Source: Bilabrum cf. latius | Lineage: Eukaryota | Assembly (NCBI GenBank): GCA_965178125.1 | Contig: OZ237739.1 | Span: 930,001-994,000, forward strand | Reading direction: 5' to 3' | Length of the DNA stretch: 64,000 nucleotides | In this document: positions 1-64,000 of the stretch, piece by piece | Position numbering within the stretch: position 1 is the stretch's first letter | Layout: each line of letters opens with the position of its first letter | Made by a program: the position numbers and the translations under genes | Notes under the pieces: model-generated | What the model saw: the letters and a program-made list of their open reading frames with translations, nothing else | Databases searched by the model: none | What the model was told of the DNA's origin: nothing

Positions 1-2
1 GC

Positions 3-1427
3 TACGCGAAGGCTGACCTCGGCGGTCAGGACAGTTCCTGCGAGGCTCGGAGCCTGCATGGTTCAGGGCGCTGGGACCGGGACACAGACGCATCCCATGA
101 AGACAAGAGCGCCCGGGGCAAGGTAGCCCGAGGTGACGCTGCATCTCCGGCCCTGCGGGCAGGCATGCCCGAGCTGACACCGCTTGCGGGACCGCGTGCC
201 ATGTCGGGGCACGAGGACGATCTCGCGCTGCCTGGCGCTGCCTCGCTCGCCTTGCCACCGGCCGGTGACGGTAGCAACGCCCAGCCAAGCGAGTACGCTC
301 GATCGGACGGTGGTCGCGAATCCCAATCCCCCGGGGGTCAGGCGCAGCCTTCCTCCAGATAGGACGCCCGATGGGGCAAGGGACTCCCGCACGGGCTGCT
401 GCAGCGAGGCGTGGCTCACGCAGTGTCCAGGACCAGCTCGTATGGAGCCAAGCAAGTGGCAAGGGCGGCGGCGGGGGCGGGTCCATCGCCCCAAACATCG
501 ACTGCAACGCCACCTGGCCCGAGTGGCAGTGACGTGCGCAGGCAGCGGAGTCGCTCTGTTGGCGAGCTGGGCCAGGCAGCCGCCGCGATCGGGCTGCGGA
601 TGGGTCGAATCCGGCACCGAGGGGCTGTCATGGAGGTGCCTGCGGACGAGTATGCCCTGAGGAGCGGGGCCGTTGCGTTCGGTATCTCTCTCACCGAGGC
701 TGTGCGGAGGCCGCAAGGCCCAAGCAGCGAAGGCGGTGCCGTGGGTGCTAGTACTGGCGTGTCTATAAAGGACCGCTTCGGCAGAAGCACAGGCGTGGGC
801 GCACGAGTAGTGGCCTAGCCTCAAGGCGATCCGACTGGCCTACTGGCCCCTACTGGGGACTCTGGTGCTCCTAACACCCATGCGGTGGCCGAGGGCTCAC
901 AGGGTGAAGGTGAAGGCTCCCTTGCCGGTGGAGGCTCCGAGGGCGGGTGCACCGAGGGCACGGGCACCAGCGGCGGGGAGCGGGCCACTTTGGCCACCAG
1001 CATGACGGAAGTGTCCAGGGTGTGGGAGTTTGCCGCTGGGGATCTAGGGGGGCGCGGTGATCCGGGGGACCAGGCGTGGACGGCTGCGTGGGCGGAGCGT
1101 GTGCTGGAGCAGCTGGAGGCGGTGCCGAAGCCTGTCCTGGTCCACTGCCAGACGGGCGCGGCGGCGTGCTGCGTGTGTCTCCTGCGAGCCGCGAGGAAGC
1201 TTGGCGCCAAGCCGAAGCAGGTGCACAAGTGGTCAAGGGATCTGGGTCACTCGCTTGCAGGCCACAGCGACCTTGAGCTCGTCGTTTCCGAGATCCTCAA
1301 GCCAGCGAACCCCGAGATCCTCAAGCCAGCGAACCCCGCGACAGCCGAGATCGCTGCTGCCAGTAGTGATGCCTCTGACGCAGCCAAGAGACCTGCGACC
1401 GGAGTGCGCCCCGTGCAAGGAAGCTGA
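3..1427 (+). CDS. 5'-truncated protein with C-terminal PTP-like/DUF442 (BLH phosphatase-like) domain; TAG read as Gln
   Basis: One frame is open from the window start. ORFs 165-362, 411-818 and 885-1427 are joined by TAG at 360 and 816 and end in TGA. Motif ERVLEQLEAVPKPVLVHCQTG resembles DUF442-type 'PKPVLVHCxSGxR', but the Arg is missing. Confidence 0.65.
1288..1338 (+). repeat. 24-bp perfect tandem duplication (encodes EILKPANP x2)
   Basis: ccgagatcctcaagccagcgaacc at 1288-1311 and 1312-1335. Confidence 0.9.
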
Positions 1428-1504
1428 TCTAGTGTTGTGTGGTATACTAATGCTGTGTTATCTGCCTGCATGGCCATGATTGCTTGCAGTTTGCAGACTG
1501 TGCA

Positions 1505-2267
1505 TCAAGTCGACATGCCCGCAGATCCGCCCCCGGCCCCACCAGAAGCCGCACCCTCCGCTTCTGAGCTCTCAGCCGCAGCCGCAACAGGTTTGATTCC
1601 GGCTACTCTTCGTTTGTCTCGCTCGCCGCACCATGCCTTCACCCATGCCTTCAAGCGATCGATGTTCGCTCTCTGGTCGCCAATGCTCTCGCTTTTCACC
1701 GTATGAACGACACCTTCTGCAAATGCTTCCCTGGCCTCATCTTCACACACGTTCATGATTTCTGCCGTCACATTCTCTTCTACCTTTGTCTTGGAATAGC
1801 CCCGTGCCTTCAGCCGATCGAAAACCGCAGTGTTGCCAGCTTTCAATACTAGGACCAGATCGAACCATCGTTCTGGGAAAAGCTCGCTCGAATGGAAATC
1901 TACGATATTTCCTCCCTTGATGCCTGACATGGAAGGCTCCATTTCGTCAAGTAGTCTGTCTTCAGCATCCTCGTCGAGGACGTGAGTATCAAATGTTTTA
2001 TCAGTGCCGGAGTGAAACCCACCGGTCTTTACTAGCTCAGTCACGTTAAAGTGCGTAAATCCTGACTCTTTCTGCGAGCCTAGGAATATCGTCCACGGAC
2101 AAGCAAATGCATTTAGCTGGCACAAACTTTCGTCCCGGACAACTGCAACTTGAGCTTACGCTGACTGCTTCTGCCAGGGACGTCTTCCCAGTCCCTGGCG
2201 TACCCGTGATTAAAATATTTGGAAGATTTCTATGATCAGAGCCGTGACTGGGGAGTTCAGCGGCCAT
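1505..2267 (-). CDS. AK6: Adenylate kinase 6 / Fap7 (exons 2267-2160, 2071-1505; ~224 aa)
   Basis: NILITGTPGTGKT P-loop, then after a phase-0 intron 2159-2072 (GTAAGC...TCGCAG) 'IVDFHSSELFPERWFDLVLVL...RLKARGYS..KVEENVTAEIM'. Ends in TGA. Confidence 0.93.
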
Positions 2268-2349
2268 TATGTGCTGATAAGAAGTGGATCGTTGCACAAC
2301 GGCAACTGCGAGCAAATGGGGTGACGAGTTCTTGCTTCAAGTTGCTACA

Positions 2350-5300
2350 ATGGCAATCATTCTCGCCCAGAGCTACCGAAAAATGCTAACAATGTGTGGG
2401 TTCATGCTTCTGTCTATCGCAGCGTTGCGATCCGTGTCGGCCGCGGCCTCGGGAGCCTGTCCTGGTACCCCACCACCCGTAGCTAGCCGGCAACCATGCT
2501 GGTCTTGGGTTTTGGACGACAATGAGGACGGATGTATTGCCCGTGGGTGCTGTTGGGACTCGAAGTCCGGAATTAATCCTTCAAACTCGTCTGGGCATCC
2601 TATCTTGCCAATGTGCTTCGTACCGCCGGGCGAGAACTTCCTGCCTGTCGCAAAGCTGCACGTGATTCAAGGGTGCCATTTTGATGCTGGATTTGCCGAT
2701 ACGATTCAAGGGATTGTTGGGGGAAGGTGGTTTCAGCAATTTTTCCCACGGGCAGCGGCAGTGGGATCGCAGTTGCACGGTAACAGCAGCACGCCAGCCA
2801 AGCTACGGTTTACGGCCCAGTCCTGGGTCGTTTGGCTCTTTTTGAACTGCCCGCCATCGGCTGGCCTGCAGTGTCCCAGCATTGAGCAAATTCAGCAGTT
2901 TAATGCTAGCGTGAAGGCTGGCTATATCACGTGGCATGCTCTACCGATGAACTTCGAGCCCGAGCTGATGACTGCCGGCATGATCGATGCCGCGATCCAG
3001 CTCACGCATCGTCTCGATGACGACTTTGGCCTTCCTAGGAAGACGGTGATGTCACAGAGAGATGTACCTTTCCTCACCCGTGCCGCGATTCCTGCCCTCG
3101 TTCGCAACGGCGTCGACGTTTTGTCGGTGGGCGTGAATGGGGGCAGCACGCCTCCGAACCTCCCGCCTGCTTTCCTGTGGAGGGACGTGCCCAGTAATAC
3201 CTAGGTACTCGTGCTTTTACTGCAGGGGGGATATGGTGGCATTCATCTGTGGAAGACGGCGCCGTTCACGCCAGTCATGCTGCCTGGTTTTGGTGAAGCC
3301 GCGGTCGTGGACTGGCGGGGCGACAACGCGGGGCCGCCGCCAGAGGCAGCAGATCTAATCGAAGACTTTAGCACGCTGCAGCAGCAATTCAACGGATCAT
3401 AGATCGTTCCATCGACCTTTGAGGATTTTGCAGCGGCGGCACGAAGCTTCTACAGGGTGGGGCGACAGGGCCCCACCTCCAGCTCGCAATGGGGTGCTTC
3501 ACCCCGTACGCTGTCCGGCTTCGTGCCCGGCACAGAGGAGTCGACTCCCGCAGTGCGCTGGAACGTGAGCCTCCCAATCATCACGTCCGAGGTGGGAGAC
3601 ACGTGGATCTACGGGGTCCCCAGCGACCCCGTGAAGGTCGCGCGTATGCGTGCAGCCCACCGTTCCAGACAGGCCTGCTTGTTGTCGGGTGCATGCAGCA
3701 TCGACGACCCGAAGCTCTTCAATGCAACAGCCTTTCTGCTCAAGAACAGCGAGCACACTTGGGGCCTAGACCACAAGACAGTCCTTTCGCCCGTTGATGA
3801 GGTGCTCCACCAGAACTGGTCAAACGCCGAGTTTCACGCAATCGCGAGAGGGCTGCCTCCGGCCGAAGACCCTCACCAGCTCACGGAGAAGTACCGGAAG
3901 CTGGCTCGCTCGTGGACAACCCAGCGTGACTACGGCCTAACGTATGCGCTGGATGCGTTGGGAGAGGACCACCCGCTCACTGAAGCGATTCGTGCGGCGT
4001 GGGCGGAGCAAGTGCCGTCGGTTCCACCGCATAGCTCATCACCAGGCCAGTCGCATCCGCAGTCGACAAGAGGCCAGCTTTCACAAAATGCCCCCAGTAC
4101 CTGCGATGAATCCGTTGAATCGGCTCGATTCTACGATCTTGGCTTCCGATGGAAGGTTGGCGTGAACCAGTCTACCGGAGCCGTGTGCTCGCTGCTCGAT
4201 GTGGCCACTGGCACAAACTACGCTGGTGCCTCTGGATGCTCAGCTGGGGGTTCAAGCAACCGTTCTGCGTCTCTGTTTGCTCCACAGTACATGACGTTGG
4301 ATGCCCTGGACTATGGTCTGTACGAGCTCCTCTACAACTACCTGTGGGTGGTCGATTTCATCGTCGGGGACGACTTCGACGACCAGACCAAGCAGGGCAT
4401 CGACAAGTACAATGCCACGGCCGCGCTGCACGACACCGCCTTCTTGGGAGCTTGGATCAGCAATTCTTCTTCGGATGGCAATTTTCTCAAGGAACGGTCT
4501 GCATCCGCCACGGGCAAGACCACCTTCAGGCTCGACATCAAGATGAGCCTGCCAGACGATACCGTGGTGCTAGCGGGGGGGTTTCAGTCGCTCTGGCTCT
4601 CACTCACGGTGGAAGAAGCGTCAGGTGCTTGCGTAGGCAGCGGTGTTAGCTGTAATGTTGATCAAGGCACACTACCACCAAACATCTCGGTCACTCTGCA
4701 GGGCTTCAACAAGACTGCAACGCGCATGCCGGAGGCCTTGTTTCTGCGCATCAGCCCAACCGTCGGTTCTGACACCTCGAACAGGCATCATTCCGATGCG
4801 TCGTTGCCGTCATGGATCCGCGGTGCCGGATGGTGCATGGAGAAGCTAGGCAGCTGGATGCAGTCGTGGCCCATACCGTGGGGAGGCTCCACTCGGCTGC
4901 ACGGAGTGTCGGACGGCGGCGTGGCGTTCCTTCGCTCTGTGGAGGAGAATGGACGTTTCGATGGCCCCGACGAACAGATAATCGACACGTGGGGGCGAGT
5001 GATAGACCGTGCGAGAGCTGTCGGGTCGTCTGCCGCCAACGGCCGGCCCGCTGCGGGCGACGCAGAGGCTCGGCTGCGGTCGTACACCCCTGCGGACGGG
5101 GACAAGTGGCTGAATGGCAGCCTAGTAGCTGGGTCCATTCAAAGCCTTGAGGCAGATGCGTGTCATGCAGCCCTTTCGCAGGGCGCATTGCACGAGGCAG
5201 CGCAGCCCCCCGCCGCCGGATCTTTCAAGCTTGAATCGTTGGACGCGGCCGTGGTATCGTTCGGGCATCCCACCACGTTTGCAGTCCCAACGAATCTACC

Positions 5301-5454
5301 GCCAGACTTTGAAGGTGGGGGCTCTTCCTTTTTGCTCCTTTCCAACGCTTGGGGTACCAACTACGTTAGCGTGAGCCTGGGACAGCCCATGCCGCAGGGG
5401 GGCCCACAGGAGAGTGACATGAAGTGGAGGTTCAAATTCGTCCCGCTTAATTGA
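2350..5454 (+). CDS. Secreted trefoil (P-type) domain + GH38-N-like/DUF5054-like putative glycoside hydrolase (~1,034 aa)
   Basis: Hydrophobic N-terminus; trefoil pattern C..RQPC...C..RGCCWD...CF; motifs 'LHVIQGCHFDAGFAD', 'ITWHALPMN', 'EVGDTWIYGVPSDPVK', 'EHTWGLD', 'NAWGTNY'. Three same-frame ORFs joined by TAG at 3202 and 3400; ends in TGA. Confidence 0.8.
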
Positions 5455-5547
5455 AGCACAGCCCAGTGGTTGTTTGGTTTTGACTTACCAGTACACCTCG
5501 CCGCGGGCGTGATGCTCACCCATAGTCTAACCACTGATGGCAACCTA

Positions 5548-5606
5548 CGAACATTAGGATTTGAACCTGCGCGCGCACAGAGCACGTTCACTTAGCAGGC
5601 GAGCCT
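5548..5606 (-). pseudogene. Degenerate tRNA-Ser(GCT)-like fragment (anticodon arm, long variable arm, T arm)
   Basis: Minus strand reads AGGCTCGC-CTGCTAA-GTGAA-CGTGCTCTGTGCG-CGCGCAGG-TTCAAAT-CCTAATGTTCG, with a GCT anticodon loop and GGTTCAAATCC B-box. No recognisable D arm or 5' acceptor strand, and the T stem is imperfect. Confidence 0.55.
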
Positions 5607-5814
5607 GGGCCGGCTGAAACCTTTGTTGCGTGCAGTATTCCACGCAGACCTTTCCCGAGCTTTCGTGATCGATTCCAGGCTAGCATAGCAAAAATTTGAA
5701 ATCGGTAGCCTGTGTATTAACATTCACATTCCATCATTTCGAGTTGAGCAGCCAGTTACATTTCATTGAAGCAGATACTAGGCTGATAGTTTGGACGCTA
5801 TTCGATTTCGTCCC

Positions 5815-8800
5815 ATGCTCCCGCTTTTGCTGATAGGGCTCGCATCAATCGCCACGGGTGATAGTGTATGCGATGTTGGGCCAACTATATTATCCTCCGC
5901 ACAAGGTACCATGCAAGCAGTCGACAAGAGGAATTTTGGGGACCGCAACTGCTCGTGGCTGATTGATCCAAGCCTGGAACCGAGCTCACGCACTCGAATT
6001 CAGCTGTCATGGAAAGCGCTTGAGCTAGTGAACGATAAAGACAAGCCGTTTCCGCCTGGCTACCAGCCGGGGCCGGATGGAGCCTTTCTTGGGGATTGCC
6101 CGTTGGCGTCGATTGAGGTGTATGCGATGAGAAACGTGTCGGCAGACCGGAGCACGCCCTTGCGGGGCATGCAAGGTCGAGTTGCGTCAGGTAACGGTGA
6201 CATTATCATGCGAGTATGTGGGGAGTTAGTAGACCTTGACGCCCGCATCATGGATATCGGGGTGATCGCCCCAGCGGTCAAGGTAGTGCTCCGGTCCACA
6301 GCCCAGGCTGCGATGGCCGTTGATTTTGCGCTAGATTGGTCTGCTACTACGATGGATCCCGGCCCATCACAAGAACCGCAGCCGAGCGCCGACCCAAGCC
6401 CGCCCCCAGACGTGCCAGGCAGCTGCAAGCTGAGTGACTGGTCCGACTGGGGCGCATGCAACGCGGGGTGCGGCATGGGCAAGTAGATCCGCACCAGGGC
6501 CGTTCTGCAGCACGGAGAACCAGGTGCGCCCGCATGCGGCTTTCTGGTCGAAGAGTAGGACTGCCTCGTGCGACCCTGCAATAGCTTGGACGAGGACAGG
6601 AGCTGCTCCTTCCTCGACTGGAACCCGTGGGGCAACTGCACGATGTCGTGCGGTGCGGGTACGAGGCTGCAGACTAGGGACCTGGTCGAGCCGCGGCTGG
6701 GTGCAGGCACGTGTGGACCCATGTACAGGACGAGTGACTGCAATATGAATCCGTGCGAAGAGTTTTCCCCTTGCGAGGCCACCAAGATCATCGAGGGTGA
6801 GGCCTCCGGCGTGGTGCAGATCGGGCACCCCTCCTCCAGCGAGCCGGGTGGGAGTGGCTCGGCGCCGGTGCCCCCTTCTTCAACGTGCGAGTGGAAGATC
6901 ATGGGCAGCTCCTCGCAAGACATCAAGCTGGTTTGGGACTGGGTAGAGATGCCCGTCGTGTTCAACGGGTCCTGTAACCTGCTCACCACCGGAGAGGTCG
7001 AGGCACTGGCTGGCTCCTACAACGGAAGCCTCGACGAAATTGACGCAAGATGCGCCGTGGCTCCTCTCCCGCAGCCACCCACACTCCCTGGCCGCACGGT
7101 CCGCACCTCTGGTGCCACCGAGCTGGTGCTCCGTCTCATCACGCCATCCACAGAGGGTGCTTGGGGCTTCAAGGCTAGCTTCGAGCTCGTGTCTCGAGTG
7201 CAGCCCTCCCATGCCCCCGAGCCCCCCGTAAACTGCACCCTAGGGAACTGGACGCAGTGGTCTGAGTGCAGCGCGGAATGCGGTGAGGGAGTGCAGACCA
7301 GGTCCCGGCCGATCGTCGCCCCCGCCAGGCATGGCGGCTCCTGCCCAGGCCCGCTTGATGAGACCCGGCCCTGTGACGCGGGACCCTGCGGCCACAACTC
7401 AACGGACACCGATTGCATGGTGGGGCCGTGGGGAAACTTTTCATCCTGCTCTAGAGAGTGTGGGGGCGGGATTCAGACCCGCATTCGTCACGTGCTTGTG
7501 CCGTAGAGTGGTGATGGGGCAGCTTGCCCAGCCCTCAACGAAACCAAGTCGTGCAACGATGAGCCTTGCGACCCAACCGGCAGCGATGACGACCCGTGGG
7601 ATCCCAGCGACTTGCCGAGCGCCTGTAGATTTGCTTCCACAGGACGTTCCGAGGCCGTTCACGTCGCCGAGTCCCGCGTGGCAGTGCTTGCTCTCGGCGA
7701 CTACTCCACGGACGGCTCCCCGCCGAAGCACCGCTCCTACCCACAGAACGCAGACTGCGTCTGGTCGGTGACGTCGAGAAGCTACGAGCATGTATGGTGC
7801 CAGCTGGAACACATGAGCACTGCCGTATCTGCCAACTGCGAAGAGGCTGGCGTTGAGATGTGCGATGGCACATACACCGACTGTTCCCCGATCGGTAGAC
7901 CGATTTGTGGCTCGCTCTCTTCCAACATGGTAGCTTACAACGCGACAGGACGTCTTCTTACTGTCCGGTTTTCGTCTGGAGATGAAGTGCCTGAAGGCAA
8001 AGGCTTCAAACTAGTGTGTGGCGCCAGTGTTCCAGTCTACGAACCTCCTGCGAGCCCTGAAGACGCGGCGGTCACGATGCAGATAGGAGTGGACCAGCGA
8101 TTTGAGCAGAACTGGAGGAGGTCCAATCCGGACGGATCTACCAAAGAGCTCACCCATGCGATGGCGACTGGGTTGCAGCGTGACATCATGAGCGTGCTCT
8201 CAGTTGCCTAGTACCGGGTCGCCATCCCTGAGAGTTCCATAGGGCGAACCGATGCGCAATAGGGCATTACTGCTGAAGTTGCGGTACAGCTGCTGCCGCA
8301 AGCTGTGAACACCGCGGTGACCCTGGAGACATCACAAGAGCTGCTTCGGCGACTCCTGGTTCTAGTTGCAGAGTGCCCCGTTGAGGATGGTTCGGATGAT
8401 TTGTGTCCGGAAGGAACCGGGCTGTACGCTGCTAGTCGGTCAGTGTCCAAGTATTTGCAGCCGTTCGTCCCGAAAATCGAGTACGTATCGCCCGCCCAGA
8501 TCGAGCTGAGCACGCAGAGCATCACGCAGCAGCTGCCGAAAGGGGATCGTTCGAAGGCGTCCAGTCAACGGGAAGTCGATGTGCAGGTGTCCAATGGAGG
8601 AGGCCAAACGCTCGTCATTTCAGACATGCGGGTGCTATACCAGGACTCTTCGTCCACGCCGCATTTTTTGACACTTTCGACAGACATGCTTGAAGTTCCT
8701 GCCGGCGAGCACAGGTCATTCAAGGTCATCTTTGACCCTGAACCGGTCCCCGTGTCCAACCCGGGGCCCCTGTTCGCAGTGGTGGAACTGCTTCACCCCG

Positions 8801-10005
8801 TAGTGGATGGACCGCACGCGGTAGCTTGCGAACTTTCGTTCGAAGGCGTGGCCCCAGCTCCCACCAGCGAGCCCCAGGCATCACCCAGCCCGTAGCCAGG
8901 CACGAGTCCCAGCCCCAGCCCCGGTGCTGGCGGCTTAATGCCCGTATTTGACCTCACTAGCATAGCAATCGGAGCAGGCGGCGTCTTTGCGCTGCTAGCA
9001 CTCGCCTGCATGGGATACTGCGTTTGCTGCGGGCCTTGCAAGGGCAAGTGCTGCGGCGCCAAGAAAACCGGAGTGGGTGGCAGCGGGGGTGCTGGGAGCG
9101 GCGGCTCCAACGGAGGTCGTGCAAACTCCGGTGGGTCCTCAAGGGGCGGCCGGGACCGTGGTAGTGAGGATGAGGGTGCGCTGGCTCGCGGTAGGAGCAT
9201 TGGAAGCGACTTAGGTGCGCTGGATGGGCCCACCACTGGCGACTCCACTCGCAGGGATGGGAGGAAGGATGGTGGCGGTGGCATTGAGCTAGGAGATATC
9301 GGCTTGACTGGTGCGACTTCTTCTAGTGGTAGGGGCGGAGACGGGGTGTTCGGAGGGGGCGGTGACAGGCGTGGTAGCGGAGGTGGTGCAAGCGCGAGCG
9401 GAAGGAACGGGGGCTTTTCTGTGTCTGTGCCGCCGATGCGCCCAGGGGCTGAGACCGCGTTCAAGGCCTCGCTAAGCGGCGGCGGATCGAATGGAAGCCA
9501 CGGCTTTGGTGCGTCGTCGAGCTCTTCCGTAGCGTCTGGGTCTGGGTTCGGCGGCAGCGGAGGCGGTGCCCTGGGCGGCCTGTCCCTTGGATCGGGGTCT
9601 TCTCCTTAGGCCCAGGCCCAGGCCCAGACGATGCGGCTGCAAGCGACAGCATCGCTGGCTCCGCAGGAATTCGAGACGAACTGGGCCCAGCTGCACACCC
9701 TGTCCCTTTGGGGCGGCTAGATGCGGCCGGACGCGGCTGCCTCCGCGGATGCCCTCGAGAAAGCCTTGCAACCCGCCGGGATTCTGTGCATGGCGAGCGG
9801 CGAGATCAATGGGGTTCACAAGCACTTCTTCTTTGGGAAGGACGAGAATGGCTCGACTCCGGCAGAGCGGCTGTACATGGCAGAGGCATCAGTCACGCTC
9901 GCGAGCGGCAGGCTCTCCGTGGTGATCAAGGGGCAGGGGCCGTCGTCCCAGCAGTTCGTCAGCGAGTTCAAACGGAGGGTGAGGGGGCTGCTTGCATCTG
10001 AATGA
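5815..10005 (+). CDS. Type I membrane protein: signal peptide, 3 CUB-like + 4 TSP1 repeats, Ig-like domain, TM, Gly-rich linker, C-terminal beta-adaptin appendage-like domain (~1,396 aa)
   Basis: TSP1 motifs WSDWGAC..CG, WNPWGNC..CG, WTQWSEC..CG, WGNFSSC..CG; CUB-like 'YPQNADCVW...GKGFKL'; TM IAIGAGGVFALLALACMGYCVCC. Single frame with TAG at 6484, 6556, 7504, 8209, 8260, 8893, 9607 and 9718; ends in TGA. Confidence 0.85.
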
Positions 10006-10201
10006 TATATTATTGATTGTTTCTACATTCAGGCTGCCGTTTTGATCGCGAAAGCATCGGTGAGTTAGGCACAGGACCTTTGTGGTTGCGACCGCTTGCG
10101 ACCACTTGCGAATCCAACAGCAACATCCAAAATTTGGATAACGCAGCTATTCTCTGCGTGAACACCACACGTTTAACACACATCGACCCTTGTGCGGTCC
10201 G

Positions 10202-13200
10202 ATGGTAAAACCAGCTTCATTGGTTTTTATTTTTTTAGCAGTTGTACCAAACTTGGTGCCTGGCAGGCCATCACGAAGGGATCGTGGCAGCAGGCTAGCC
10301 CAGCCCTCTATGAATAGGCTGGAAACGGATCGACATGATCCTCTGTCGCTTCGGGATGGTGGTATGAAAATGCCACCAATGCATCCAACCGAGTGGCACA
10401 GCATCGCAGATGTTGCGCTGGAGTTACACGAACGTTTGCAAAGCGAACCGACAGCTGGCAAGCCCCGCAAATATGTCGGGGATAGCACGTGCGGTATTCT
10501 CGTTATTGCGGCGAACAGTTCCACCTGCCGAATGGGAATTGATGATAGCTGTGCCCGCCAAGTCTTGGCTGGTCGAAGGATCAACTGGCTGCAAGACAAA
10601 CAGGACGCGGAAGGCATCAGGGTTCGATTCATAGATACGACTGCTACAGGAGCTGGATGGCCGCACTCAATCACTGTAGCAGATGAGCTTGAACGAATTG
10701 ATGTTGCAGGTCACAGTGGGGACGAGTTCAGCGTGTTCATTGGCCGAGGTACATTCGATGGCGGAGCTGGCACAGGCCAGGCGAGCACCATGCTGCTCCG
10801 TCCGCTGCGGCATCCGTCCCAAATCCTAGACAAGGACCAGCAAACTGCGTCAGCTCAAAAGTCTGGTTAGAGTGGTGCTGGAATGTAGGACGGCGGTGTC
10901 CATGTGGAGCCCTCTGTGCGCAAAGTTGGCGATTCGATCCCACGAAGGATGCTATCTCAAGACGCTGTTCGGTTCCTGGTCGAGGACGTGGCAATCGAGC
11001 CTGTGGACAACCTGGCCTGGCGCACCGAAACGGATCTCTTGCTGTCCATCCTGAACCTGTGCCCCGAGTCTGGAGCCAAGCATGTCGCGATCGATCCTGC
11101 CACGATGGACCTGTTCAAGGACGCCGACGGCCTCACCCGTCTGGCAGCGGAGCTCGACCCAGGGGCGCAAGCAGGGCTGGTGCCGCCAGCGAGCGCTGAC
11201 GGTGTCTTGCCTGACGATAGTCCCTGGATCGATTTTGTGATTCCTCACAAGAAGGGCAAATACCCTGCCCTACGGAGGCAACGCTTCGGGAACGGCCTGC
11301 CAATCGCGATGCAGATGGTCGACCTGGGCAAGCTGCCCGAAGTGATTGCTTGCAAGGCTGCCGGCCTACTGAACGACAAGAACCGAGACCCGCTCCGTCG
11401 CACCGCGCTGCATCATCTGGCCTATAAGCTTGACCTGGGCCTGGGCGACGTACAGCTGATGTCCTCCATGATCAAAGATTTGTCGAAAGAGGGCAAGCAG
11501 CGGAGACTCAGAGCAGTGCGCTTGGAGGTGCAGGCCGAGGTGGGAATCGAAGGGGGTGCGGATGAAGACCACGAAGCGCAGCATTCCTCGGATGAGGCGC
11601 TGATGAGGGCCTGGGCAGACAAGGTGGCCAGCTTCGGTGTTCCCCAGGAAGAGGCCATGGCACCTGTGGCTGGAGCATCTGCAGGAGTCCCCGTTCTTCG
11701 AGTGCAGCTGGAATCGCTGAGCCCGAACGCCAAGGATGTCTTTGGGTCAACACCTCTGCACGCTGCGCTGAACACCTGGTCACAGGTATTTGCAGCTGAC
11801 CCGCAGACGGGGCTTCCGGCCATCAGCAAAGCAGCAGGCGATAGGGACGACTCCTACAGATGGCTACACACCCATATCATTGCCTCTGTGGCGCTGCTCG
11901 GCAAAGGTGCCAAGCCCAACGCGCAGGACAAACAGGGAAACACGCCCCTGCACGTTGCTGCCGCCACCCACAACATCGTTGGAGTGCACATGCTGCTGGC
12001 AGCCGGAGCCAATGCAACCCTCGCGAATTACAACGACCTGACCCCCCTACACTACGCCGCGCACTCGAGGCGCTTTTTGATAAACGAGGCCAGGCAAGCG
12101 ATTTCCTACGAGCGAACCGCTGCATACTCGGCCTAGATGCCTTCGGTGTACCACGCCAGTCGTTTGACGGGACAGGACAACAGTGATGTTGTCTCAATCG
12201 GGAGTTTTGCGCAGCGCCAGAACGACGCGGGAGTTGGGCTGCGGATCGCTCGAGCGCTGCTGGAAGCCTGCCGAGCGCCATTTGAGCAGTCATCCTAGCA
12301 TTCATCCGATGATGCAGACGAATAGGGCATTGATGAGCTCGGGTCTGACGCCGGCAGCCCTGGCATTGCCATTGGCTTGCCGGCGCCCATGTTCCACCAC
12401 GTTGACCTCGCTGACTTTGAGCCGGCCCGCACGGACGGGTGGGCCTATGCCGAGCCTTGCAAACTCGAGTCTGGCCCGCCAGCTGGCGAGACTCCGCTTA
12501 TTTCTGCGGCACAGTCTCACAACTGGCAGCTCGTGCAGCTGCTCCTTATGGCTGGTGCGCACCCCTCCAGACTCGGTGGACTCGGTGGGATTTCCGCGCT
12601 GCACGCATCGGTAGGTGCTGGATGCATGAATTGCACGCTTGTCATTCTGGCTGACCCTCGGGTGGACGTGTGCCTGAAGAGTGCGTCCGGCCAGACTGCA
12701 CTGGAGATCTCCTTCCTGCAGGGTGGCTCGCTATTCGGCGCATCGGCTCATGCCAAGCTGCTCAAGGAATCGGCCAGGGCAGGATGCCCTAGCAGGGGTA
12801 TCGCTGCAGAGGCAGGAAAGGGCCTGGCTATCCAAAGGGACGCCGAGCAGCTGGATTTCGAGTTTCCGTTTCAGATGGCCAAGGAGGTATTGCGGCAATC
12901 CGGTAGCCGGAACAGCGAGAGTAGAGTTGCAGCAAGTGGCGAGATCGATTTGCCAACTGCTGCTGCGTCCAGTCCCACTGGACCAGGAAGTATCGAAACG
13001 ACCACCCCCTTCGCAGGTGTGTACCTAGAGCCCGTTTCGCCCCATTCACGGGCAGAGGCGGCCGATCACGCGAAAGAGCGCACGCCACTGTCTGAGTGGA
13101 GCGAGCCTGCCCTGCGTGCCGCAGCCCAGGGGGCTCTTGGACAGGACTGGGTGGGGCCAGCGGGCTCCGAGGAGTGGAGGAGAATCGTGCCTGTGAAGTT

Positions 13201-14419
13201 TTCGAAGGCCGGGAAAGCCTTCCTGGATGCCTCCGAGGCGCTGCATGGCAAGTGCCAGATCCCCGTCGTGGAAGCCGAGGACATGACTCCCGGCCGCTTC
13301 TGGAGGGAGTTCGTGGCAGTCGGCAGGCCGGTACTTGTGCGTGGAGCGCTCAACATGAGCCTGCCTTTCTGGCAGCGACTGCGCGAACCGATAGTTTCCA
13401 GTCATTTCGGCAACCGCGCCGTGGAGGTTGGTGGCGTGCCCTACTCGGGTCAGTTCAACCGACCCAATCTCCGCATGCAGATGCGGGACTACTTGGAGTA
13501 TCTGAAGGCTGGGAGCCCAAATGATTATGAGAAACTCGCAGAGTCGATGAAGGCGAACGCCTTGGATGTTCGCAAGAGAGGCAAGAAGTGGACCAAGAAG
13601 CGCAAGGGGGTGGGTGGCTCGGGACCAGGGGGCGCTGCAGGTGGGAGGCCGGGCAGCCGTGACCTGCTCAGCATGAATGACCTGAACCCCTCCGCCCAGG
13701 CATCCCAAAGCACCGGCTCCAAGAGGCAAGGAAAACCGGTGCAGCTCAAGCCCTGGAACGATCTGCTCTCCGCTACCGCACAGGAAGACCATGACCTGCA
13801 CCCGCTGTACCTGGCGTCAGGGGCAGGGCCCCCGGCATGGCACACCAGAGGCGTGAGGCTGCCGGACGTAATGAGGCCCAAGCAAATGCACGTACATGAG
13901 GAGGGTGCGCAAACCAGCTGTATCGGAGCAGATGCCAGCAGCGAGTGCGGCCCGGAGCAGGTACCCGGCGAGGGAGCCGACCAGGACGCGCTGTGGCTGC
14001 GAGCACATTAGCTGTTCCTGGGGAAGCCGATGTCCGGCGCTCCGCTCCACTTGCACATGGGCGCCGTAAACATGATGCCTTTTGGTGAGAAGAGGTGGTT
14101 CTTGCTGCCGCCTCGAGACGGTGTGTACACGAGGGAGCAAGTCGGCCGCTGGCTGCTCGGCAGGGGCGAGCAGTTGCTCGGCGCTCCTCTCATGTGCACG
14201 CAACAGAGCGGTGATGCCGTGTTCGTTCCGGATCTGTGGTCGCATGGGCTCGTTAATACATAGACGTCCATCGCGGTAGCAGTCGAGATGAGCAGAGGTG
14301 TCGGCGAACAGCAAAGCTTCGAGGAAATGGTCGAATTTGCGGCGTCCCTGGTGGGGAGCTCCAGCTCTGGCATCCGAGGCGCAACCGAGATGGCAAGCGT
14401 GCGACCCATGGTTTTCTGA
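10202..14419 (+). CDS. Signal peptide + ankyrin repeats + JmjC/cupin (JMJD8-like HxH) protein (~1,405 aa)
   Basis: Ankyrin repeats (FGSTPLHAAL, QGNTPLHVAA, GETPLISAA); JmjC 'FWREFVAVGRPVLVRG...[TAG]LFLGKPMSGAPLHLH...GEKRWFLLPP...QQSGDAVFVPDLWSHG'. Seven in-frame TAG; ends in TGA at 14417. Confidence 0.85.
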
Positions 14420-14687
14420 TCAATTTATTCATCGCTCCTTTCGATCCCTTCACATTTTGTCCAAGCGACCGTCTCTTGCGACCAAGTTTGCCGACTCGGA
14501 GTGTGTGACGATCCCACAATTTCCGCGCTGGCAGCTTCACCCCTGAGTCCATACTGCGGAATTTTTCATGACCATGGACCCTGGTGGGCAATAGTACAGT
14601 ACGATTGCCCTCCTCAAGCGTATTTTGGTTGGCAGCACTGGGGATGTTGGTTAGAATGAGAGCACGCAAGACCAAGTTTACGTCGAA

Positions 14688-17600
14688 ATGAGACGCTGGT
14701 CACTCACAGAAGATCAATACGCGGGTCTGGCGTGGCTGTAGCGAGTTTATTCTCGTGTAGTGCGTGAGAAAGCAATCTGTAGCGAGCTTCGCACGTGACA
14801 GGCGCGGTGCAGTACAGAAGTGCCACCGAGACAACGCAAATCCGTTCCACCTGCTCCCGCTCAGCTCCTCGCAGCATCAGAACGCGGTGCAAGGAGAGAC
14901 ACGAATGCATGCGCATCTTGTGGATTGCTTCCGCCATTAATTCTAGGGTAGCGTTCGTTTGGAGGCAGCGTCGTCGCCATAGCGATTGCAAGCTTCCTTA
15001 TAGTCGTGTCTCTGTCATGGCCGTTGTACTCGCTCGAGCACGCCTTAGGAGTCCTGTCGGCCACCAATTTTGATACTTGGTGGATTAACCAGGCCAAGCA
15101 GAGCGTGCTATCAAGCCCTTCCAATTGGCGTCTTACCACTGCTTGGCTTGTAGACAGCCGAAGTCGAGCTTACATCTCCCTCTTCGTCTTCAGCGCGATT
15201 GTATTCGTGTGTATGGTGTATGTTCACATGACAGCGCGCGTTACTAGGTCCCTGTTGCGCGCCAGAATTGGAAATGATGCGAACAGTCGAGATCCATCCG
15301 CGCTGCGGATGTTTGCGTGAGACCATTAGTTTGCAGAGTTTCTTCTCAAGTTTTAGCAAAGCCAACCATTTTATTTTCTACAATTGTTAGAAGATTTGCG
15401 CAGAATGGATACGAGGGATGATTTTCTTTCGGTCCAAAGTCAGAACGAAAGACCGGCAGCGGTGCCACGACCCCCGGTTCGTGCGCTAGAAGAAGCCATC
15501 GCTCGCTCGAGCGGAAGCAGGAGAGCGTGCAGCGGGGGGTGTGCGTGCTGTGATGTGGCCGCCACTTGCCATGAGAGCTCGTGCCGGAGGGCCATGTGCC
15601 TTCTACTGCACCGCCCCTGCCGCTGCTTCGACTTCACAGTCTCAGCGCCCACGTGGTTCATCTACCTGTACATTATCGTCATCCTTACCGCGGCAACCGT
15701 CGGAGATACTTCTATTGGCGTTCCTGGCGAAATGCGCTGGTGGATCGTGTACCATCTGCCCGGCATGACGATGATCGCCACGCTGGACCCCATTCAGTAC
15801 TTCATTATGCACCAGGTTGTCGTCGCCCTGTACGCATCCTGGTGCTTCTTGTTCGCCCACAGCATTGGCATGACGGATATCTGGACCCCGGATGCTGGCA
15901 ACATGGTGGCTGTCCTCGTGACCCTCGAAGTGCTACCGCTGTTCATGTACCTGCCAGCAGCCATGGTGGCCATCGCGCTGCAGCGGGATCAGGACATGAT
16001 CTAGCATGACGTTGCGTCTTGGGTGCTGCAGGCGCGGGAGATAGAAAAGTACATGAAGCTACTCACCATGGCAGCCAAAAGCCAGATCCAGCCATACGCT
16101 CTGAAGCTCCTGCAGGCCGGCGTCACTGCCTCCGAGGTCGACTGCATCGTGCTCGTCTTTGCTATTCAGGTGAACCCGACTGAGTCTAGGAGGCGAAATG
16201 TGGCACTCAAGCGCATGTCATCTACGAATGAATCGGGTGGCAAGCACGCACACGTTCGGAGCGGGGGTGCTAGCGGGCCTTTGACCTCCGGGGCTCTGAA
16301 GGTTGCCCGCATCTCTGCTTCCTCGCGAGGCCACTCGGCCAGTAAGATTAACACGGGCAACGCTGGGGCCGAAGTCTCTCAAACAGATACCAGCGACAGG
16401 TCGTACGATATAGCCCTGAAAGTTCCTGGCGGAGTAGAGGCTGCTGCTATGGTTCAGCCCGATAGGCATGAAGCTGGTATGCACGGAAAGGCGTAGATTC
16501 CTGGCGACCGGCGCACGCTCGAGGCCCACATGGAACTAGGCGATGTTGGCGACATGCAATATAGGGACTATGATGAGAACGATCACGAGATAGACGACGA
16601 TGGTCAGGCAGAGCTACAAGCAGACCCAGAAGAGGACTCTGAGGACCACGCCAGAGCCGCAGTCAAGCAGGAGGTGCTCTTGCGAATCCGAGCACAGCTG
16701 AACGCATACAGCGACCGCATCACCTGCCTCACGGTGGTAGACAATGAAGTTGTGTGCGCTGTGCATGCGGCGAGTATGCCTGTAGCTGCTGGTGTAAAGA
16801 CAGACAAAGAGCCTGTGATGGCAAGGCTCGTCCGGCAAAACAGCTCCCGGTCCACACACCTTGGAGCCGACTCGACTACCAGCAATCGAACGAGCCGCTC
16901 CAAGCACACCGCGACTGCCTCGCGAGGAAATCATGGGGCGGATCAACCCGGAATTGCGGGAGACCCTGCGCCAGCTCGCCGCGTTGCAGATGCATTGGAG
17001 GCAGCTCTCAGCATTGTGGCGAGGACCACCCGCACCTAGGACATTGGGGCGCAAGGCTTCCACGTTAAGGTTGGGGCAGGCATCTCCAGCGGACCTCCAA
17101 CCGTGGTTGGATTCTTCGGAAGCGAGACAAGCGCCCATCAGTGGACGGCCTTCGGTGACGCCACCCAGGAAGCGAGCTCACTTGCCAAGCAATCGCCGCA
17201 CGCAGTGAGAATGAGCAGCCGGGCAGCGACCCTGCTGACGTCTTGCACCTCCTGGGGGTTCGTACCCAACAAGAAAATGAAGAGAGCAGGCGAGCAGGAG
17301 GGCTCCACCACGGAGCAGGAGAGGTAGGTTCAGCAGCACCGCGCCCAGCAGGCCCTTCGGCAGAGAGCCAAGGCGATGCTGGATCAGTTCAAGAAACACT
17401 CCATGCCAACAGAGGCAATCGCCTACGGATAGACTGTGCTGTCGAAGTACTAGTTGCTGGTGTGGTCCCCTGCTGGCACGTCGCCGACAGGCAGCAGCAG
17501 GGCGTAGCAAAGCCTTCTCAACCCGTTCAGCCAGAACGTGGGCACTGGTCGCGCTTCCGACTCGACAAGCTGGAAAATGACTGGGCACGAGAACGATGTC

Positions 17601-20600
17601 CCGCTCATGCAAGCTACGTCCATTGTGAGAGCAGAGGAGGTGCTTAGCGGGCTGCGTGACATGAAGCGTGTGGTAGTAGACAACTATGGCTTTATTCACC
17701 AGACGCTGCCGAAGGACCCTAGCATCGTCAAGGAGGTGACCAGCCTGGGCCGGGGTGCCTCTCGCGCGCCTGCCGTGTCGAGTGCGGGGGTGCTGGAGCT
17801 GAGGGCCGAAAACCCGGCCACTGTTGCTGCCGCGCATGCGTCTCGCCAGCTGCTAGCGCTTGGGCAATCGATTCCATCCAACCTCCTCCATAGCCTCAAA
17901 GTTCCAAACCTTAAATGGGGTTTGGAGCGCGCTCTTGTAATGACCGTTGGGTAGCAGGACACTCGAGGTACCAAGAGCAGCCGGTAGCAGCGGCAGTCCT
18001 AGCTGCAATCAAGCAGCAACGGTCGCAATGAAGAAACAGGGCACGGGGCCGATATTCGTCAGTATCAGCGAGTGAGGTCGCGATCGGGCGGTAGAGGAAC
18101 TGCGAGATGGGTGGACCGAACGTAGGCTACTCCAATTCGAGTAACGGGCGTCGTACCAAGGATTATGAACAATGGTAGTATAGCGAGAGTTGTGCCTGCA
18201 GATCGCATCACCAACCATAGCAGCAGCTATGGCAATGCTTCATCGGCTGGTCAGTCCGACAGCAGTGGGCCCTTCCAGATGATGCTAACGCGTCGAATTT
18301 AGAACATGTCCAAGGTCGGTAGCGTGGCGGAGTCGTTGCATGAGTCCATAGCGATCAGACCGGAGACTATCGCAGCTGAAACTCCTTCCGTATTCAGCGC
18401 TGCCCACATGGACATCCAGCCCACATCACTTCACGTGATGCTGCAGTAGCCTGGTCTGGTATCGTTAGCATCCTTGTTTCTACTCCTCTCCTACTTGGGT
18501 AGGATTGCCCGAATGGAGGCGGTGCATATGAGTAGCATTATGGATGCAGATAGCTCGTTCTATGAGCTGCCGTCGTGGCGGCTAGGCCTTCCGGCTATTG
18601 TCGTGTCACTGGGAATGGTAGTTTCATCTCTTGGCTTGATGTCCCTGCTCAAAGGCTGCACGTCGACAATCGGGTGCGTGCGACTAGTCGACAGTGAGAT
18701 ACCGACCTCTTCAACCCTCACCTGGGCCTACCTGTCCGCGTACGTTGGACTGTTTGCAGTGCATACTGCATGCATGTCCGCAATTCTGGCGAATGAGACG
18801 GATGGATGCGTCCATTACCGATCACTGGACGGATTCATTGAAGGCTTCACTCTCTCTACGCTGTTTGTGGTGGGCTGCTTTCACGCGTATGAGATCCACG
18901 GTTGGATGAGGATCAGCTCGTCAATCCGAGCCTTGGAGCTGGGCTGCATTGTCTTGCTCGGGGTAGCTCAATGCTGGTGGTATGGATCAAGCGGGGGTGC
19001 CGTCGGTCTCATTAGTCCGGACAATGCAACTTCCTGCGTTGCTCGACTCGATCCAAGGTAGTCGACCACTGGAAGTACCGAACTTGTTTGGCTTGCAGTA
19101 CGGATTTTCTTCATGGGTCTCATGATATTTAGCGTGCGAGACGAACGGCTCAACCTCGTTTGGACCATGCGAGAGAACATTCTGACCTACCTGGAACTGG
19201 CATCGGTGAAACTGGTTGACCGCGCCAAGAGCATGGACAAAGTGCTGCGTCGAATGCTTCCCACCAAGCTCAGAGATGCGATCCTGGAGGCTGGCACAAG
19301 AGTGGTGCCATCTTCGTCTGCCACCGACACTAGCTCCTCAAATGTGTCAGCGCAGAGCGCAGACCGCTTGGAGCATGGTCAACCACGCGGCAGCAGCAAC
19401 GGAGGCCCGCGTGCACTGGGACGACCAACACCCGCAGCTAGGCCTGGCGCTGGCAAGCCCGAGTCACTTCAAATTGCTCGAGACCCCGCAGATACTGCCA
19501 GTATGGTCAGCTTTGCGCCGGGACTGGGCAAGGCTAGCTCCAGCAACACCACGAGCGCAGCACCAAGCGGGACTATCGTGCAAGCGCAGTCTGCTATTCG
19601 ATCGGTAGACGACGTTTGCATCCTTGTTGTTCGATTCAAGACTCCTGCGATTCTCAGCTCGCTGGTCGATTCTGTCGAGTTGGTGCGAGTGATGCGACTG
19701 CTTGGAGAGACGGTGGAGACGTGCTGCACTCGGAGGGGAGGTAGGAGGGTATCTTTCCATTCGTTCAAGATGATCTTTGCCTTCGGGCTGCGGCCGCAAG
19801 ACGATGACGATTTCCTTGAATCCTTCGTAAAGCGAGCCTTGCTTGCGGCTAGTGACAGTTTACGCAGTCTGCAGCAGCTGGCAGAGGCTTCCGGTCTGGT
19901 CCTTGCCGCATCTGTTGCAATCCACTCCGGGGAGGTGTAGCTGGGCCTGATGGACGTGCCCGGTTCGTCGTGGGAGGTACATGGCGAGGTGGTGGAAAAC
20001 TGCGAAGAGCTCGCCACGAAGGCCGTGCTACGTCTAGGTGGAGCGATCGGATCAGTTCTCTCCATTTCAGAGGCAGCCATCAAGGCACTGGCTGGCGCGC
20101 AGCAGAGAATCGTGATGCAGGCGCTCTCGCATGCCATCCGACCTTCCTCTCTGCATACTGCAGGAACCAACGACGCTCCATCCTCATCACATAAACGAGG
20201 TGCACCTGCGAGAAGCCACCTCTTCGAGATTGATGAGACAAGCACGGTGGACACTACCAAGCGCGGGACTGCAAGACCGGCTGCCTCGTCCACGTTTTCT
20301 CGGGGCAGCCAATCAATTCGAAGGCCAAGGAAGGGCCGCAAGCCGAAAAAGGCCCCGGCCATGCCGTAGCAAGCAACAAGCGCTGCGCGTGATCACATGG
20401 ACGAAAGGAGTGAAGTTTCGCTTACTTCTCCATTGGGTTCCTCAGCTCTTCGACAATCCGCAAAACAAGGTCGTGGAGGCAGGCATCACGCCCGGGTTCC
20501 GCTTCGACATAACGTTCAGAACATGTGGGGTGGGCAAGAGAAGCCACGAGCAGGGAACGGAAATAGGGAAGATTCTGTAGCAACCGACAGCTCGATGGCG

Positions 20601-23600
20601 ACTGGAGGGCGTCGCAGGAAGAGGAAACTAGGAAAGGGCGAAAAATCAGCGACAACACCGCAGGGAACCGTGGCTGGCAGGGTCCTGAGGTAGTTTGACT
20701 CGGGAGCTACCAGAGGGTCCGTTATGATGAAGACGCCCGTTCTTGGTCGCAAAAAGACGGGCTCGTCTGTAAATCGCCGCCACAGAGCCTCCATTCACGT
20801 CACCTATCTCCCCATTCGACTCGCGATCCGCGGGTACGGTCAGGTCTGGTCCGAGCAAGTGCACCTGCAGATCGAGGCGGCGTGCTGCGTGTCGCACAGA
20901 GCACCGTCTACGCTGGGGACGAAATCGAAGGAGAGGTTGCGATTGTCTGGCGTCGGGCCAAGTGAGCGGATAACAGAAGCATTGGGAGAGACTAACACGA
21001 GTGGCCACTGGACAACGTCCCAAAGCCAGCAGGACCGAAGAGGCAATGTACGAAATGTCACAACCCTACCGACCTTGGCTAGCGGCTCCAAAGAAGTTCC
21101 GAAGCGGGTATCATCTCGCTGGCCTTTCTTGATGCTAGCTAGACTCAAACGGCTTAGGCTCTTGGGAAGCGGTGGTTTCGGCGACGTGTACGAGGCCGTA
21201 GATGTAATGGGAGGCAAGCATTACGCCCTGAAGCAGGTGAGAACACGATTATCAGAATAAATGAGCCAGACTTTCCCCCCATAATTGACTTGCAAGCTAC
21301 CTGATATGTGCATCTATGGTAACCTTAAGTTCCCAAAGTTGTTAAAATTCTTGTTCTAGTCTCTTGTCCTTGCAGTTCAAGAAAGAAACGGTCCAGCGGG
21401 AGGAAGTCAGGAACGAGATCACTGCCCTGAGCATCATACCCAAGCACCCGGGCATCATGCGCCTGGCAGTGTGCGTTGCCTTGCCGTCCAGCATCAACAT
21501 CGTGACAGAACTCGTGGACGGCGTGTCCCTGGACAACGTGATTTCCAGCCGGCAGCGCATGTCAGAGCCTGCTGTGCAGATTGTGGTGGCAGAGCTTGTG
21601 TCGGCCATGGAACGCATCCACATGTGCGGCCTCGTTCACAGGGACATAAAACCCGAGAACGTGATGGTGACCAGCGCTGCTTCCGGCGCACACATGAAGG
21701 TGCTAGACTTTGGCCTCGCAGAGCGGGTCGATCCGCCTTAGCAGACAATTGAATCGGGTAGCGTAGCGACAGGCGGAATTGCAGCGTCCGCTGGAGGTGG
21801 TGGAAGTGCAGAGACCCAGTTCAGCGTGTCGCCTGCCATGGACGGTGCTCGAACGAGAATCACCAGCGAGTGGAGCATCCAGCACAAGTCTGAAGGCCTT
21901 TTCCGACACATGTATTCGCTCAGCCCGTGCATTTCCTTTGGGGCTGCCGCAGTTCGCCTGGCTTCCATTGGGAGTGGCTCTAGTAGCAATCCGACTAGAA
22001 AGGAGACGAGTGATGAAATCGCGAGCAGCATTGACGAAGACAGCGTGACAGGGCTAGCATCGCCAGTTCTGCACAAGCGCGTGCGCAACCACCCCATGCT
22101 CATGGCAGTTAGCCTGCTCGTGCTAGACGCGACGCTAGTCCAGGACGTGGACAAGCTTGGTATTGCACGCAGAGGTGCTTCTGCCAGGCGGGGAGCAGCT
22201 AGGTGGCGGTCTCAACAGCAGCAGGGGCTGCTCGCGGGAGGGAGCCGAAAGTCAAGCACGACCTCTGGCGAGATAACGTCAGACAGCGACCAGAGCACTG
22301 ATTCAGAAGCGATTGGCACGTCATCTTCATCTAGGTACATGGGACCCCCTTCAGCTCAGTTGCGGGCTTCTCCCGTACTTGTCGATGTGGAACGCGGTGC
22401 CGTTGACTCTGACGAGAGCAAGTGCTTGTTGGGTCCAATGGCTGATAAGGCGGGGCAGCACACTGACGTATTTGGCTGCATTGATGCTGATCTGAGGCTT
22501 GGCCCAAGCCTGGTTAGGAGCAGCGATGCGCTTCGAGATGCTTTCGTGAAGGATCAGAACGTAATTGACATGTGCGTGGCGACCGATGTCGACTCGGTTG
22601 ACTTCGCCTGCGGAGTTGCCGCCGACATCGCGCACCACTTCCGGAAATGCAAGGAACAGATCAGCCGCATGAGTTTCTATGCCGCCGACAAGTACATGTC
22701 CAAGGCCCGGAAAGTGGGTTCAATCAAGCATAGCGGGGGCCTAATACCGAGCAAAGTGGGCACGGCTGGTGCAGCTACCCTTACGAAGGCAAGTACGTCC
22801 GCAAACGTGGGATCTTTCGCGATGACACCCACGCGATAGTCTGCTGGTGTGAATGGAACCACGACGTGGCAGCGTGGCAGCCACAGCAGCGTCAAGGATG
22901 GCAAGATGAATGGTACTCTCGCTCCTGGTACCAGCCGCAGCGAGGTGCAGACGCCCAATGGGACGAACGGTGGCGATGCTAGCACGGTGGTCACCGTTGA
23001 CACCTCTAAGGATCCGGACGTGTCTGTAGCACCATTAGGAGAGGCAGGCATCTCCTCTGCTGAGACGAGTGGTCAGGCTGCACATGAAATGCTGCTTACA
23101 AAGGCTCGTATAGTGCAAAAGGAGGAGATGAGCTTCCTACTCCCGCGAGTTGCCATCTTTGCTGCCGACGGCGTGTCGGCCGACGTCGTGCGTACCATGG
23201 CTGACTCCGTGGCTGCCATCTTACCGGGTGCAATTGTGTTACCGCAGCGAAGCCTAGTATAGGATTTGTACCACAAAGTACTGTCGCACTCGTTCGGGCG
23301 CGCAGCACGCTGGCTTGCTTTCGAGGAGCAATCCAAGTTTGGCCTTCAGTCAATGCTCGACGTGCCGCAGTGGCCCGGGCACTTCTTCGGATACACCACT
23401 GCTGGATTTTCAGAGCTGGTTGCAAGACGGACTCTGGCCGGCCAGCCAAATCTAGAGGGACCTGGTGGTACACTCGCTGCATCTCAGGCCAGCCACGGCG
23501 CAGAAGGCTCGTTGCTGGAAGGCATTCCTGAAATAACAGCATCCTTGGCTGGAGGTGCATCGGCCAGCGGACAGATCGCGCACGCCGCCATTGCTCGCCC

Positions 23601-24603
23601 CACCGCAAGCTCCACCTCGTCCAAGACAACCGTGTCGCGGGCAACCGCCGCTCACTCGCAGGGCGGGGCCCCCTTCGTCCACGCCAACAAGCAAGCGCAC
23701 TCCCACAGGAGGACACATGGCAGCGGCACCAACGGTGGGAATACCAGCAGCACTCCGTCCTCTGCTGAACAGCAAGGAGGCATCATGCTGGCGAGCTCAG
23801 ATACAGCAGAGGCCCACCGCCCCATGCGCGCGTTTGAAGCCTTGCTGCTTCGGATGCCACCCATCGATGTGCTGGGTACCCTGACAGGAGGGGGGCGGCA
23901 GCCAAGCTCCAATGCCCACGGCATGCCGTCCATGGCAGCAGCGGCCGAGTTGGAGGAGGCCTTCCAGTCTCCTATTCTGGTAAAGAGGCGCGAGGTGGCC
24001 GATGGGACGGCTGGCACTCCTCACTACATCGCTCCCGAAACTGCCGCGGGCGGTGGAGCGGGCTGCTCGGCTGATTGGTACAGCATCGGGGTGCTTGCTT
24101 TCAAGTGCGTCGCGGGCCGCGTGCCGTACGACGGTCGCGACTTCCGCAGCATTTTCGACAAGGCAAAAGCGGGCGATATTCGCTGGAACCTGTTGCCGAG
24201 CGACACCTCGCCGGCTCTGCTAGACCTGCTCTCAAGGCTGTTGGACCGCGACCCCGCTCGCAGGATGCGGTCCGTGGGCCCCATCCGAAACCACCCGTTT
24301 TTCTCTGGAGTGGATTGGGACATGCTGTACCGCCGGCCATCCCCCCTCGCGGACCAGCACACCCACGTGCTCCCACCGAACCGGGATGGAACGTTCGCTA
24401 CATTGCGAGAGGCCGTGGAAGCCGTCAACCATGCAAGGTAGGGCGTGGCGGCAGCCAAGCAAGCGGCGCAAGTTGGGCCCGACGGTCGACCTGTGTATCC
24501 CGAATCGAGGCTCAGCTACCTGTTGCCGTGGAAGCGTCCGAGGGCTGCCAACGACAGCGCACCAGCTTCTGGGGCAGGGAAGCACGGCGGAGGCCCTGTG
24601 TGA
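14688..24603 (+). CDS. Multi-TM protein with two degenerate class III nucleotidyl-cyclase-like domains fused to a split AGC-type Ser/Thr kinase (exons 14688-14763, 14875-15316, 15404-21236, 21376-24603; ~3,190 aa)
   Basis: Kinase motifs [25 protein letters not shown] (21706), GTPHYIAPE (24013), [16 protein letters not shown]. Cyclase-like '[29 protein letters not shown]' and 'VAIHSGEV[TAG][12 protein letters not shown]'. Over 20 in-frame TAG; ends in TGA. The first exon and start are less certain. Confidence 0.75.
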
Positions 24604-24795
24604 TTGTACTTTGGTGTAAAAGGTGCTCAGTCTACTGGCTGGTATAACCGAATTTTAGTCGCGTGCTGTTCTTAAGATAGTAGTTTGTCACCCACGCAGC
24701 CGCGTCGCCCGGGGCCGTTGGGTGGAACCGGAATCGGAAACTCATCATGCGGTAGAAATATCTATCGCTTTCATTGCGCAGAAATTATCTCACAT

Positions 24796-26772
24796 ATGGC
24801 AAAATAGACCAGAACAACGAGAGCGCGAGGCAGGTCGCTGTCCCCATCTACTTGTGGAATTTGCGTCGTGGTTGGCCTTGTAGTCGTCGCTGCGATCATC
24901 ACGCCGGTACTCTAGCACAACATGTCTAGATCCCGTATTCGACAAGGTAATGCCTCGCCAAATAACGACTTGCTTGAGGCTTCAAGGGAAGCTAGTACGA
25001 TCAATCATCATGGTAGCAGTCGTAGCATGGATCCTCCAGCAGTCGCCAAACCGTCGCCCTGGCCGTCTATGAGTCCTGTAAGTACTAAACCTAGTGTCTC
25101 TAAACCTAGTGTTTCTAAAATTAGAGTGCCAAATGCGATAATGTGGGCAATTAGGAGCGGCGAACGTGCTTTTGCCCTCAATGCCAGCTCGCTAACAGCT
25201 ACAAGGCGCATGTTCCGATCCTAGCACCAGTGCGTTAACAAAGACTGGGGCTATGATTAGATCCAGCAGTGGAACAAGGACAAAGGCGCTGTTCTGTGCA
25301 AGCCAGACGGGAGTACCCCTGGAGGCGCTACGCTTCGGAAGCACTGTGCGATGTTCCCGCTGCAAGGCGGCAAGAGATGCTTCCACACAGTGTCATTCGG
25401 CAGCCCCTACGCTTACGTGCACCGGAAGAATGGGTTGGTCAAGGTTGGAGATAATTGGAACAAACCGCGCTGGCTTCTGCCTTGCCAATTGTCTCATGGT
25501 AGCTCGCTGTCTACCCCGAACGATGCCCTAACGAAGGTTTTCCATCACGTGGAGGACGGCTCCATGCAAACTCTGGTGGACAGTGGCACGGTATTTATGC
25601 CTCAGGCTAGCATGTTTACGGAGGAGGTGAGAAAGGGCGCCGGCAGCAAGGTGGACTGGCTGCGGTCCGGCCCAGCACCATCGGATGACGTTGGGAGCGC
25701 AGATATACCTGCAGCAAAGCTGGGAGGGAACCCGGGGGAGTTCAAGGTGTGGCCCACGCAGACTTAGGCAGAGAAAGGATTCGTGTACTACATCGTCAAT
25801 CGAGACTGCGGTCCGCCGAGATACAACCCCTTCCACTGCACGGCTGACGTTTGGAACGGTGTGATGACTTTGTCGGCCCTATAGATAGAGCCGGCCTAGG
25901 TGGTGGTGCTATTCACAGATTCAAGGGGTCACAGTCCGTACGAGCACCTGTGGCGGACTGTGGGCGGGGCTGGAGTGTACACATCTGCGCGCCTCGCTTC
26001 CATCCCAGCAGATTTGAGGCCACCGATGCGCAAGGCAGTTATCGCTCAGAGCCCAGACGCCAGCATAATGTGGCAAGAGGGACACAGCTTCACTAAATGC
26101 AGGCACAAGATAGGCGCGTACGCGCTGATGCGAGAGCACATTCTGCAAGGGCTCCTGCTTTGGCCAGACGAGAGCCTGTCCAGCCGGCAGAGGGCGAAAG
26201 ACATCGTGTACGTGTCCAGGAAGCCGAAGCTCGCTGTGGTCATGAAACGGCAGGTAGCGAACGAGGATGATGTCCTGGGGGGCTTACGGGCAGCTGTGGA
26301 GAGTATTCAACAGTCTTCGCAGAAGCAGCAGCTGCCTGACGACATGCAAGTCGTGGCGAGGAATTTCGCCGAGCTTCCAATCAGGGACCAGGTCAAGTCG
26401 TGCCTGCATGCCAGGGTGATCGTTGGGCCGCATGGGGCGGGCATGACGTGGGGTATGTTCTAGCAGTCTTTACCGGGCGCGGGTGTGGTGGAGATCGCGC
26501 CGTACATTGAAGGGGGCAAGCTGTGGCCGAAGTTGTTCGCAAACGCAGCAGTCTTGATCGGCGTGAACTACGTCCGGTGGGATGCCTCGCAAGCAGAGAC
26601 GCGTGGCGCAACAACGGTCCATGTCCCTACCATCTAGGGCCTCACGGAGACGATCCTGAAGCTGGACCCCACGAAGGACCTTGGGCCGCGGCTAGGGGGG
26701 CCTGGAGTCCTGGGAATTGTACGGAGTGGCGAGCCAACGGAGTTCGGCAAGATGCCGAAAATGCAGGCGTGA
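24796..26772 (+). CDS. Glycosyltransferase family 61 (DUF563/EOGT-like), type II membrane protein (~658 aa)
   Basis: Basic N-terminus plus signal anchor ICVVVGLVVVAAIITPVL; 'YNPFHCTAD', 'IVYVSR...RQVANEDDV', 'LPIRDQV...VIVGPHGAGMTWGMF..GVVEI'. Nine in-frame TAG; ends in TGA. Confidence 0.85.
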
Positions 26773-26912
26773 CGAAAGTGCGGCTTTGTGGATGTAGATG
26801 ATATCCGATAGCACGTGCAAGATGACACACTGGCAGCTAGTCTGTCAAAAAACCATTTCGAATCCAACTATCCGTGGTCTATCAATTAAGTCAACCGCAA
26901 CGGCAGATCTAC

Positions 26913-29900
26913 TTACTACCGCCCTCCAGGGCTAGCTGGCTGCTAGGCAGGTCGAAACGGCCGGACAGCACCACTAGAGGCTGAGAGCCATGCCCTGAGC
27001 ACAACCACAGCATTAGCTAGCACGCTTACCAAGGCAAACCACCTGACCATCTCACTAACATGGTACAGATTCTGCTAAGCAGCCACACCAACGTAGAAGG
27101 CTGCACACATAGCAGCTGCCCACGTCCACTCTGTCGCCCTTGGCAGGGCCGTCTCTGATATTGAAAGGTGCAGCACCATCGGCGCCACAAGCATGACCTC
27201 AGAGTGAAATGGGTGCCTGAGTTGCGTCGCCTACTCCACCGTAAACACGACAGTGAACAGCTTCGTCGCAATCACCATGGCGTACAGAATGAGGACGGCC
27301 TCTCTGTGCCGTATCCGCGAAATCATGCTAGTGGTGCTCTCTACCTCGGCCAAGTCGCTGCCAGAAGTCGCTGCGCCTATTTTGTCTCCATCTCTGGCCC
27401 TGTCACTGTGTTCAGACCAAGCAGACGATGTTGACAGGCTCCTCGGCTGAACCTCGTCAATATGCCTCCTCGCGCCGAGGCAAGCTCGCTAGATGAACAG
27501 AGTGCATACATTCTGTAAATACACTACAAAAAGCATTAGCCACGGCATAAATAGCGAGAAGAGAATGCTGCCAAGCCACATACTGAGCCTGCCTGTATGC
27601 GCCTTGCAGTACAGGAAGTCCACACATGGCCCACTCACCGTGCAGGCAGCTCCGCAACGAATCACCTGCGAGAGCCAGTGGATGCCTCTGCGCCAAGCAC
27701 GTGGAAGGCTCCTTGTCCTCTGCATAGCCTCAGAATAACCGGATCGCGGAGCCAATAGGTGCATCTGGCTCTGGTGATCCCATTTAACGCAGCAAGCCCT
27801 GTAGAATTCGGCCCAAATTGCCTCGCCGACGACGCCGCACCGCTCTTTGTTGCACCGCATAGCGGCGTGGGAGCTGCCTGTATGGCTGCTGCTACCTTTT
27901 CCTATGCTGTCCGATCGCTGTGCTGTAGCGGATGCACCGTGTTCGGCAGATTCGTATCCGCTTGCTCCATCGCCAGCCGGGTCGCCACGTGCGGGTATAG
28001 CTGCAGCAACGACCTCCAGAGCTCCCCAAGCCATTGCAAGCGCGCGCTGCATGGAACCTGGCTGCTGAAACTGCAGCTTGGTCCACGCAGGGTGACACAT
28101 AGTATTGCAACACCCAGCCACCGACAACCACGAGCCGCTGTAGAAGTCCGAGGCAAGCCTTGACGAGGCATCGAATCGAGACCAGTCTACTTCAAGGTAC
28201 CAAAACCTGCCGGCAAGCCCTTCAGATGACCCCACCACGCCGAACCCCGCCTCTGCATCCTCCTCCGTTAGTGTCCGCAGCCTGCCTGAAGGAACGGGTG
28301 GTCGTCGCAGCAACCCGAAATCCGGTGGGACCGGCGCCGGGGTACTTGCGACAATAGGAGATGACTGCGACGCTTTCGGGGTGCTGACATCGAGTGATAA
28401 CCATGAGGGAACTCGTGCTATTGGCCTTCCCTGGATGCCACGCGAGAATCGAGATTCGTCGGTTTGGGCATTCGATACCCCGCCGGGTGTAGCCTGTGTC
28501 TACCCGCCTGGTTGCTCTGCGTCGTCCCTCACAGCTGAGGTAGCCAGGGCGGTGAATCGAGTGCCGGCTTTGCCATACAGCACTGTGAGCTCATCAAACA
28601 TGCTGAGCTCTTGCACATCACCAGCCTGCTTAAGCGACTGGGCCCAGTCAATGTCAAGAGCGGCATCGCGCGACGCGGAGTCGGCGTGAAGGCTTGACTC
28701 CCGGACGAACTTGAGAGCTCGGTCCAGGCACCAAACAAGCTCGACGCTCGCATCACCGGGAAGAATGCCCGCCACACTCGCGGGCAATAGCCCTGAAGCA
28801 AGGGCACTAGCAGCTGCGTCCTACCCCATCGGTGTTGTCGAGCCGACGTGTGCCTCGGAGCCATCCATCCAGCCGGGGATAGCATCGGATGGGCCAGACT
28901 CATGGCTAGCCGACGAACTGCGGGATTCACGAATGGCAGGCATTTGGTCGAGCCCGGCAGTAAGATCAACTGCACCAGTGGCCACAGCACCAGATCTTGG
29001 GGTGGTGGATGCACGGACGTTGTCGAAATGCGGTGGCAAATCAGGGATCTGCATTTCGTCATCCCTCTCCGACGACTTGCGCTTGCGGTATCCTGAAGGG
29101 GTAGCCCGCTGCGGCGAGACGCGCGATTTTTGCCTTGGAATAGATATGCGCAATCCATTGCCGCTAGATAAACCACGATGGCCACCGCTCGGGCCTGCAT
29201 CTGATGGTGATGACAGAGACTGCAAAGTAGCCGCCGAACGGCGAGTAAGGGAGCTCACTCGGCTCAGAGGCATTGGCCTGGCTCGGCTCGTGCGGGACAT
29301 GGTCATTTCTTGCACTGCATCGCTTCCATCCATAGCCTGTGAATGAAGCGGCAGTGTGCCTTCGCTGCTACCAGCCGCATTTAACCAATCCAGCATTCCA
29401 ACCCGATGAGATGCTTCAGGCGGGGATGCACCTTCGACTGTACTTCGCTCTCGCGCTCTGCCTAGCTCGAGAGTGCCCTGCAAAGAGAGCACCGCGCCCG
29501 GCCCGGACTGTTGCCGCGTGGCCTGTTCTTCATCCCCAGGTTCATCCCTTGGGCTCATTGACAACATGCCAGGAGCTCCAAACATGACTGGACCCGTATC
29601 AGCCATGCTCCGCTTGACCGCATCGTCGGGCAACACGCTGTGATTCGCCTAGGCTCTGGCTGCGTGCGCACCCATTACTGCTGCAACGAGACGAAACATC
29701 ATCCAGTGTGATTCGTTCGTTGTCTGCAGGAGCGAAGCCCCCTTCTTAGCTATCTCGCCGTCCACACGTGACGAGGTGGCGTGCAGCGATTCGCCGACGG
29801 TGAACACGAGCGACTCTTCGGAGTCACCCACCAGTATGCCACCGGCACCTGACATGGCCTCTGCACCGGTCCACTCCTGCAGCCTGCGCTCTCCTCCTGT

Positions 29901-32900
29901 CTGCATGCAGTCATGAGGCTGTACATCCTCAATGTCCTCCGCTGCCTGCACAGCCGCTGCGACTATCAGTTGTGCAGCCTCATGCACAGAAATACCGAGA
30001 TTACTTTCGTTGGCTTGGCAGCCGTCAGCGTGTGGCATGCCCGCCCAGTCCGCCCTCGTCCCAGATGGAGATTTCACGAACCTTGCCACAGACGACTGTA
30101 GGCTTGCTCGGTGTTTCGGAGGGGTGAACGAGTCTGAGCCTGCCCTGCGGTCACGGTGTAGCGTGCTGCCAGGCCGCGACCAGACGATTCCACCCACGGC
30201 ACCGAGGCGATCAGCGTCTGCTGGGAAAGACGGTATCTAAAGGTCGTCATCATCACCGGGTGGAAGCGGTCCGATGTCATCTATTGACACAGTGCGAGTT
30301 CTTGCGCGGCGTCGCCACCCGAAGATACGCGCGGATGTCACTTCGTCAGTGTTGGACGGCAAGCAGCAGTAACAAGCCGACTCGTAGCTGTGTAGGCACT
30401 GTTGGCACCTCATTGAGCACCCAGGGCAAATTCTTTTGAAGCAAGTCCACGTCAAGCTCTTGCACACGGATACAATAACAGAGATCCCCTGCACCGCGAG
30501 GTGGAGGAGTTTCCCGGTACAGTCCACTGCAAGGAGAAGCATGAAGCCAAAGCCAAGAGCAAACACGTGCATAAGAACGTGCTCCACAAGGGATGGACGA
30601 GTCCATTCCAACGGAGTGCTGCTGCCAGAACCCACAGAAGTTGCATCTCCAATGGGCAGCACCTGCCGCCTTCCCGTGCTAACACCCTCGTGGCCATCGA
30701 AAGTGGTCGGGTTGGCGTCAGTGGTCCACGGCACCGTCTCTTGGAACCAGTCACCAATAGCCCACATGAGCGTGCATTGCAGCAGGAGCACGAGCGATAT
30801 CCACACGAATGATCGTCGCAGTGTGGTCATGGCGGATGGGTAGCTTGGCATCGATGGAGGCGGCGTGGATGCCGGAGGCTGCAACGGAGCCAGCGCTGCC
30901 TGCAGCTAGCTAAATAGCTACAATGGGTGCAATCTCTCGGGTTCCGGTAGTATGCCTACCGCATTACCACCTGCTACACTATTCGAGCGAAGCTGACTTT
31001 GGCCCTTGACGCTGCCCTGCACTGCCATCCCAGGCACATCAGGATATGTAGGCGGCCAGCGCGCACCAGAAACACCCCCGTCAACACTGCCAGCATCGGA
31101 TAAACGCCGATCGATTTCGTCTGCAGTTGCCGTGACTAGAGCTTGCATCGCCATTGCTTGCTTCTGCAGAGCAGCCACCCAAAGCAGAGACACCTTACGA
31201 CGCCGCAAGGACCACTCCTGCATCTCACCGCCCCTGTTTACAAGCCGATGCCACCATTCCTGATGTTGGGCAGCCATGACTAGAAGCGTCACAGCAACGC
31301 CTGCAGTGACTAGCCATGAGCCTCTGTGAAGCATGACTTCGCCGAGAGCAGACATCCACGGGGCTCCGAGGTGCACGGTGTAGGAACACCTCGGGTCGGC
31401 GACGAGCAAAATTTCAGACTGAACATTTTGCTGCACTGGCAGCTACAGGTCCGTAAAGTTCGTACTGCTGTCAAACTGTATGTGGGGACGCAGCGCATGC
31501 GTAGACAGACGGTGCTCCGTGCTGTACCCCACGGGAGCGTGTAGTGACTGGTCAAACGCGGATTTCTCCAAGACCCTACCGATATGCCTCGGCGGAGGTA
31601 TGCCCACTGCAGGCAAGAACATGCTCTCGCACGCAAAGCACCTCTTGCGACCGGCAGTAGACACGTAGTACGCCAGTGGCCACCACAGAGGACCAGCAAT
31701 ATCATCAAGTGCGGAAGGCTTGTGGCTACTGGGAAGCGCGTCGCACTCCTGCGAGTGAACGTGCAGCCGGTACTGCAGCAGCGGACTGGGAGTCACTGGG
31801 AGCGGCAGCCGGATAACCATGCCGCTGCGGTCGGCAGATCGCGGCAGGTTCCAAGTTCTAGGAGCTGCTGCCGGCCACAGAAGCTTCCAGATTGACACCG
31901 AGCTCATCGGGGTAGCCTGTGGTGCGTCTGACGTAACAGCTGCGATACCGCCAGCCGGCCGGTGTCCAACTGCCTCATTCGGTTTCGCAGCATCAATTTT
32001 AGTCGGAATCTTTCCAGACGGAGCATCGGAAGAGTAGAGCTGCGCCAGAACAAAGCGTGTGGTACCCGCTAACGTGACGCCATCTGCATCCAGGCTGAAT
32101 TTTTCCTCCTGTTCGTCATCGAAGGCGACCCAGGGAACAGTACCAGAGCGAGCCCGAGATGCACCGGCTGGGCGACTAGGAGAGCCAATCGGTGCCGCAG
32201 CAAATCCTACGCATACTTCCAGTCTATCGATTGCTGGTCCATTGCTGTCTCCCGACAACACAGATACTGCGGCAGAGTACATCGCGGTGCTATCGATAAC
32301 TAGCATCGAATGCTTTCCCGCGGTGTCTATCACAGTAAATAGATCCACTGGGAGGTAGTTCTTCACTGGCTGCGTGCCACCATACCGTGCTCGGGCGGCT
32401 GGCCCAAGGGCCTCTCCAAGGGCCATCCACGCGCTGCTCCTGAGCGAGTAGTCACGAACTCTGTGTCGATGGGTCCGCCTCATGTGGTCAGGCAGGTCCA
32501 CCCACCTCACACCAGACGGTGCAAACGTAGCTCTGTCCACCCCGCGAAACGCCGGTGACCAAAGCGCGGCGACCGGAGTCGTTTGTGGCGTGTCCTGTTG
32601 TGGAGTATGGATTGTGGTCTGCATCCACACCCTCACGTGATCTCTGGCTCTGATTCTGTTGGAGAGAAGCACTAGCTGCTGGTCAGTAGCAAAACGACCC
32701 TTGTACACCCGTGGCAAAGGCAGGCATCTGGCACCGTGCCATGCATGCTTGCTGCCGCCGACACCGCGACTTGAAGTTGAGCGGTCCGATGGATTGCCAG
32801 CTTTATTCTGTGCCAACTCGGTTTGCTACTCACGCTAGTCTGCCGGCTCTACCCTCCAAAGCAGCCGCGAAGTTGCAGTGGCATGGGCTGTTACATTCAC

Positions 32901-34606
32901 TGGAAGCGGAGATGACTGCAATTCGGCTGCATCGTCGCCACGCTGTCTCGCCAGCCTTAAACTGGCAGTGCGAACGCCATCAATGTCCGCATCAGCAGCT
33001 GCGCGCACCGCGTCTGTGGGTGCAGAGGACAGAGGAGACACGGGAAGCGATCCGGCCCCGGCTGCCGCTGAGAGAATCGCGCCCGCACCGAGACCTAGCG
33101 TTCCAGACAGTCTGTGCACAACCAGCTCCGCCTGCTGTGGACTAGAATAGCCTCGAGAGGTACGAGGCATCGCGGCCACTGTCTTAGCTGCAAGCACGAG
33201 TGCTTTGGTAATTGCCCCTGCTGTCTACCCGCAGGCTAGCACGTCGTCGTGCAGAGTACCCAGCCACGCGCCTGCGACGCCATGGCTGAGGAAGCTGATG
33301 CTCCTCCGCGGCTCGCCAATCCCTGCCATGCTGGCGAGCTCCGGCCGCACGACGATATCGCTCCCACCTGTGCTCATTGACAGAACTGCGATGTCCTTCG
33401 TACGACTAGCAGCGGTCCTAAGCCATCCAAGGGGGACATTGGCTTCCTATGCATAGTACTGCATCAGATCTGGCTGCGATATGGCGGCATTCAATGCCTC
33501 GCCGGGCTATTCGGAGCCGGCCTGCAGCAGGCTGTGTTTGTCTCGTCTGCCCGACAGCCAGTCGAGCATTCCAGCAAACCCAGGAGAGACGCGCTGTCGA
33601 GGCAGCTTCTTCCCAGGCACCACACCGGCAGCCGCTGCCCACACCGAGTTTGCAATTCTGTTCACAGTCGCCAGCCGTAGGTCGGCAATGAACGGGTGCC
33701 CCTGCAGAGGCGAGTTGACCAGCATCATAGCGGCAACGGTGCCATTCTGGAAATTGGGAAGCAGTGGTGCCAGCCGCGAGGCCACTCCGCCCTGGCTGTG
33801 AGCCAGAAGCAATACCTGCCTCGGGAAACCAGCAATCTCCTTCGCGCGAGACAGGTGCACCCCGTGCCTTTGAGCGAAGAGGAGCTGCTCCTGGAGCAAG
33901 ACGCGGTTGATGCAATTGTTCAGATGCCATGCTTGCGCCAATAGCAATCCAGCATGAAATGCAGATGATCCAGAGTTGTAGTCTACTGTGTATGCAGGCA
34001 TGTGCAGATCCATAGGTGCTTGCTTGCTCAGCCGAGAACCCTTGAACATGCGAACTGCCTCGTCGAGAAGTGCAACAACGACATTCCCCTGACCAAATTG
34101 TCCTCGATGGCCATGCACAAATATAACGGGCACAACAGCACCCTAACCTGGGTCCTGCACGTCTCGTAAAGACTCAAAGGGGTCGCCAGTGGACTGCACA
34201 CCCAGCAAGCGAAACTCGTCCCCGGCTCGAGGGTCAAAGAGCAGCTGTGGCAGTGTCCGCCCCAAATCGTGAGCAGATGGCCCCTATCCAGCAGAAATTT
34301 GGTTATAGTTGACTCCATGGCGAACCTGCAAAGAAAAACTTAGATGAACTGGAAAGGAAGCCTGCTTGTTGCCATGCCAACATGCGAGACCTGACACCGT
34401 TTGCAGTCTATTCCACTCACGTCAAGGCACTAATTCGATTCTATACTAGAATTTCGCGCCATCAGGATAGCACAAGCTATCACTGTCACTGCTAGTACCG
34501 TGGCAATGATGGCACGCGAACCTCTGCGTCGAGCCCAAGCAGACGGGCATTGTGACGCTCGCTCGCAAGCAAAGCAGAATCCCTCTTGCCATTGCTATCT
34601 TTGCAT
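26913..34606 (-). CDS. PGAP1: GPI inositol-deacylase PGAP1/Bst1-like, greatly expanded (exons 34606-34421, 34325-26913; ~2,530 aa)
   Basis: N-terminal TM, 'PVIFVHGHRGQFGQ', 'YTVDY..SAFHAGLL.AQA', nucleophile 'LLAHSQGGVASR', 'SMSTGGSDIVVR', C-terminal TM helices. Nine track ORFs in one frame are joined only by TAG; ends in TAA at 26913. Intron 34420-34326; alternative ATG at 34624. Confidence 0.8.
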
Positions 34607-34860
34607 GGATACAAATTGCGGCATTTATGTTCCGATTGGTGCCATTGCTGCGAACGTGTGTTGTACTGAAGTCGCTTGTGGTGTGCTGTAGATCGGAGCA
34701 GTCAACGGCAACTCGACCGGCCCCCCGGGGCGGGGACCAGATCGGAGAGGTCAATTGATACGCACACGGAAAGACGTGCTAGCCCAGCGAGCGCGCGGCA
34801 TGAATTGCTACAAATCTATTCAAGATTCAGATCCATCTCAACACTCACGGACCGTCCGGC

Positions 34861-36342
34861 TCACACGAGATCGTGCTTCGACAGCCCAAGAGCTTTCCGC
34901 ACCCTCTCCTGTTCCCTGTCCGCCACCCGCTACAGAGCGGGGTTAGACTCCTCAAACTGGCCAAAGAACACGCCCACAGCACCATTCCGTTGCACGAGAT
35001 GCCGCCTAGGCCTCTGGGACCTCGCGATCTCCTCCCTCTGCGTTGCTCGGCGCCGGGTGCCGTCCCAATCCACCACCACGTGGTGCTGGTGGGCGCCCCG
35101 ATACCCAGTATCGCCCGCGGAAATGTCCTTGAATGCAAACCGAGAGGCGTGCTGCCCCCTCTCCTTGCGCGGGGGCACGTGTCCCTGCGGCAGGCGGGCG
35201 CCCATCCGGATGGCATTGCCCCTGTGCCTCAGCTTCGGGACGTAGTCATCGGGCAGCTGAGCGTCAGTCAGCAGCGCGGCCTCGAGACCCCAGCCCATGT
35301 CAGCTTCGTAGCCTCCCAGGGGCCCTTCCCCTCTCTCCTCGGCGGCCGCTGCCTCCGCTGCGTACTCCGAGTTGGACATGGAGTGCCCCGCGCTGTGACG
35401 AGTGCTCTGCCCGGGCCGGCCCCACGAGCCGGGCTTGAGCCTCTCCATGTACTCTGCGCCGTAGAGGTCAGAGAACAGCTGCTCCAGGTGTGGCGCGTGC
35501 AGGCCCCTCGCGATATACTCGGGTTCTAGGCGCTTCAGCGCGATGATGGCCGAGACCCTCTCGGGGGCGAGGCGGAACCGCTTGCCGAGCCGGTCAGCGC
35601 CCCAGTTCTTGTAGGCCCACAGGAAGTAGATCTGCTGGCGGATACCGGCAGGGACGTAAGGCTCTTGTTCGTAGTCCTCTGGTGTGTTGAGGTTGTCCTC
35701 AGTCAGCTGCTCGTTGTAGAACGAGTCCTCGTTGGAGTACTCGTCAAAGTCAGCGATCGACATGTCGTGGAACGCGCCACCGCTGTCAGCATCCCCGAAT
35801 CGCTAGCAGTACGCCTGGTGCTCAATGATATCTACGAGTGCAGCGCCGTGCTTCATGAATTCCTTGTCTTCGCGCAACTCTGGCAGCTATCGCAATTTCA
35901 AGTCTGCGATGGGTTCCAGATGCGGTCGAGCCTACCTGTACGGCACACCATCTGATTCGGCATTCTCCCATTGACCTTCGTACCACAGACCAAGAGCACG
36001 CTCCTCAGCCTCCTCAAAATGTTCTGCCGTAACCTCTGGCACCTTATAATCATCCCCACCGTCCTCATCATCGTAGCCCGTTGCTTCCTCGCCAGCCGCC
36101 GCAGCATCGTCTGCCGCGGCGGCACTAAGCGCCCTACGTGACAGCTTCAATCCATTAAAACTATGGCTACTTTCAATTCCCTCCCTGGTAATCCTACCAT
36201 GGCGCATACGGTGATTAACACAGTTGCAACAAGCTCCAGTACTCGAGTACCCTCTCGCAACTCTAGAGGAAGTCTTAGCGAGCCACGATCGACGAATTCC
36301 CGTGGAAATACAGCTAAATTTCTCAAAACGACTTCTTAACAT
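34861..36342 (-). CDS. Probable mitochondrial ribosomal protein mS45 (Bot1p domain) with N-terminal targeting peptide (~493 aa)
   Basis: Arg/Ser-rich presequence-like N-terminus; 'IRQQIYFLW...LGKRFRLAPERVSAIIALKRLE' resembles the Bot1p core; 'RFAFKDIS..VVVDWDGTRRRAT'. Four in-frame TAG; ends in TGA. Confidence 0.65.
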
Positions 36343-36682
36343 GGTGAGTAACGGCAATTTCTCTCAGTATGATGGAAGGAAGTCGAGTTGGGGGCATCGT
36401 CAAAAGTGCACGCTATTGCCCATGAAATTAAGATCGCGAGAGCAAGACGTGCGGACGGCCCATTGCCTATTACATTGAAATAACTGAGGAAGCTGGAATT
36501 CGAACGGATCCAAGTGACCAAAGTTATTTATTTCTCTTGCAAACTCGAAGGAAGACTGCTGAAGTTGGCTGGCGCCAGTGATTTTGGACTGCGACCTATT
36601 TCGCTTTACTACAAAGGCCCGTTTCACTGCTCTTACGGAGATTCAGGCATAGTCTAGCTACGCATCTGACAAAGTTACCATT

Positions 36683-39600
36683 ATGTCGTTGTAGCTTGGT
36701 GATAGAGTCCGGGTCCTTCCTCCTAAAGGCTCGGTGGAGCCCAGCGTGAGTTATTCAGCTCGGCCTTGCTGCATCACCCAGACATCGGATGGTCTTGTTG
36801 ACAGCTACATTGCATTATGTAAGCCTCGCTCCCTCCAATTGTCTCGCAGGATTCTCTTGGGGATGTAGGTGTGGTCACTGAAGTGCCGAAGTCACCTTCT
36901 GAACATTATTGCGTGCGTCTTCGCACTGCTGGAAGCCAGTCTGGCGAAGATCACATCGCAAAATTAAAATTTGATCGTCTGTAGCGCCTTAGCCCAGACC
37001 TGCGCGGGACTGATGCCGAAGGAGGCGATTCGGCTGCAGCCAGCTCTGATGCATCCGCCGTCGCACTGCGGGCCCCGAAAGGAGCTTCGAAATTGGGAAG
37101 GAGGCAGCGGTCGAACTCGCAAGCCTCTTCCGGATCTCGTGGCAGCAGAAGCCGCAGAGCCTCCGTGGACCGCACATCTCGGCATGCGAGGGAGGAGGCG
37201 CCGCCTGGAGGCGGCCGTGGTGCTGGTTCCGCTGGCGCCGCGAGAGGGGCACCCGGCGGATCAGGCTCTGCCCAAGCAGCTGCTAGTGGCGCCGTGAAAT
37301 CTGGGACTGCTGGCCTGGGCAAAGCCGGAAGCGGTGGCAAGGCAGCGAAAGCTGGTAGCGGTCGTGGCTCCGGGGATGATGGCGGGGACGACGATGACGA
37401 GGACGAGGACACGACCCCCGAACAGCGCAAAGCCAGGCAGCAGATCGGCAGTCTGGTGAAAGTCACCAAGGGTGACCGACAGGGCCAGGTCGGCTTCATC
37501 GAAAAGGCGCACCCTGGTGACGACGGGCGCTGGCTGGTCTTCACTGTGAGGCTGGGCGGTGAAAGGGTGAGGCTTCACAAGAGGGTCTTCAGGCACACGA
37601 GCAAACATGGAGACCTGCAGGCAGCCCTAGACGCATCCGCCGCCGCTGGTTCGGTTGATGGTCCTTCAATTCAAAGCCCGTCGTCGGGGGCAGCCCACTC
37701 CCCCAAGCATGCCAGGCAGGGTGGCATCATGAATGGGAGGAATGTGGCGGACAGTGGTGGTGCACTGTCTGCTGCCTCTTCCTCGTCATCTTCGGCAGCC
37801 GCTGAGAGTGCTCCGCAGCCATCAGCTGGCGCATCGGCACCAGCCGAGCGTATGAGCACGAGCTCTGGCAGCTCGGGCCGTCCACAGCCAGTTGAAGACC
37901 CCAGCAATCCTGCCATGTCAGCGGCAGAAGCTGAGGCCGCATCGCTCCGCCTTGCTGCGGAGCTGCAGGCAATGGAAAGGCGTACGTCAGGAAGGAGACG
38001 AAGGACGGCCCACCGCTCCGGAGACGGCATGTCGGGCTCCCTCGCAGGCAGCACCGACGCAGGGGATGCCCGGTCTGTCAGCACGGCGGGGACGAGGATC
38101 GACGCGGCGGACCGGGCATCCGTCCTTGGGGCGCAACCAGCTGATGACCGATCGGTGGCGGCTGCAGCTGGTGGAGCCGCCACACTGCCAAGAGGGCCGG
38201 AATCGAGCAGCGGCGGCACGAGCCGGGCAGAGGCCCCCCACGCCAAGCCAAGCAAACCTAAGGCACCAGATAGCGCTGCGAAATCTAAGGTCCGATCCGG
38301 CGATGGAGCAGCTCCAAAACTTTCCGCCGCAGCCAGCCAGAAGTCTGCCAGAGTAAAAGACAGGAAGCGTGCTCTCACGGGAGACCAGTGGATCGGGCAA
38401 CAAGTCGCTGTGGTAAGCACTGGGCAGGAAGGCAGAGTCACAGGCAGCGGGCACGGCTTTTTCCACGTGGAATTTGCTGATGGCACCGCAAGGAAGTTCC
38501 GCAAGGCCCAGCTTTCTGTAGTTGGAGACATAGAGGCTGCTGCTTCCAAGCCACCTCACGCGAGCAAGGCCAAGCAGGCCAGCCAGCAGTCCAGCAAAGC
38601 ATCAAAGTCGAAGCAAACAGAGCCTTCAGGCAAGAACCGGTCGAAGGGCTCGCGCGCTGCGTCATCTTCAAGCTCAGCTACAGACGCTTTGGCAGGATCA
38701 GACACCGCTGCCGGGGAAGCCCCGCCCGCACACTCAGGCAAAGGGCTAACTTCGAGCGGTAGGAACACTCCGAAGCGCCGAGAGAGCCTTGAGGGAGCCG
38801 AAATGGTCGCCAAAATGGCCCTGAAGTCTGCTGGAGACTCCAAAGCGGGCGGCGCGGGGTCCAGGCTCCGCAGTCGGCTCGCGGCTCTGGGTGAAGGGGT
38901 GCAGCAGGAGCTGTCGAGGAAGTCCAGGGCTGGCTCTCTCACCGACGCTGGCCAGAATAGCCACTCTGAGGCGCCTTCGAACGCTGCTGGGGGTACAAGT
39001 GACAATGACGATAATGATGGTGATGGTGATGGCAATGAAGACTAGTAGCGAGACACTGCCGACGTGGCGATTGCTGCCCCGCCAGTACCGGACCGCCCTG
39101 CTGCTGCGTCCAGGTCAAAGTCAAAGAAGGGCAAGCATGGTTCCTCTAAGCGCCGCAAGGGGGGTAAGGGAGGCACCTCTAGCAAGCAATCTGCCAATCC
39201 GCCCCAAGGACTCAGAAGTGAAGCCGAGGCGCAGGCTCAGTCAAGTGCTGTTGAGCCTTCGTCAAACAGGCCCAACCTTCGAATCCAGGCAGACGGGTGG
39301 CAGTCAGAGGACTCTTCTGCAGCAGAAGCAAGTGGGAGCTCGGCTACAGATACACCAGCAGCTGCAAAGACTCCGAAAACGCCGCTGGCGACCGACGCTG
39401 CCAGAGGTGGTCGCAAGCGGCCTCGGCGTGCTGCAGCTGTGAGTGCCTCCCAGGCGCTGGCGGGGCAAACCCCGATGGCGGATGAGAACGGGGAGGATGA
39501 AGAATAGCTGCCGCTGGCAACAGGTGCGAGGGGTGCTTTGAAGCAACCAAGTGCCGCGGTCCGTCAGTCTAGCGGCTACGGGTCGATCGGAGGGCAGCAG

Positions 39601-42600
39601 GCTCAGCGGTCGCTCATGCAAAAGATGGGCGGACAGGGCGCGGCGCGAGCCGTATCTGCCGGCAGCAGAGTGGCTCGCCAGCCTTCGGTCACGATACAGC
39701 CGATTGCGACCACCTTCGATGCGCCTAGTGCGTCGTCGGGCCGGCAATCTGCCTAGAGGAGCGCATCGCAGAGGTCTCGCTCTGATGCTGCACCGCTGCC
39801 GCCTACCACTCCAGCGACCGTGTACGCCAACAGCGATGATGAGACTAGCTACGGCAGGGATGCGGAGGCATCGTCACAGAGCAGTCGCAAGCGCCGGCGG
39901 ATGGAGAGGGAGAGGCGCGCGATGGCTCGTGCCACCGACCAGGGCGTGGCCCGGGTGAACAAGATGCTGGCACACCAGGAACGAATTCGGCAGGCGGTGC
40001 AGCGCGCTAAAGATTGGTACGCCAAGGAAGGACGTCCCAACATCGGACACTTCAAGAGGAGGCTTGACCTGCCCTCGCTGGACGAGCTCTAGGTGGACTT
40101 TGAGGACTGGAAGCTGGAGGCAGGGGAGGCAGTGGCTGCCGCTAGGGAGGTCGTGGCGGAGCAAGTCGCTGCCCTCGAGGCGGAGGGAGTAGCCATTGGG
40201 CTGCGCGAGCTGTCCAGCGATGACATTTCCTAGCAGCACGGCTCGAGCAACCCCGATGACCCACTTGCAGACCCCGTGTCTCTGGTTCGCGTCGCGTCCT
40301 TGATGGAGCCTCAGGACGCGCTCGACGTGGGAACCCCCACACCCAAGACGCCGTCCAAGGCAGCGGTTGGGGGTGTGCAGAGGAAGCACAAGGCATACGG
40401 CGGGGCGCTCAAGGGGCCTCTGCCACCCATAGTGCCTGAGCTCGCATCGTCCTCGTCACAGCGGTCTGCCTCTGGTGTGTCGGCTGTGCTATCCCGGCTG
40501 GGGGCGCACTAGAAAGAGGTGTGGCTGCAGCGCCGGAGTACTATCATCCACAGCGCCGTCGCTGCTGCTGAGGCCGCAGCCCTATCCGCCTGCCTATCGA
40601 TGCGCTCTACGGGCTACTAGCCCGGTGAGTATGCAATTTCATGCGCGCAGTAGGAAGCAGTGAAGCCAGCGCTGAAAGCGGCCGAAACCGCCGCCCGCGC
40701 GGTTCTGCTAGGCCAAGGAGCGGTTGATATGCTTTACGGACCAGAGGCTGCAAGGAGCTTGATGTCACTTCCAAGGGAAGTGGCCGTCGATGGCTATGCG
40801 TACAGTCATGGGCGCAAATCCGACCCGGCTTCGCGGGGTTAGGGGGCCATGGAAGGCATGGCTGGACCTGACGGGATTGCCTCGTTACTGCAGACTGCGG
40901 TCGCACCGAGCGTGCTGACCCATACGCTCCGAGGCTGCGGCTGGACTCCTCGGTTTGCTGACGACGATGAGGCTGCGCAGGCGGCTGAGGCCGTTGGTGG
41001 GCAGGAACCCACCGACCGAGAGATCGCAAAGGTGGCCAAACAAGCGCGAGCGATGGACGTGTATGGGGCGCGATCTGCTAGCGCAATCCATTCTGAGGTG
41101 CTGCGCACCCGCCTACAGAGGTACAACGACACGGTCGTGGGTTCTGCTGTCGCGCCTCTGTTGGAGGAGCCCTCTGCCAAGGGCAGTGATAATGATGAGG
41201 GCGGAGATGGCGACGGCGAGGATGATGACCCAGTCGAGCCGACCGCCACCATCCAACCAGTAGCGCTCGCCATCGATCTTGCCAGCGGGGAGGGCCGCCC
41301 CAGAGACCCGTTCGCCACGGATCCCATCACGGCCACGGGCGCGCCCCAGTTCGCTTCCCTTACAGAGGCACTCCTGGCAGCCGATACGGCGAATGCCGTC
41401 AACCGCCCGACAAAGCCTGTGATGCACTGGCGGCTGGGCAGCCATCGACTAGACCGCGCAATCGCCCTCGCCCGCGGAATCCCGCTGGCGGAGGAGGACG
41501 CTTCGTCCGACGAAGAGGATAGCGATGAAGAGGTGCACGATCCAAGAGAGAACCCGCTCCATGCTTTGGGCGATTCTTCAAACGGTAGCAGCACAACCTC
41601 GCCCGGCGGCGCCAAGGTGCCTGCCTCAACGCTGAGTGCCAAGCACTTTGGAGCAGCTGCATCTCGTCACTCCGACCGCAGCAGCCACGGACTGAAGGAC
41701 GTGCCGTGGCACGTGTGGCAGCGGCATGCGAGAGGAAAGAAGGGTTACGGCGCCGTCAGCCGCTGGGATGAGACCTGGCAGTACAAGCAAGGTGAGCGAC
41801 CAGCTTTGGAGCCGGGCTCGGAACCTTGGGTATTTGGTGCCAGGCCGCTGGGAACAGCAGGCGAGTACCTGGCCTTAGCGGCTGCGCAGGAGCGAGCAGC
41901 CCTCCACCAGGGCAGGAAGCGACTGCGGGCCTAGCACGGCGGGCTTCCGTCGGCTGGAGGTATGCTTCCTGCCGCAGATGCAGAGGAACTCTCTCCTCTG
42001 CAGGCTGAGGCCGACGCTGTCGCGCACCTTGACGACGGCGAGCTGGATCGCCAGGCGCCTGAACGAGGCACCGCTCCGGCCCTGACGCCTGCTGCTGCGG
42101 GACCTCTAGGCAGCGATCCTTTCGGAGTGCACGGCGCTGATGCGTTCGGAGGGGCGGCAAAATCTAGGGAGAGAGACTGGAACACTCTCCCGACGATGGG
42201 GGCTCCTTCGCTCGCAGGAGCCCAGTGCGCGGCGTGCGGATTCCAAAAGGAGACCGAGACTGACCATTGCTGGAATGAGGACTGCCCGCTGTGCCCCCTC
42301 TCCTCGAACAGAGGAGAGGCTGCAGCAGCCACGGCGCAGACCACATCGGGGCCAGAAGCAGTTGCCGGTGCAAAGTCACAGGTAGGCAGCGCTGGGCTCC
42401 GCGCCTTTGCTGCAGCTGTTGCGGCTGCTGAGGCCTGGGAGCCAGTCGAGCCGTCTTCCGCCCCACCCAAGAAGACCAAGGGCAGGCGTAGAGGCAGCAG
42501 CGCCTCGGACAATGGCATGTCCTCTGGCCGATCCACGCGAAACAGCGAGCAAGGGAGAGCAAATGCGGCACGACAGGCGGCCGCTCACGTCCTTGCGCAG

Positions 42601-45600
42601 ATCGGTGCGGCGGGTGCCGGCAAAGCTGCGGCAGACATGCTGGTGTCCATGGGACCCCAGGCAGGCTCGAAGAATGCCACTCGGCAGAATGAAGGCTGGA
42701 CTTATGGTGTGGTCGGCGGCTAGGCGGTTGATGCTGGGCTGCACACGGAAAGTGGCGGCGCGGTAGCCACGTCAACAAGCGGTACTGACGCTTCTGCGGA
42801 GCCCACCGGAGGGTCATCGTTGCCGGGCGACCGGGGTGCTGCTGCTGATGCCTCTCGCATGGACACCAGCTGGGCCTATGCTCTAGTGCAAGCTGCCAGC
42901 GGGCTGGAGGTCAGGCACGCTTCTCTGGCCGCGCTGGCCGCTGCCACCGCCCGCGTGCTGTCATCCGAGCTGACACATGGCACTGCAGCGGAGGCTGGCA
43001 TCACCGCGTGCACCACGAGGCAGCCAGGCGCCGCTACCGAATCCAAGGAAAGCGAACCCGAGGCAGGGAAGTCCGATCACAAGAGCTGCGCGGCGAGCAC
43101 GCCGGCTGCGAGCAGGTGCGCGGGCCTGCTTGCATCGCTGGGACTCAAGGGGCACCAAGCTGCCGCGCTTGCAACCCGATTGGGATCCAGCGTATCGCAG
43201 GGGATGGGGGCGGCGATCGCGCTCGAGGCTCTGCTGGACTCTCGGACTGCGTGCGAGCTAGCGGGTGTGACGTGTGGTGATGCGAGAGCGTGGTGGGTGA
43301 GGGAACAGGAGCGGCCCGATCTCGAGCTCGACCTCAAGGCCAGCGTGCATGGAGGTGCGGCATGGGCGCGAACGGCAGGTGGGGCGTGGAGGGCCAAGCT
43401 GCCTGCCGGCGAATCAGCTGCCCTCGCCGCTCTCACTGTGCCGCGGCGCCGGCTGCGTGGCCAGCCGATGCTGGAGGGTTGGAGGCCGGTCGTATCGGAT
43501 GCTGCGCTGAAGCAGCTTGACAAGGAGGAGGAAGATGCTGTGCGAGGGAGACACGGCCGCATATCGGCAGGCGCGACGGATGCGCCGCCCGCCGCCGGGA
43601 CCAAGCGATCTAGAGAGCAAAGAGACGCAGAAGCGCAGCAGGCCTCGGAGGATCGCGTTGCGGGCATTCTCGGCGACCTGCCATCGGTTGCCCGCACCCA
43701 CCGGCGAGGGACAGTGAGGCCGCGGCTCATGCAGCACGCCGAGTGGGTCGCGGTGGATGAGGCCTGCAGGGACGTGTTCGCGCGGGAATACGATTACGCC
43801 GCTACGCACAACGGCGGTTGCCCGGCTCCTCCGCTGCTGCACAGCACCAGAGACGGTATCGTGGACGAGCTCTGGGAAAGGCGCCGGGGTGCCCTTGCTG
43901 AGGGTCCTGCTGGTGCTTCGCAACCATTCGGCACAGCTGGGCAGAGCGCCAGCGCCAAGGCCTCGTCTGGAGGCAGTGCGCCGCTCTCATCATCCTGGGA
44001 ACATGTTTCTCTGGGCCTCCCTGAGACCAGCGTGCCTCACCGCGGCGATGCCGTTGATGAACTCAAGGCAAGCGATGGGGGACTGGCCAGCGCGCCCCCA
44101 AGCGGCGTGGTCATCCCCGTCGCCAACTCGAGGGAGGCCTCTCTCCTGATATGGGAAGGCGGCGCGAGCCTGTCGGCAGAGAGAAAGGATGGAAGCGCCG
44201 TACGTGCGCCGGCCGGGTCCACCACGATGCGAAAAGCGGACCGACACGAAGATGCTGGCGTGGCGGTGGCAGACGACCTGCGAAGGGACCCGCTAGCCAT
44301 GAGACCAGGACCGGTCACGGTGCTGCCATCCTTCCATGAAGTAAGGCGGCAGGTCTTCCGACGCGCCGTGACAGCGCTGCGGATTACAAGGCTGCAGCAC
44401 GGCTGGGCCGTGCAGCAGTGCTTGACGGAAGGACAGCCCCTGCCTAGCTGCCCGTACAGGACTGTGGAGCCAGAGCACATCCGTTTCCGAGAATGGGCGG
44501 AGCTGGCCGTCCGTAGGGCCGCCAAGGCCGGATCGATCCCTGCGGGTACTGTTCGAGATGCTGTCGCGAAGGCTGCTGGTTCCGTCGCTTTGCCGTGGAG
44601 CACCTCGTCATAGAGCAACGATTCCGGCACAGCAAGAGGCCGAGGGGCTGCCACTGATGGGAGCTTCGAACGTGTCTTGGAGTCATTTCGGGCGTGGATG
44701 GTGATCGGCCCGCCACCAGAGAGTGATGACGAGGACGGCTTGCCCGAGCCCGTCTGGAACGACGGTGCCGGAGAGGACCTGCCGTCACGACCTGACTGCG
44801 AGGTCTACGCCAGGCACGCCCCGCCGCCCGACCTGTCCTACATTCGGGCTGCCATCTGGGGCTTGCCTCTCCCTGTGCACTCTTTGCTGACGCTGCCGCA
44901 GTCGCAGGGCGGATTCGGCTGGAAGGCACCGGCAGCTGCAACGGCAACTGGACTTGGGTCTGGAAGCAGCGCCCGGCGGAGCCCAAGTCCCACTATCGGC
45001 GAAGACGACATGGCTGCAAAGGCCCTTGTTGGTGTCATGAGCGACCGCACCATGGCCAGGCGACGCACGCAGGGGTGGTCCAACAGCTCGGTGCACCCCT
45101 TGGCTGGCTTCGCGAACGTGATGCTAGGAGATGCAGGTGACTCGGGCAGCGCATCCTCCTCGAGCACGGCGGACGGGCAACCCTCCAGCGTGTTTGACAA
45201 GCAGGAAGCCGCAGGTGACCTGTTGTCGCCTCGGGCAGCCTTCGTGGCGATGAAGCAGGCGAGCGCGCCGGCGCATGACGCTGATTTCGGCGACCTCCTG
45301 GCACCCCTGCTTGAGATGCGGCTGCCGTTGGCTGCTCCTGCGCTCCCCGGCCACATGCACTTCTTCCTGCGGCCCACTGAGGCCCAGCTGACGGCCTTCA
45401 GCTCATCCAACAAGGGCATTCGGAAGCTGCTTCAGCGCCTGCCGCCCCCATTCTCTGGAGCGAGCGCGCTGGCGTCTGCGTCAGCGCCCGAAGCAGCCGC
45501 GTTTCACGGGCCCCCAGGCAGATACAGGCCAGGAACGAAGGCCAGGCCTCTGCAGGGCTTGGTACCGCAACCGCCGGCGCACGCCGCCCTTGCCGCTGGG

Positions 45601-48384
45601 CACGATCCTGCGGGCGGCCCAATGACGGTGCTATCTGTGCCCCGTGGAACTGTCAAGTCTTCGAGAGCGGCGCAGCACGGCGGGCCGCGCGGCATCCCGC
45701 CTACTGCTCACGCTGCAGCTGCGGCCTCCCTGGTGCTGGCCTCTGAGGCTGCGGCTGCTGCTGAGCGGGCCGGCCTCACGCTGACCAAAGATGATGACTC
45801 GCTCTCAATGCTGCCGGACAACCCCCGCTATGTAGCGGCTGCTCAAGCCGGCCACGTTGGCGGTGGTCCCGCCGTGACTCCGCAGCAGAGCTCGCAGCTG
45901 CTCCGGGCCGCGAGGCAGCAGGCAGAGCAGCTCCACGAAGAGTACCAGATTACGATGATACCCACACTGCAGGATGGCTCGAGCAACCCTCATTACGACC
46001 CCTCTCGCCGGCTGCCCAGGCCCCGCCAGCCGCTCGAGGTGCTGGAGGAGGAGGCAGCAAAAGCAGTTACGAACGATTTTTCCGGCGTGCCGCGTGGTCA
46101 TCAGCGCAGTCATCAGCGCGAGAATCAGACGTGGACTGGGGGACGACTCGAGCCAGACGCGAGCAGCGACCCGCTGGGCGGAGGTCTTTCGGTGCTGCAT
46201 GTCGCTGCAGGTGAGACACCCGGACCGGATGGTGGTACGCAAGACTCGGATGGCAGCAGCACCGATGGAGCCAATCCAAAGAACGGACATGGCAGCGACA
46301 CTCGCGTTGCCCTGCTGCATGCCCGTCTTCTGGAGGCCCAGAATGCGGATCGCCAAGAAGTAGGCTCCGACCGGCAGACAAGCTCCAACTCGTCCGCATC
46401 TCGCCTGCCGGCGTCAAGCTCATCTAGTGCTAGCAGCGCGAACGCGTCAGCCAAAGCAGCGTCACACCCAGTAGCAAGTGCACTTGCACCGCAGTAGGAT
46501 GCAATCATGTCTTGGGGCCGGGGCTAGCCGGAGCGTGCTCACTTCAACCTACTGGGTGCAGGTTTAACGCGTGTGTATGCCCCCGAGGCTTCAAGAAACG
46601 GCTTTGAAGTTTCGAAAGTTCTTCAGGATACCGACGCGGATGGGTCAGTTGGGTCGCCCAGGCTAAACGGGCGGAGTAACTCTGATACCCGCAGCTACTC
46701 TAGCTCTGCTTCTGGACCGTCAGACCTAGCTGCAGAATCGGCACGGCGCTTGCGAGGCATGCAGGATGCCGCGCGGCTGCCGGGGAACGGCGCGGGGACA
46801 GGCGCCAACAGCGCCGTCTCGCGACTCGCGATCGACGCTCCGGTCCACGTGCTCGGCTCACAGCGAGCACCTAGAGACCCGTGGCACCCCTCTGCGGCTG
46901 GGCGTACGACGGTACCGTTCGTCCTCCCTTTCAAGCCCGAGCTGCCTGCTGCCTTGCAGGAGCTGCCGGCCATGCCTGCGCTGCTCAAGGATGACTCCAA
47001 CGTGGATCCCTCCATCATGCTCTCTTACGCAAGGACAAAGTACGGCAGCTCCGGTGCGGAGCTTCGGGCCCTCCACAAGCGCATCACTGAACGAGCAGGG
47101 AGGAGGCACGGGCGGAGACAAGCCCGGTCGCCGGAGTACTTTGACGCCGAGCAGCGTCAGGACGAAACGCTCTCCGGAGGGGCACCGGGGCACCCCACAG
47201 CGAGCCTGACTACCCCTGCGGCGGCTGGAGCCGTGGCTGGCAGCGGGGTCGGGGTGGATGCAGCTGGTGGATTGTCGGGTGCCTCGTTGTCTGCCCGTGG
47301 CACGGGTGAGGGACCGGTGTCTTCGGACGGGCATGGCACTGGCGAGGGTTGGCTGGGCCGGCATGTGCGCTCGTGGGCATCGGAAATCGATGCTGTGAAT
47401 CGGCATGGCATTGAAATCGCGCTGTCTGCGTCAGAAGAAAGCACCAAGGGGGGCGGCGGGAGTGGCGCTGCGGCGTCCTCGTCTGCGTCTGCGTCTGTGT
47501 CCTCGTCATCTGCCAGAGGCAGAGAGCAATTGGTGGCAGGGCTGGACTTGCCTCACCCTGATGAGGCCGCAGCGGCCCTGTTGCTTGCAACCAGCCGGAA
47601 GGAGCTTTCTTTGGAAGAGGCCACGGTGTCCAGGCAGGGTGCACTCGATCTCCTGGCGGAAGGGCACGCAAGGGGGCTCAAGAAGTTTCTCAAGGAGTGC
47701 AGGAAGCGGCGCAGGGCATCCATGCTGTCTGAGGCAGAGGACGTTGAGGGCAGCGCCGCGTTTAAGAAGAGTGGCAGTGGTGCGGGTGGGGACAAGGGCG
47801 AGGGTCCGCCCAGCAAGAAGGCGAGGTCTAGCTCCGAAAAGAGCGGGTAGACGAACAGAAACTCCTCGCAAATACCCGAGAGGGATGCGGGCATACCCAG
47901 TGAGGTCGGGAACGGCGTGGACGGTGGTGGAAGGCTCGCAAGCGAGGGCAAGGCCCAAGTTACAGGAGGCGTGGAGGAGGACGACACCCCAGAAGACAAA
48001 GGGTTCGAGGAGATGTCCAACAATGCGGCTCGTGGGGCCCCGCCCGGGTGGATAACCACCGCGGATGACCACGGCGAGGCCAAGCACTACTTTTTCCCGG
48101 GCGATGGGACTCGCGTGTGCACCTTGTCCGAGGGGCCCCACGCCTTTGTTCTTCGCATGCCTGCAATCCAAGACCCCGAGGTGGAGGAGGGTCCTCCTTA
48201 GGATCACGATGTGGATGCTGGAGTAGCTCGCGCCAGTGCAGAAGCCTAGGCTCGATTCCTGCGTGAGCGGTAGGTGCCGCAAGATGGAACCATGGGCAGC
48301 GCTGCGTCTGCGATGTCGTACGGCTTTCAAACGGGTGCGCTTCAACCGGGGCAAGGCAACGAGCAAATGCATAGATTCGGGTGA
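36683..48384 (+). CDS. Giant low-complexity protein with KOW/SH3-like motifs, Cys4-type cluster and C-terminal WW-like motif (exons 36683-36745, 36850-48384; ~3,865 aa)
   Basis: 'L[TAG]LGDRVRV', 'IGSLVKVTKGDRQGQVGFIE', 'WIGQQVAVVSTGQEGRVTGSGHGFFHVEF', 'CAACG...CWNEDCPLCP', 'PPGWITTADDHGEAKHYFF'. An 11.5-kb exon is interrupted only by ~20 TAG. Ends in TGA at 48382, which overlaps a possible GTGAG donor. Confidence 0.75.
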
Positions 48385-48513
48385 GCCTATTGCGTTGAGC
48401 CTATCCCAATAGAAAGTAAAACATAGCTTGTAGAATTGTTCATCCCCGAGCTGCTAGAATCTTCTCGTGTTCTAGCAAATACGTGCATCCCACACAGGCC
48501 TTACCCGCCCCGT

Positions 48514-49065
48514 TCAGCCCTGGTACTACCGTGGCGTTGTTGGATATTCGCGATCGAGGGGAAATCTGTCTGAGATGCTATCTCGAACTTGTCGCAGCGG
48601 CTGCGACAGGCCTTTCCAGTCGTCCCGGGCCCAACAGGTGCACCGCAGTGGCCGCCCTGCAGACTCCTGCAGGCACAGAAAGGGACTCTGAGCGCTTAGG
48701 CTCGAGCAGTAGTGGCCATCCGGGTGTATTATATCTCTCGGTCTGCTTCCGCTGCACGCATAAAACTAAAATGTGCGTTGGATTCCATCGATGTCGCCGA
48801 TGGCTGGACGACCGGGGTTGCTTCCTGCCGATGTGGCTCCCTCTGAAATTATATCACAGCGAGCAGCATTCTAACTTATATCTATCTTTGAGCAAACACT
48901 GCTCATTCCTTTCGTACAATTTCCCAGTATCTCGCCGCTTTCTTCGTATAAGGCTACATCAGTGACGAATCCCTCGAACTGCGCCTGGCTCGCGATAACC
49001 CGCGGCAGCAGGTGTGACAGCTTCAAGCTGTATGCAACGTGCAGTATTGACAGATATATAAACAT
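48514..49065 (-). CDS. Candidate small Cys-rich secreted protein (~183 aa), visible only with TAG=Gln
   Basis: MFIYLSILHVAYSL hydrophobic start; the frame is open to TGA at 48514 through three TAG; 8 Cys; fills an otherwise empty gap. No family recognised. Confidence 0.45.
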
Positions 49066-49279
49066 TATCTTCGTGATTGTACGAAGTGAGCCTGCCAGCG
49101 GCGCCGCGCATAGCAGAAGGGTTGGTGAGCGGAACCAAATGTCGCCCAGGCATATATTTCGCTTGGGAAAGGGGTGGAACGCCGAGCCAACTTTGACATG
49201 CTGAAGTATTCCTGGGAGACAAGGAGACAACTTGCGTTAGAACACTTTATGCAGGTATTTCTAGTTCTGAGTGGCCAGC

Positions 49280-50950
49280 ATGGGCTGCTTGACGTCTTGC
49301 TCCGTCCAACTGCAACTGAATCACTGCAGGCAACAAACACCTGACGTAGGCACCTGCTTTGCTAGAGCATACTTCGGTGATGTAGATTATTTGGCCAAGC
49401 GCGCGGAAACATCCTTGATTTCGTTGTGCAGTCAGGTGCCGTGCAGAAACGTGCGTGATGTGAGATCGTTCCAAGGGCGACGTACTAGTCGAGCAGCAGA
49501 ACTACAAACAAGGCATTTCGTACATAATCGAGTTTATTTGATCTAAATAGAGACTGTAGGCGGAATTAAATATCTTTGAATAACTCCGCAGAGCACGTGG
49601 ACGGTGATCCACTTAGCATGCTTGAAGGGGCGCCTAGCTGTCGTTAAGCTGCTCCTTCAGACACGATTTGGGACTTTTTTGGCCAACAAAACTTCTGCGG
49701 TGAGTGTTTACATTGCAGCGATCCGCTGCCCGTGCAGCAACAAGCGGCACTACAGGTGAATTCTCTGCATTTCCATTCGTTGCGGTGGTGCGTCTAGCTG
49801 CTTTGTATAACATACAACGCCCCATTGCAGCGAGGTCTTTCGCCTGCCATGCTGTGCTGCCATGCGGGTCACTCCGACTGCTTGCGGGAGCTGATCGGAG
49901 CCGGAGCTGACCTGATGCTGTCGAAGGATGTGAGCTCCTTGCGAGGGATTCGTTGAACCAACTTGCTTGAACAGCGGTGTCAGCCATCTTGCTATTTCGT
50001 TGAAAGCATTACCTAGCGATGTTAGCAGAACGGATTTACTGCGCTGTGTTATGCGGCCAGAGCTGGACACCTGGACTGCATGCGCATGGTCGTAGAGCAA
50101 GCCTGGCGAGCTGGAGCTTTACGCGTGAGACATGATACAAGGGAATTTTTTTTTTGACACGGTCGTGTGCACAGGAAGATGTATCTGCGAGCAGCATTTC
50201 TGCCTGCTGTATACAGTCTAATCTGCGCAGCCCAGGCCGGCCGGTGTGCCGGAACCAGCGAGAGCCTACAGCGTGGCTGTAGCTGGGGGTCCGAATGCAA
50301 GAGTTGGCGGGTGGCAGTCCAGCTAGATCGCAGAGCAGCTAGTCACCGCCGTAGTGGATACCATTGAATACAACCAGCCGCACTGCATGGCATACCTTCT
50401 CGGCCTCGGCCTCGATGGAATCCTCGAGCTTGAGCTCGTCAGGAAAGCGCTGGTAGATGCGAACGACTCTCTGCGTGGAAGCTCCTCATACCGGTGGCAC
50501 AGGTATGCCAATCACAGGGGCATTATCATCGCCCATCGGCTCATGCAAGCCTACCGCATCATGCCAAAGCTAAAATAGGTGAAGGGCGCTCGGGGGCGGC
50601 ACGCGCTCTTCTTGAATCTGCTGTTTGAGCACGGCAGGCTTGCCAAGATGAGGCGCGTGTGGTACCTAAAGCGGAGGGGAAAGCTGTCCATGGCGCGATG
50701 GAGGCGAACTGTCGAGGCCAAGAGAGACGCTGGCATGGTATTTCAGGCCGCAAGCGAGGGCAGACCAATGGAGCTGGCCAAGCGGCTCAGGCTGGGCGTG
50801 CTGGCGGGCGGCTTGGACACTCGGGGTCATGTCAAGGGCACTGGTATGAAAACTCCGCTGGAAGCTGCTCGTCTAGGGGATCATCATGAGTGCGTCATTT
50901 TGCTCGAGTAGGCTGCGAAGAGGCATTCGGGCGCAGCAGGGGTTGAGTAA
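49280..50950 (+). CDS. Ankyrin-repeat protein, 5 exons (49280-49459, 49592-49699, 49831-49929, 50029-50124, 50231-50950; ~400 aa)
   Basis: Exons encode TWTVIHLACLKGRLAVVKLLL, GLSPAMLCCHAGHSDCLRELIGAGAD, GFTALCYAARAGHLDCMRMVV and KTPLEAARLGDHHECVILLE. All introns are GTGAG...GCAG, phase 0. Ends in TAA. The 5' end (MGCLTS) is tentative. Confidence 0.75.
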
Positions 50951-51035
50951 CGGGTGGGGGTTTCCTTCCCCTCGGCCTACGATCGGTGTAGCCCGCTGGC
51001 GATCGAGTGGAGCGGCCGTGCATCACACAGAATAA

Positions 51036-52112
51036 TCACATCGTGATGTTTTCATGATCATCGCGAGGGTGCGCAGCTGATGGCAGGGCGGTCTGGTCGG
51101 CCGCCCTGATAGCGTCGAGAGGGTTGCGCTAGTGGTGCTCCTCGCCTGTCTCCCTGATAGCGTCGAGAGGGTTGCGCTGGTGGTGCTCCTCGCCTGTCTC
51201 CCTGATAGCGTCGAGAGGGTTGCGCTGGTGGTGCTCCTCGCCTGTCTCCCTGCCCAGCACCGCCGCCCGGCCCTCTTGGCCGCAACCGAGTTCAGCAAAA
51301 GTGGGCGCGTGCAAGGGGCTAGTTGTTGGTGCGCCCTCGATAACCCCCCCTGTCGGAACCACGGTCTGCTGCTGCTGCTCACCAGTTGATGCCGTGGCGG
51401 TGATGGCATCACGCGGCGCTCCACCGGAACCAGCGTCCCCTAGCTCTCCGCCCGCCGCTCCATCTGCTGCTACCCCCTTTGGCTCCTCAGGGTCCTCGTG
51501 CAGCGCCTGAAATCGGAACAGCCACGCGTCGACCGAGAGATCAACTAGGGCCTAGAGGGCACCGACCACTGCGATGCCAGCGCTGCCACTGCGCACCGCA
51601 GCGAAAATTGGGATGCCGATGGACTGCAGCCTGAAAGCAAACACGCCGACAAGCATGAATATAAAATCTCCGCTATCCTCAAACTCGCCGCAGTACGAGC
51701 CCATGTTGGGGATCCCAACATTCTGCCTCGTGCTGCTGCCGGCGAACCACAGCGCGTACAGACACACAGCAGGTCCTACGAATGGCAGCAACACCAACAC
51801 CAGTGACACTCCAAACCAAGTCTCGGACACCAAAGACGGGTGAATGCTTTGCAGTGCAAGGACTACAGTTCGCTTGTTGCCCCAACCGAAGATTCCAGAC
51901 CCGGCGATCAACGAGAATATCGTTGCCAGGAGCTCTTCTGGTCCACCGTTCTAAGCTGCCAGCGTCACTACAATGTAAAGCTGGCAAACAGAGTCAAAAA
52001 TGAATACCCAGCAATGCATCCAAAAAGCTGATTCATGGGTCATTTCGAGACATGCTGGTGCGGTTGCCGCACGGTTACCGATTTCTTCGTCCTGCATGTC
52101 GTGACCATGCAT
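51036..52112 (-). CDS. Hypothetical multipass membrane protein with repeat-containing C-tail (~358 aa)
   Basis: ORFs 51951-52157, 51552-51911 and 51129-51362 share one frame and are joined by TAG. Several hydrophobic segments; ends in TGA at 51036. Confidence 0.65.
51104..51252 (-). repeat. 3 x 48-bp coding tandem repeat (RETGEEHHQRNPLDAI); one copy has TAG in place of CAG
   Basis: Copies at 51104-51151, 51152-51199 and 51200-51247 are identical except +strand cta (51129-51131) versus ctg. Confidence 0.95.
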
Positions 52113-52338
52113 CTCCGACAAATCAGTGCCAACGGCAATCAAGTAACGAGCAAACAATCATGAATTTGTATTCTTGTACAGCTCATGCGTATTTTGTTTG
52201 TTAATTAAAACAATTTTGACAGGACTCGGAGCGGTCTAAAAATGCAGCGTTTTCGGCTTAGAAGGCCATAACCCTGCTCGAGAAGAGCTCAAGGACGTGT
52301 ATCTATTAGTTTTATTGAACAGCTACCAGATTGTAGCG

Positions 52339-53064
52339 ATGAACGATGTTCGTAGGCACCTTGAACGAATTCGGCAGCGGAAGCAAGCAGAGAACGAACG
52401 CTTGATTGAATTTCGCCGCAAGAAAGCCAAGTCTTCGAAGGAGCTTCTGGAGGTTGCTGAAGCCGGTGCAGGATCTGAAGCAGCCGCGAGGCGTATGAAG
52501 TTTTACAAGAAAGTCTTCTCGAAAGAACCTGCCGCTGCTACGGTTGGGAGGAAGCGACCGAGAAGCGATATGGAAGCAGCGGACACCGAAAGAACAAGCG
52601 GTGATGAATCCAAGTCGCGCCAAGATGGGGATTATCGCGAAGACGCTGACAATCCCGACCGGAAACGCGGTCGCGCCGAGCACGGCGTAGGAAGAAGCAA
52701 GCGGGGGCCTCACAGCATGTTCGACAGGGAGAAGCGCGCTTACGAAGAAGGGAAAGGTAGCAGAGAGCAAGAGCATGAAGATTACATTCGCCGATAGGAA
52801 GAAAGGGCCAAGAAGCAGCACGCAAGAAAGCGCCTATCAAAGCAGATGCAAAAACGCACCAAGCGCGGGCAGCCACTAATGGGAGTACGAGTCAAATCGC
52901 TCCTAGACAGAATCCAGAGCCGTGACAGCGAGCTGGTAGACAAATTTAGCGAGCGACACGCAGCTTCGGGCGCGGCATCAGCCCAGGCAGTTGCCAAGAA
53001 GAGGCATAGCAAGAAGGGGCCCCGTGGCCGAGGGCGGCATCATCACGCCACGGGCGGCAAGTGA
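52339..53064 (+). CDS. FYV7: Fyv7/TAP26 (CCDC59) family rRNA-processing protein (~241 aa)
   Basis: Basic coiled coil ending in the family motif KRTKRGQPLMGVRVKSLLDRIQ. One TAG at 52795 inside the coiled coil; ends in TGA. Confidence 0.8.
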
Positions 53065-53318
53065 AAGAACGCAACTGCCCTGTCGATGCATTCCCTTGAA
53101 GCGGCGTGTATTCGCCGACCACATGCATATCACGGCAACCAATGCTATCTCTACATCTCACGGACAAGCAACACAACAGCAGACAGACTAGGGCTCGACA
53201 CAGATCTGGTACCGAGTACACCATGCTTGCAGGCGCAGCGCACAGTCAAGGCCACACAGTACAACGAAGCCAGAAGACTCCCCTCAATCCAAGCCTTCGA
53301 AATACGAATCCCCCCATG

Positions 53319-56300
53319 TCATTCGTTGCCGCTCTTGGCCTTCAGCAGTCTGTCAAAGTAAGCCGCTCGCGCAGCCCGCCTGGAATCGCCGCCGCCGGCA
53401 CCGCCCGCCTTTTTCCCCGCCGCCCCTGACGACCCCGCCTTGCCTCCACCGGCAGACCTCCCAGACCCAGCGACCCGGGCAGACCCGGACGCTGCCCGCG
53501 CAGCGCCCGCCCCGCTCCCAGCACCCGCTACCATGGAGCCAGCCTGCCGCAGCGAGCTTGCCCGCTTCAAGCCCCCTCCGGCGGTCCCTCCGGCGGCCCT
53601 GGCACCGGCAGCCCCAGCACTAGCACCGGCACGGGACCCGCCCCCCGCACCGACTCCGAGCTTGCGACCACTGCCCTGCGACAGCATAGCCTTCCCGCGC
53701 TCCGAAGCGGATCCGCCACCGACCCTCTGCGCCCTGCCCCACTGCCCCTGCTTCTTGGCCCCTGACCTCGCCCACACGTCCTATGGCTGCTGCGCCTGCG
53801 CGATGGCATCCCTGGTGCCGGCCGTCGTGCCTCCACCCGCAGTCGACGGTGCCATCCCCTCGGGAAACGAGCCTTTGCCCGCCAGCGCCCGCAGGAACGC
53901 CGCATTCCGCTCGATCTCCCTCTCCTTCGCCGCCCTCATCTCGTCGATGGTGGGATTGGAAGACGTCCCCGCGGTCTTGGCCGGGGCTGCATTTGAGGCA
54001 GCCGCCCTGGCTCGGCCCGAAGCGGGTCGAGATCTGCGCTAGCCAGCGCCACCACCCGACTGCATGGCCTTGTCGAGCGCGTCTCGCTTGGGCTTGCGCT
54101 GGGTGGGCACTGCTGGCTTGCTAGAAGCGGTTCCAGCCGAGGCAGCAGCCCTGCCCTTTGGGGCAGTCGCCACACCCGTCCTGGCAGCAGCAGCGGCGGC
54201 GGGAGACCGCCCAGAGGCAGCAGCAACGGCACCGGCACCGGCACCGGCACCAGCGCGCCTACCGGCCACAGGGCCGGGAGAAGACCTTGGGCTACCGCGC
54301 TGCTGTGCACTGCCACCACTGTTGCTGCTAGCACCAGCACCTCTGTTTCGAGGGGAAGTCCTCTTTCCGCCGAGACAGCCAGCAGCAGCAACAGCTGGCT
54401 GCGTGCCGCGAGCTGCGGCTGGCAGAGCTACACCGTCTGCCTGACCCCGTTTCTAAAGCTGCACCCGCCTCCCAGCACCGCGATCTGCTGCGGCAGATGC
54501 CCCTGCTCTCTTCGGACCACTGGTGGAGCTCGCGGCTGTCTTGCTGCCCGTCCTGCGCTGCGTGCCTGCTCCGCTGCCGGGCCTGCTCCGCGCCGGCCTC
54601 GTGGTCTCCTTGGGCGAGTGGCCCGGCGAGGTGGAGCCCGCGCCTGACGGTTTCGATGATGGCCTCGACCTGGCAGAGGCAGGTCCTGGAGCCGCCTTGG
54701 CGCTGCCTCGTGCGGTGCTCCTGCCGCTGCTAGGGCCAGGTGCAGCAGTGACTGACTTGCCCGGAGCTGCTTTACTAGCGTTCCTGCGGTCTGCGGCTGC
54801 TGCTCTGGCTGCTCGTGCTGCAGATGCGCTGCTGCCTTGCCGTCCTGCCTATGATAGCCCCTTCGCCCCGGAAGTGGCCTTTTGCTCCGATTTTTCGGTC
54901 TTCTTACCGCCCTTGCCCTTCTTGGCGGCCTTGACCATCCCGAGCACTTCCTTCCTCGCCCTTTCATTCTCCTGATCGATCCTCTTCTACTCTGCTTCCT
55001 GCTCCTCCGTGGACGGCGGGTACGGCTCCACCCTGTCTCGGCGAGTGAAGCAGCCCTGGCCAGGCACCTCGCAGTGGAAGTACGGGACGCCCTTACACTC
55101 GCCCGAGTGCTTTCCCGAGCCGCAATCCTGCCTCACCTCAACACCGAGCCAAGTCCCCTTGTTGAGGCCCCACACCGGTCCCCTGAACCGGACGAACCCC
55201 ACGCGCCCGTCCGACTTAAAGCGGATGCGGTCGCCGACGTGAAACTTGGGGCCACCCTTTCCAGCGGTTGATGTCGCTGTGGTGTTCAATGGGTCCGCCG
55301 CACCTGCTCCACTCGCAGCAGGCGGTGCGCCTGACTTTGCTTCCGCATCTGCAGCAGAAACAGCAGTCATCGTGGGTGCTGCTGCGGCGGATGCAGCTGC
55401 AGCGCTGGGCAATCCGTGAGCAGACTCGATTTTTTCGGCCGCCTCTGCGTCCCTGTTGAGGGTACGGGCGGCCTCCGCCGCCTTGGCCGCTAGCCTCTCC
55501 CTGTGTGCCTTGGCCTCGTCTGCTGCTGCGGCCGCCGCTGCGTGACCTCCGTCGTCGTCGTCTGCGTGCGCGATCTGCTGCATGCGGATGTGCTCCTACC
55601 TCCACCCATTGGCCGTGCTGGCCGCTACCTTTGCCTCCTATTCCCTGTGCTTCGTGTCCCTGTCCGCTGCCCTCTTGGCTTTCAGGAACTCCGTGCCTTT
55701 CAGCCTTAGCTTCTTTCCGTCCATGGGCTTGACCTTCGCCTTGCGCTCCTCGTCCCTCGCCTGCGCGTTGGCGCACACCAGCTGGTGCTTGGCAATCCGC
55801 CCGCGGTTGAATTTCCTACCGCAATACTCGCACTCCATCCTGCCGTCGTCCCCGCCGTCGGCGAACTCCGGGATGTCGTTCATGCAGTGGATCGCTTTTG
55901 TCGGCTTCTCGAGGAGCTCAGCAAGCGGATCTGCGGGTGGTTCGCCGTCTGCGCCCGCTGCGTATCGTTTCTTGATGTAGTCGGGCACCTTAGACATCAG
56001 CTGGACGCCGGGCTCTGGAGCGGAAGGTGCGGCTGGAGCGCCTGCCGCGCCTCCTCCCGCAGAGCTTCTCGCCCCAGCTCCGCCCTGTCCCCGGCCGCGG
56101 CCCCGACCAGATCGACCACCACGCCCACGACCTCCTGCTTGCCGCCCCCCTCTGCCACTAGACCTTGCTGCCCTGGCTTTCTACTCCTCCTTGAGCTTCT
56201 TGCAACCGGACACGTGCGACCGATACTCATCGTTGCTTACAACAAGTCCGCATACAGGACAATGGGTGGTAGAAGCTTCCACCTGCAAGTCATAAAGGCA

Positions 56301-56485
56301 GAATCGATTGCCATATCCTACTGCAATTCTTCCGAACCATACAGATTTGCATCAGAAACTCGGTTGCACTTGAGCCACGAATGACAGCTTACCTTCGAAA
56401 TACACTGCTTCTGATGGATTGCAAACGAATGTTTGAAAAATTTACCACCACATAGCTCGCAAACTATTGTCTACGGCCTAGGCAT
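53319..56485 (-). CDS. Three C2HC zinc fingers + CAP-Gly domain protein (exons 56485-56393, 56282-53319; ~1,018 aa)
   Basis: CELCGGKF..HQKQC, CPVCG..HVSGC, CEYCGRKF..HQLVC; CAP-Gly 'VGDRI..GRVGFVRFRGPV..GTWLGVE..GKHSG..GVPYFHC'. Intron 56392-56283; about 9 TAG; ends in TGA. Confidence 0.85.
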
Positions 56486-56638
56486 GCTGCACAAAGAGTG
56501 GCAGTTCTTGCCTCACAAACGGCAACCAGATGAAATGAGATTCAGCACGCTACCTACGACCCGTTGGAGATTTCTTCAGACCAGCCTGATTCCCTGTGCA
56601 GCGTAACGATTGCCATAATAAAAAGTCATTGTATCTAA

Positions 56639-59600
56639 ATGAGCACAGCACTAGGTGCTGGTGGGAGCGCTGCTCCGAGGAGTCACGCAGGCTTGTACGC
56701 CCCACCGCCGCGTAAGCTGTGGATTCCGATTGACATTAAGGTGAGATTATTTTCGTCAATGGCGCCGAAACGGGCCAAATTTTTACACTTACGATTACGG
56801 ACAAGCATCGTCTCGTCGAGCTGCCCCCTACTTCTGGTGTCCGCTCACGTTGCACGCAGTTGCGATGGTTCCAGTTTCTTCCTGTAGAAGACCTAGCGAA
56901 CTGTGGGGCTGTTTGCAAAGCTTGGGTAGTCCTTAGTTCTAGAACAGCTGATGCTGAGTGGAGAAAGACGACTGGTACCGAACCACCCAAGCGCGTTGCG
57001 CGATTAACGAAATTGAGATTGCTCCGCCGGATCAGGTAGCCGCTGCTGCCCGAGAACATGGGATGGCTTCTCACAATGGCCGCAGGCAGACGAGGTAAGA
57101 GGATTGTACTACCGCTTCTGCTTGCGGAAATCCGCGCCATGGTTGGATTCAATCGAGTAGTGCACGACTAGTTTGCTGCCGAGTGCGAATGCAACCTTGT
57201 TTCGCAGACATGCTCCCGTACATGCACAAATTATTGCTCATGCGAGACGATATAAGGATGCAACTGGGCATACCAGGCGCGTTCTTTCGGTCAAAACGAG
57301 CTCGCAGCCCCTATTTGGACCTGCCACCGCCTGTGCGAGCCATCTTTGAGCCTCACACGGAGCCGGAGCTCACCCACCACGTCGACTGGGGACACGCCAC
57401 GCCGCTCACCCGTGCAGTCTCAACCGGCAACGTAGAAGCGGTGCACTTGCTCCTGATGTTTGGCGACACTCCCAATCACAGGGACGCCAGGGGCCGGAGA
57501 CCCATCACGGAGGCGGTGCAACAGGGGGACGTCAGGTCCCTCGAAGCCCTCCTGGGCAGGGTGCCGCTGCGGGCGCCCAAACATCCACCTCACCTGGCCA
57601 CGCGAATGGGCCTTTTCAAGAGGAGGATTCCAGGGGCCGGCACGCTGCCGGCCTGGAGGAGGGGGGAGTGGGGCCTAAAGGCTTTCGAGGATGAATCGCT
57701 CGCAGATGGGACGGACGGCGTCAGCGCCTGGGAGAGCAAGGCGGCCGCCGTGCTGGCCAAAGAGGCGGCGGTGCCGGAATGGGAGAAGGAAATCGGATCG
57801 ATGGGCAGCGGGGGCGGTACTCCTGGCGAGATAATGCTGAGCGCGCTGGACCGCAGGAAGAAGGAGAGGCAGGACGCCATTCGAGAGGCCAGGGGAGACG
57901 GCAGGTACTCGGCGTGGAGCGACGGGCTGGATCTGGGCTGCTTCTGGAGCTCTGTTGACACCAGCGTGGGGATAGGTCTGGAGCGAGACCCACAGGCCAT
58001 GATGGAGGTTCTTCCTCTGCGTGTGCCCGGCGGTGGTGCTGGTGATGGTGCTGGGGGTGCTGGGGGTGCTGGGGGTGCTGGGGGTGCTGGGGGTGCTGGG
58101 GGTCAAGGCCGCGCCGAGGACGCGGTGGCAGCTGGTGGAAACGCTGGCGGAGATGGAGAAGACGAGGATGCGGGGGATGCCATTGAGGCTCCTCGCGATG
58201 CGGCGGCGGAAGCGAGGGCAGCTGCCGAGGCAGCTGACTTGGAGGCACAATAGGAAGGCAGCACGATCAACCCAGACTACGCCAAGCACATGCGAGCCGT
58301 GGCTGACCTCTTGCCGCCGTGCGAGCTGGAATTTGCGACGTTGGTGGGAATCAAGGCAGCAAGATCGGCCAAGTAGCGGGCGGCGGAACAGCGAAAGTAT
58401 GCAGCCATGCGAGCTGCCGGCATTGACGTGCACAAGCTACACGCCGAGAAGCAGGGCCACACAGGTGCTGCTGTGGCCGCAACTGTTGCCGGTGCATCCA
58501 GTGGCTACGCAGCCAGAGACCGGCGACTTGACCACATTCACCCTCGCATGCCACCGATGCCTGATGAGGGCAGCATTGCCGCGCTGGCCTCTGCCCAGCG
58601 GGCCAGGCTCAACACGCCGCAGTCGGACGGCAAGTCGGCTGTCCTGCTTGCGGTAGAGAAGGGAAGGAACGCGCATCTGATGCTGCTCCTCTCGCACCAC
58701 TGTCCCGCAGATCTGGCTGCCGCTGCCGTGCCCCCTGTGTTCCCTAGGCCAGAGGTGGACGAGGATGGCAACCAGAGGCCTCCCCCACCCCCTCCCCCAG
58801 TCACGCTGGAGCCGCCCGGCGGCGAGTCAAGAGGCGATCCCAGGGACAGAAGGCTCAGGAGCTTTGCGGGAGAGGCCTTGCGGTCCATTCCCGAGGCCTA
58901 CGAAACACTGATAACGCCCGGAAGGAGGCACCGTGCGGACCCTGATGCGTGTCCCACTGGCCAGAACACGCCGCTGTGCCTTGCCTGCGAGAGGGGCGAC
59001 GGAATTGCCGCTAGCCTGCTGCTGCACTGGGGCGCAGACACGAACAAATCAGGTCGCAAGGAGGCCTCTCCTCTGCTGCTAGCCGCTCTGAAAGGGCACG
59101 ACCACGTGCTCTCTCTGCTACTGAGGGTGAGCCTGCCGGAGAGATACGCGAGGGCAGTGGGCAGGGCCATAGAGGTCATTCGAGCGCGGTACAGGGTGAA
59201 GCGAGGCAGGAAGGGCGCAGGGGCTGCGGTTGGAGGCGACGAAGAGGATGCCACGCCGCTGGGCTCCGCAGTTGGAAGCGTTGGAGCACCCTTTCAGGCG
59301 GTGAAAGTGGACCCACTGCCGGGCAGGGCGCGCTTTGAAGCGGCGGCGCAGGCCGCCGATCTCGCCCTTCGCTTCATTGAGGAAGTCACGAACAGAGCGA
59401 AGGCATCTAGTGCCGCGGGTGGGAGTGGTCCGAGCAGGTCGGCAGAGGCCAAGGAGTCGGTGCGAGCCGCGCGCGATGCCGCAGCGTCAGGCGCGGCGGG
59501 ATCTCAGTCAACAGCGGAGAGCATTCTGCAGAGATTGCTGCAGGACAGGCTCAAGGCGACAAACATCCCTGCCGCAGTTCGCCGCGCAGCCATGGCGGCA

Positions 59601-62600
59601 GCGTCGGAGCAGGCCGCCAAGGAGCGTCGAGAGGATTCACTAGCGATCGACTGGCAGGCTGGGGACAGAGAGGGTGTGCTCTTGGCCCAGAACAAGGTGA
59701 AGCGCAAGCAGTGGAAGCTGTGGGAGAGCACGGAGGTTGCTTGGGAGAAGGGCTTGCCTGGCGTGCCGCCCATCAATCCGTTCCACGAGTCGGCTCATGT
59801 GCAGGCGCGGCGGGAGGCGCAGGAGGCGGCAGGGGATGACGACGATCTTGGCGGAATTGGGGGCGGTGCAAGCTTAGAGCCGGCGCGAGGTGCGGGGGAG
59901 GAAGAGGGAACGAGGCGCAAGGCGAGGGGGGCGCAAGAAGCAGAGGTTGTCACGACGTGCGAGCCCGCTACGGAGCAGCTGAGGCGGTTTGCCTGCCGGT
60001 TGATCACGGGGGACGACGAGGACGGCCACACTAGCCTCAAAGTGGAGCCGACTGGTGACCCGCCCGAACCGCCCGGCTGGCTCTGGAGACGCTTCGGGCT
60101 GGAGCGCAGGCTTCGATTGCTTCTGCGGAGATCCCGCGCCCTCAATGCACCGGCCGGACTAGTGATCGGCCGGGAGCCGATTGAGGTTGACCTTGAGGAC
60201 GAGAGCGGGTACTCTCCCCTGTTCCTGTGCGCTTCTGCGGGGAATGCCGACGCTGTTTCAGTGCTGCTTGCCGCCGGGGCAGACCCGCTGCATGCTACAA
60301 AGAGGGGTAAGAGCGTGCTGTACGTGGCCGTGGAGAAAGGCTTCGCCAACGTGGTGGAGGCACTGCTCCCATACATGTCGCCGAGGCACGTGCGGCAGAA
60401 GACAAAGTACGGCACCGACGTGATGCACGCTGCAAAGAAGCACGGCAGAAGGGAGGTCATGCGCCTCTTGGAGGATTTCCTGGCCCGCGAGGATGGCAGA
60501 GAGGCGAGGCGGCTGGAGAAGATGGAGGCGGAGAAGCGGTGGGGCCCGGGGACAGCCAGCGACAGGGCGCAGTGGGCAAAGAAACAAGCCTCTGCGATGG
60601 AGCGGCTCCGGACAGGCAGCCAAAGGTAGCTGGTGCCGGGCTCTGGCGGCTCCGGGGGCAGCACTCCGCAGGCTGGCGGTGGAGCTAGCGCCGCTTCAGG
60701 TTCCGGTAGGGCGCAATCAAGGAGCAGAGACCCGCGACCTAGGGCTAGAGCTGGTGCGGGAGCGGGAGGCGGCAGCAGCAGCGGTACTAGCCGACGCACT
60801 GAGAGTAAATCGAGAGGCGGCGGATCCGATGGCATCAAGGCTCGCAGCAAATCTGTCGACCCGATGGCGAAGGTGCGGGCCCTCCGTACTGCGGCAGAAA
60901 GGTCCAGGAAGGAAGCAGAAGAACGAGAAGCGGCCAAGCGTGCCTCTGCCACTACAGGTGCGGTGGTTGACTTGGGAATGGCCATGGGACTCGGCATGGA
61001 GGCAGCAGTGGCGAAGCAGCGGGGTCCCGCCCCACCAGGCACTAAAGCATCCAAGCGCAGCCGTAGCGTCGCGCCACAGCGCAAGGCAACCCGGCGGCTT
61101 GCCCCATCGAAGCCACAAGCTGCACCTGTGCGCAAGCCGCCCACCGGCCGCAATGATGGCGGTGTGCTTAGCAGGGGGTCCTCCCAGCCCAACTCGCCGA
61201 AGGTGGCAAGCGGCGCCGGCCATGCAGGGCCTGCAGCCTCCGAGCAGAGCAGCAGCAGTCGCCTGCAGAGCAGCCCCGTCAATGTCGGCGGCCCGCCCCC
61301 GAGGACGAGGGTCAGCCTTAAGGAGGCACAGGAAGCGCAGCAGGCAGCTGCGTAGACCCATTTGGCCGCTGCATCGACTTTATAGCAGCAGTCGGGAGGG
61401 AGGGATGTTCCTTCTGCCGGTAGCGCGCGCGATGTGAGTGGCCTGGTGAAGGGCGGGACGCTCAAGCGAGCGTCGAGCGCGGGCATCAGAGAGATGGCAA
61501 GGATGGAGCTGGCTGCCGCAGCAGAGGGTGCGGGAGAGGGCAAGGAAGAAGAAACAAGCGCTCCGCCACATAGCCGTGGTCCGGCTGCCAGCGGCGCCAG
61601 TGGAATGAGCAAAGCAGAGCAGCGCCGGGCTGCTAGGGCAGCGCATTTCGACCGTTTGTTCGCCGCCAAACCTTCGGGGCGCATGCAGCCGCAGCAGAAC
61701 GAGCCGAGCTAGTCATCTGGCCATGCCGGCTCGCAGTCGGCAGCAACTGCAGCATTAGCTGGCGCATCTGCAGCACTCGCTGGACTCCCTGCCCTCTCGG
61801 GAAGGCCAAGCTCTCCGCTTCATACTCCTAGCCACGAGACACAAGCCCGACTCATCTAGAACGATGCCGCACCAACGCAAGGGCATGGTGGTGCTGTGAT
61901 ATCTCCCCTGTAGGCTGCCAGGCAGCCAGCAGGTCCTGCCGATCCTAATCCTCAGCACCGCAACAGCTCGTCTCCCATCGCGGCAAGACCGGACAGCGGG
62001 TCTGCCGCAGAGAGCAGGAGGCGATAGGTAGTCAGCGCGCGGTCAGCTGCCAGTGCAGGAGCCAGTTCTCCCATTGGAGGGGCATTTCGGACTGCGAGTG
62101 GCGGCGCGTCTCCCTCCGCGCTGGCCTTGCGTGCGGCTGAATCTGCCGCGTACAGCAGCCGGGCTGGCATGGCTCGGGCCAGCAAGCGTGCGGCAAGCGG
62201 CGGTGCCAAGGGCCGCGGCAGCAACGCGGTGGGTGGGCCACCACTAGTGCCGCGTCGAGCGTTCGCAGAGCTAGAGGCTGACTTCCACGCTGCTGATGCG
62301 GTTCCAGGAGCCAGGCAGCAGCATGCTGCCCGAGGCAACAGCGTCGGGGGTGCCAAGCGAGTCAAGGCCAAGAGAACAGCGCAGGGGCACAGCAGAGAGG
62401 AGTCGGCCGCTGCACCACTCTCCCTTGGTGTTGGCGGCGTTGGCCTTCAGGTGTCGGGACAGGGCGAGTCCGAGGGGGGCGGCTGGGTTGGTGTGGGGGA
62501 TAGGGTGGCAGAAGAGAAGCAACGAGAGCTAATGAAGGAACGGCGCGCGGAAGAGCGGCTGAAGCAGCGGATCTAGGCGGGCGGAGCCAGAGCAATGATG

Positions 62601-62792
62601 CCGGGGGGAGGGGGTGGTGCGCCAGTCAGGATTCCGGCTGGAGGTAGCCGCGAATCATCGCCCATTCAGGCAAAGCCAAGAAAGAAGAAGGACACTCTCA
62701 AGCTCGCTGCGATGGCCTACGGCGTGGGAGGCAAGAGCAGCAAAAAGAAGAAGAAGAAAGCGCCTCACAAAAGGTCGCTTCTCATGTTGTAA
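56639..62792 (+). CDS. F-box + ankyrin-repeat protein with long low-complexity tail (exons 56639-56740, 56860-57094, 57208-62792; ~1,970 aa)
   Basis: Spliced F-box IPIDIK|LRWFQFLPVEDLANCGAVCKAW; ankyrin repeats (ATPLTRAV, GKSAVLLAV, NTPLCLAC, GYSPLFLCA, GKSVLYVAV). About 11 in-frame TAG; ends in TAA. Confidence 0.8.
58047..58100 (+). repeat. (GGTGCTGGG)6 coding minisatellite (Gly-Ala-Gly)
   Basis: Six perfect 9-bp units. Confidence 0.9.
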
Positions 62793-62854
62793 GTGATTGA
62801 TTCTTGCACAACGAGGGTCAGCCAATTTCTCAATGCTTGTAGCTGCAAATCTGC

Positions 62855-64000
62855 TCAGTCATCTCTCAACAGCTTGACCCCAGCTGGAAACTTGCGGTGC
62901 TTTCGCTTGTTCTCCATGCTGGTCTTCTTGCAAAGATCCTTGTGCTTCATCCTCGTGAGTCTGTCTGTCGAGGTGGCCGCCTGCAGCAGCTCCTTTGGCA
63001 CCACAACGTGCTGCCCAAGCCCTCCCGCGCGACTGCGGCTCGCAAGAGATTGCCCTGACCGGATCCCACCGAGCCTTTTAGGGCTCCTGCCACCCGTGAC
63101 CTGACTGCCGGACTGACCGTGGCTCCTCGGTCCTAGGCTGTGCCTGGCACCTGCACCAGCTGCGAATGCTGCGAATCTTGCACCACCTTCCGGTACTGCA
63201 ATCGCCACGCTGCGCTCCTCTCCGTCCACGGTGTCACCATCAGCAATGTCTGCCTCCTCCCTTGGCACACCAGCATCGGTGCCAGCGGTCTTTCGCTGAG
63301 AAGGGTCGTTGCCGCCTTGGGTCCAGCCCCGCATGTCGGATTCAGACGTTTGCCGCCCGGTGGTTGGTACGGCACCCGCCGCGGCCGCTGCGTGCTCCCC
63401 GGCGTCTCGGTGGCCGCTCGTAATTGCCGCATCAAAGTCGTCCGTGTCGCCTTGCGGTTCGCCATCGAGCCATTCTGTGACACCTATCCATAGCTCCTGC
63501 AGCGCCACAGCCTGCTGCTCCGTCATAGGTACACCCTGTGCATCCACTGCCTCCACCGCGCCAAGCAAAGCCCTAGCGCGGTCAGCTGCAACGCCGCCAA
63601 ACCCCTCCCTTTGGTGTATCCCAAGGATGCGATCAGCGAGCGCTGCCTTGTCTTGCAGCTCTTCTTGTACGCTGGCCGAGTCAGCCAATGCCATGGCCCA
63701 CTCGACCGGGTCGTCACCCTCCGCCATCTTGCGGTCGCCAGAGTCAAAAGTACCGGCAGCTGCCATCGCACCGAGGAAACCGCCCTGTGTAGACCCTTTG
63801 AGGGGTGTACTAGCCTTGCCCACCTTCGGTTTGGTCCGGCCGCGCAATTCGCCTGTGTGGTCTCCAAGGCCTGGCTGAGGCCGCCTGAGGCCCAGGGAAG
63901 ATCGTGACCGTCCAATAGCCAGGGAGGACTGCTTGCTGGCAACGGAGTCTCCCCCGTTTAGCCCGCTCTCCGTTGTAAGCGCGAGGCGGTTCTTTCTCAT
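62855..64000 (-). CDS. 3' part of a hypothetical protein (runs off the window end)
   Basis: 381-codon open frame ending in TGA at 62855, convergent with the F-box gene; no family recognised. Confidence 0.65.
   Translation of the reverse strand: MRKNRLALTTESGLNGGDSVASKQSSLAIGRSRSSLGLRRPQPGLGDHTGELRGRTKPKVGKASTPLKGSTQGGFLGAMAAAGTFDSGDRKMAEGDDPVEWAMALADSASVQEELQDKAALADRILGIHQREGFGGVAADRARALLGAVEAVDAQGVPMTEQQAVALQELWIGVTEWLDGEPQGDTDDFDAAITSGHRDAGEHAAAAAGAVPTTGRQTSESDMRGWTQGGNDPSQRKTAGTDAGVPREEADIADGDTVDGEERSVAIAVPEGGARFAAFAAGAGARHSLGPRSHGQSGSQVTGGRSPKRLGGIRSGQSLASRSRAGGLGQHVVVPKELLQAATSTDRLTRMKHKDLCKKTSMENKRKHRKFPAGVKLLRDD

Follow-up and report, generated by a model that had tools for sequence, protein, structure and literature searches.

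What does the triplet TAG mean in a stretch of DNA where gene after gene appears to run straight through it? Nuclear reassignments of stop codons are rare, and UAA and UAG nearly always change jointly. The window considered here, that is, the whole stretch of 64,000 nt that was analysed, comes from Bilabrum cf. latius (contig OZ237739.1, positions 930,001-994,000, assembly GCA_965178125.1). A first-pass annotation had proposed that its genes use UAG as a glutamine codon while UAA and UGA are kept as stops. This core claim is upheld by frame lengths, stop-codon counts, mRNA and the Gln sites of a close relative.

Under the standard code, the longest stop-to-stop frame in the window is 750 aa. 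Reading TAG as sense opens frames of 3853, 2502, 1979, 1897, 1425, 1411, 1085, 1057 and 1010 aa (stop to stop). By comparison, the longest TAA/TGA-free frame scored in each of 100 simulated first-order Markov sequences had a mean of 421 codons and a maximum of 663, versus the 3853 observed. Reading TAA as sense instead leaves the longest frame at 750 aa, equal to the standard code, and reading TGA as sense gives frames of at most 936 aa. The TAG-sense reading yields 18 long non-overlapping frames that represent 17 genes, and across their 19,617 codons TAG occurs in frame 123 times, while TAA and TGA each occur 0 times. In these stretches, the two off-frames contain 175 and 173 TAG, 67 and 70 TAA, and 273 and 416 TGA. 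TAG is present in 16 of the 18 frames and in 15 of 17 genes, the gene count given in the first-pass annotation and reached here after two frames were joined over an intron; its figure of about 120 in-frame TAGs and its observation that genes lack internal TAA and TGA and end in one or the other likewise agree with these counts. TGA terminates 14/18 frames and TAA 4/18; one of these four TAAs is intronic and three close gene frames. Protein domains run on across the TAGs, for instance in the kinase, the TSP1 repeats, GT61 and PGAP1. UAG is a sense codon in the window genes, and the behavior of UAA and UGA as stops is supported at the scope of the window.

These counts bear directly on the possibility that UAG and UAA are both reassigned to Gln, as in the ciliate-type code (UAR=Gln, table 6), with UAA scarce through high GC. 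UAR=Gln is the commonest variant code in the relevant passages of PMC11687900, and TAA is indeed the rarest stop triplet on the forward strand of the window (197, versus 540 TAG and 794 TGA). However, with Gln-type codon usage of TAG 123, CAG 537 and CAA 195 (UAG making up ~14% of Gln codons), the TAG:CAG ratio of 123:537 and the 195 CAA lead one to expect ~45 in-frame TAA, where there are none. Treating TAA as sense brings no gain in frame length either (3860 codons with TGA as the only stop versus 3853 with TAA also a stop), and the three gene frames closed by TAA run counter to it. Joint reassignment is a highly improbable reading of this DNA.

The in-frame TAGs are distributed along both strands. 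A frame with an open 5' end (3..1427, +; 2 in-frame TAGs, TGA end; no Pfam family) is followed by a gene for a trefoil and DUF5054 protein (2281..5454, +; 2 TAGs, TGA end) and by a gene encoding four TSP1 repeats, a CUB domain and a beta2-adaptin-appendage-like C-terminus (5770..10005, +; 9 TAGs, TGA end). In the latter, the TAG at 6484 had been singled out earlier as a Gln-type position; it is in frame, and Q occupies the matching place in the sister repeats and in 3/5 solved TSP1/spondin repeats. The JmjC examples of the same annotation fared less evenly. They belong to a gene for an ankyrin and weak JmjC/Cupin_8 protein (10142..14419, +; 7 TAGs, TGA end), and 14009 and 14261 fit two TAGs of its C-terminal JmjC region, but 14261 faces an Asp of JMJD6 in a weak alignment and is not diagnostic. 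Next comes a gene of ~3050 codons, whose exon 1 (15321..21236, +; 19 in-frame TAGs) reaches protein-kinase subdomains I-II at its end and whose exon 2 (21376..24603, +; 4 in-frame TAGs, TGA end) carries an AGC-type kinase domain. The 139-nt GT..AG intron between them (21237..21375, +), predicted from the sequence and from kinase continuity, contains the TAA closing frame 15321-21260 and joins that frame to frame 21346-24603. The kinase has a ~750-aa insert between DFG and APE, and both motifs lie in one frame with 3 TAGs between them. The gene for a glycosyltransferase of family 61 (GT61; 24796..26772, +) has 9 in-frame TAGs and a TGA end. On the reverse strand lie a giant PGAP1-domain (GPI inositol-deacylase-like) gene (26913..34421, -; 19 in-frame TAGs), whose final codon is TAG with TAA immediately after it, and a 500-codon gene (34861..36363, -; 4 in-frame TAGs, TGA end) for which the atlas lead is a mitochondrial ribosomal protein S35/Bot1p-like product. 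One PGAP1 TAG, just after the catalytic His, faces Q in structure 8k9q, a single site in a weak sub-alignment.

Further along, a 3853-codon Ala/Ser/Gly-rich frame (36823..48384, +) with 20 in-frame TAGs and a TGA end matches no Pfam family. The TAG at 36692, cited earlier as a KOW example, does fall inside a frame, namely the short frame 36563-36967 upstream of this giant gene, but that frame is only plausibly its exon 1. A 240-codon frame (48514..49236, -; 3 TAGs) with lower GC3 and no family is a doubtful gene. The spliced gene at 49207..50950 (+) has introns at 49459-49592, 49698-49830, 49929-50029 and 50124-50231, all with GT..AG joints in transcript contigs, and the frame of its final exon (50222-50950) contains 3 in-frame TAGs and closes in TAA. 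The remaining genes encode a 373-codon product (51036..52157, -; 3 in-frame TAGs, TGA end), an rRNA_processing family (PF08524) member (52240..53064, +; 1 in-frame TAG, TGA end), a CAP-Gly and zf-C2HC protein (53319..56351, -; 8 in-frame TAGs, TGA end), in which the TAG at 55596 noted previously is confirmed to be in frame, and an ankyrin-repeat protein (57099..62792, +; 10 in-frame TAGs, TAA end) with upstream introns at 56738-56858 and 57092-57206 in transcript contigs.

A TAG in genomic DNA need not be translated if the genes are pseudogenes, if the assembly is in error, or if the triplet is spliced out or edited from U to C. The window sequence is matched by DNA run X1 and by three other runs. 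GT..AG splice joints of 94-132 nt occur in contigs of runs X5, X6 and X7 and in none of X1; the RNA label of these runs is a guess, X5 is marked 'probably DNA', and clear cDNA origin is confined to the spliced contigs. A comparison with transcripts, as advised in the first-pass annotation, found 27/28 in-frame TAGs of 48500-62800 covered unchanged and with 0 gaps by the listed contig pieces, which are assemblies rather than raw reads and drop minority variants. The single difference listed for these contigs (61344 G>A) lies away from any TAG, and 11 TAGs sit on contigs in which a splice joint of their own gene is present. For instance, a single spliced transcript contig (53150-56280, joint 56280 to 56391) carries 8/8 TAGs of the CAP-Gly gene and shows 0 differences. 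The TAGs are retained in mRNA, neither spliced nor edited out. Nothing was found in favor of untranslated TAGs, and contigs could in principle mask minority edited forms. Against them stand the strict exclusion of TAA and TGA from the same frames and the frames of 92% and 51% identical orthologues, which are open only under TAG-sense. The chance that these TAGs go untranslated is minimal.

Which amino acid does UAG then specify? Apart from Gln, the candidates are Glu or Lys, whose codons GAG and AAG are one-base neighbors, Leu, as in the rhizarian exLh, and Ser, as in Scotinosphaera; precedents for UAG=Leu, UAG=Ser and UAG=Glu are found in the relevant part of PMC11687900. A close relative is represented by 12 ORF fragments with 92.4% identity over 2877 aligned non-TAG positions. 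Facing the window TAGs, it has Q at 10 sites, E at 2 and K, S and D at 1 each (n=15), with L, Y and W each at 0/15; the binomial probability of Q at 10/15 sites by chance is 1.5e-11. Log10 likelihoods, calculated with a substitution table derived empirically from these alignments, are -15.7 for Q, -27.2 for E, -27.7 for K, -41.6 for L and -42.2 for Y, which places Gln ahead of E by 11.5, K by 12, L by 26 and S by 39 log10 units. E, K, D and S nonetheless face 5/15 TAG sites, and TAG sites are less conserved, with Q in the relative at 10/15 of them versus 100/109 CAG/CAA sites (Fisher p = 0.014). The relative's fragments end at a window TAG in 7 cases, at a window Q in 3 and at a window E in 1 (1/12 not assessable), so that its in-frame stops meet Q three times and E once. 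Within the window itself, the 373-codon gene contains a tandem repeat (51104..51252, -; 48 nt x 3.1 copies, 99% matching) whose sole difference is CAG in copies 1 and 2 versus TAG in copy 3 (codon 51129-51131).

Deeper comparisons are less telling. Codon inference for GT61 used orthologues of 90%, 57%, 51% and 47% identity. Q occupies GT61 site 556 in the two nearest homologues (47%, 57% identity), whereas 37/45 distant homologues have L or M there (L 28, M 9, Q 2). E is frequent opposite TAG in the 47-57% identical relatives, and over 50 GT61 homologues not one of the 9 GT61 TAG sites has Q as its most frequent residue. A tabulation of residues aligned to TAG, proposed in the first-pass annotation, is thus informative for the close relative (Q 10/15) and uninformative for deep GT61 homologues. 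No other reading of UAG comes near Gln in support, which is good from the close-relative alignments and the tandem repeat; another amino acid is very unlikely.

A subtler alternative is that UAG means Gln yet still terminates in some contexts, giving an ambiguous, position-dependent code. Such codes are known in other eukaryotes, ambiguous stop codons having been described, in the accounts drawn on here, for Condylostoma, karyorelict ciliates and, in the case of UAA, Blastocrithidia. In several window frames the last in-frame TAG lies a short distance from the TGA or TAA (1, 4, 13, 23, 31 and 37 codons), the PGAP1 frame has its TAG-TAA finish, and fragment P0009 of the close relative ends at a window TAG nine codons before the end of that frame. 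However, a TAG terminator is required by 0 window genes, 18/18 frames being closed by TGA or TAA, and several of the last TAGs lie inside beta2-adaptin-like, JmjC and GT61 domains with coding sequence continuing after them. Moreover, 16 such distances are too few to separate an exponential mean of ~65 from one of ~150 codons. Context-dependent termination at UAG is unlikely here.

The use of UAG as sense extends beyond this organism. The code is probably common to a whole clade because L001, a metagenome sequence of 7247 nt and 55.7% GC with a GT61 orthologue 51% identical, also needs TAG as sense; its GT61 is a single 738-codon frame only under that reading. Seven window GT61 TAG sites face P, TAG, A, K, E, Q and E in L001, and five L001 GT61 TAG sites face TAG, H, R, E and V in the window, one TAG site being shared. 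A TAG in the L001 HECT domain aligns to Q of HUWE1, a weaker, single-site indication. Genes here and in related organisms have to be annotated with table 15, because calling under the standard code shatters them into fragments. Database entries for these genes are fragments of 80-400 aa.

Taking the evidence as a whole, there is a probability of about 90% that this nuclear DNA belongs to a GC-rich eukaryote that has introns, uses UAG as a normal sense codon for Gln and ends its genes in UGA or, less often, UAA. By analogy with other UAG- or UAR-to-Gln lineages, as treated in part of PMC5304391, UAG would be decoded by a tRNA-Gln that descends from tRNA-Gln(CUG) and whose anticodon, CUA, would pair with UAG and not with UAA. 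The eRF1 N-domain would have lost or weakened its recognition of UAG, to which the GTS, NIKS and YxCxxxF region motifs are tied in the same source (PMC5304391). No tRNA genes were found in the 64-kb window or in L001, and the eRF1 gene is absent from the window.

The first-pass annotation had also envisaged an independent origin in a bicosoecid-like organism, a claim that holds in part. Ciliate genomes tend to be rich in AT and to have very small introns, and the window, with 57-65% GC (about 60%), introns of 94-139 nt and 17 genes in 64 kb, is not ciliate-like. The best named GT61 homologue belongs to Cafeteria roenbergensis/burkhardae (33% identity, E 4e-30), ahead of Leptophrys and Thecamonas; together with the mitochondrial-ribosomal-protein lead it argues weakly against a fornicate, but a single gene at 33% is too little for placing the organism. 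The 64-kb window contains neither rRNA nor marker genes. The odds are about even that UAG-only Gln arose independently in a lineage belonging to neither ciliates nor fornicates, free-living, mitochondriate and GC-rich, and perhaps a deep bicosoecid stramenopile relative, with a code that would be clade-wide (the 92% sister and 51-57% GT61 metagenome relatives) and TGA as its main terminator.

Only a handful of lineages are named with UAG alone turned sense in the relevant passages of PMC11687900 (Dec 2024). A further lineage would be an independent data point on how eRF1 loses one of two purine-ending stops, and would bear on the acceptance of a CUA anticodon by GlnRS and on base composition as a driver of code change. 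This case combines a GC-rich, TGA-terminating, intron-bearing genome with transcript data and environmental relatives. An independent GC-rich origin, if true, would conflict with 'codon capture' under AT pressure as it is usually pictured. If culture DNA and RNA data exist, as the run records suggest, the organism would be a tractable system for studying how eRF1 gives up UAG alone.

The type of code is already known, and the lineage may be new for it; no literature report of a UAG-only Gln code was found for such a lineage. PMC11687900 (Dec 2024) lists, in its relevant passages, Iotanema, Protocruzia and two phyllopharyngean ciliate lineages as having this code. In Iotanema spirale (Metamonada: Fornicata; Panek et al. 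2017, PMC5304391), as in the window, UAG alone has turned to Gln and UAA is not sense, and the mechanism predicted there, a tRNA-Gln(CUA) with an altered eRF1, is the one proposed here. In contrast, the main stop in the Iotanema data of PMC5304391 is UAA, versus TGA in 14/18 window frames, and those data are transcriptomic only, whereas here there is genomic DNA with its GC content and introns. Protocruzia tuzeti and the two phyllopharyngean lineages share table 15, with UAG=Gln and UAA and UGA as stops (PMC11687900, same passages), but the window, at ~60% GC and with introns near 100-140 nt at 17 genes per 64 kb, is unlike a ciliate. UAR=Gln (table 6), reported in the same passages for many ciliates, hexamitin diplomonads, some Ulvophyceae, Streblomastix and Amoeboaphelidium protococcarum (PMC11687900), resembles the window in turning a stop to Gln and in a Gln tRNA for UAG, as proposed here; UAA is sense in those lineages, unlike in the window genes. 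Finally, the rhizarian exLh (UAG=Leu), Scotinosphaera (UAG=Ser) and the ciliate PL0344 (UAG=Glu, UAA=Lys), also drawn from those passages (PMC11687900), uncouple UAG from UAA as the window does, but with amino acids that the close-relative alignments disfavor here by 26, 39 and 11.5 log10 units, respectively.

The longest stop-to-stop frame in the window, whose GC content is 57-65%, encodes 750 amino acids under the standard code. Reading TAG as sense opens frames of 3853, 2502, 1979, 1897, 1425, 1411, 1085, 1057 and 1010 amino acids; across the window, TAA as sense leaves the longest frames as they are under the standard code, and TGA as sense gives 936 amino acids at most. In simulations of 100 first-order Markov replicas of the window, the longest TAA- and TGA-free frame averaged 421 codons and reached 663 at its maximum. 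A greedy choice of 18 non-overlapping frames, comprising 19,617 codons, contains 123 in-frame TAG codons and, as the first-pass annotation had described, no TAA and no TGA before the terminators, which are TGA in 14 cases and TAA in four (one of these TAAs lying inside a 139-nt intron). Over these stretches, the two off-frames contain 175 and 173 TAG, 67 and 70 TAA, and 273 and 416 TGA codons. If both UAA and UAG encoded glutamine, about 45 in-frame TAA codons would be expected (TAG:CAG is 123:537, with 195 CAA). None is found, and with TAA also read as sense the longest frame grows only from 3853 to 3860 codons, a gain of seven. The code within the window is therefore UAG-only, UAA and UGA are not sense codons, and reassignment of both UAR codons to glutamine is rejected.

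Profile matches on the TAG-sense frames extend across the TAG codons in many protein families. According to Pfam, these include a protein with four TSP1 repeats, a CUB domain and a beta2-adaptin-appendage-like domain; ankyrin repeats with a weak Cupin_8/JmjC match; Pkinase (15321-24603, +); Glyco_transf_61, or GT61 (24796-26769); PGAP1 (26913-34421, -); rRNA_processing; CAP-Gly with zf-C2HC; and Trefoil with DUF5054. The possibility that the frames are pseudogenes or assembly errors was considered and rejected. The 139-nt GT..AG intron (21237-21375) interrupts the protein kinase domain after subdomain II, so that frames 15321-21260 and 21346-24603 belong to one gene and the genes number 17; after this merger, the earlier tally of 15 among 17 genes with in-frame TAG is reproduced exactly. 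The merged gene comprises about 3050 codons. Its long N-terminal part contains hydrophobic segments, matches no Pfam family and precedes an AGC-type kinase domain carrying an insert of about 750 amino acids between DFG and APE. Both motifs (DFG near residue 120, APE near residue 890) align with solved AGC kinases and share one frame running over three TAGs, which fall inside the non-conserved insert and are uninformative on the residue. The 3853-codon frame (36823-48384, +) has no Pfam family and is rich in Ala, Ser and Gly; its first exon may be the short frame at 36563-36967 upstream, where a KOW-like motif and the TAG at 36692 are found. A similar short C-terminal motif, Arg/Ala-rich and then F-D-R-L, is present in the CAP-Gly protein (about 53322-53400, -) and the ankyrin protein (about 61500-61620, +), which suggests a putative C-terminal module common to these two neighbouring, divergently placed genes.

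Which amino acid UAG specifies can be read from a close relative, represented by 12 protein-database ORF fragments (P0001-P0007 and P0009-P0013) from short contigs. Three genes were compared (15321-21257, 24796-26769 and 26916-34421), with identities of 85-99% and an overall identity of 92.4% over 2877 aligned non-TAG positions. Facing 15 TAGs of the window, the relative has Q ten times, E twice, and K, S and D once each; the chance probability of Q at ten of 15 sites is 1.5e-11. A substitution table derived from the alignments themselves yields log10 likelihoods of -15.7 (Gln), -27.2 (Glu), -27.7 (Lys), -41.6 (Leu), -42.2 (Tyr) and -54.5 (Ser), and the readings of UAG as Leu, Ser, Glu or Lys, all below Gln, are rejected. 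The fragments, which are standard-code ORFs, end exactly at a window TAG seven times, at a Q three times and at an E once (one is not assessable); the relative thus has in-frame stops as well, often at the same sites or at window glutamines. Within the window, the sole difference among the copies of a tandem repeat (51104-51252; 48 nt x 3.1 copies, 99% matches) lies in one codon, which reads CAG, CAG and TAG. The TSP1 TAG at 6484, cited in the first-pass annotation as a Gln-type position, indeed faces Q in the two best sister repeats and in three of five solved TSP1/spondin repeats. At site 556 of GT61, both of the nearest homologues (at 47% and 57% identity) have Q, and in a weak sub-alignment with a solved GPI inositol-deacylase, a PGAP1 TAG aligns with Q after the catalytic His region. 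The earlier observation is thereby confirmed and its reading of UAG as glutamine, with UAA and UGA as stops, is supported; we put the probability of this reading at about 0.9.

The same code is found beyond one genome. A scan of metagenome contigs with the GT61 C-terminal alignment recovered L001, a contig of 7247 nt and 55.7% GC whose GT61 orthologue is 51% identical to that of the window. This orthologue (2898-5111, +, ending in TGA) forms one 738-codon frame only with TAG as a sense codon; the standard code breaks it into pieces of 231 and 180 codons. In-frame TAG also occurs in the other two L001 genes, a HECT ligase gene (2-1321, +) and a TPR-like 597-codon frame (5455-7245, -). A HECT-domain TAG faces Q in HUWE1, and K or F/T in other HECT proteins, which makes it, like the PGAP1 site, a weaker single-site support for Gln. 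One TAG occupies the identical alignment site in the window and L001 GT61 genes. The neighbour of GT61 in L001 is not the window's PGAP1 gene, so synteny is not kept. Many other GT61 database hits are fragments of 82-175 amino acids, as would be expected of genes likewise broken by TAG. The TAG-sense code is common to a clade.

Several comparisons are contrary or uninformative with respect to the residue. An exhaustive search with GT61 as the query protein yielded 51 hits, and when 50 of these are aligned, none of the nine TAG columns has Q as its most frequent residue; site 556 in this deep alignment has L in 28, M in nine and Q in two of 45. A PDB sequence search with this protein found no match, and a word-based protein search returned one fragment only. 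The window GT61 TAGs face P, TAG, A, K, E, Q and E in L001, and the L001 TAGs face TAG, H, R, E and V in the window. The JmjC TAG at 14261, likewise proposed as a Gln-type position, aligns to an Asp of JMJD6. Relative to the close relative, ten of 15 TAG sites are conserved vs 100 of 109 CAG/CAA sites (Fisher p = 0.014; with TAG-to-stop matches included, 17 of 22, p = 0.06), and the replacements at TAG sites are E, K, D and S. TAG appears to favour weakly constrained, polar positions, as expected for a codon re-entering genes after reassignment.

UAG, in addition to encoding glutamine, may still serve as a terminator in some genes. In several frames the last TAG lies 1-37 codons before the terminator, and the PGAP1 frame closes with TAG followed by TAA (26913-26921, -). 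The C-terminus given by this frame is tentative; in the close relative, fragment P0009 ends nine codons earlier, at a TAG.

The TAG codons are retained in transcripts. The whole window stretch occurs in each of four runs from a single sample (organism A, the probable source); three runs from two further studies, which carry two different organism names, contain 0.84, 0.62 and 0.51 of its words. Runs X1 (DNA), X5, X6 and X7 were compared over 48500-62800 as assembled contigs, which hide minority variants; none of the runs is recorded as RNA, X5-X7 are labelled RNA only by guess, and these three were counted as transcript-bearing by splice joints alone, X5 being flagged 'probably DNA' except for its spliced contigs. 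Eight joints skipping 94-132 nt (seven GT..AG, one CT..AC) occur in X5-X7 contigs and none in X1, so these runs contain spliced transcripts. The first-pass annotation had held that transcripts lacking the TAGs would speak against its reading. In this region, 27 of 28 in-frame TAGs are covered by contig pieces, with no other letter and no gap. One contig that bears the 5' intron joint of the CAP-Gly gene also includes all eight of that gene's TAGs, and a contig with four splice joints includes three further TAGs. Removal of the TAGs by splicing, or their complete editing to CAG, is therefore excluded for these genes. The sole listed difference in the region, 61344 G>A in one run, is away from any TAG. 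Contigs longer than 3 kb are identical (0 differences) between runs from three studies that name three organisms; a single species may have been given different names, or a flagellate may have been growing along in other cultures. X1 contigs break at the 48-nt tandem repeat (51161-51223) and at about 58065-58108, likely assembly breaks at repeats.

With regard to lineage, the window contains no rRNA gene and no marker gene. Its composition, contig size and intron length are not ciliate-like. The best named GT61 homologue is from Cafeteria roenbergensis/burkhardae (33% identity, E 4e-30), followed by Leptophrys vorax and Thecamonas trahens. This agrees with the earlier suggestion of a bicosoecid-like lineage, but a single gene of such low identity leaves the lineage unplaced. 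A 500-codon gene (34861-36363, -) has no Pfam hit, and its TAG-free stretch resembles mitochondrial ribosomal protein S35/Bot1p clusters (Atlas 0.92, 204/256 features), a lead only; Atlas matches gave family leads without useful taxonomy. This predicted likeness is a weak argument against a fornicate, whose mitochondria would be reduced. An independent origin in a lineage neither ciliate nor fornicate is plausible yet unproven, and we consider the odds roughly even.

UAG is read through in many long genes and corresponds to glutamine. ARAGORN found no tRNA gene in the window or in L001. According to PMC5304391, CUA is the only anticodon that reads UAG without UAA. By analogy with what is established there for other lineages, decoding would involve a tRNA with anticodon CUA, most simply derived from tRNA-Gln(CUG) by one change, a GlnRS that accepts this tRNA, and an eRF1 with an altered N-domain that would no longer efficiently recognise UAG; for the eRF1 of Iotanema, PMC5304391 reports the substitution T32G.

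A full-text literature search, conducted mostly outside subscription journals, returned no UAG reassignment for a bicosoecid, a stramenopile or a GC-rich flagellate; given that coverage, an earlier report from such a lineage may exist. Among the codes described in PMC11687900 (December 2024), UAG encodes Leu in a rhizarian and some ciliates, Ser in Scotinosphaera and, together with UAA as Lys, Glu in one ciliate. The same source lists UAG-only reassignment to Gln in Iotanema spirale, Protocruzia tuzeti and two phyllopharyngean ciliate lineages, so the code itself is already known. The window lineage appears to be a further, plausibly independent, case, and its code is of the NCBI table 15 type, like that of Iotanema, Protocruzia and the phyllopharyngeans.

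Follow-up and report, generated by a model that had tools for sequence, protein, structure and literature searches.

The code in which UAG is read as glutamine while UAA and UGA remain stops (NCBI table 15) is rare, with reports from a few protists of unrelated groups: Iotanema spirale and the ciliates Hartmannula sinica, Trochilia petrani, and Protocruzia tuzeti (PMC11687900, PMC5304391, PMC10553269). UAA and UAG are nearly always reassigned together, and exceptions to this come mostly from transcriptomes or incomplete assemblies. I. spirale (Fornicata) shares all three codon meanings with the genome described here, and a tRNA with a CUA anticodon was predicted for it; it belongs to an unrelated lineage, and that study had neither a genome nor a tRNA available (PMC5304391). 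The phyllopharyngean ciliates H. sinica and T. petrani also use table 15, with TAG in 78–84% of their genes (PMC11687900). A screen of the MMETSP reported no further code changes among 265 non-ciliates (PMC4967479). A change of the nuclear code in a stramenopile was not found in the literature, in a search with most subscription journals and supplements outside its scope, nor by term searches of PMC11412368, PMC6723347, PMC6972860, and PMC11008856.

Here we analyze a stretch of 64,000 nucleotides (the window), together with the genome it belongs to (48.6 Mb in 111 contigs, about 60% G+C). We find that in the nuclear genes of this genome TAG encodes glutamine and TAA and TGA are stops—i.e. that they follow table 15—and this held for all the regions covered. 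With high confidence, we take the window to be nuclear DNA of a protist, a single-celled, marine-type flagellate of probable bicosoecid affinity, under this code, decoded by a tRNA(CUA) in the presence of an altered eRF1, in which a C-to-T change in the third copy of a 48-bp coding repeat would be silent.

A 48-bp repeat with TAG in its third copy

The repeat spans 51104–51252 (TRF: period 48, 3.1 copies, 99% matches, score 291), and its copies read, on the minus strand, RETGEEHHQRNPLDAI. Copy 1 (51204..51251) carries the Gln codon CAG, copy 2 (51156..51203) has the same sequence, and copy 3 (51108..51155) has TAG replacing CAG, at 51131–51129. The base at 51131 is the sole mismatch in the 144 bases from 51251 to 51108, and past the copy-3 TAG the frame stays open for 30 codons, up to a TGA at 51038–51036. 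A sequence-only reading of this locus had described copies that differ at one base, with CAG, CAG, and TAG and a frame continuing to TGA, and was accurate in each of these respects. It had also named two outcomes that would count against it, reads with CAG in all three copies and a protein ending at the third repeat, and neither was encountered. One contig each from runs X1, X5, and X7, which come from three studies, carries the assembly base at 51131 without an alternative letter. The comparison covers 4 of 12 listed sequencing runs, all as assembled contigs, and X1 may be the source sample of the assembly. All three contigs terminate at 51161, leaving 30 letters to the right of 51131, one short of our bridging rule for contigs; a 31-mer graph would be expected to break exactly here, provided that uniqueness ends with the A at 51131. 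A 73-base X1 contig for 51180–51252 has a depth of 27.4, compared with 15–17 alongside, as expected for three copies.

That the CAG-to-TAG change is synonymous, as the sequence-only reading proposed, holds because TAG encodes Gln in this genome, according to the tests on other genes given below. Its further statement that the repeat needs no external alignment is too strong: by itself the repeat is little proof of the code, because a nonsense change shortening a low-complexity tail by 31 residues would look no different. The code therefore had to be tested on other genes. Similarly, the peptide ETGEEHHQR, put forward as a proteomic marker, is the same in all three copies and is therefore uninformative about read-through of copy 3; the peptide unique to the region downstream of copy 3 is AADQTALPSAAHPR. 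We infer from the code that the protein is read through copy 3.

A survey of the sequence examined yields 44 indel-free tandem repeats with a period divisible by three. TAG varies between copies in 9 of these, and in 3 of the 9 it lies in the longest open frame. Among the three, only the repeat at 51104–51252 pairs TAG with CAG; in the others its partners are Ser codons (TCG/TCA) and, in a frame that is only putatively coding, GAG. A poly-Ser microsatellite with an in-frame TAG (C23:907044–907080, L110) is a counter-example to inferring the meaning of a codon from one repeat. Alternative frames for the 51104–51252 repeat were rejected, as its plus-strand frames fall beyond the TAA of the neighboring gene and the frame that reads RETGEE has the best codon score of the six.

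The gene that carries the repeat (51036..52112, minus strand) is an orphan present once in the genome, with 358 codons when TAG is read as Gln and a TGA stop at 51036..51038. Its product has five hydrophobic segments in residues ~34–200, a low-complexity linker, and three 16-residue repeats. Besides codon 328 in copy 3 (51129..51131), for which the base comes from the X1, X5, and X7 contigs and the Gln meaning from the dynein tests, it contains two upstream TAG codons that had escaped the earlier reading. At codon 187 (51552..51554), a relative probably has TAG as well, a codon deduced from its protein P0403 (95% identical), which ends immediately before that site. Codon 54 (51951..51953) is a variable site, with His and Tyr in the proteins of two relatives (P0404, P0405). 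An X5 contig spans 51223–52176 with no gap and no difference, and the upstream TAGs are therefore transcribed, outside introns, and unedited; X5 is not recorded as RNA, is judged RNA-derived from its GT..AG joints, and its contigs are unstranded. The codon score is +3.9 over the 30 codons before the TGA, i.e. weakly coding-like, and −5.7 over the 49 after it, i.e. UTR-like. In a relative that is ~90% alike (X8), the three indels listed within the gene are all multiples of three among the indels listed, and a 6-base deletion at 51052, in the tail after the copy-3 TAG, keeps the frame; by subtraction, X8 is ~66 bases shorter between its aligned pieces of the gene.

The orphan gene matches no Pfam family (best PDB match E 0.37), has no relative among JGI metagenome contigs, and finds only two fragment matches among 1.84 billion representative proteins. 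A single-sequence fold has a mean pLDDT of 43.7 and is unusable. Our best guess for the product, at roughly even odds, is a multi-pass membrane protein confined to this lineage, whose flexible tail varies in repeat number.

Downstream lies a convergent neighbor (49280..50950, plus strand), which we take to be ankyrin-like by motif, with four GT..AG introns marked by X5 joints, three in-frame TAG codons, and a TAA end. Many other contigs match its segment 50724–50811, and it is therefore a member of a gene family. Its transcript contig (49280–51161) extends into the 3′ end of the minus-strand orphan gene, i.e. the X5 contig over 51131 is fused to the transcript of this neighbor, which suggests overlapping convergent transcripts. 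TAG occurs in all 14 window ORFs examined, the longest of which (37729..48384, plus strand; 3551 codons) has 19 TAG and ends with TGA. Elsewhere in the window, at 15405–24603 (plus strand), a cyclase-like/membrane ORF leads into a protein kinase, of which it holds only the first lobe; the remainder of the kinase is in the next ORF, past a 196-base gap that is probably an intron, and the domain is split by ~750 residues.

TAG as glutamine in other genes

The longest frame in the window is 750 codons under the standard code, 3853 when TAG is opened, 936 when TGA is opened, and again 750 when TAA is opened. Both strands together hold 415 TAA and 1045 TAG triplets. Two contigs supplied 264 kb with 50 nonoverlapping ORFs of at least 500 codons; TAG is present in 48 of these, and the Gln codons of the set comprise 327 TAG, 517 CAA, and 1836 CAG, a TAG share of 12% (327/2680).

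The amino acid at TAG was tested on dynein heavy chains, nine of which were taken from 28 domain matches in the genome. Together they have 42,361 codons with 180 in-frame TAG, no TAA, and no TGA, and one of them has 60 TAG in 4618 codons. When dynein-2 is compared with 120 outside homologs, 56 of its 60 TAG codons (codon 1791 is one of the 60) can be scored, and Gln reaches +13.5 while the next amino acid has −37.4; as a control, 61 of 61 sense codons are decoded correctly. Among conserved columns, Gln stands at only 7 of 15 TAG positions, compared with 10 of 17 for CAG and 11 of 21 for CAA; the mean Gln frequency is 0.207 for TAG, 0.195 for CAA, and 0.193 for CAG. Tyr ranks 19th of 20 for TAG, and none of the 56 columns has 30% Tyr. 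Against the same homologs, the other eight dyneins (76 TAG) give Gln −22.5 and the next −75.2, a lead of 53 for a score that is negative in absolute terms, in a test whose control misread 1 of 61 codons (TGT). Comparing the nine paralogs with each other (109 TAG) gives Gln +15.2 and the next −49.5, a lead of 65 with no controls wrong.

Ends of genes are consistent with these meanings. The dyneins end with TGA (6) or TAA (3), all directly past the conserved C-terminal motif, and with eRF1 this makes 10 of 10 gene ends that are checkable against homologs. The 264-kb ORFs end with 38 TGA and 12 TAA, a count that excludes TAG ends by construction and in which some ends may be intronic. TAG positions are spread along genes, with 8 in the last 30 codons compared with 8.2 expected. 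Under a coding-score model trained on the same ORFs, the tails after the last TAG score 0.173 (5 of 46 negative) and those after the last CAA 0.163 (6 of 44), both well apart from UTRs, which score −0.173 with 44 of 50 negative. The context-dependent pattern of the Condylostoma and Blastocrithidia type, in which a codon is sense internally, stop terminally, and depleted before the stop, was not seen for TAG in the 264 kb and the dyneins. There, UAG is widespread and shows no sign of also being a terminator, although rare use at gene ends may occur.

Relatives and transcripts also bear on the code. In X8, the TAG of the convergent neighbor at 50324..50326 (plus strand) is CAG; it is the sole in-frame TAG among 22 changed codons, in a comparison that covers 33 of the 40 differences listed. 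The eRF1 of another relative (L116, 82% identical) carries TAG at a CAG position of this genome, and its end is TGA in place of the TAA found here. Judging from these sequences, relatives share the code. TAG codons are kept in RNA-derived X5 contigs, with no letter change.

GC-rich housekeeping genes avoid TAG: PRP8 has 4 and GlnRS (C33, near 559.6 kb) 0 in the 751 codons seen, compared with 60 in dynein-2. PRP8 (L075, C24:232.6–241.0 kb) also has a lineage-specific N-terminal insertion of ~150 residues.

Decoding of UAG and the ancestry of tRNA(CUA)

One tRNA gene carrying the anticodon CUA, present in a single copy, is found at C23:907607–907679 (minus strand), with an Rfam score of 69.8 bits and a clean cloverleaf; its ARAGORN label, "Pyl", reflects the anticodon only. 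The gene is intergenic, followed by a T run, and lies 106 bases from an ORF with 18 TAG. A pattern scan of the genome for CUA, GUA, and UUA anticodons, covering short-arm tRNAs that lack introns and have the usual T arm, gave nine matches, i.e. this tRNA, tRNA-Tyr, two mitochondrial tRNAs, and five non-CUA/UUA, and thus no second CUA tRNA and no UUA tRNA. The tRNA list itself is incomplete, with 63 of 780 candidates scored and no nuclear Leu, Asp, Trp, or His among them. A CUA anticodon pairs with UAG and not with UAA (PMC5304391), which explains the split between the two codons. We infer that the tRNA(CUA) is made and charged with Gln, and in this mechanism it would insert Gln at UAG while leaving UAA unread.

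The second component would be a release factor that ceases to terminate at UAG. The eRF1 gene (C35), whose exon model rests on splice signals and homology, contains two TAG codons, one of them codon 73, and ends with TAA at the end of its homologs; if the exon model holds, eRF1 is itself unmakeable without read-through of UAG. We compared it with the 95 homologs of at least 400 residues, out of 120 listed. One TAG stands where 89 of 95 homologs have Gln, and the other at the equivalent of human Leu69 (Leu in 89 homologs, Gln in 6). In addition, TASNIKS has become TAVNIKS (Ser in 89 of 95), RGN has become KAD before an intact GTS, and the N domain departs from the consensus at many sites, while the GTS, NIKS, E55, S70, and YxCxxxF equivalents are retained. 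A second match to PF03463, the family to which pelota also belongs, is found on C20. The L69A change in eRF1 raises UAG read-through (PMC5304391). Gln69 is present in 6 of 95 homologs and is therefore insufficient alone for the loss of UAG reading, and the eRF1 changes seen in sequence may be what causes this loss. With both components in place, the repeat would have arisen by tandem duplication in the tail of the orphan gene, and a C-to-T transition in its third copy would have been silent and retained.

Where the tRNA(CUA) came from is a separate matter. We compared it with 31 other distinct nuclear tRNAs at 57 fixed positions, and find 39 matches with Tyr, 36 and 35 with Ser, 34 with Gln(CUG), and 32 with Gln(UUG); a value of 39 is reached by 9 of 439 pairs of tRNAs for different amino acids. 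Over the acceptor and anticodon stems, a measure picked after the data were seen, it matches tRNA-Tyr at 20 of 24 positions, compared with a maximum of 17 over the 439 pairs. The acceptor positions match at 12 of 14, and C1:G72 occurs only in these two among the 32 distinct nuclear tRNAs. By contrast, its discriminator is G73 and not A73; G73 and the D stem (8 of 8) match Gln(UUG), the T arm is that of Ser, and the anticodon stem resembles the general Rfam consensus. C1:G72 and A73 are the eukaryotic Tyr determinants, A73 being one in all domains, and several E. coli amber suppressors derived from other tRNAs insert Gln, one of them via a change from A73 to G (PMC9976931). The closest tRNA of the genome is that for Tyr, rather than one for Gln as descent from tRNA-Gln(CUG) would suggest. 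A tentative scenario, to which we give rather less than even odds, is that a stramenopile lineage separated UAG from UAA by recruitment of a tRNA-Tyr, as an amber suppressor (G34 to C) that retained its acceptor stem and C1:G72, acquired G73 together with a Gln-type D stem, and came to be charged by GlnRS. If true, a natural switch of amino acid identity would be at the root of a nuclear code change, as opposed to the expected descent from tRNA-Gln(CUG), and in a GC-rich, TGA-terminating genome whose virophages use TAG for 43% of their Gln codons.

Two further observations concern other tRNAs. Multi-copy tRNAs called Met(CAU) (L023, L033, L037, L045–L047) share almost the whole acceptor stem of tRNA-Pro(UGG), and several of them show C73 or an unusual anticodon loop; they are possibly a tRNA-derived repeat or another tRNA recruitment. 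Nuclear tRNA-Ile (L009, L042) has the anticodon GAU, while Ala, Thr, and Ser have A34 forms; AAU is the usual tRNA-Ile anticodon in eukaryotes.

Other accounts of the copy-3 TAG need to be weighed against this one. UAG could have two meanings, being Gln at most sites and a terminator close to transcript ends or through leaky competition with eRF1, in which case the protein may end at copy 3. The position of this TAG only 30 codons from the end, the weak coding score of the orphan-gene tail, and the intact eRF1 motifs are all in line with such an account; however, the checkable gene ends are without exception TGA or TAA, TAG is not depleted near ends, tails after TAG score like those after CAA, leaky stops would hardly allow the 4618-codon dynein with its 60 TAG to be completed, and the X8 deletion at 51052 preserves the frame of the tail, so that we give it a slim chance. 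Slimmer still is the prospect that TAG is partly Tyr or another residue, with TyrRS charging the Tyr-like tRNA(CUA) and Gln arriving via an unseen tRNA. The C1:G72 pair and acceptor likeness, the Tyr of one relative at codon 54, and the incomplete tRNA list would allow for it, yet Tyr has almost the lowest rank at dynein TAG sites and no column with 30% of it, the tRNA carries G73 in place of the Tyr determinant A73 (PMC9976931), aligned virophage codons show no TAG/TAY pairing, and the pattern scan found no second CUA tRNA.

Accounts that change the code itself fare worse. Under the standard code, the copy-3 TAG would be explained as a nonsense allele, as damage in a pseudogene, as a mistake of the assembly, or by mRNA editing to CAG. 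A single-base difference within a disordered tail does fit a tolerated nonsense change, and tandem repeats are prone to assembly error, but in-frame TAG occurs in 48 of 50 long ORFs, in eRF1, PRP8, and the dyneins, the base at 51131 recurs in three runs, and spliced X5 contigs are unchanged across many TAG. A ciliate-type code with both TAA and TAG as Gln (table 6) is the commoner change in eukaryotes and could accommodate the rarity of TAA in the window; against it, the 42,361 dynein codons contain no internal TAA, three dyneins and eRF1 terminate with TAA where their homologs end, TAA and TGA are swapped at the eRF1 end of L116, and a UUA tRNA was not found by the scan. We assign these last two codes a negligible probability, and regard both as refuted by the in-frame TAG, the absent internal TAA, and the TAA gene ends.

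Host lineage, virophages, and known codes

The best named matches of the genome are Cafeteria roenbergensis/burkhardae (eRF1 69%, dynein-2 36%). The eRF1 tree groups it with Cafeteria and a further clade (node 93/89, unstarred), and in the dynein tree it and Cafeteria sit on long branches close to the root and away from the remaining stramenopiles; no named bicosoecid is found among 120 cox1 matches. The mitochondrial contig (C111, L160–L163; 38,401 bases, 24% G+C) has its long genes, as far as seen, all on one strand, and reads UGA as Trp with a UCA tRNA, its genes ending with TAA; this is like Cafeteria and Cafileria, a supporting but not unique trait. On these sequence affinities, the host is very probably a bicosoecid stramenopile related to Cafeteria. 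The main 18S array, on C12, is divergent (1700 nt). A second, different 18S (C95:6099–7900, L051), which we take to be haptophyte-like, is on a 17.9-kb contig and is probably from prey, host culture, or contamination.

A family of protein-primed polymerases has 28 matches in the genome, 11 of them above the cut-off. Virophage-like elements with Sputnik-type capsid genes are located at C12:912–920 kb and 923.5–928 kb (L185, L186), C22:749–765 kb (L187, L188), and C27:613–622 kb (L189, L190). These three regions are islands of 25–45% G+C that match Sputnik-type major and minor capsid, primase, and GIY-YIG, and they are interrupted by GC-rich, retroelement-like stretches, one with an RT-like domain and one within a major capsid gene. 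The Gln codons of the 29 AT-rich ORFs in them comprise 183 TAG, 203 CAA, and 43 CAG, of which TAG amounts to 43%. In viral contigs, neither free relatives of two of the capsids nor a match to the tRNA(CUA) pattern were found. The virophages of Cafeteria burkhardae are likewise AT-rich, endogenous, and bear GC-rich retroelement insertions, but they resemble mavirus, in contrast to the capsids here with their matches to Sputnik-type Pfam models (PMC8547959). Integrated DNA viruses that use the changed code of their host are also described from Streblomastix strix, which differs in that TAA and TAG are both Gln, the host is an oxymonad, and the viruses belong to another group (PMC10120064). Gene calling under the standard code would make the endogenous virophages seem dead, and the lineage is a candidate kind of host for viruses that use UAG as Gln. 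Standard gene callers also fragment the genes of this lineage (P0403, P0404, P0242/P0243), hiding the code in databases.

Compared with the described users of table 15, this genome differs in the details of decoding. The eRF1 of I. spirale has T32G in GTS, while here GTS is intact and TAVNIKS, KAD, and Gln69 are found; its dominant stop is UAA, as opposed to the TGA that ends 38 of 50 long ORFs here; and a tRNA(CUA) descended from tRNA-Gln(CUG) was predicted for it, whereas ours is nearer to tRNA-Tyr (PMC5304391). In H. sinica as well as T. petrani, UAA is again the main stop and TAG makes up 18.5–31.8% of Gln codons, compared with 12% here. No dual meaning of TAG was found in that study, as here, and no suppressor tRNA was detected in either assembly (PMC11687900). 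The rhizarian exLh shares the split of UAG from UAA and a changed eRF1 Leu69, but reads UAG as Leu and has Ala at 69 (PMC5304391).

Closer to the host, C. burkhardae has an intron-poor, GC-rich genome and mitochondrial UGA as Trp, as here, but a size of 34–36 Mb and 70% G+C, compared with 48.6 Mb and about 60%; only its mitochondrial code is called nonstandard (PMC6972860, PMC8547959). A near-complete genome thus provides the tRNA gene, eRF1, GlnRS, and relatives with the same code, next to C. burkhardae, a named relative whose annotation uses the standard code, and the uncoupling of UAG from UAA is therefore directly testable. What we describe is a known code, table 15, in what appears to be a major lineage new to it, for which both the tRNA and the release factor are available.
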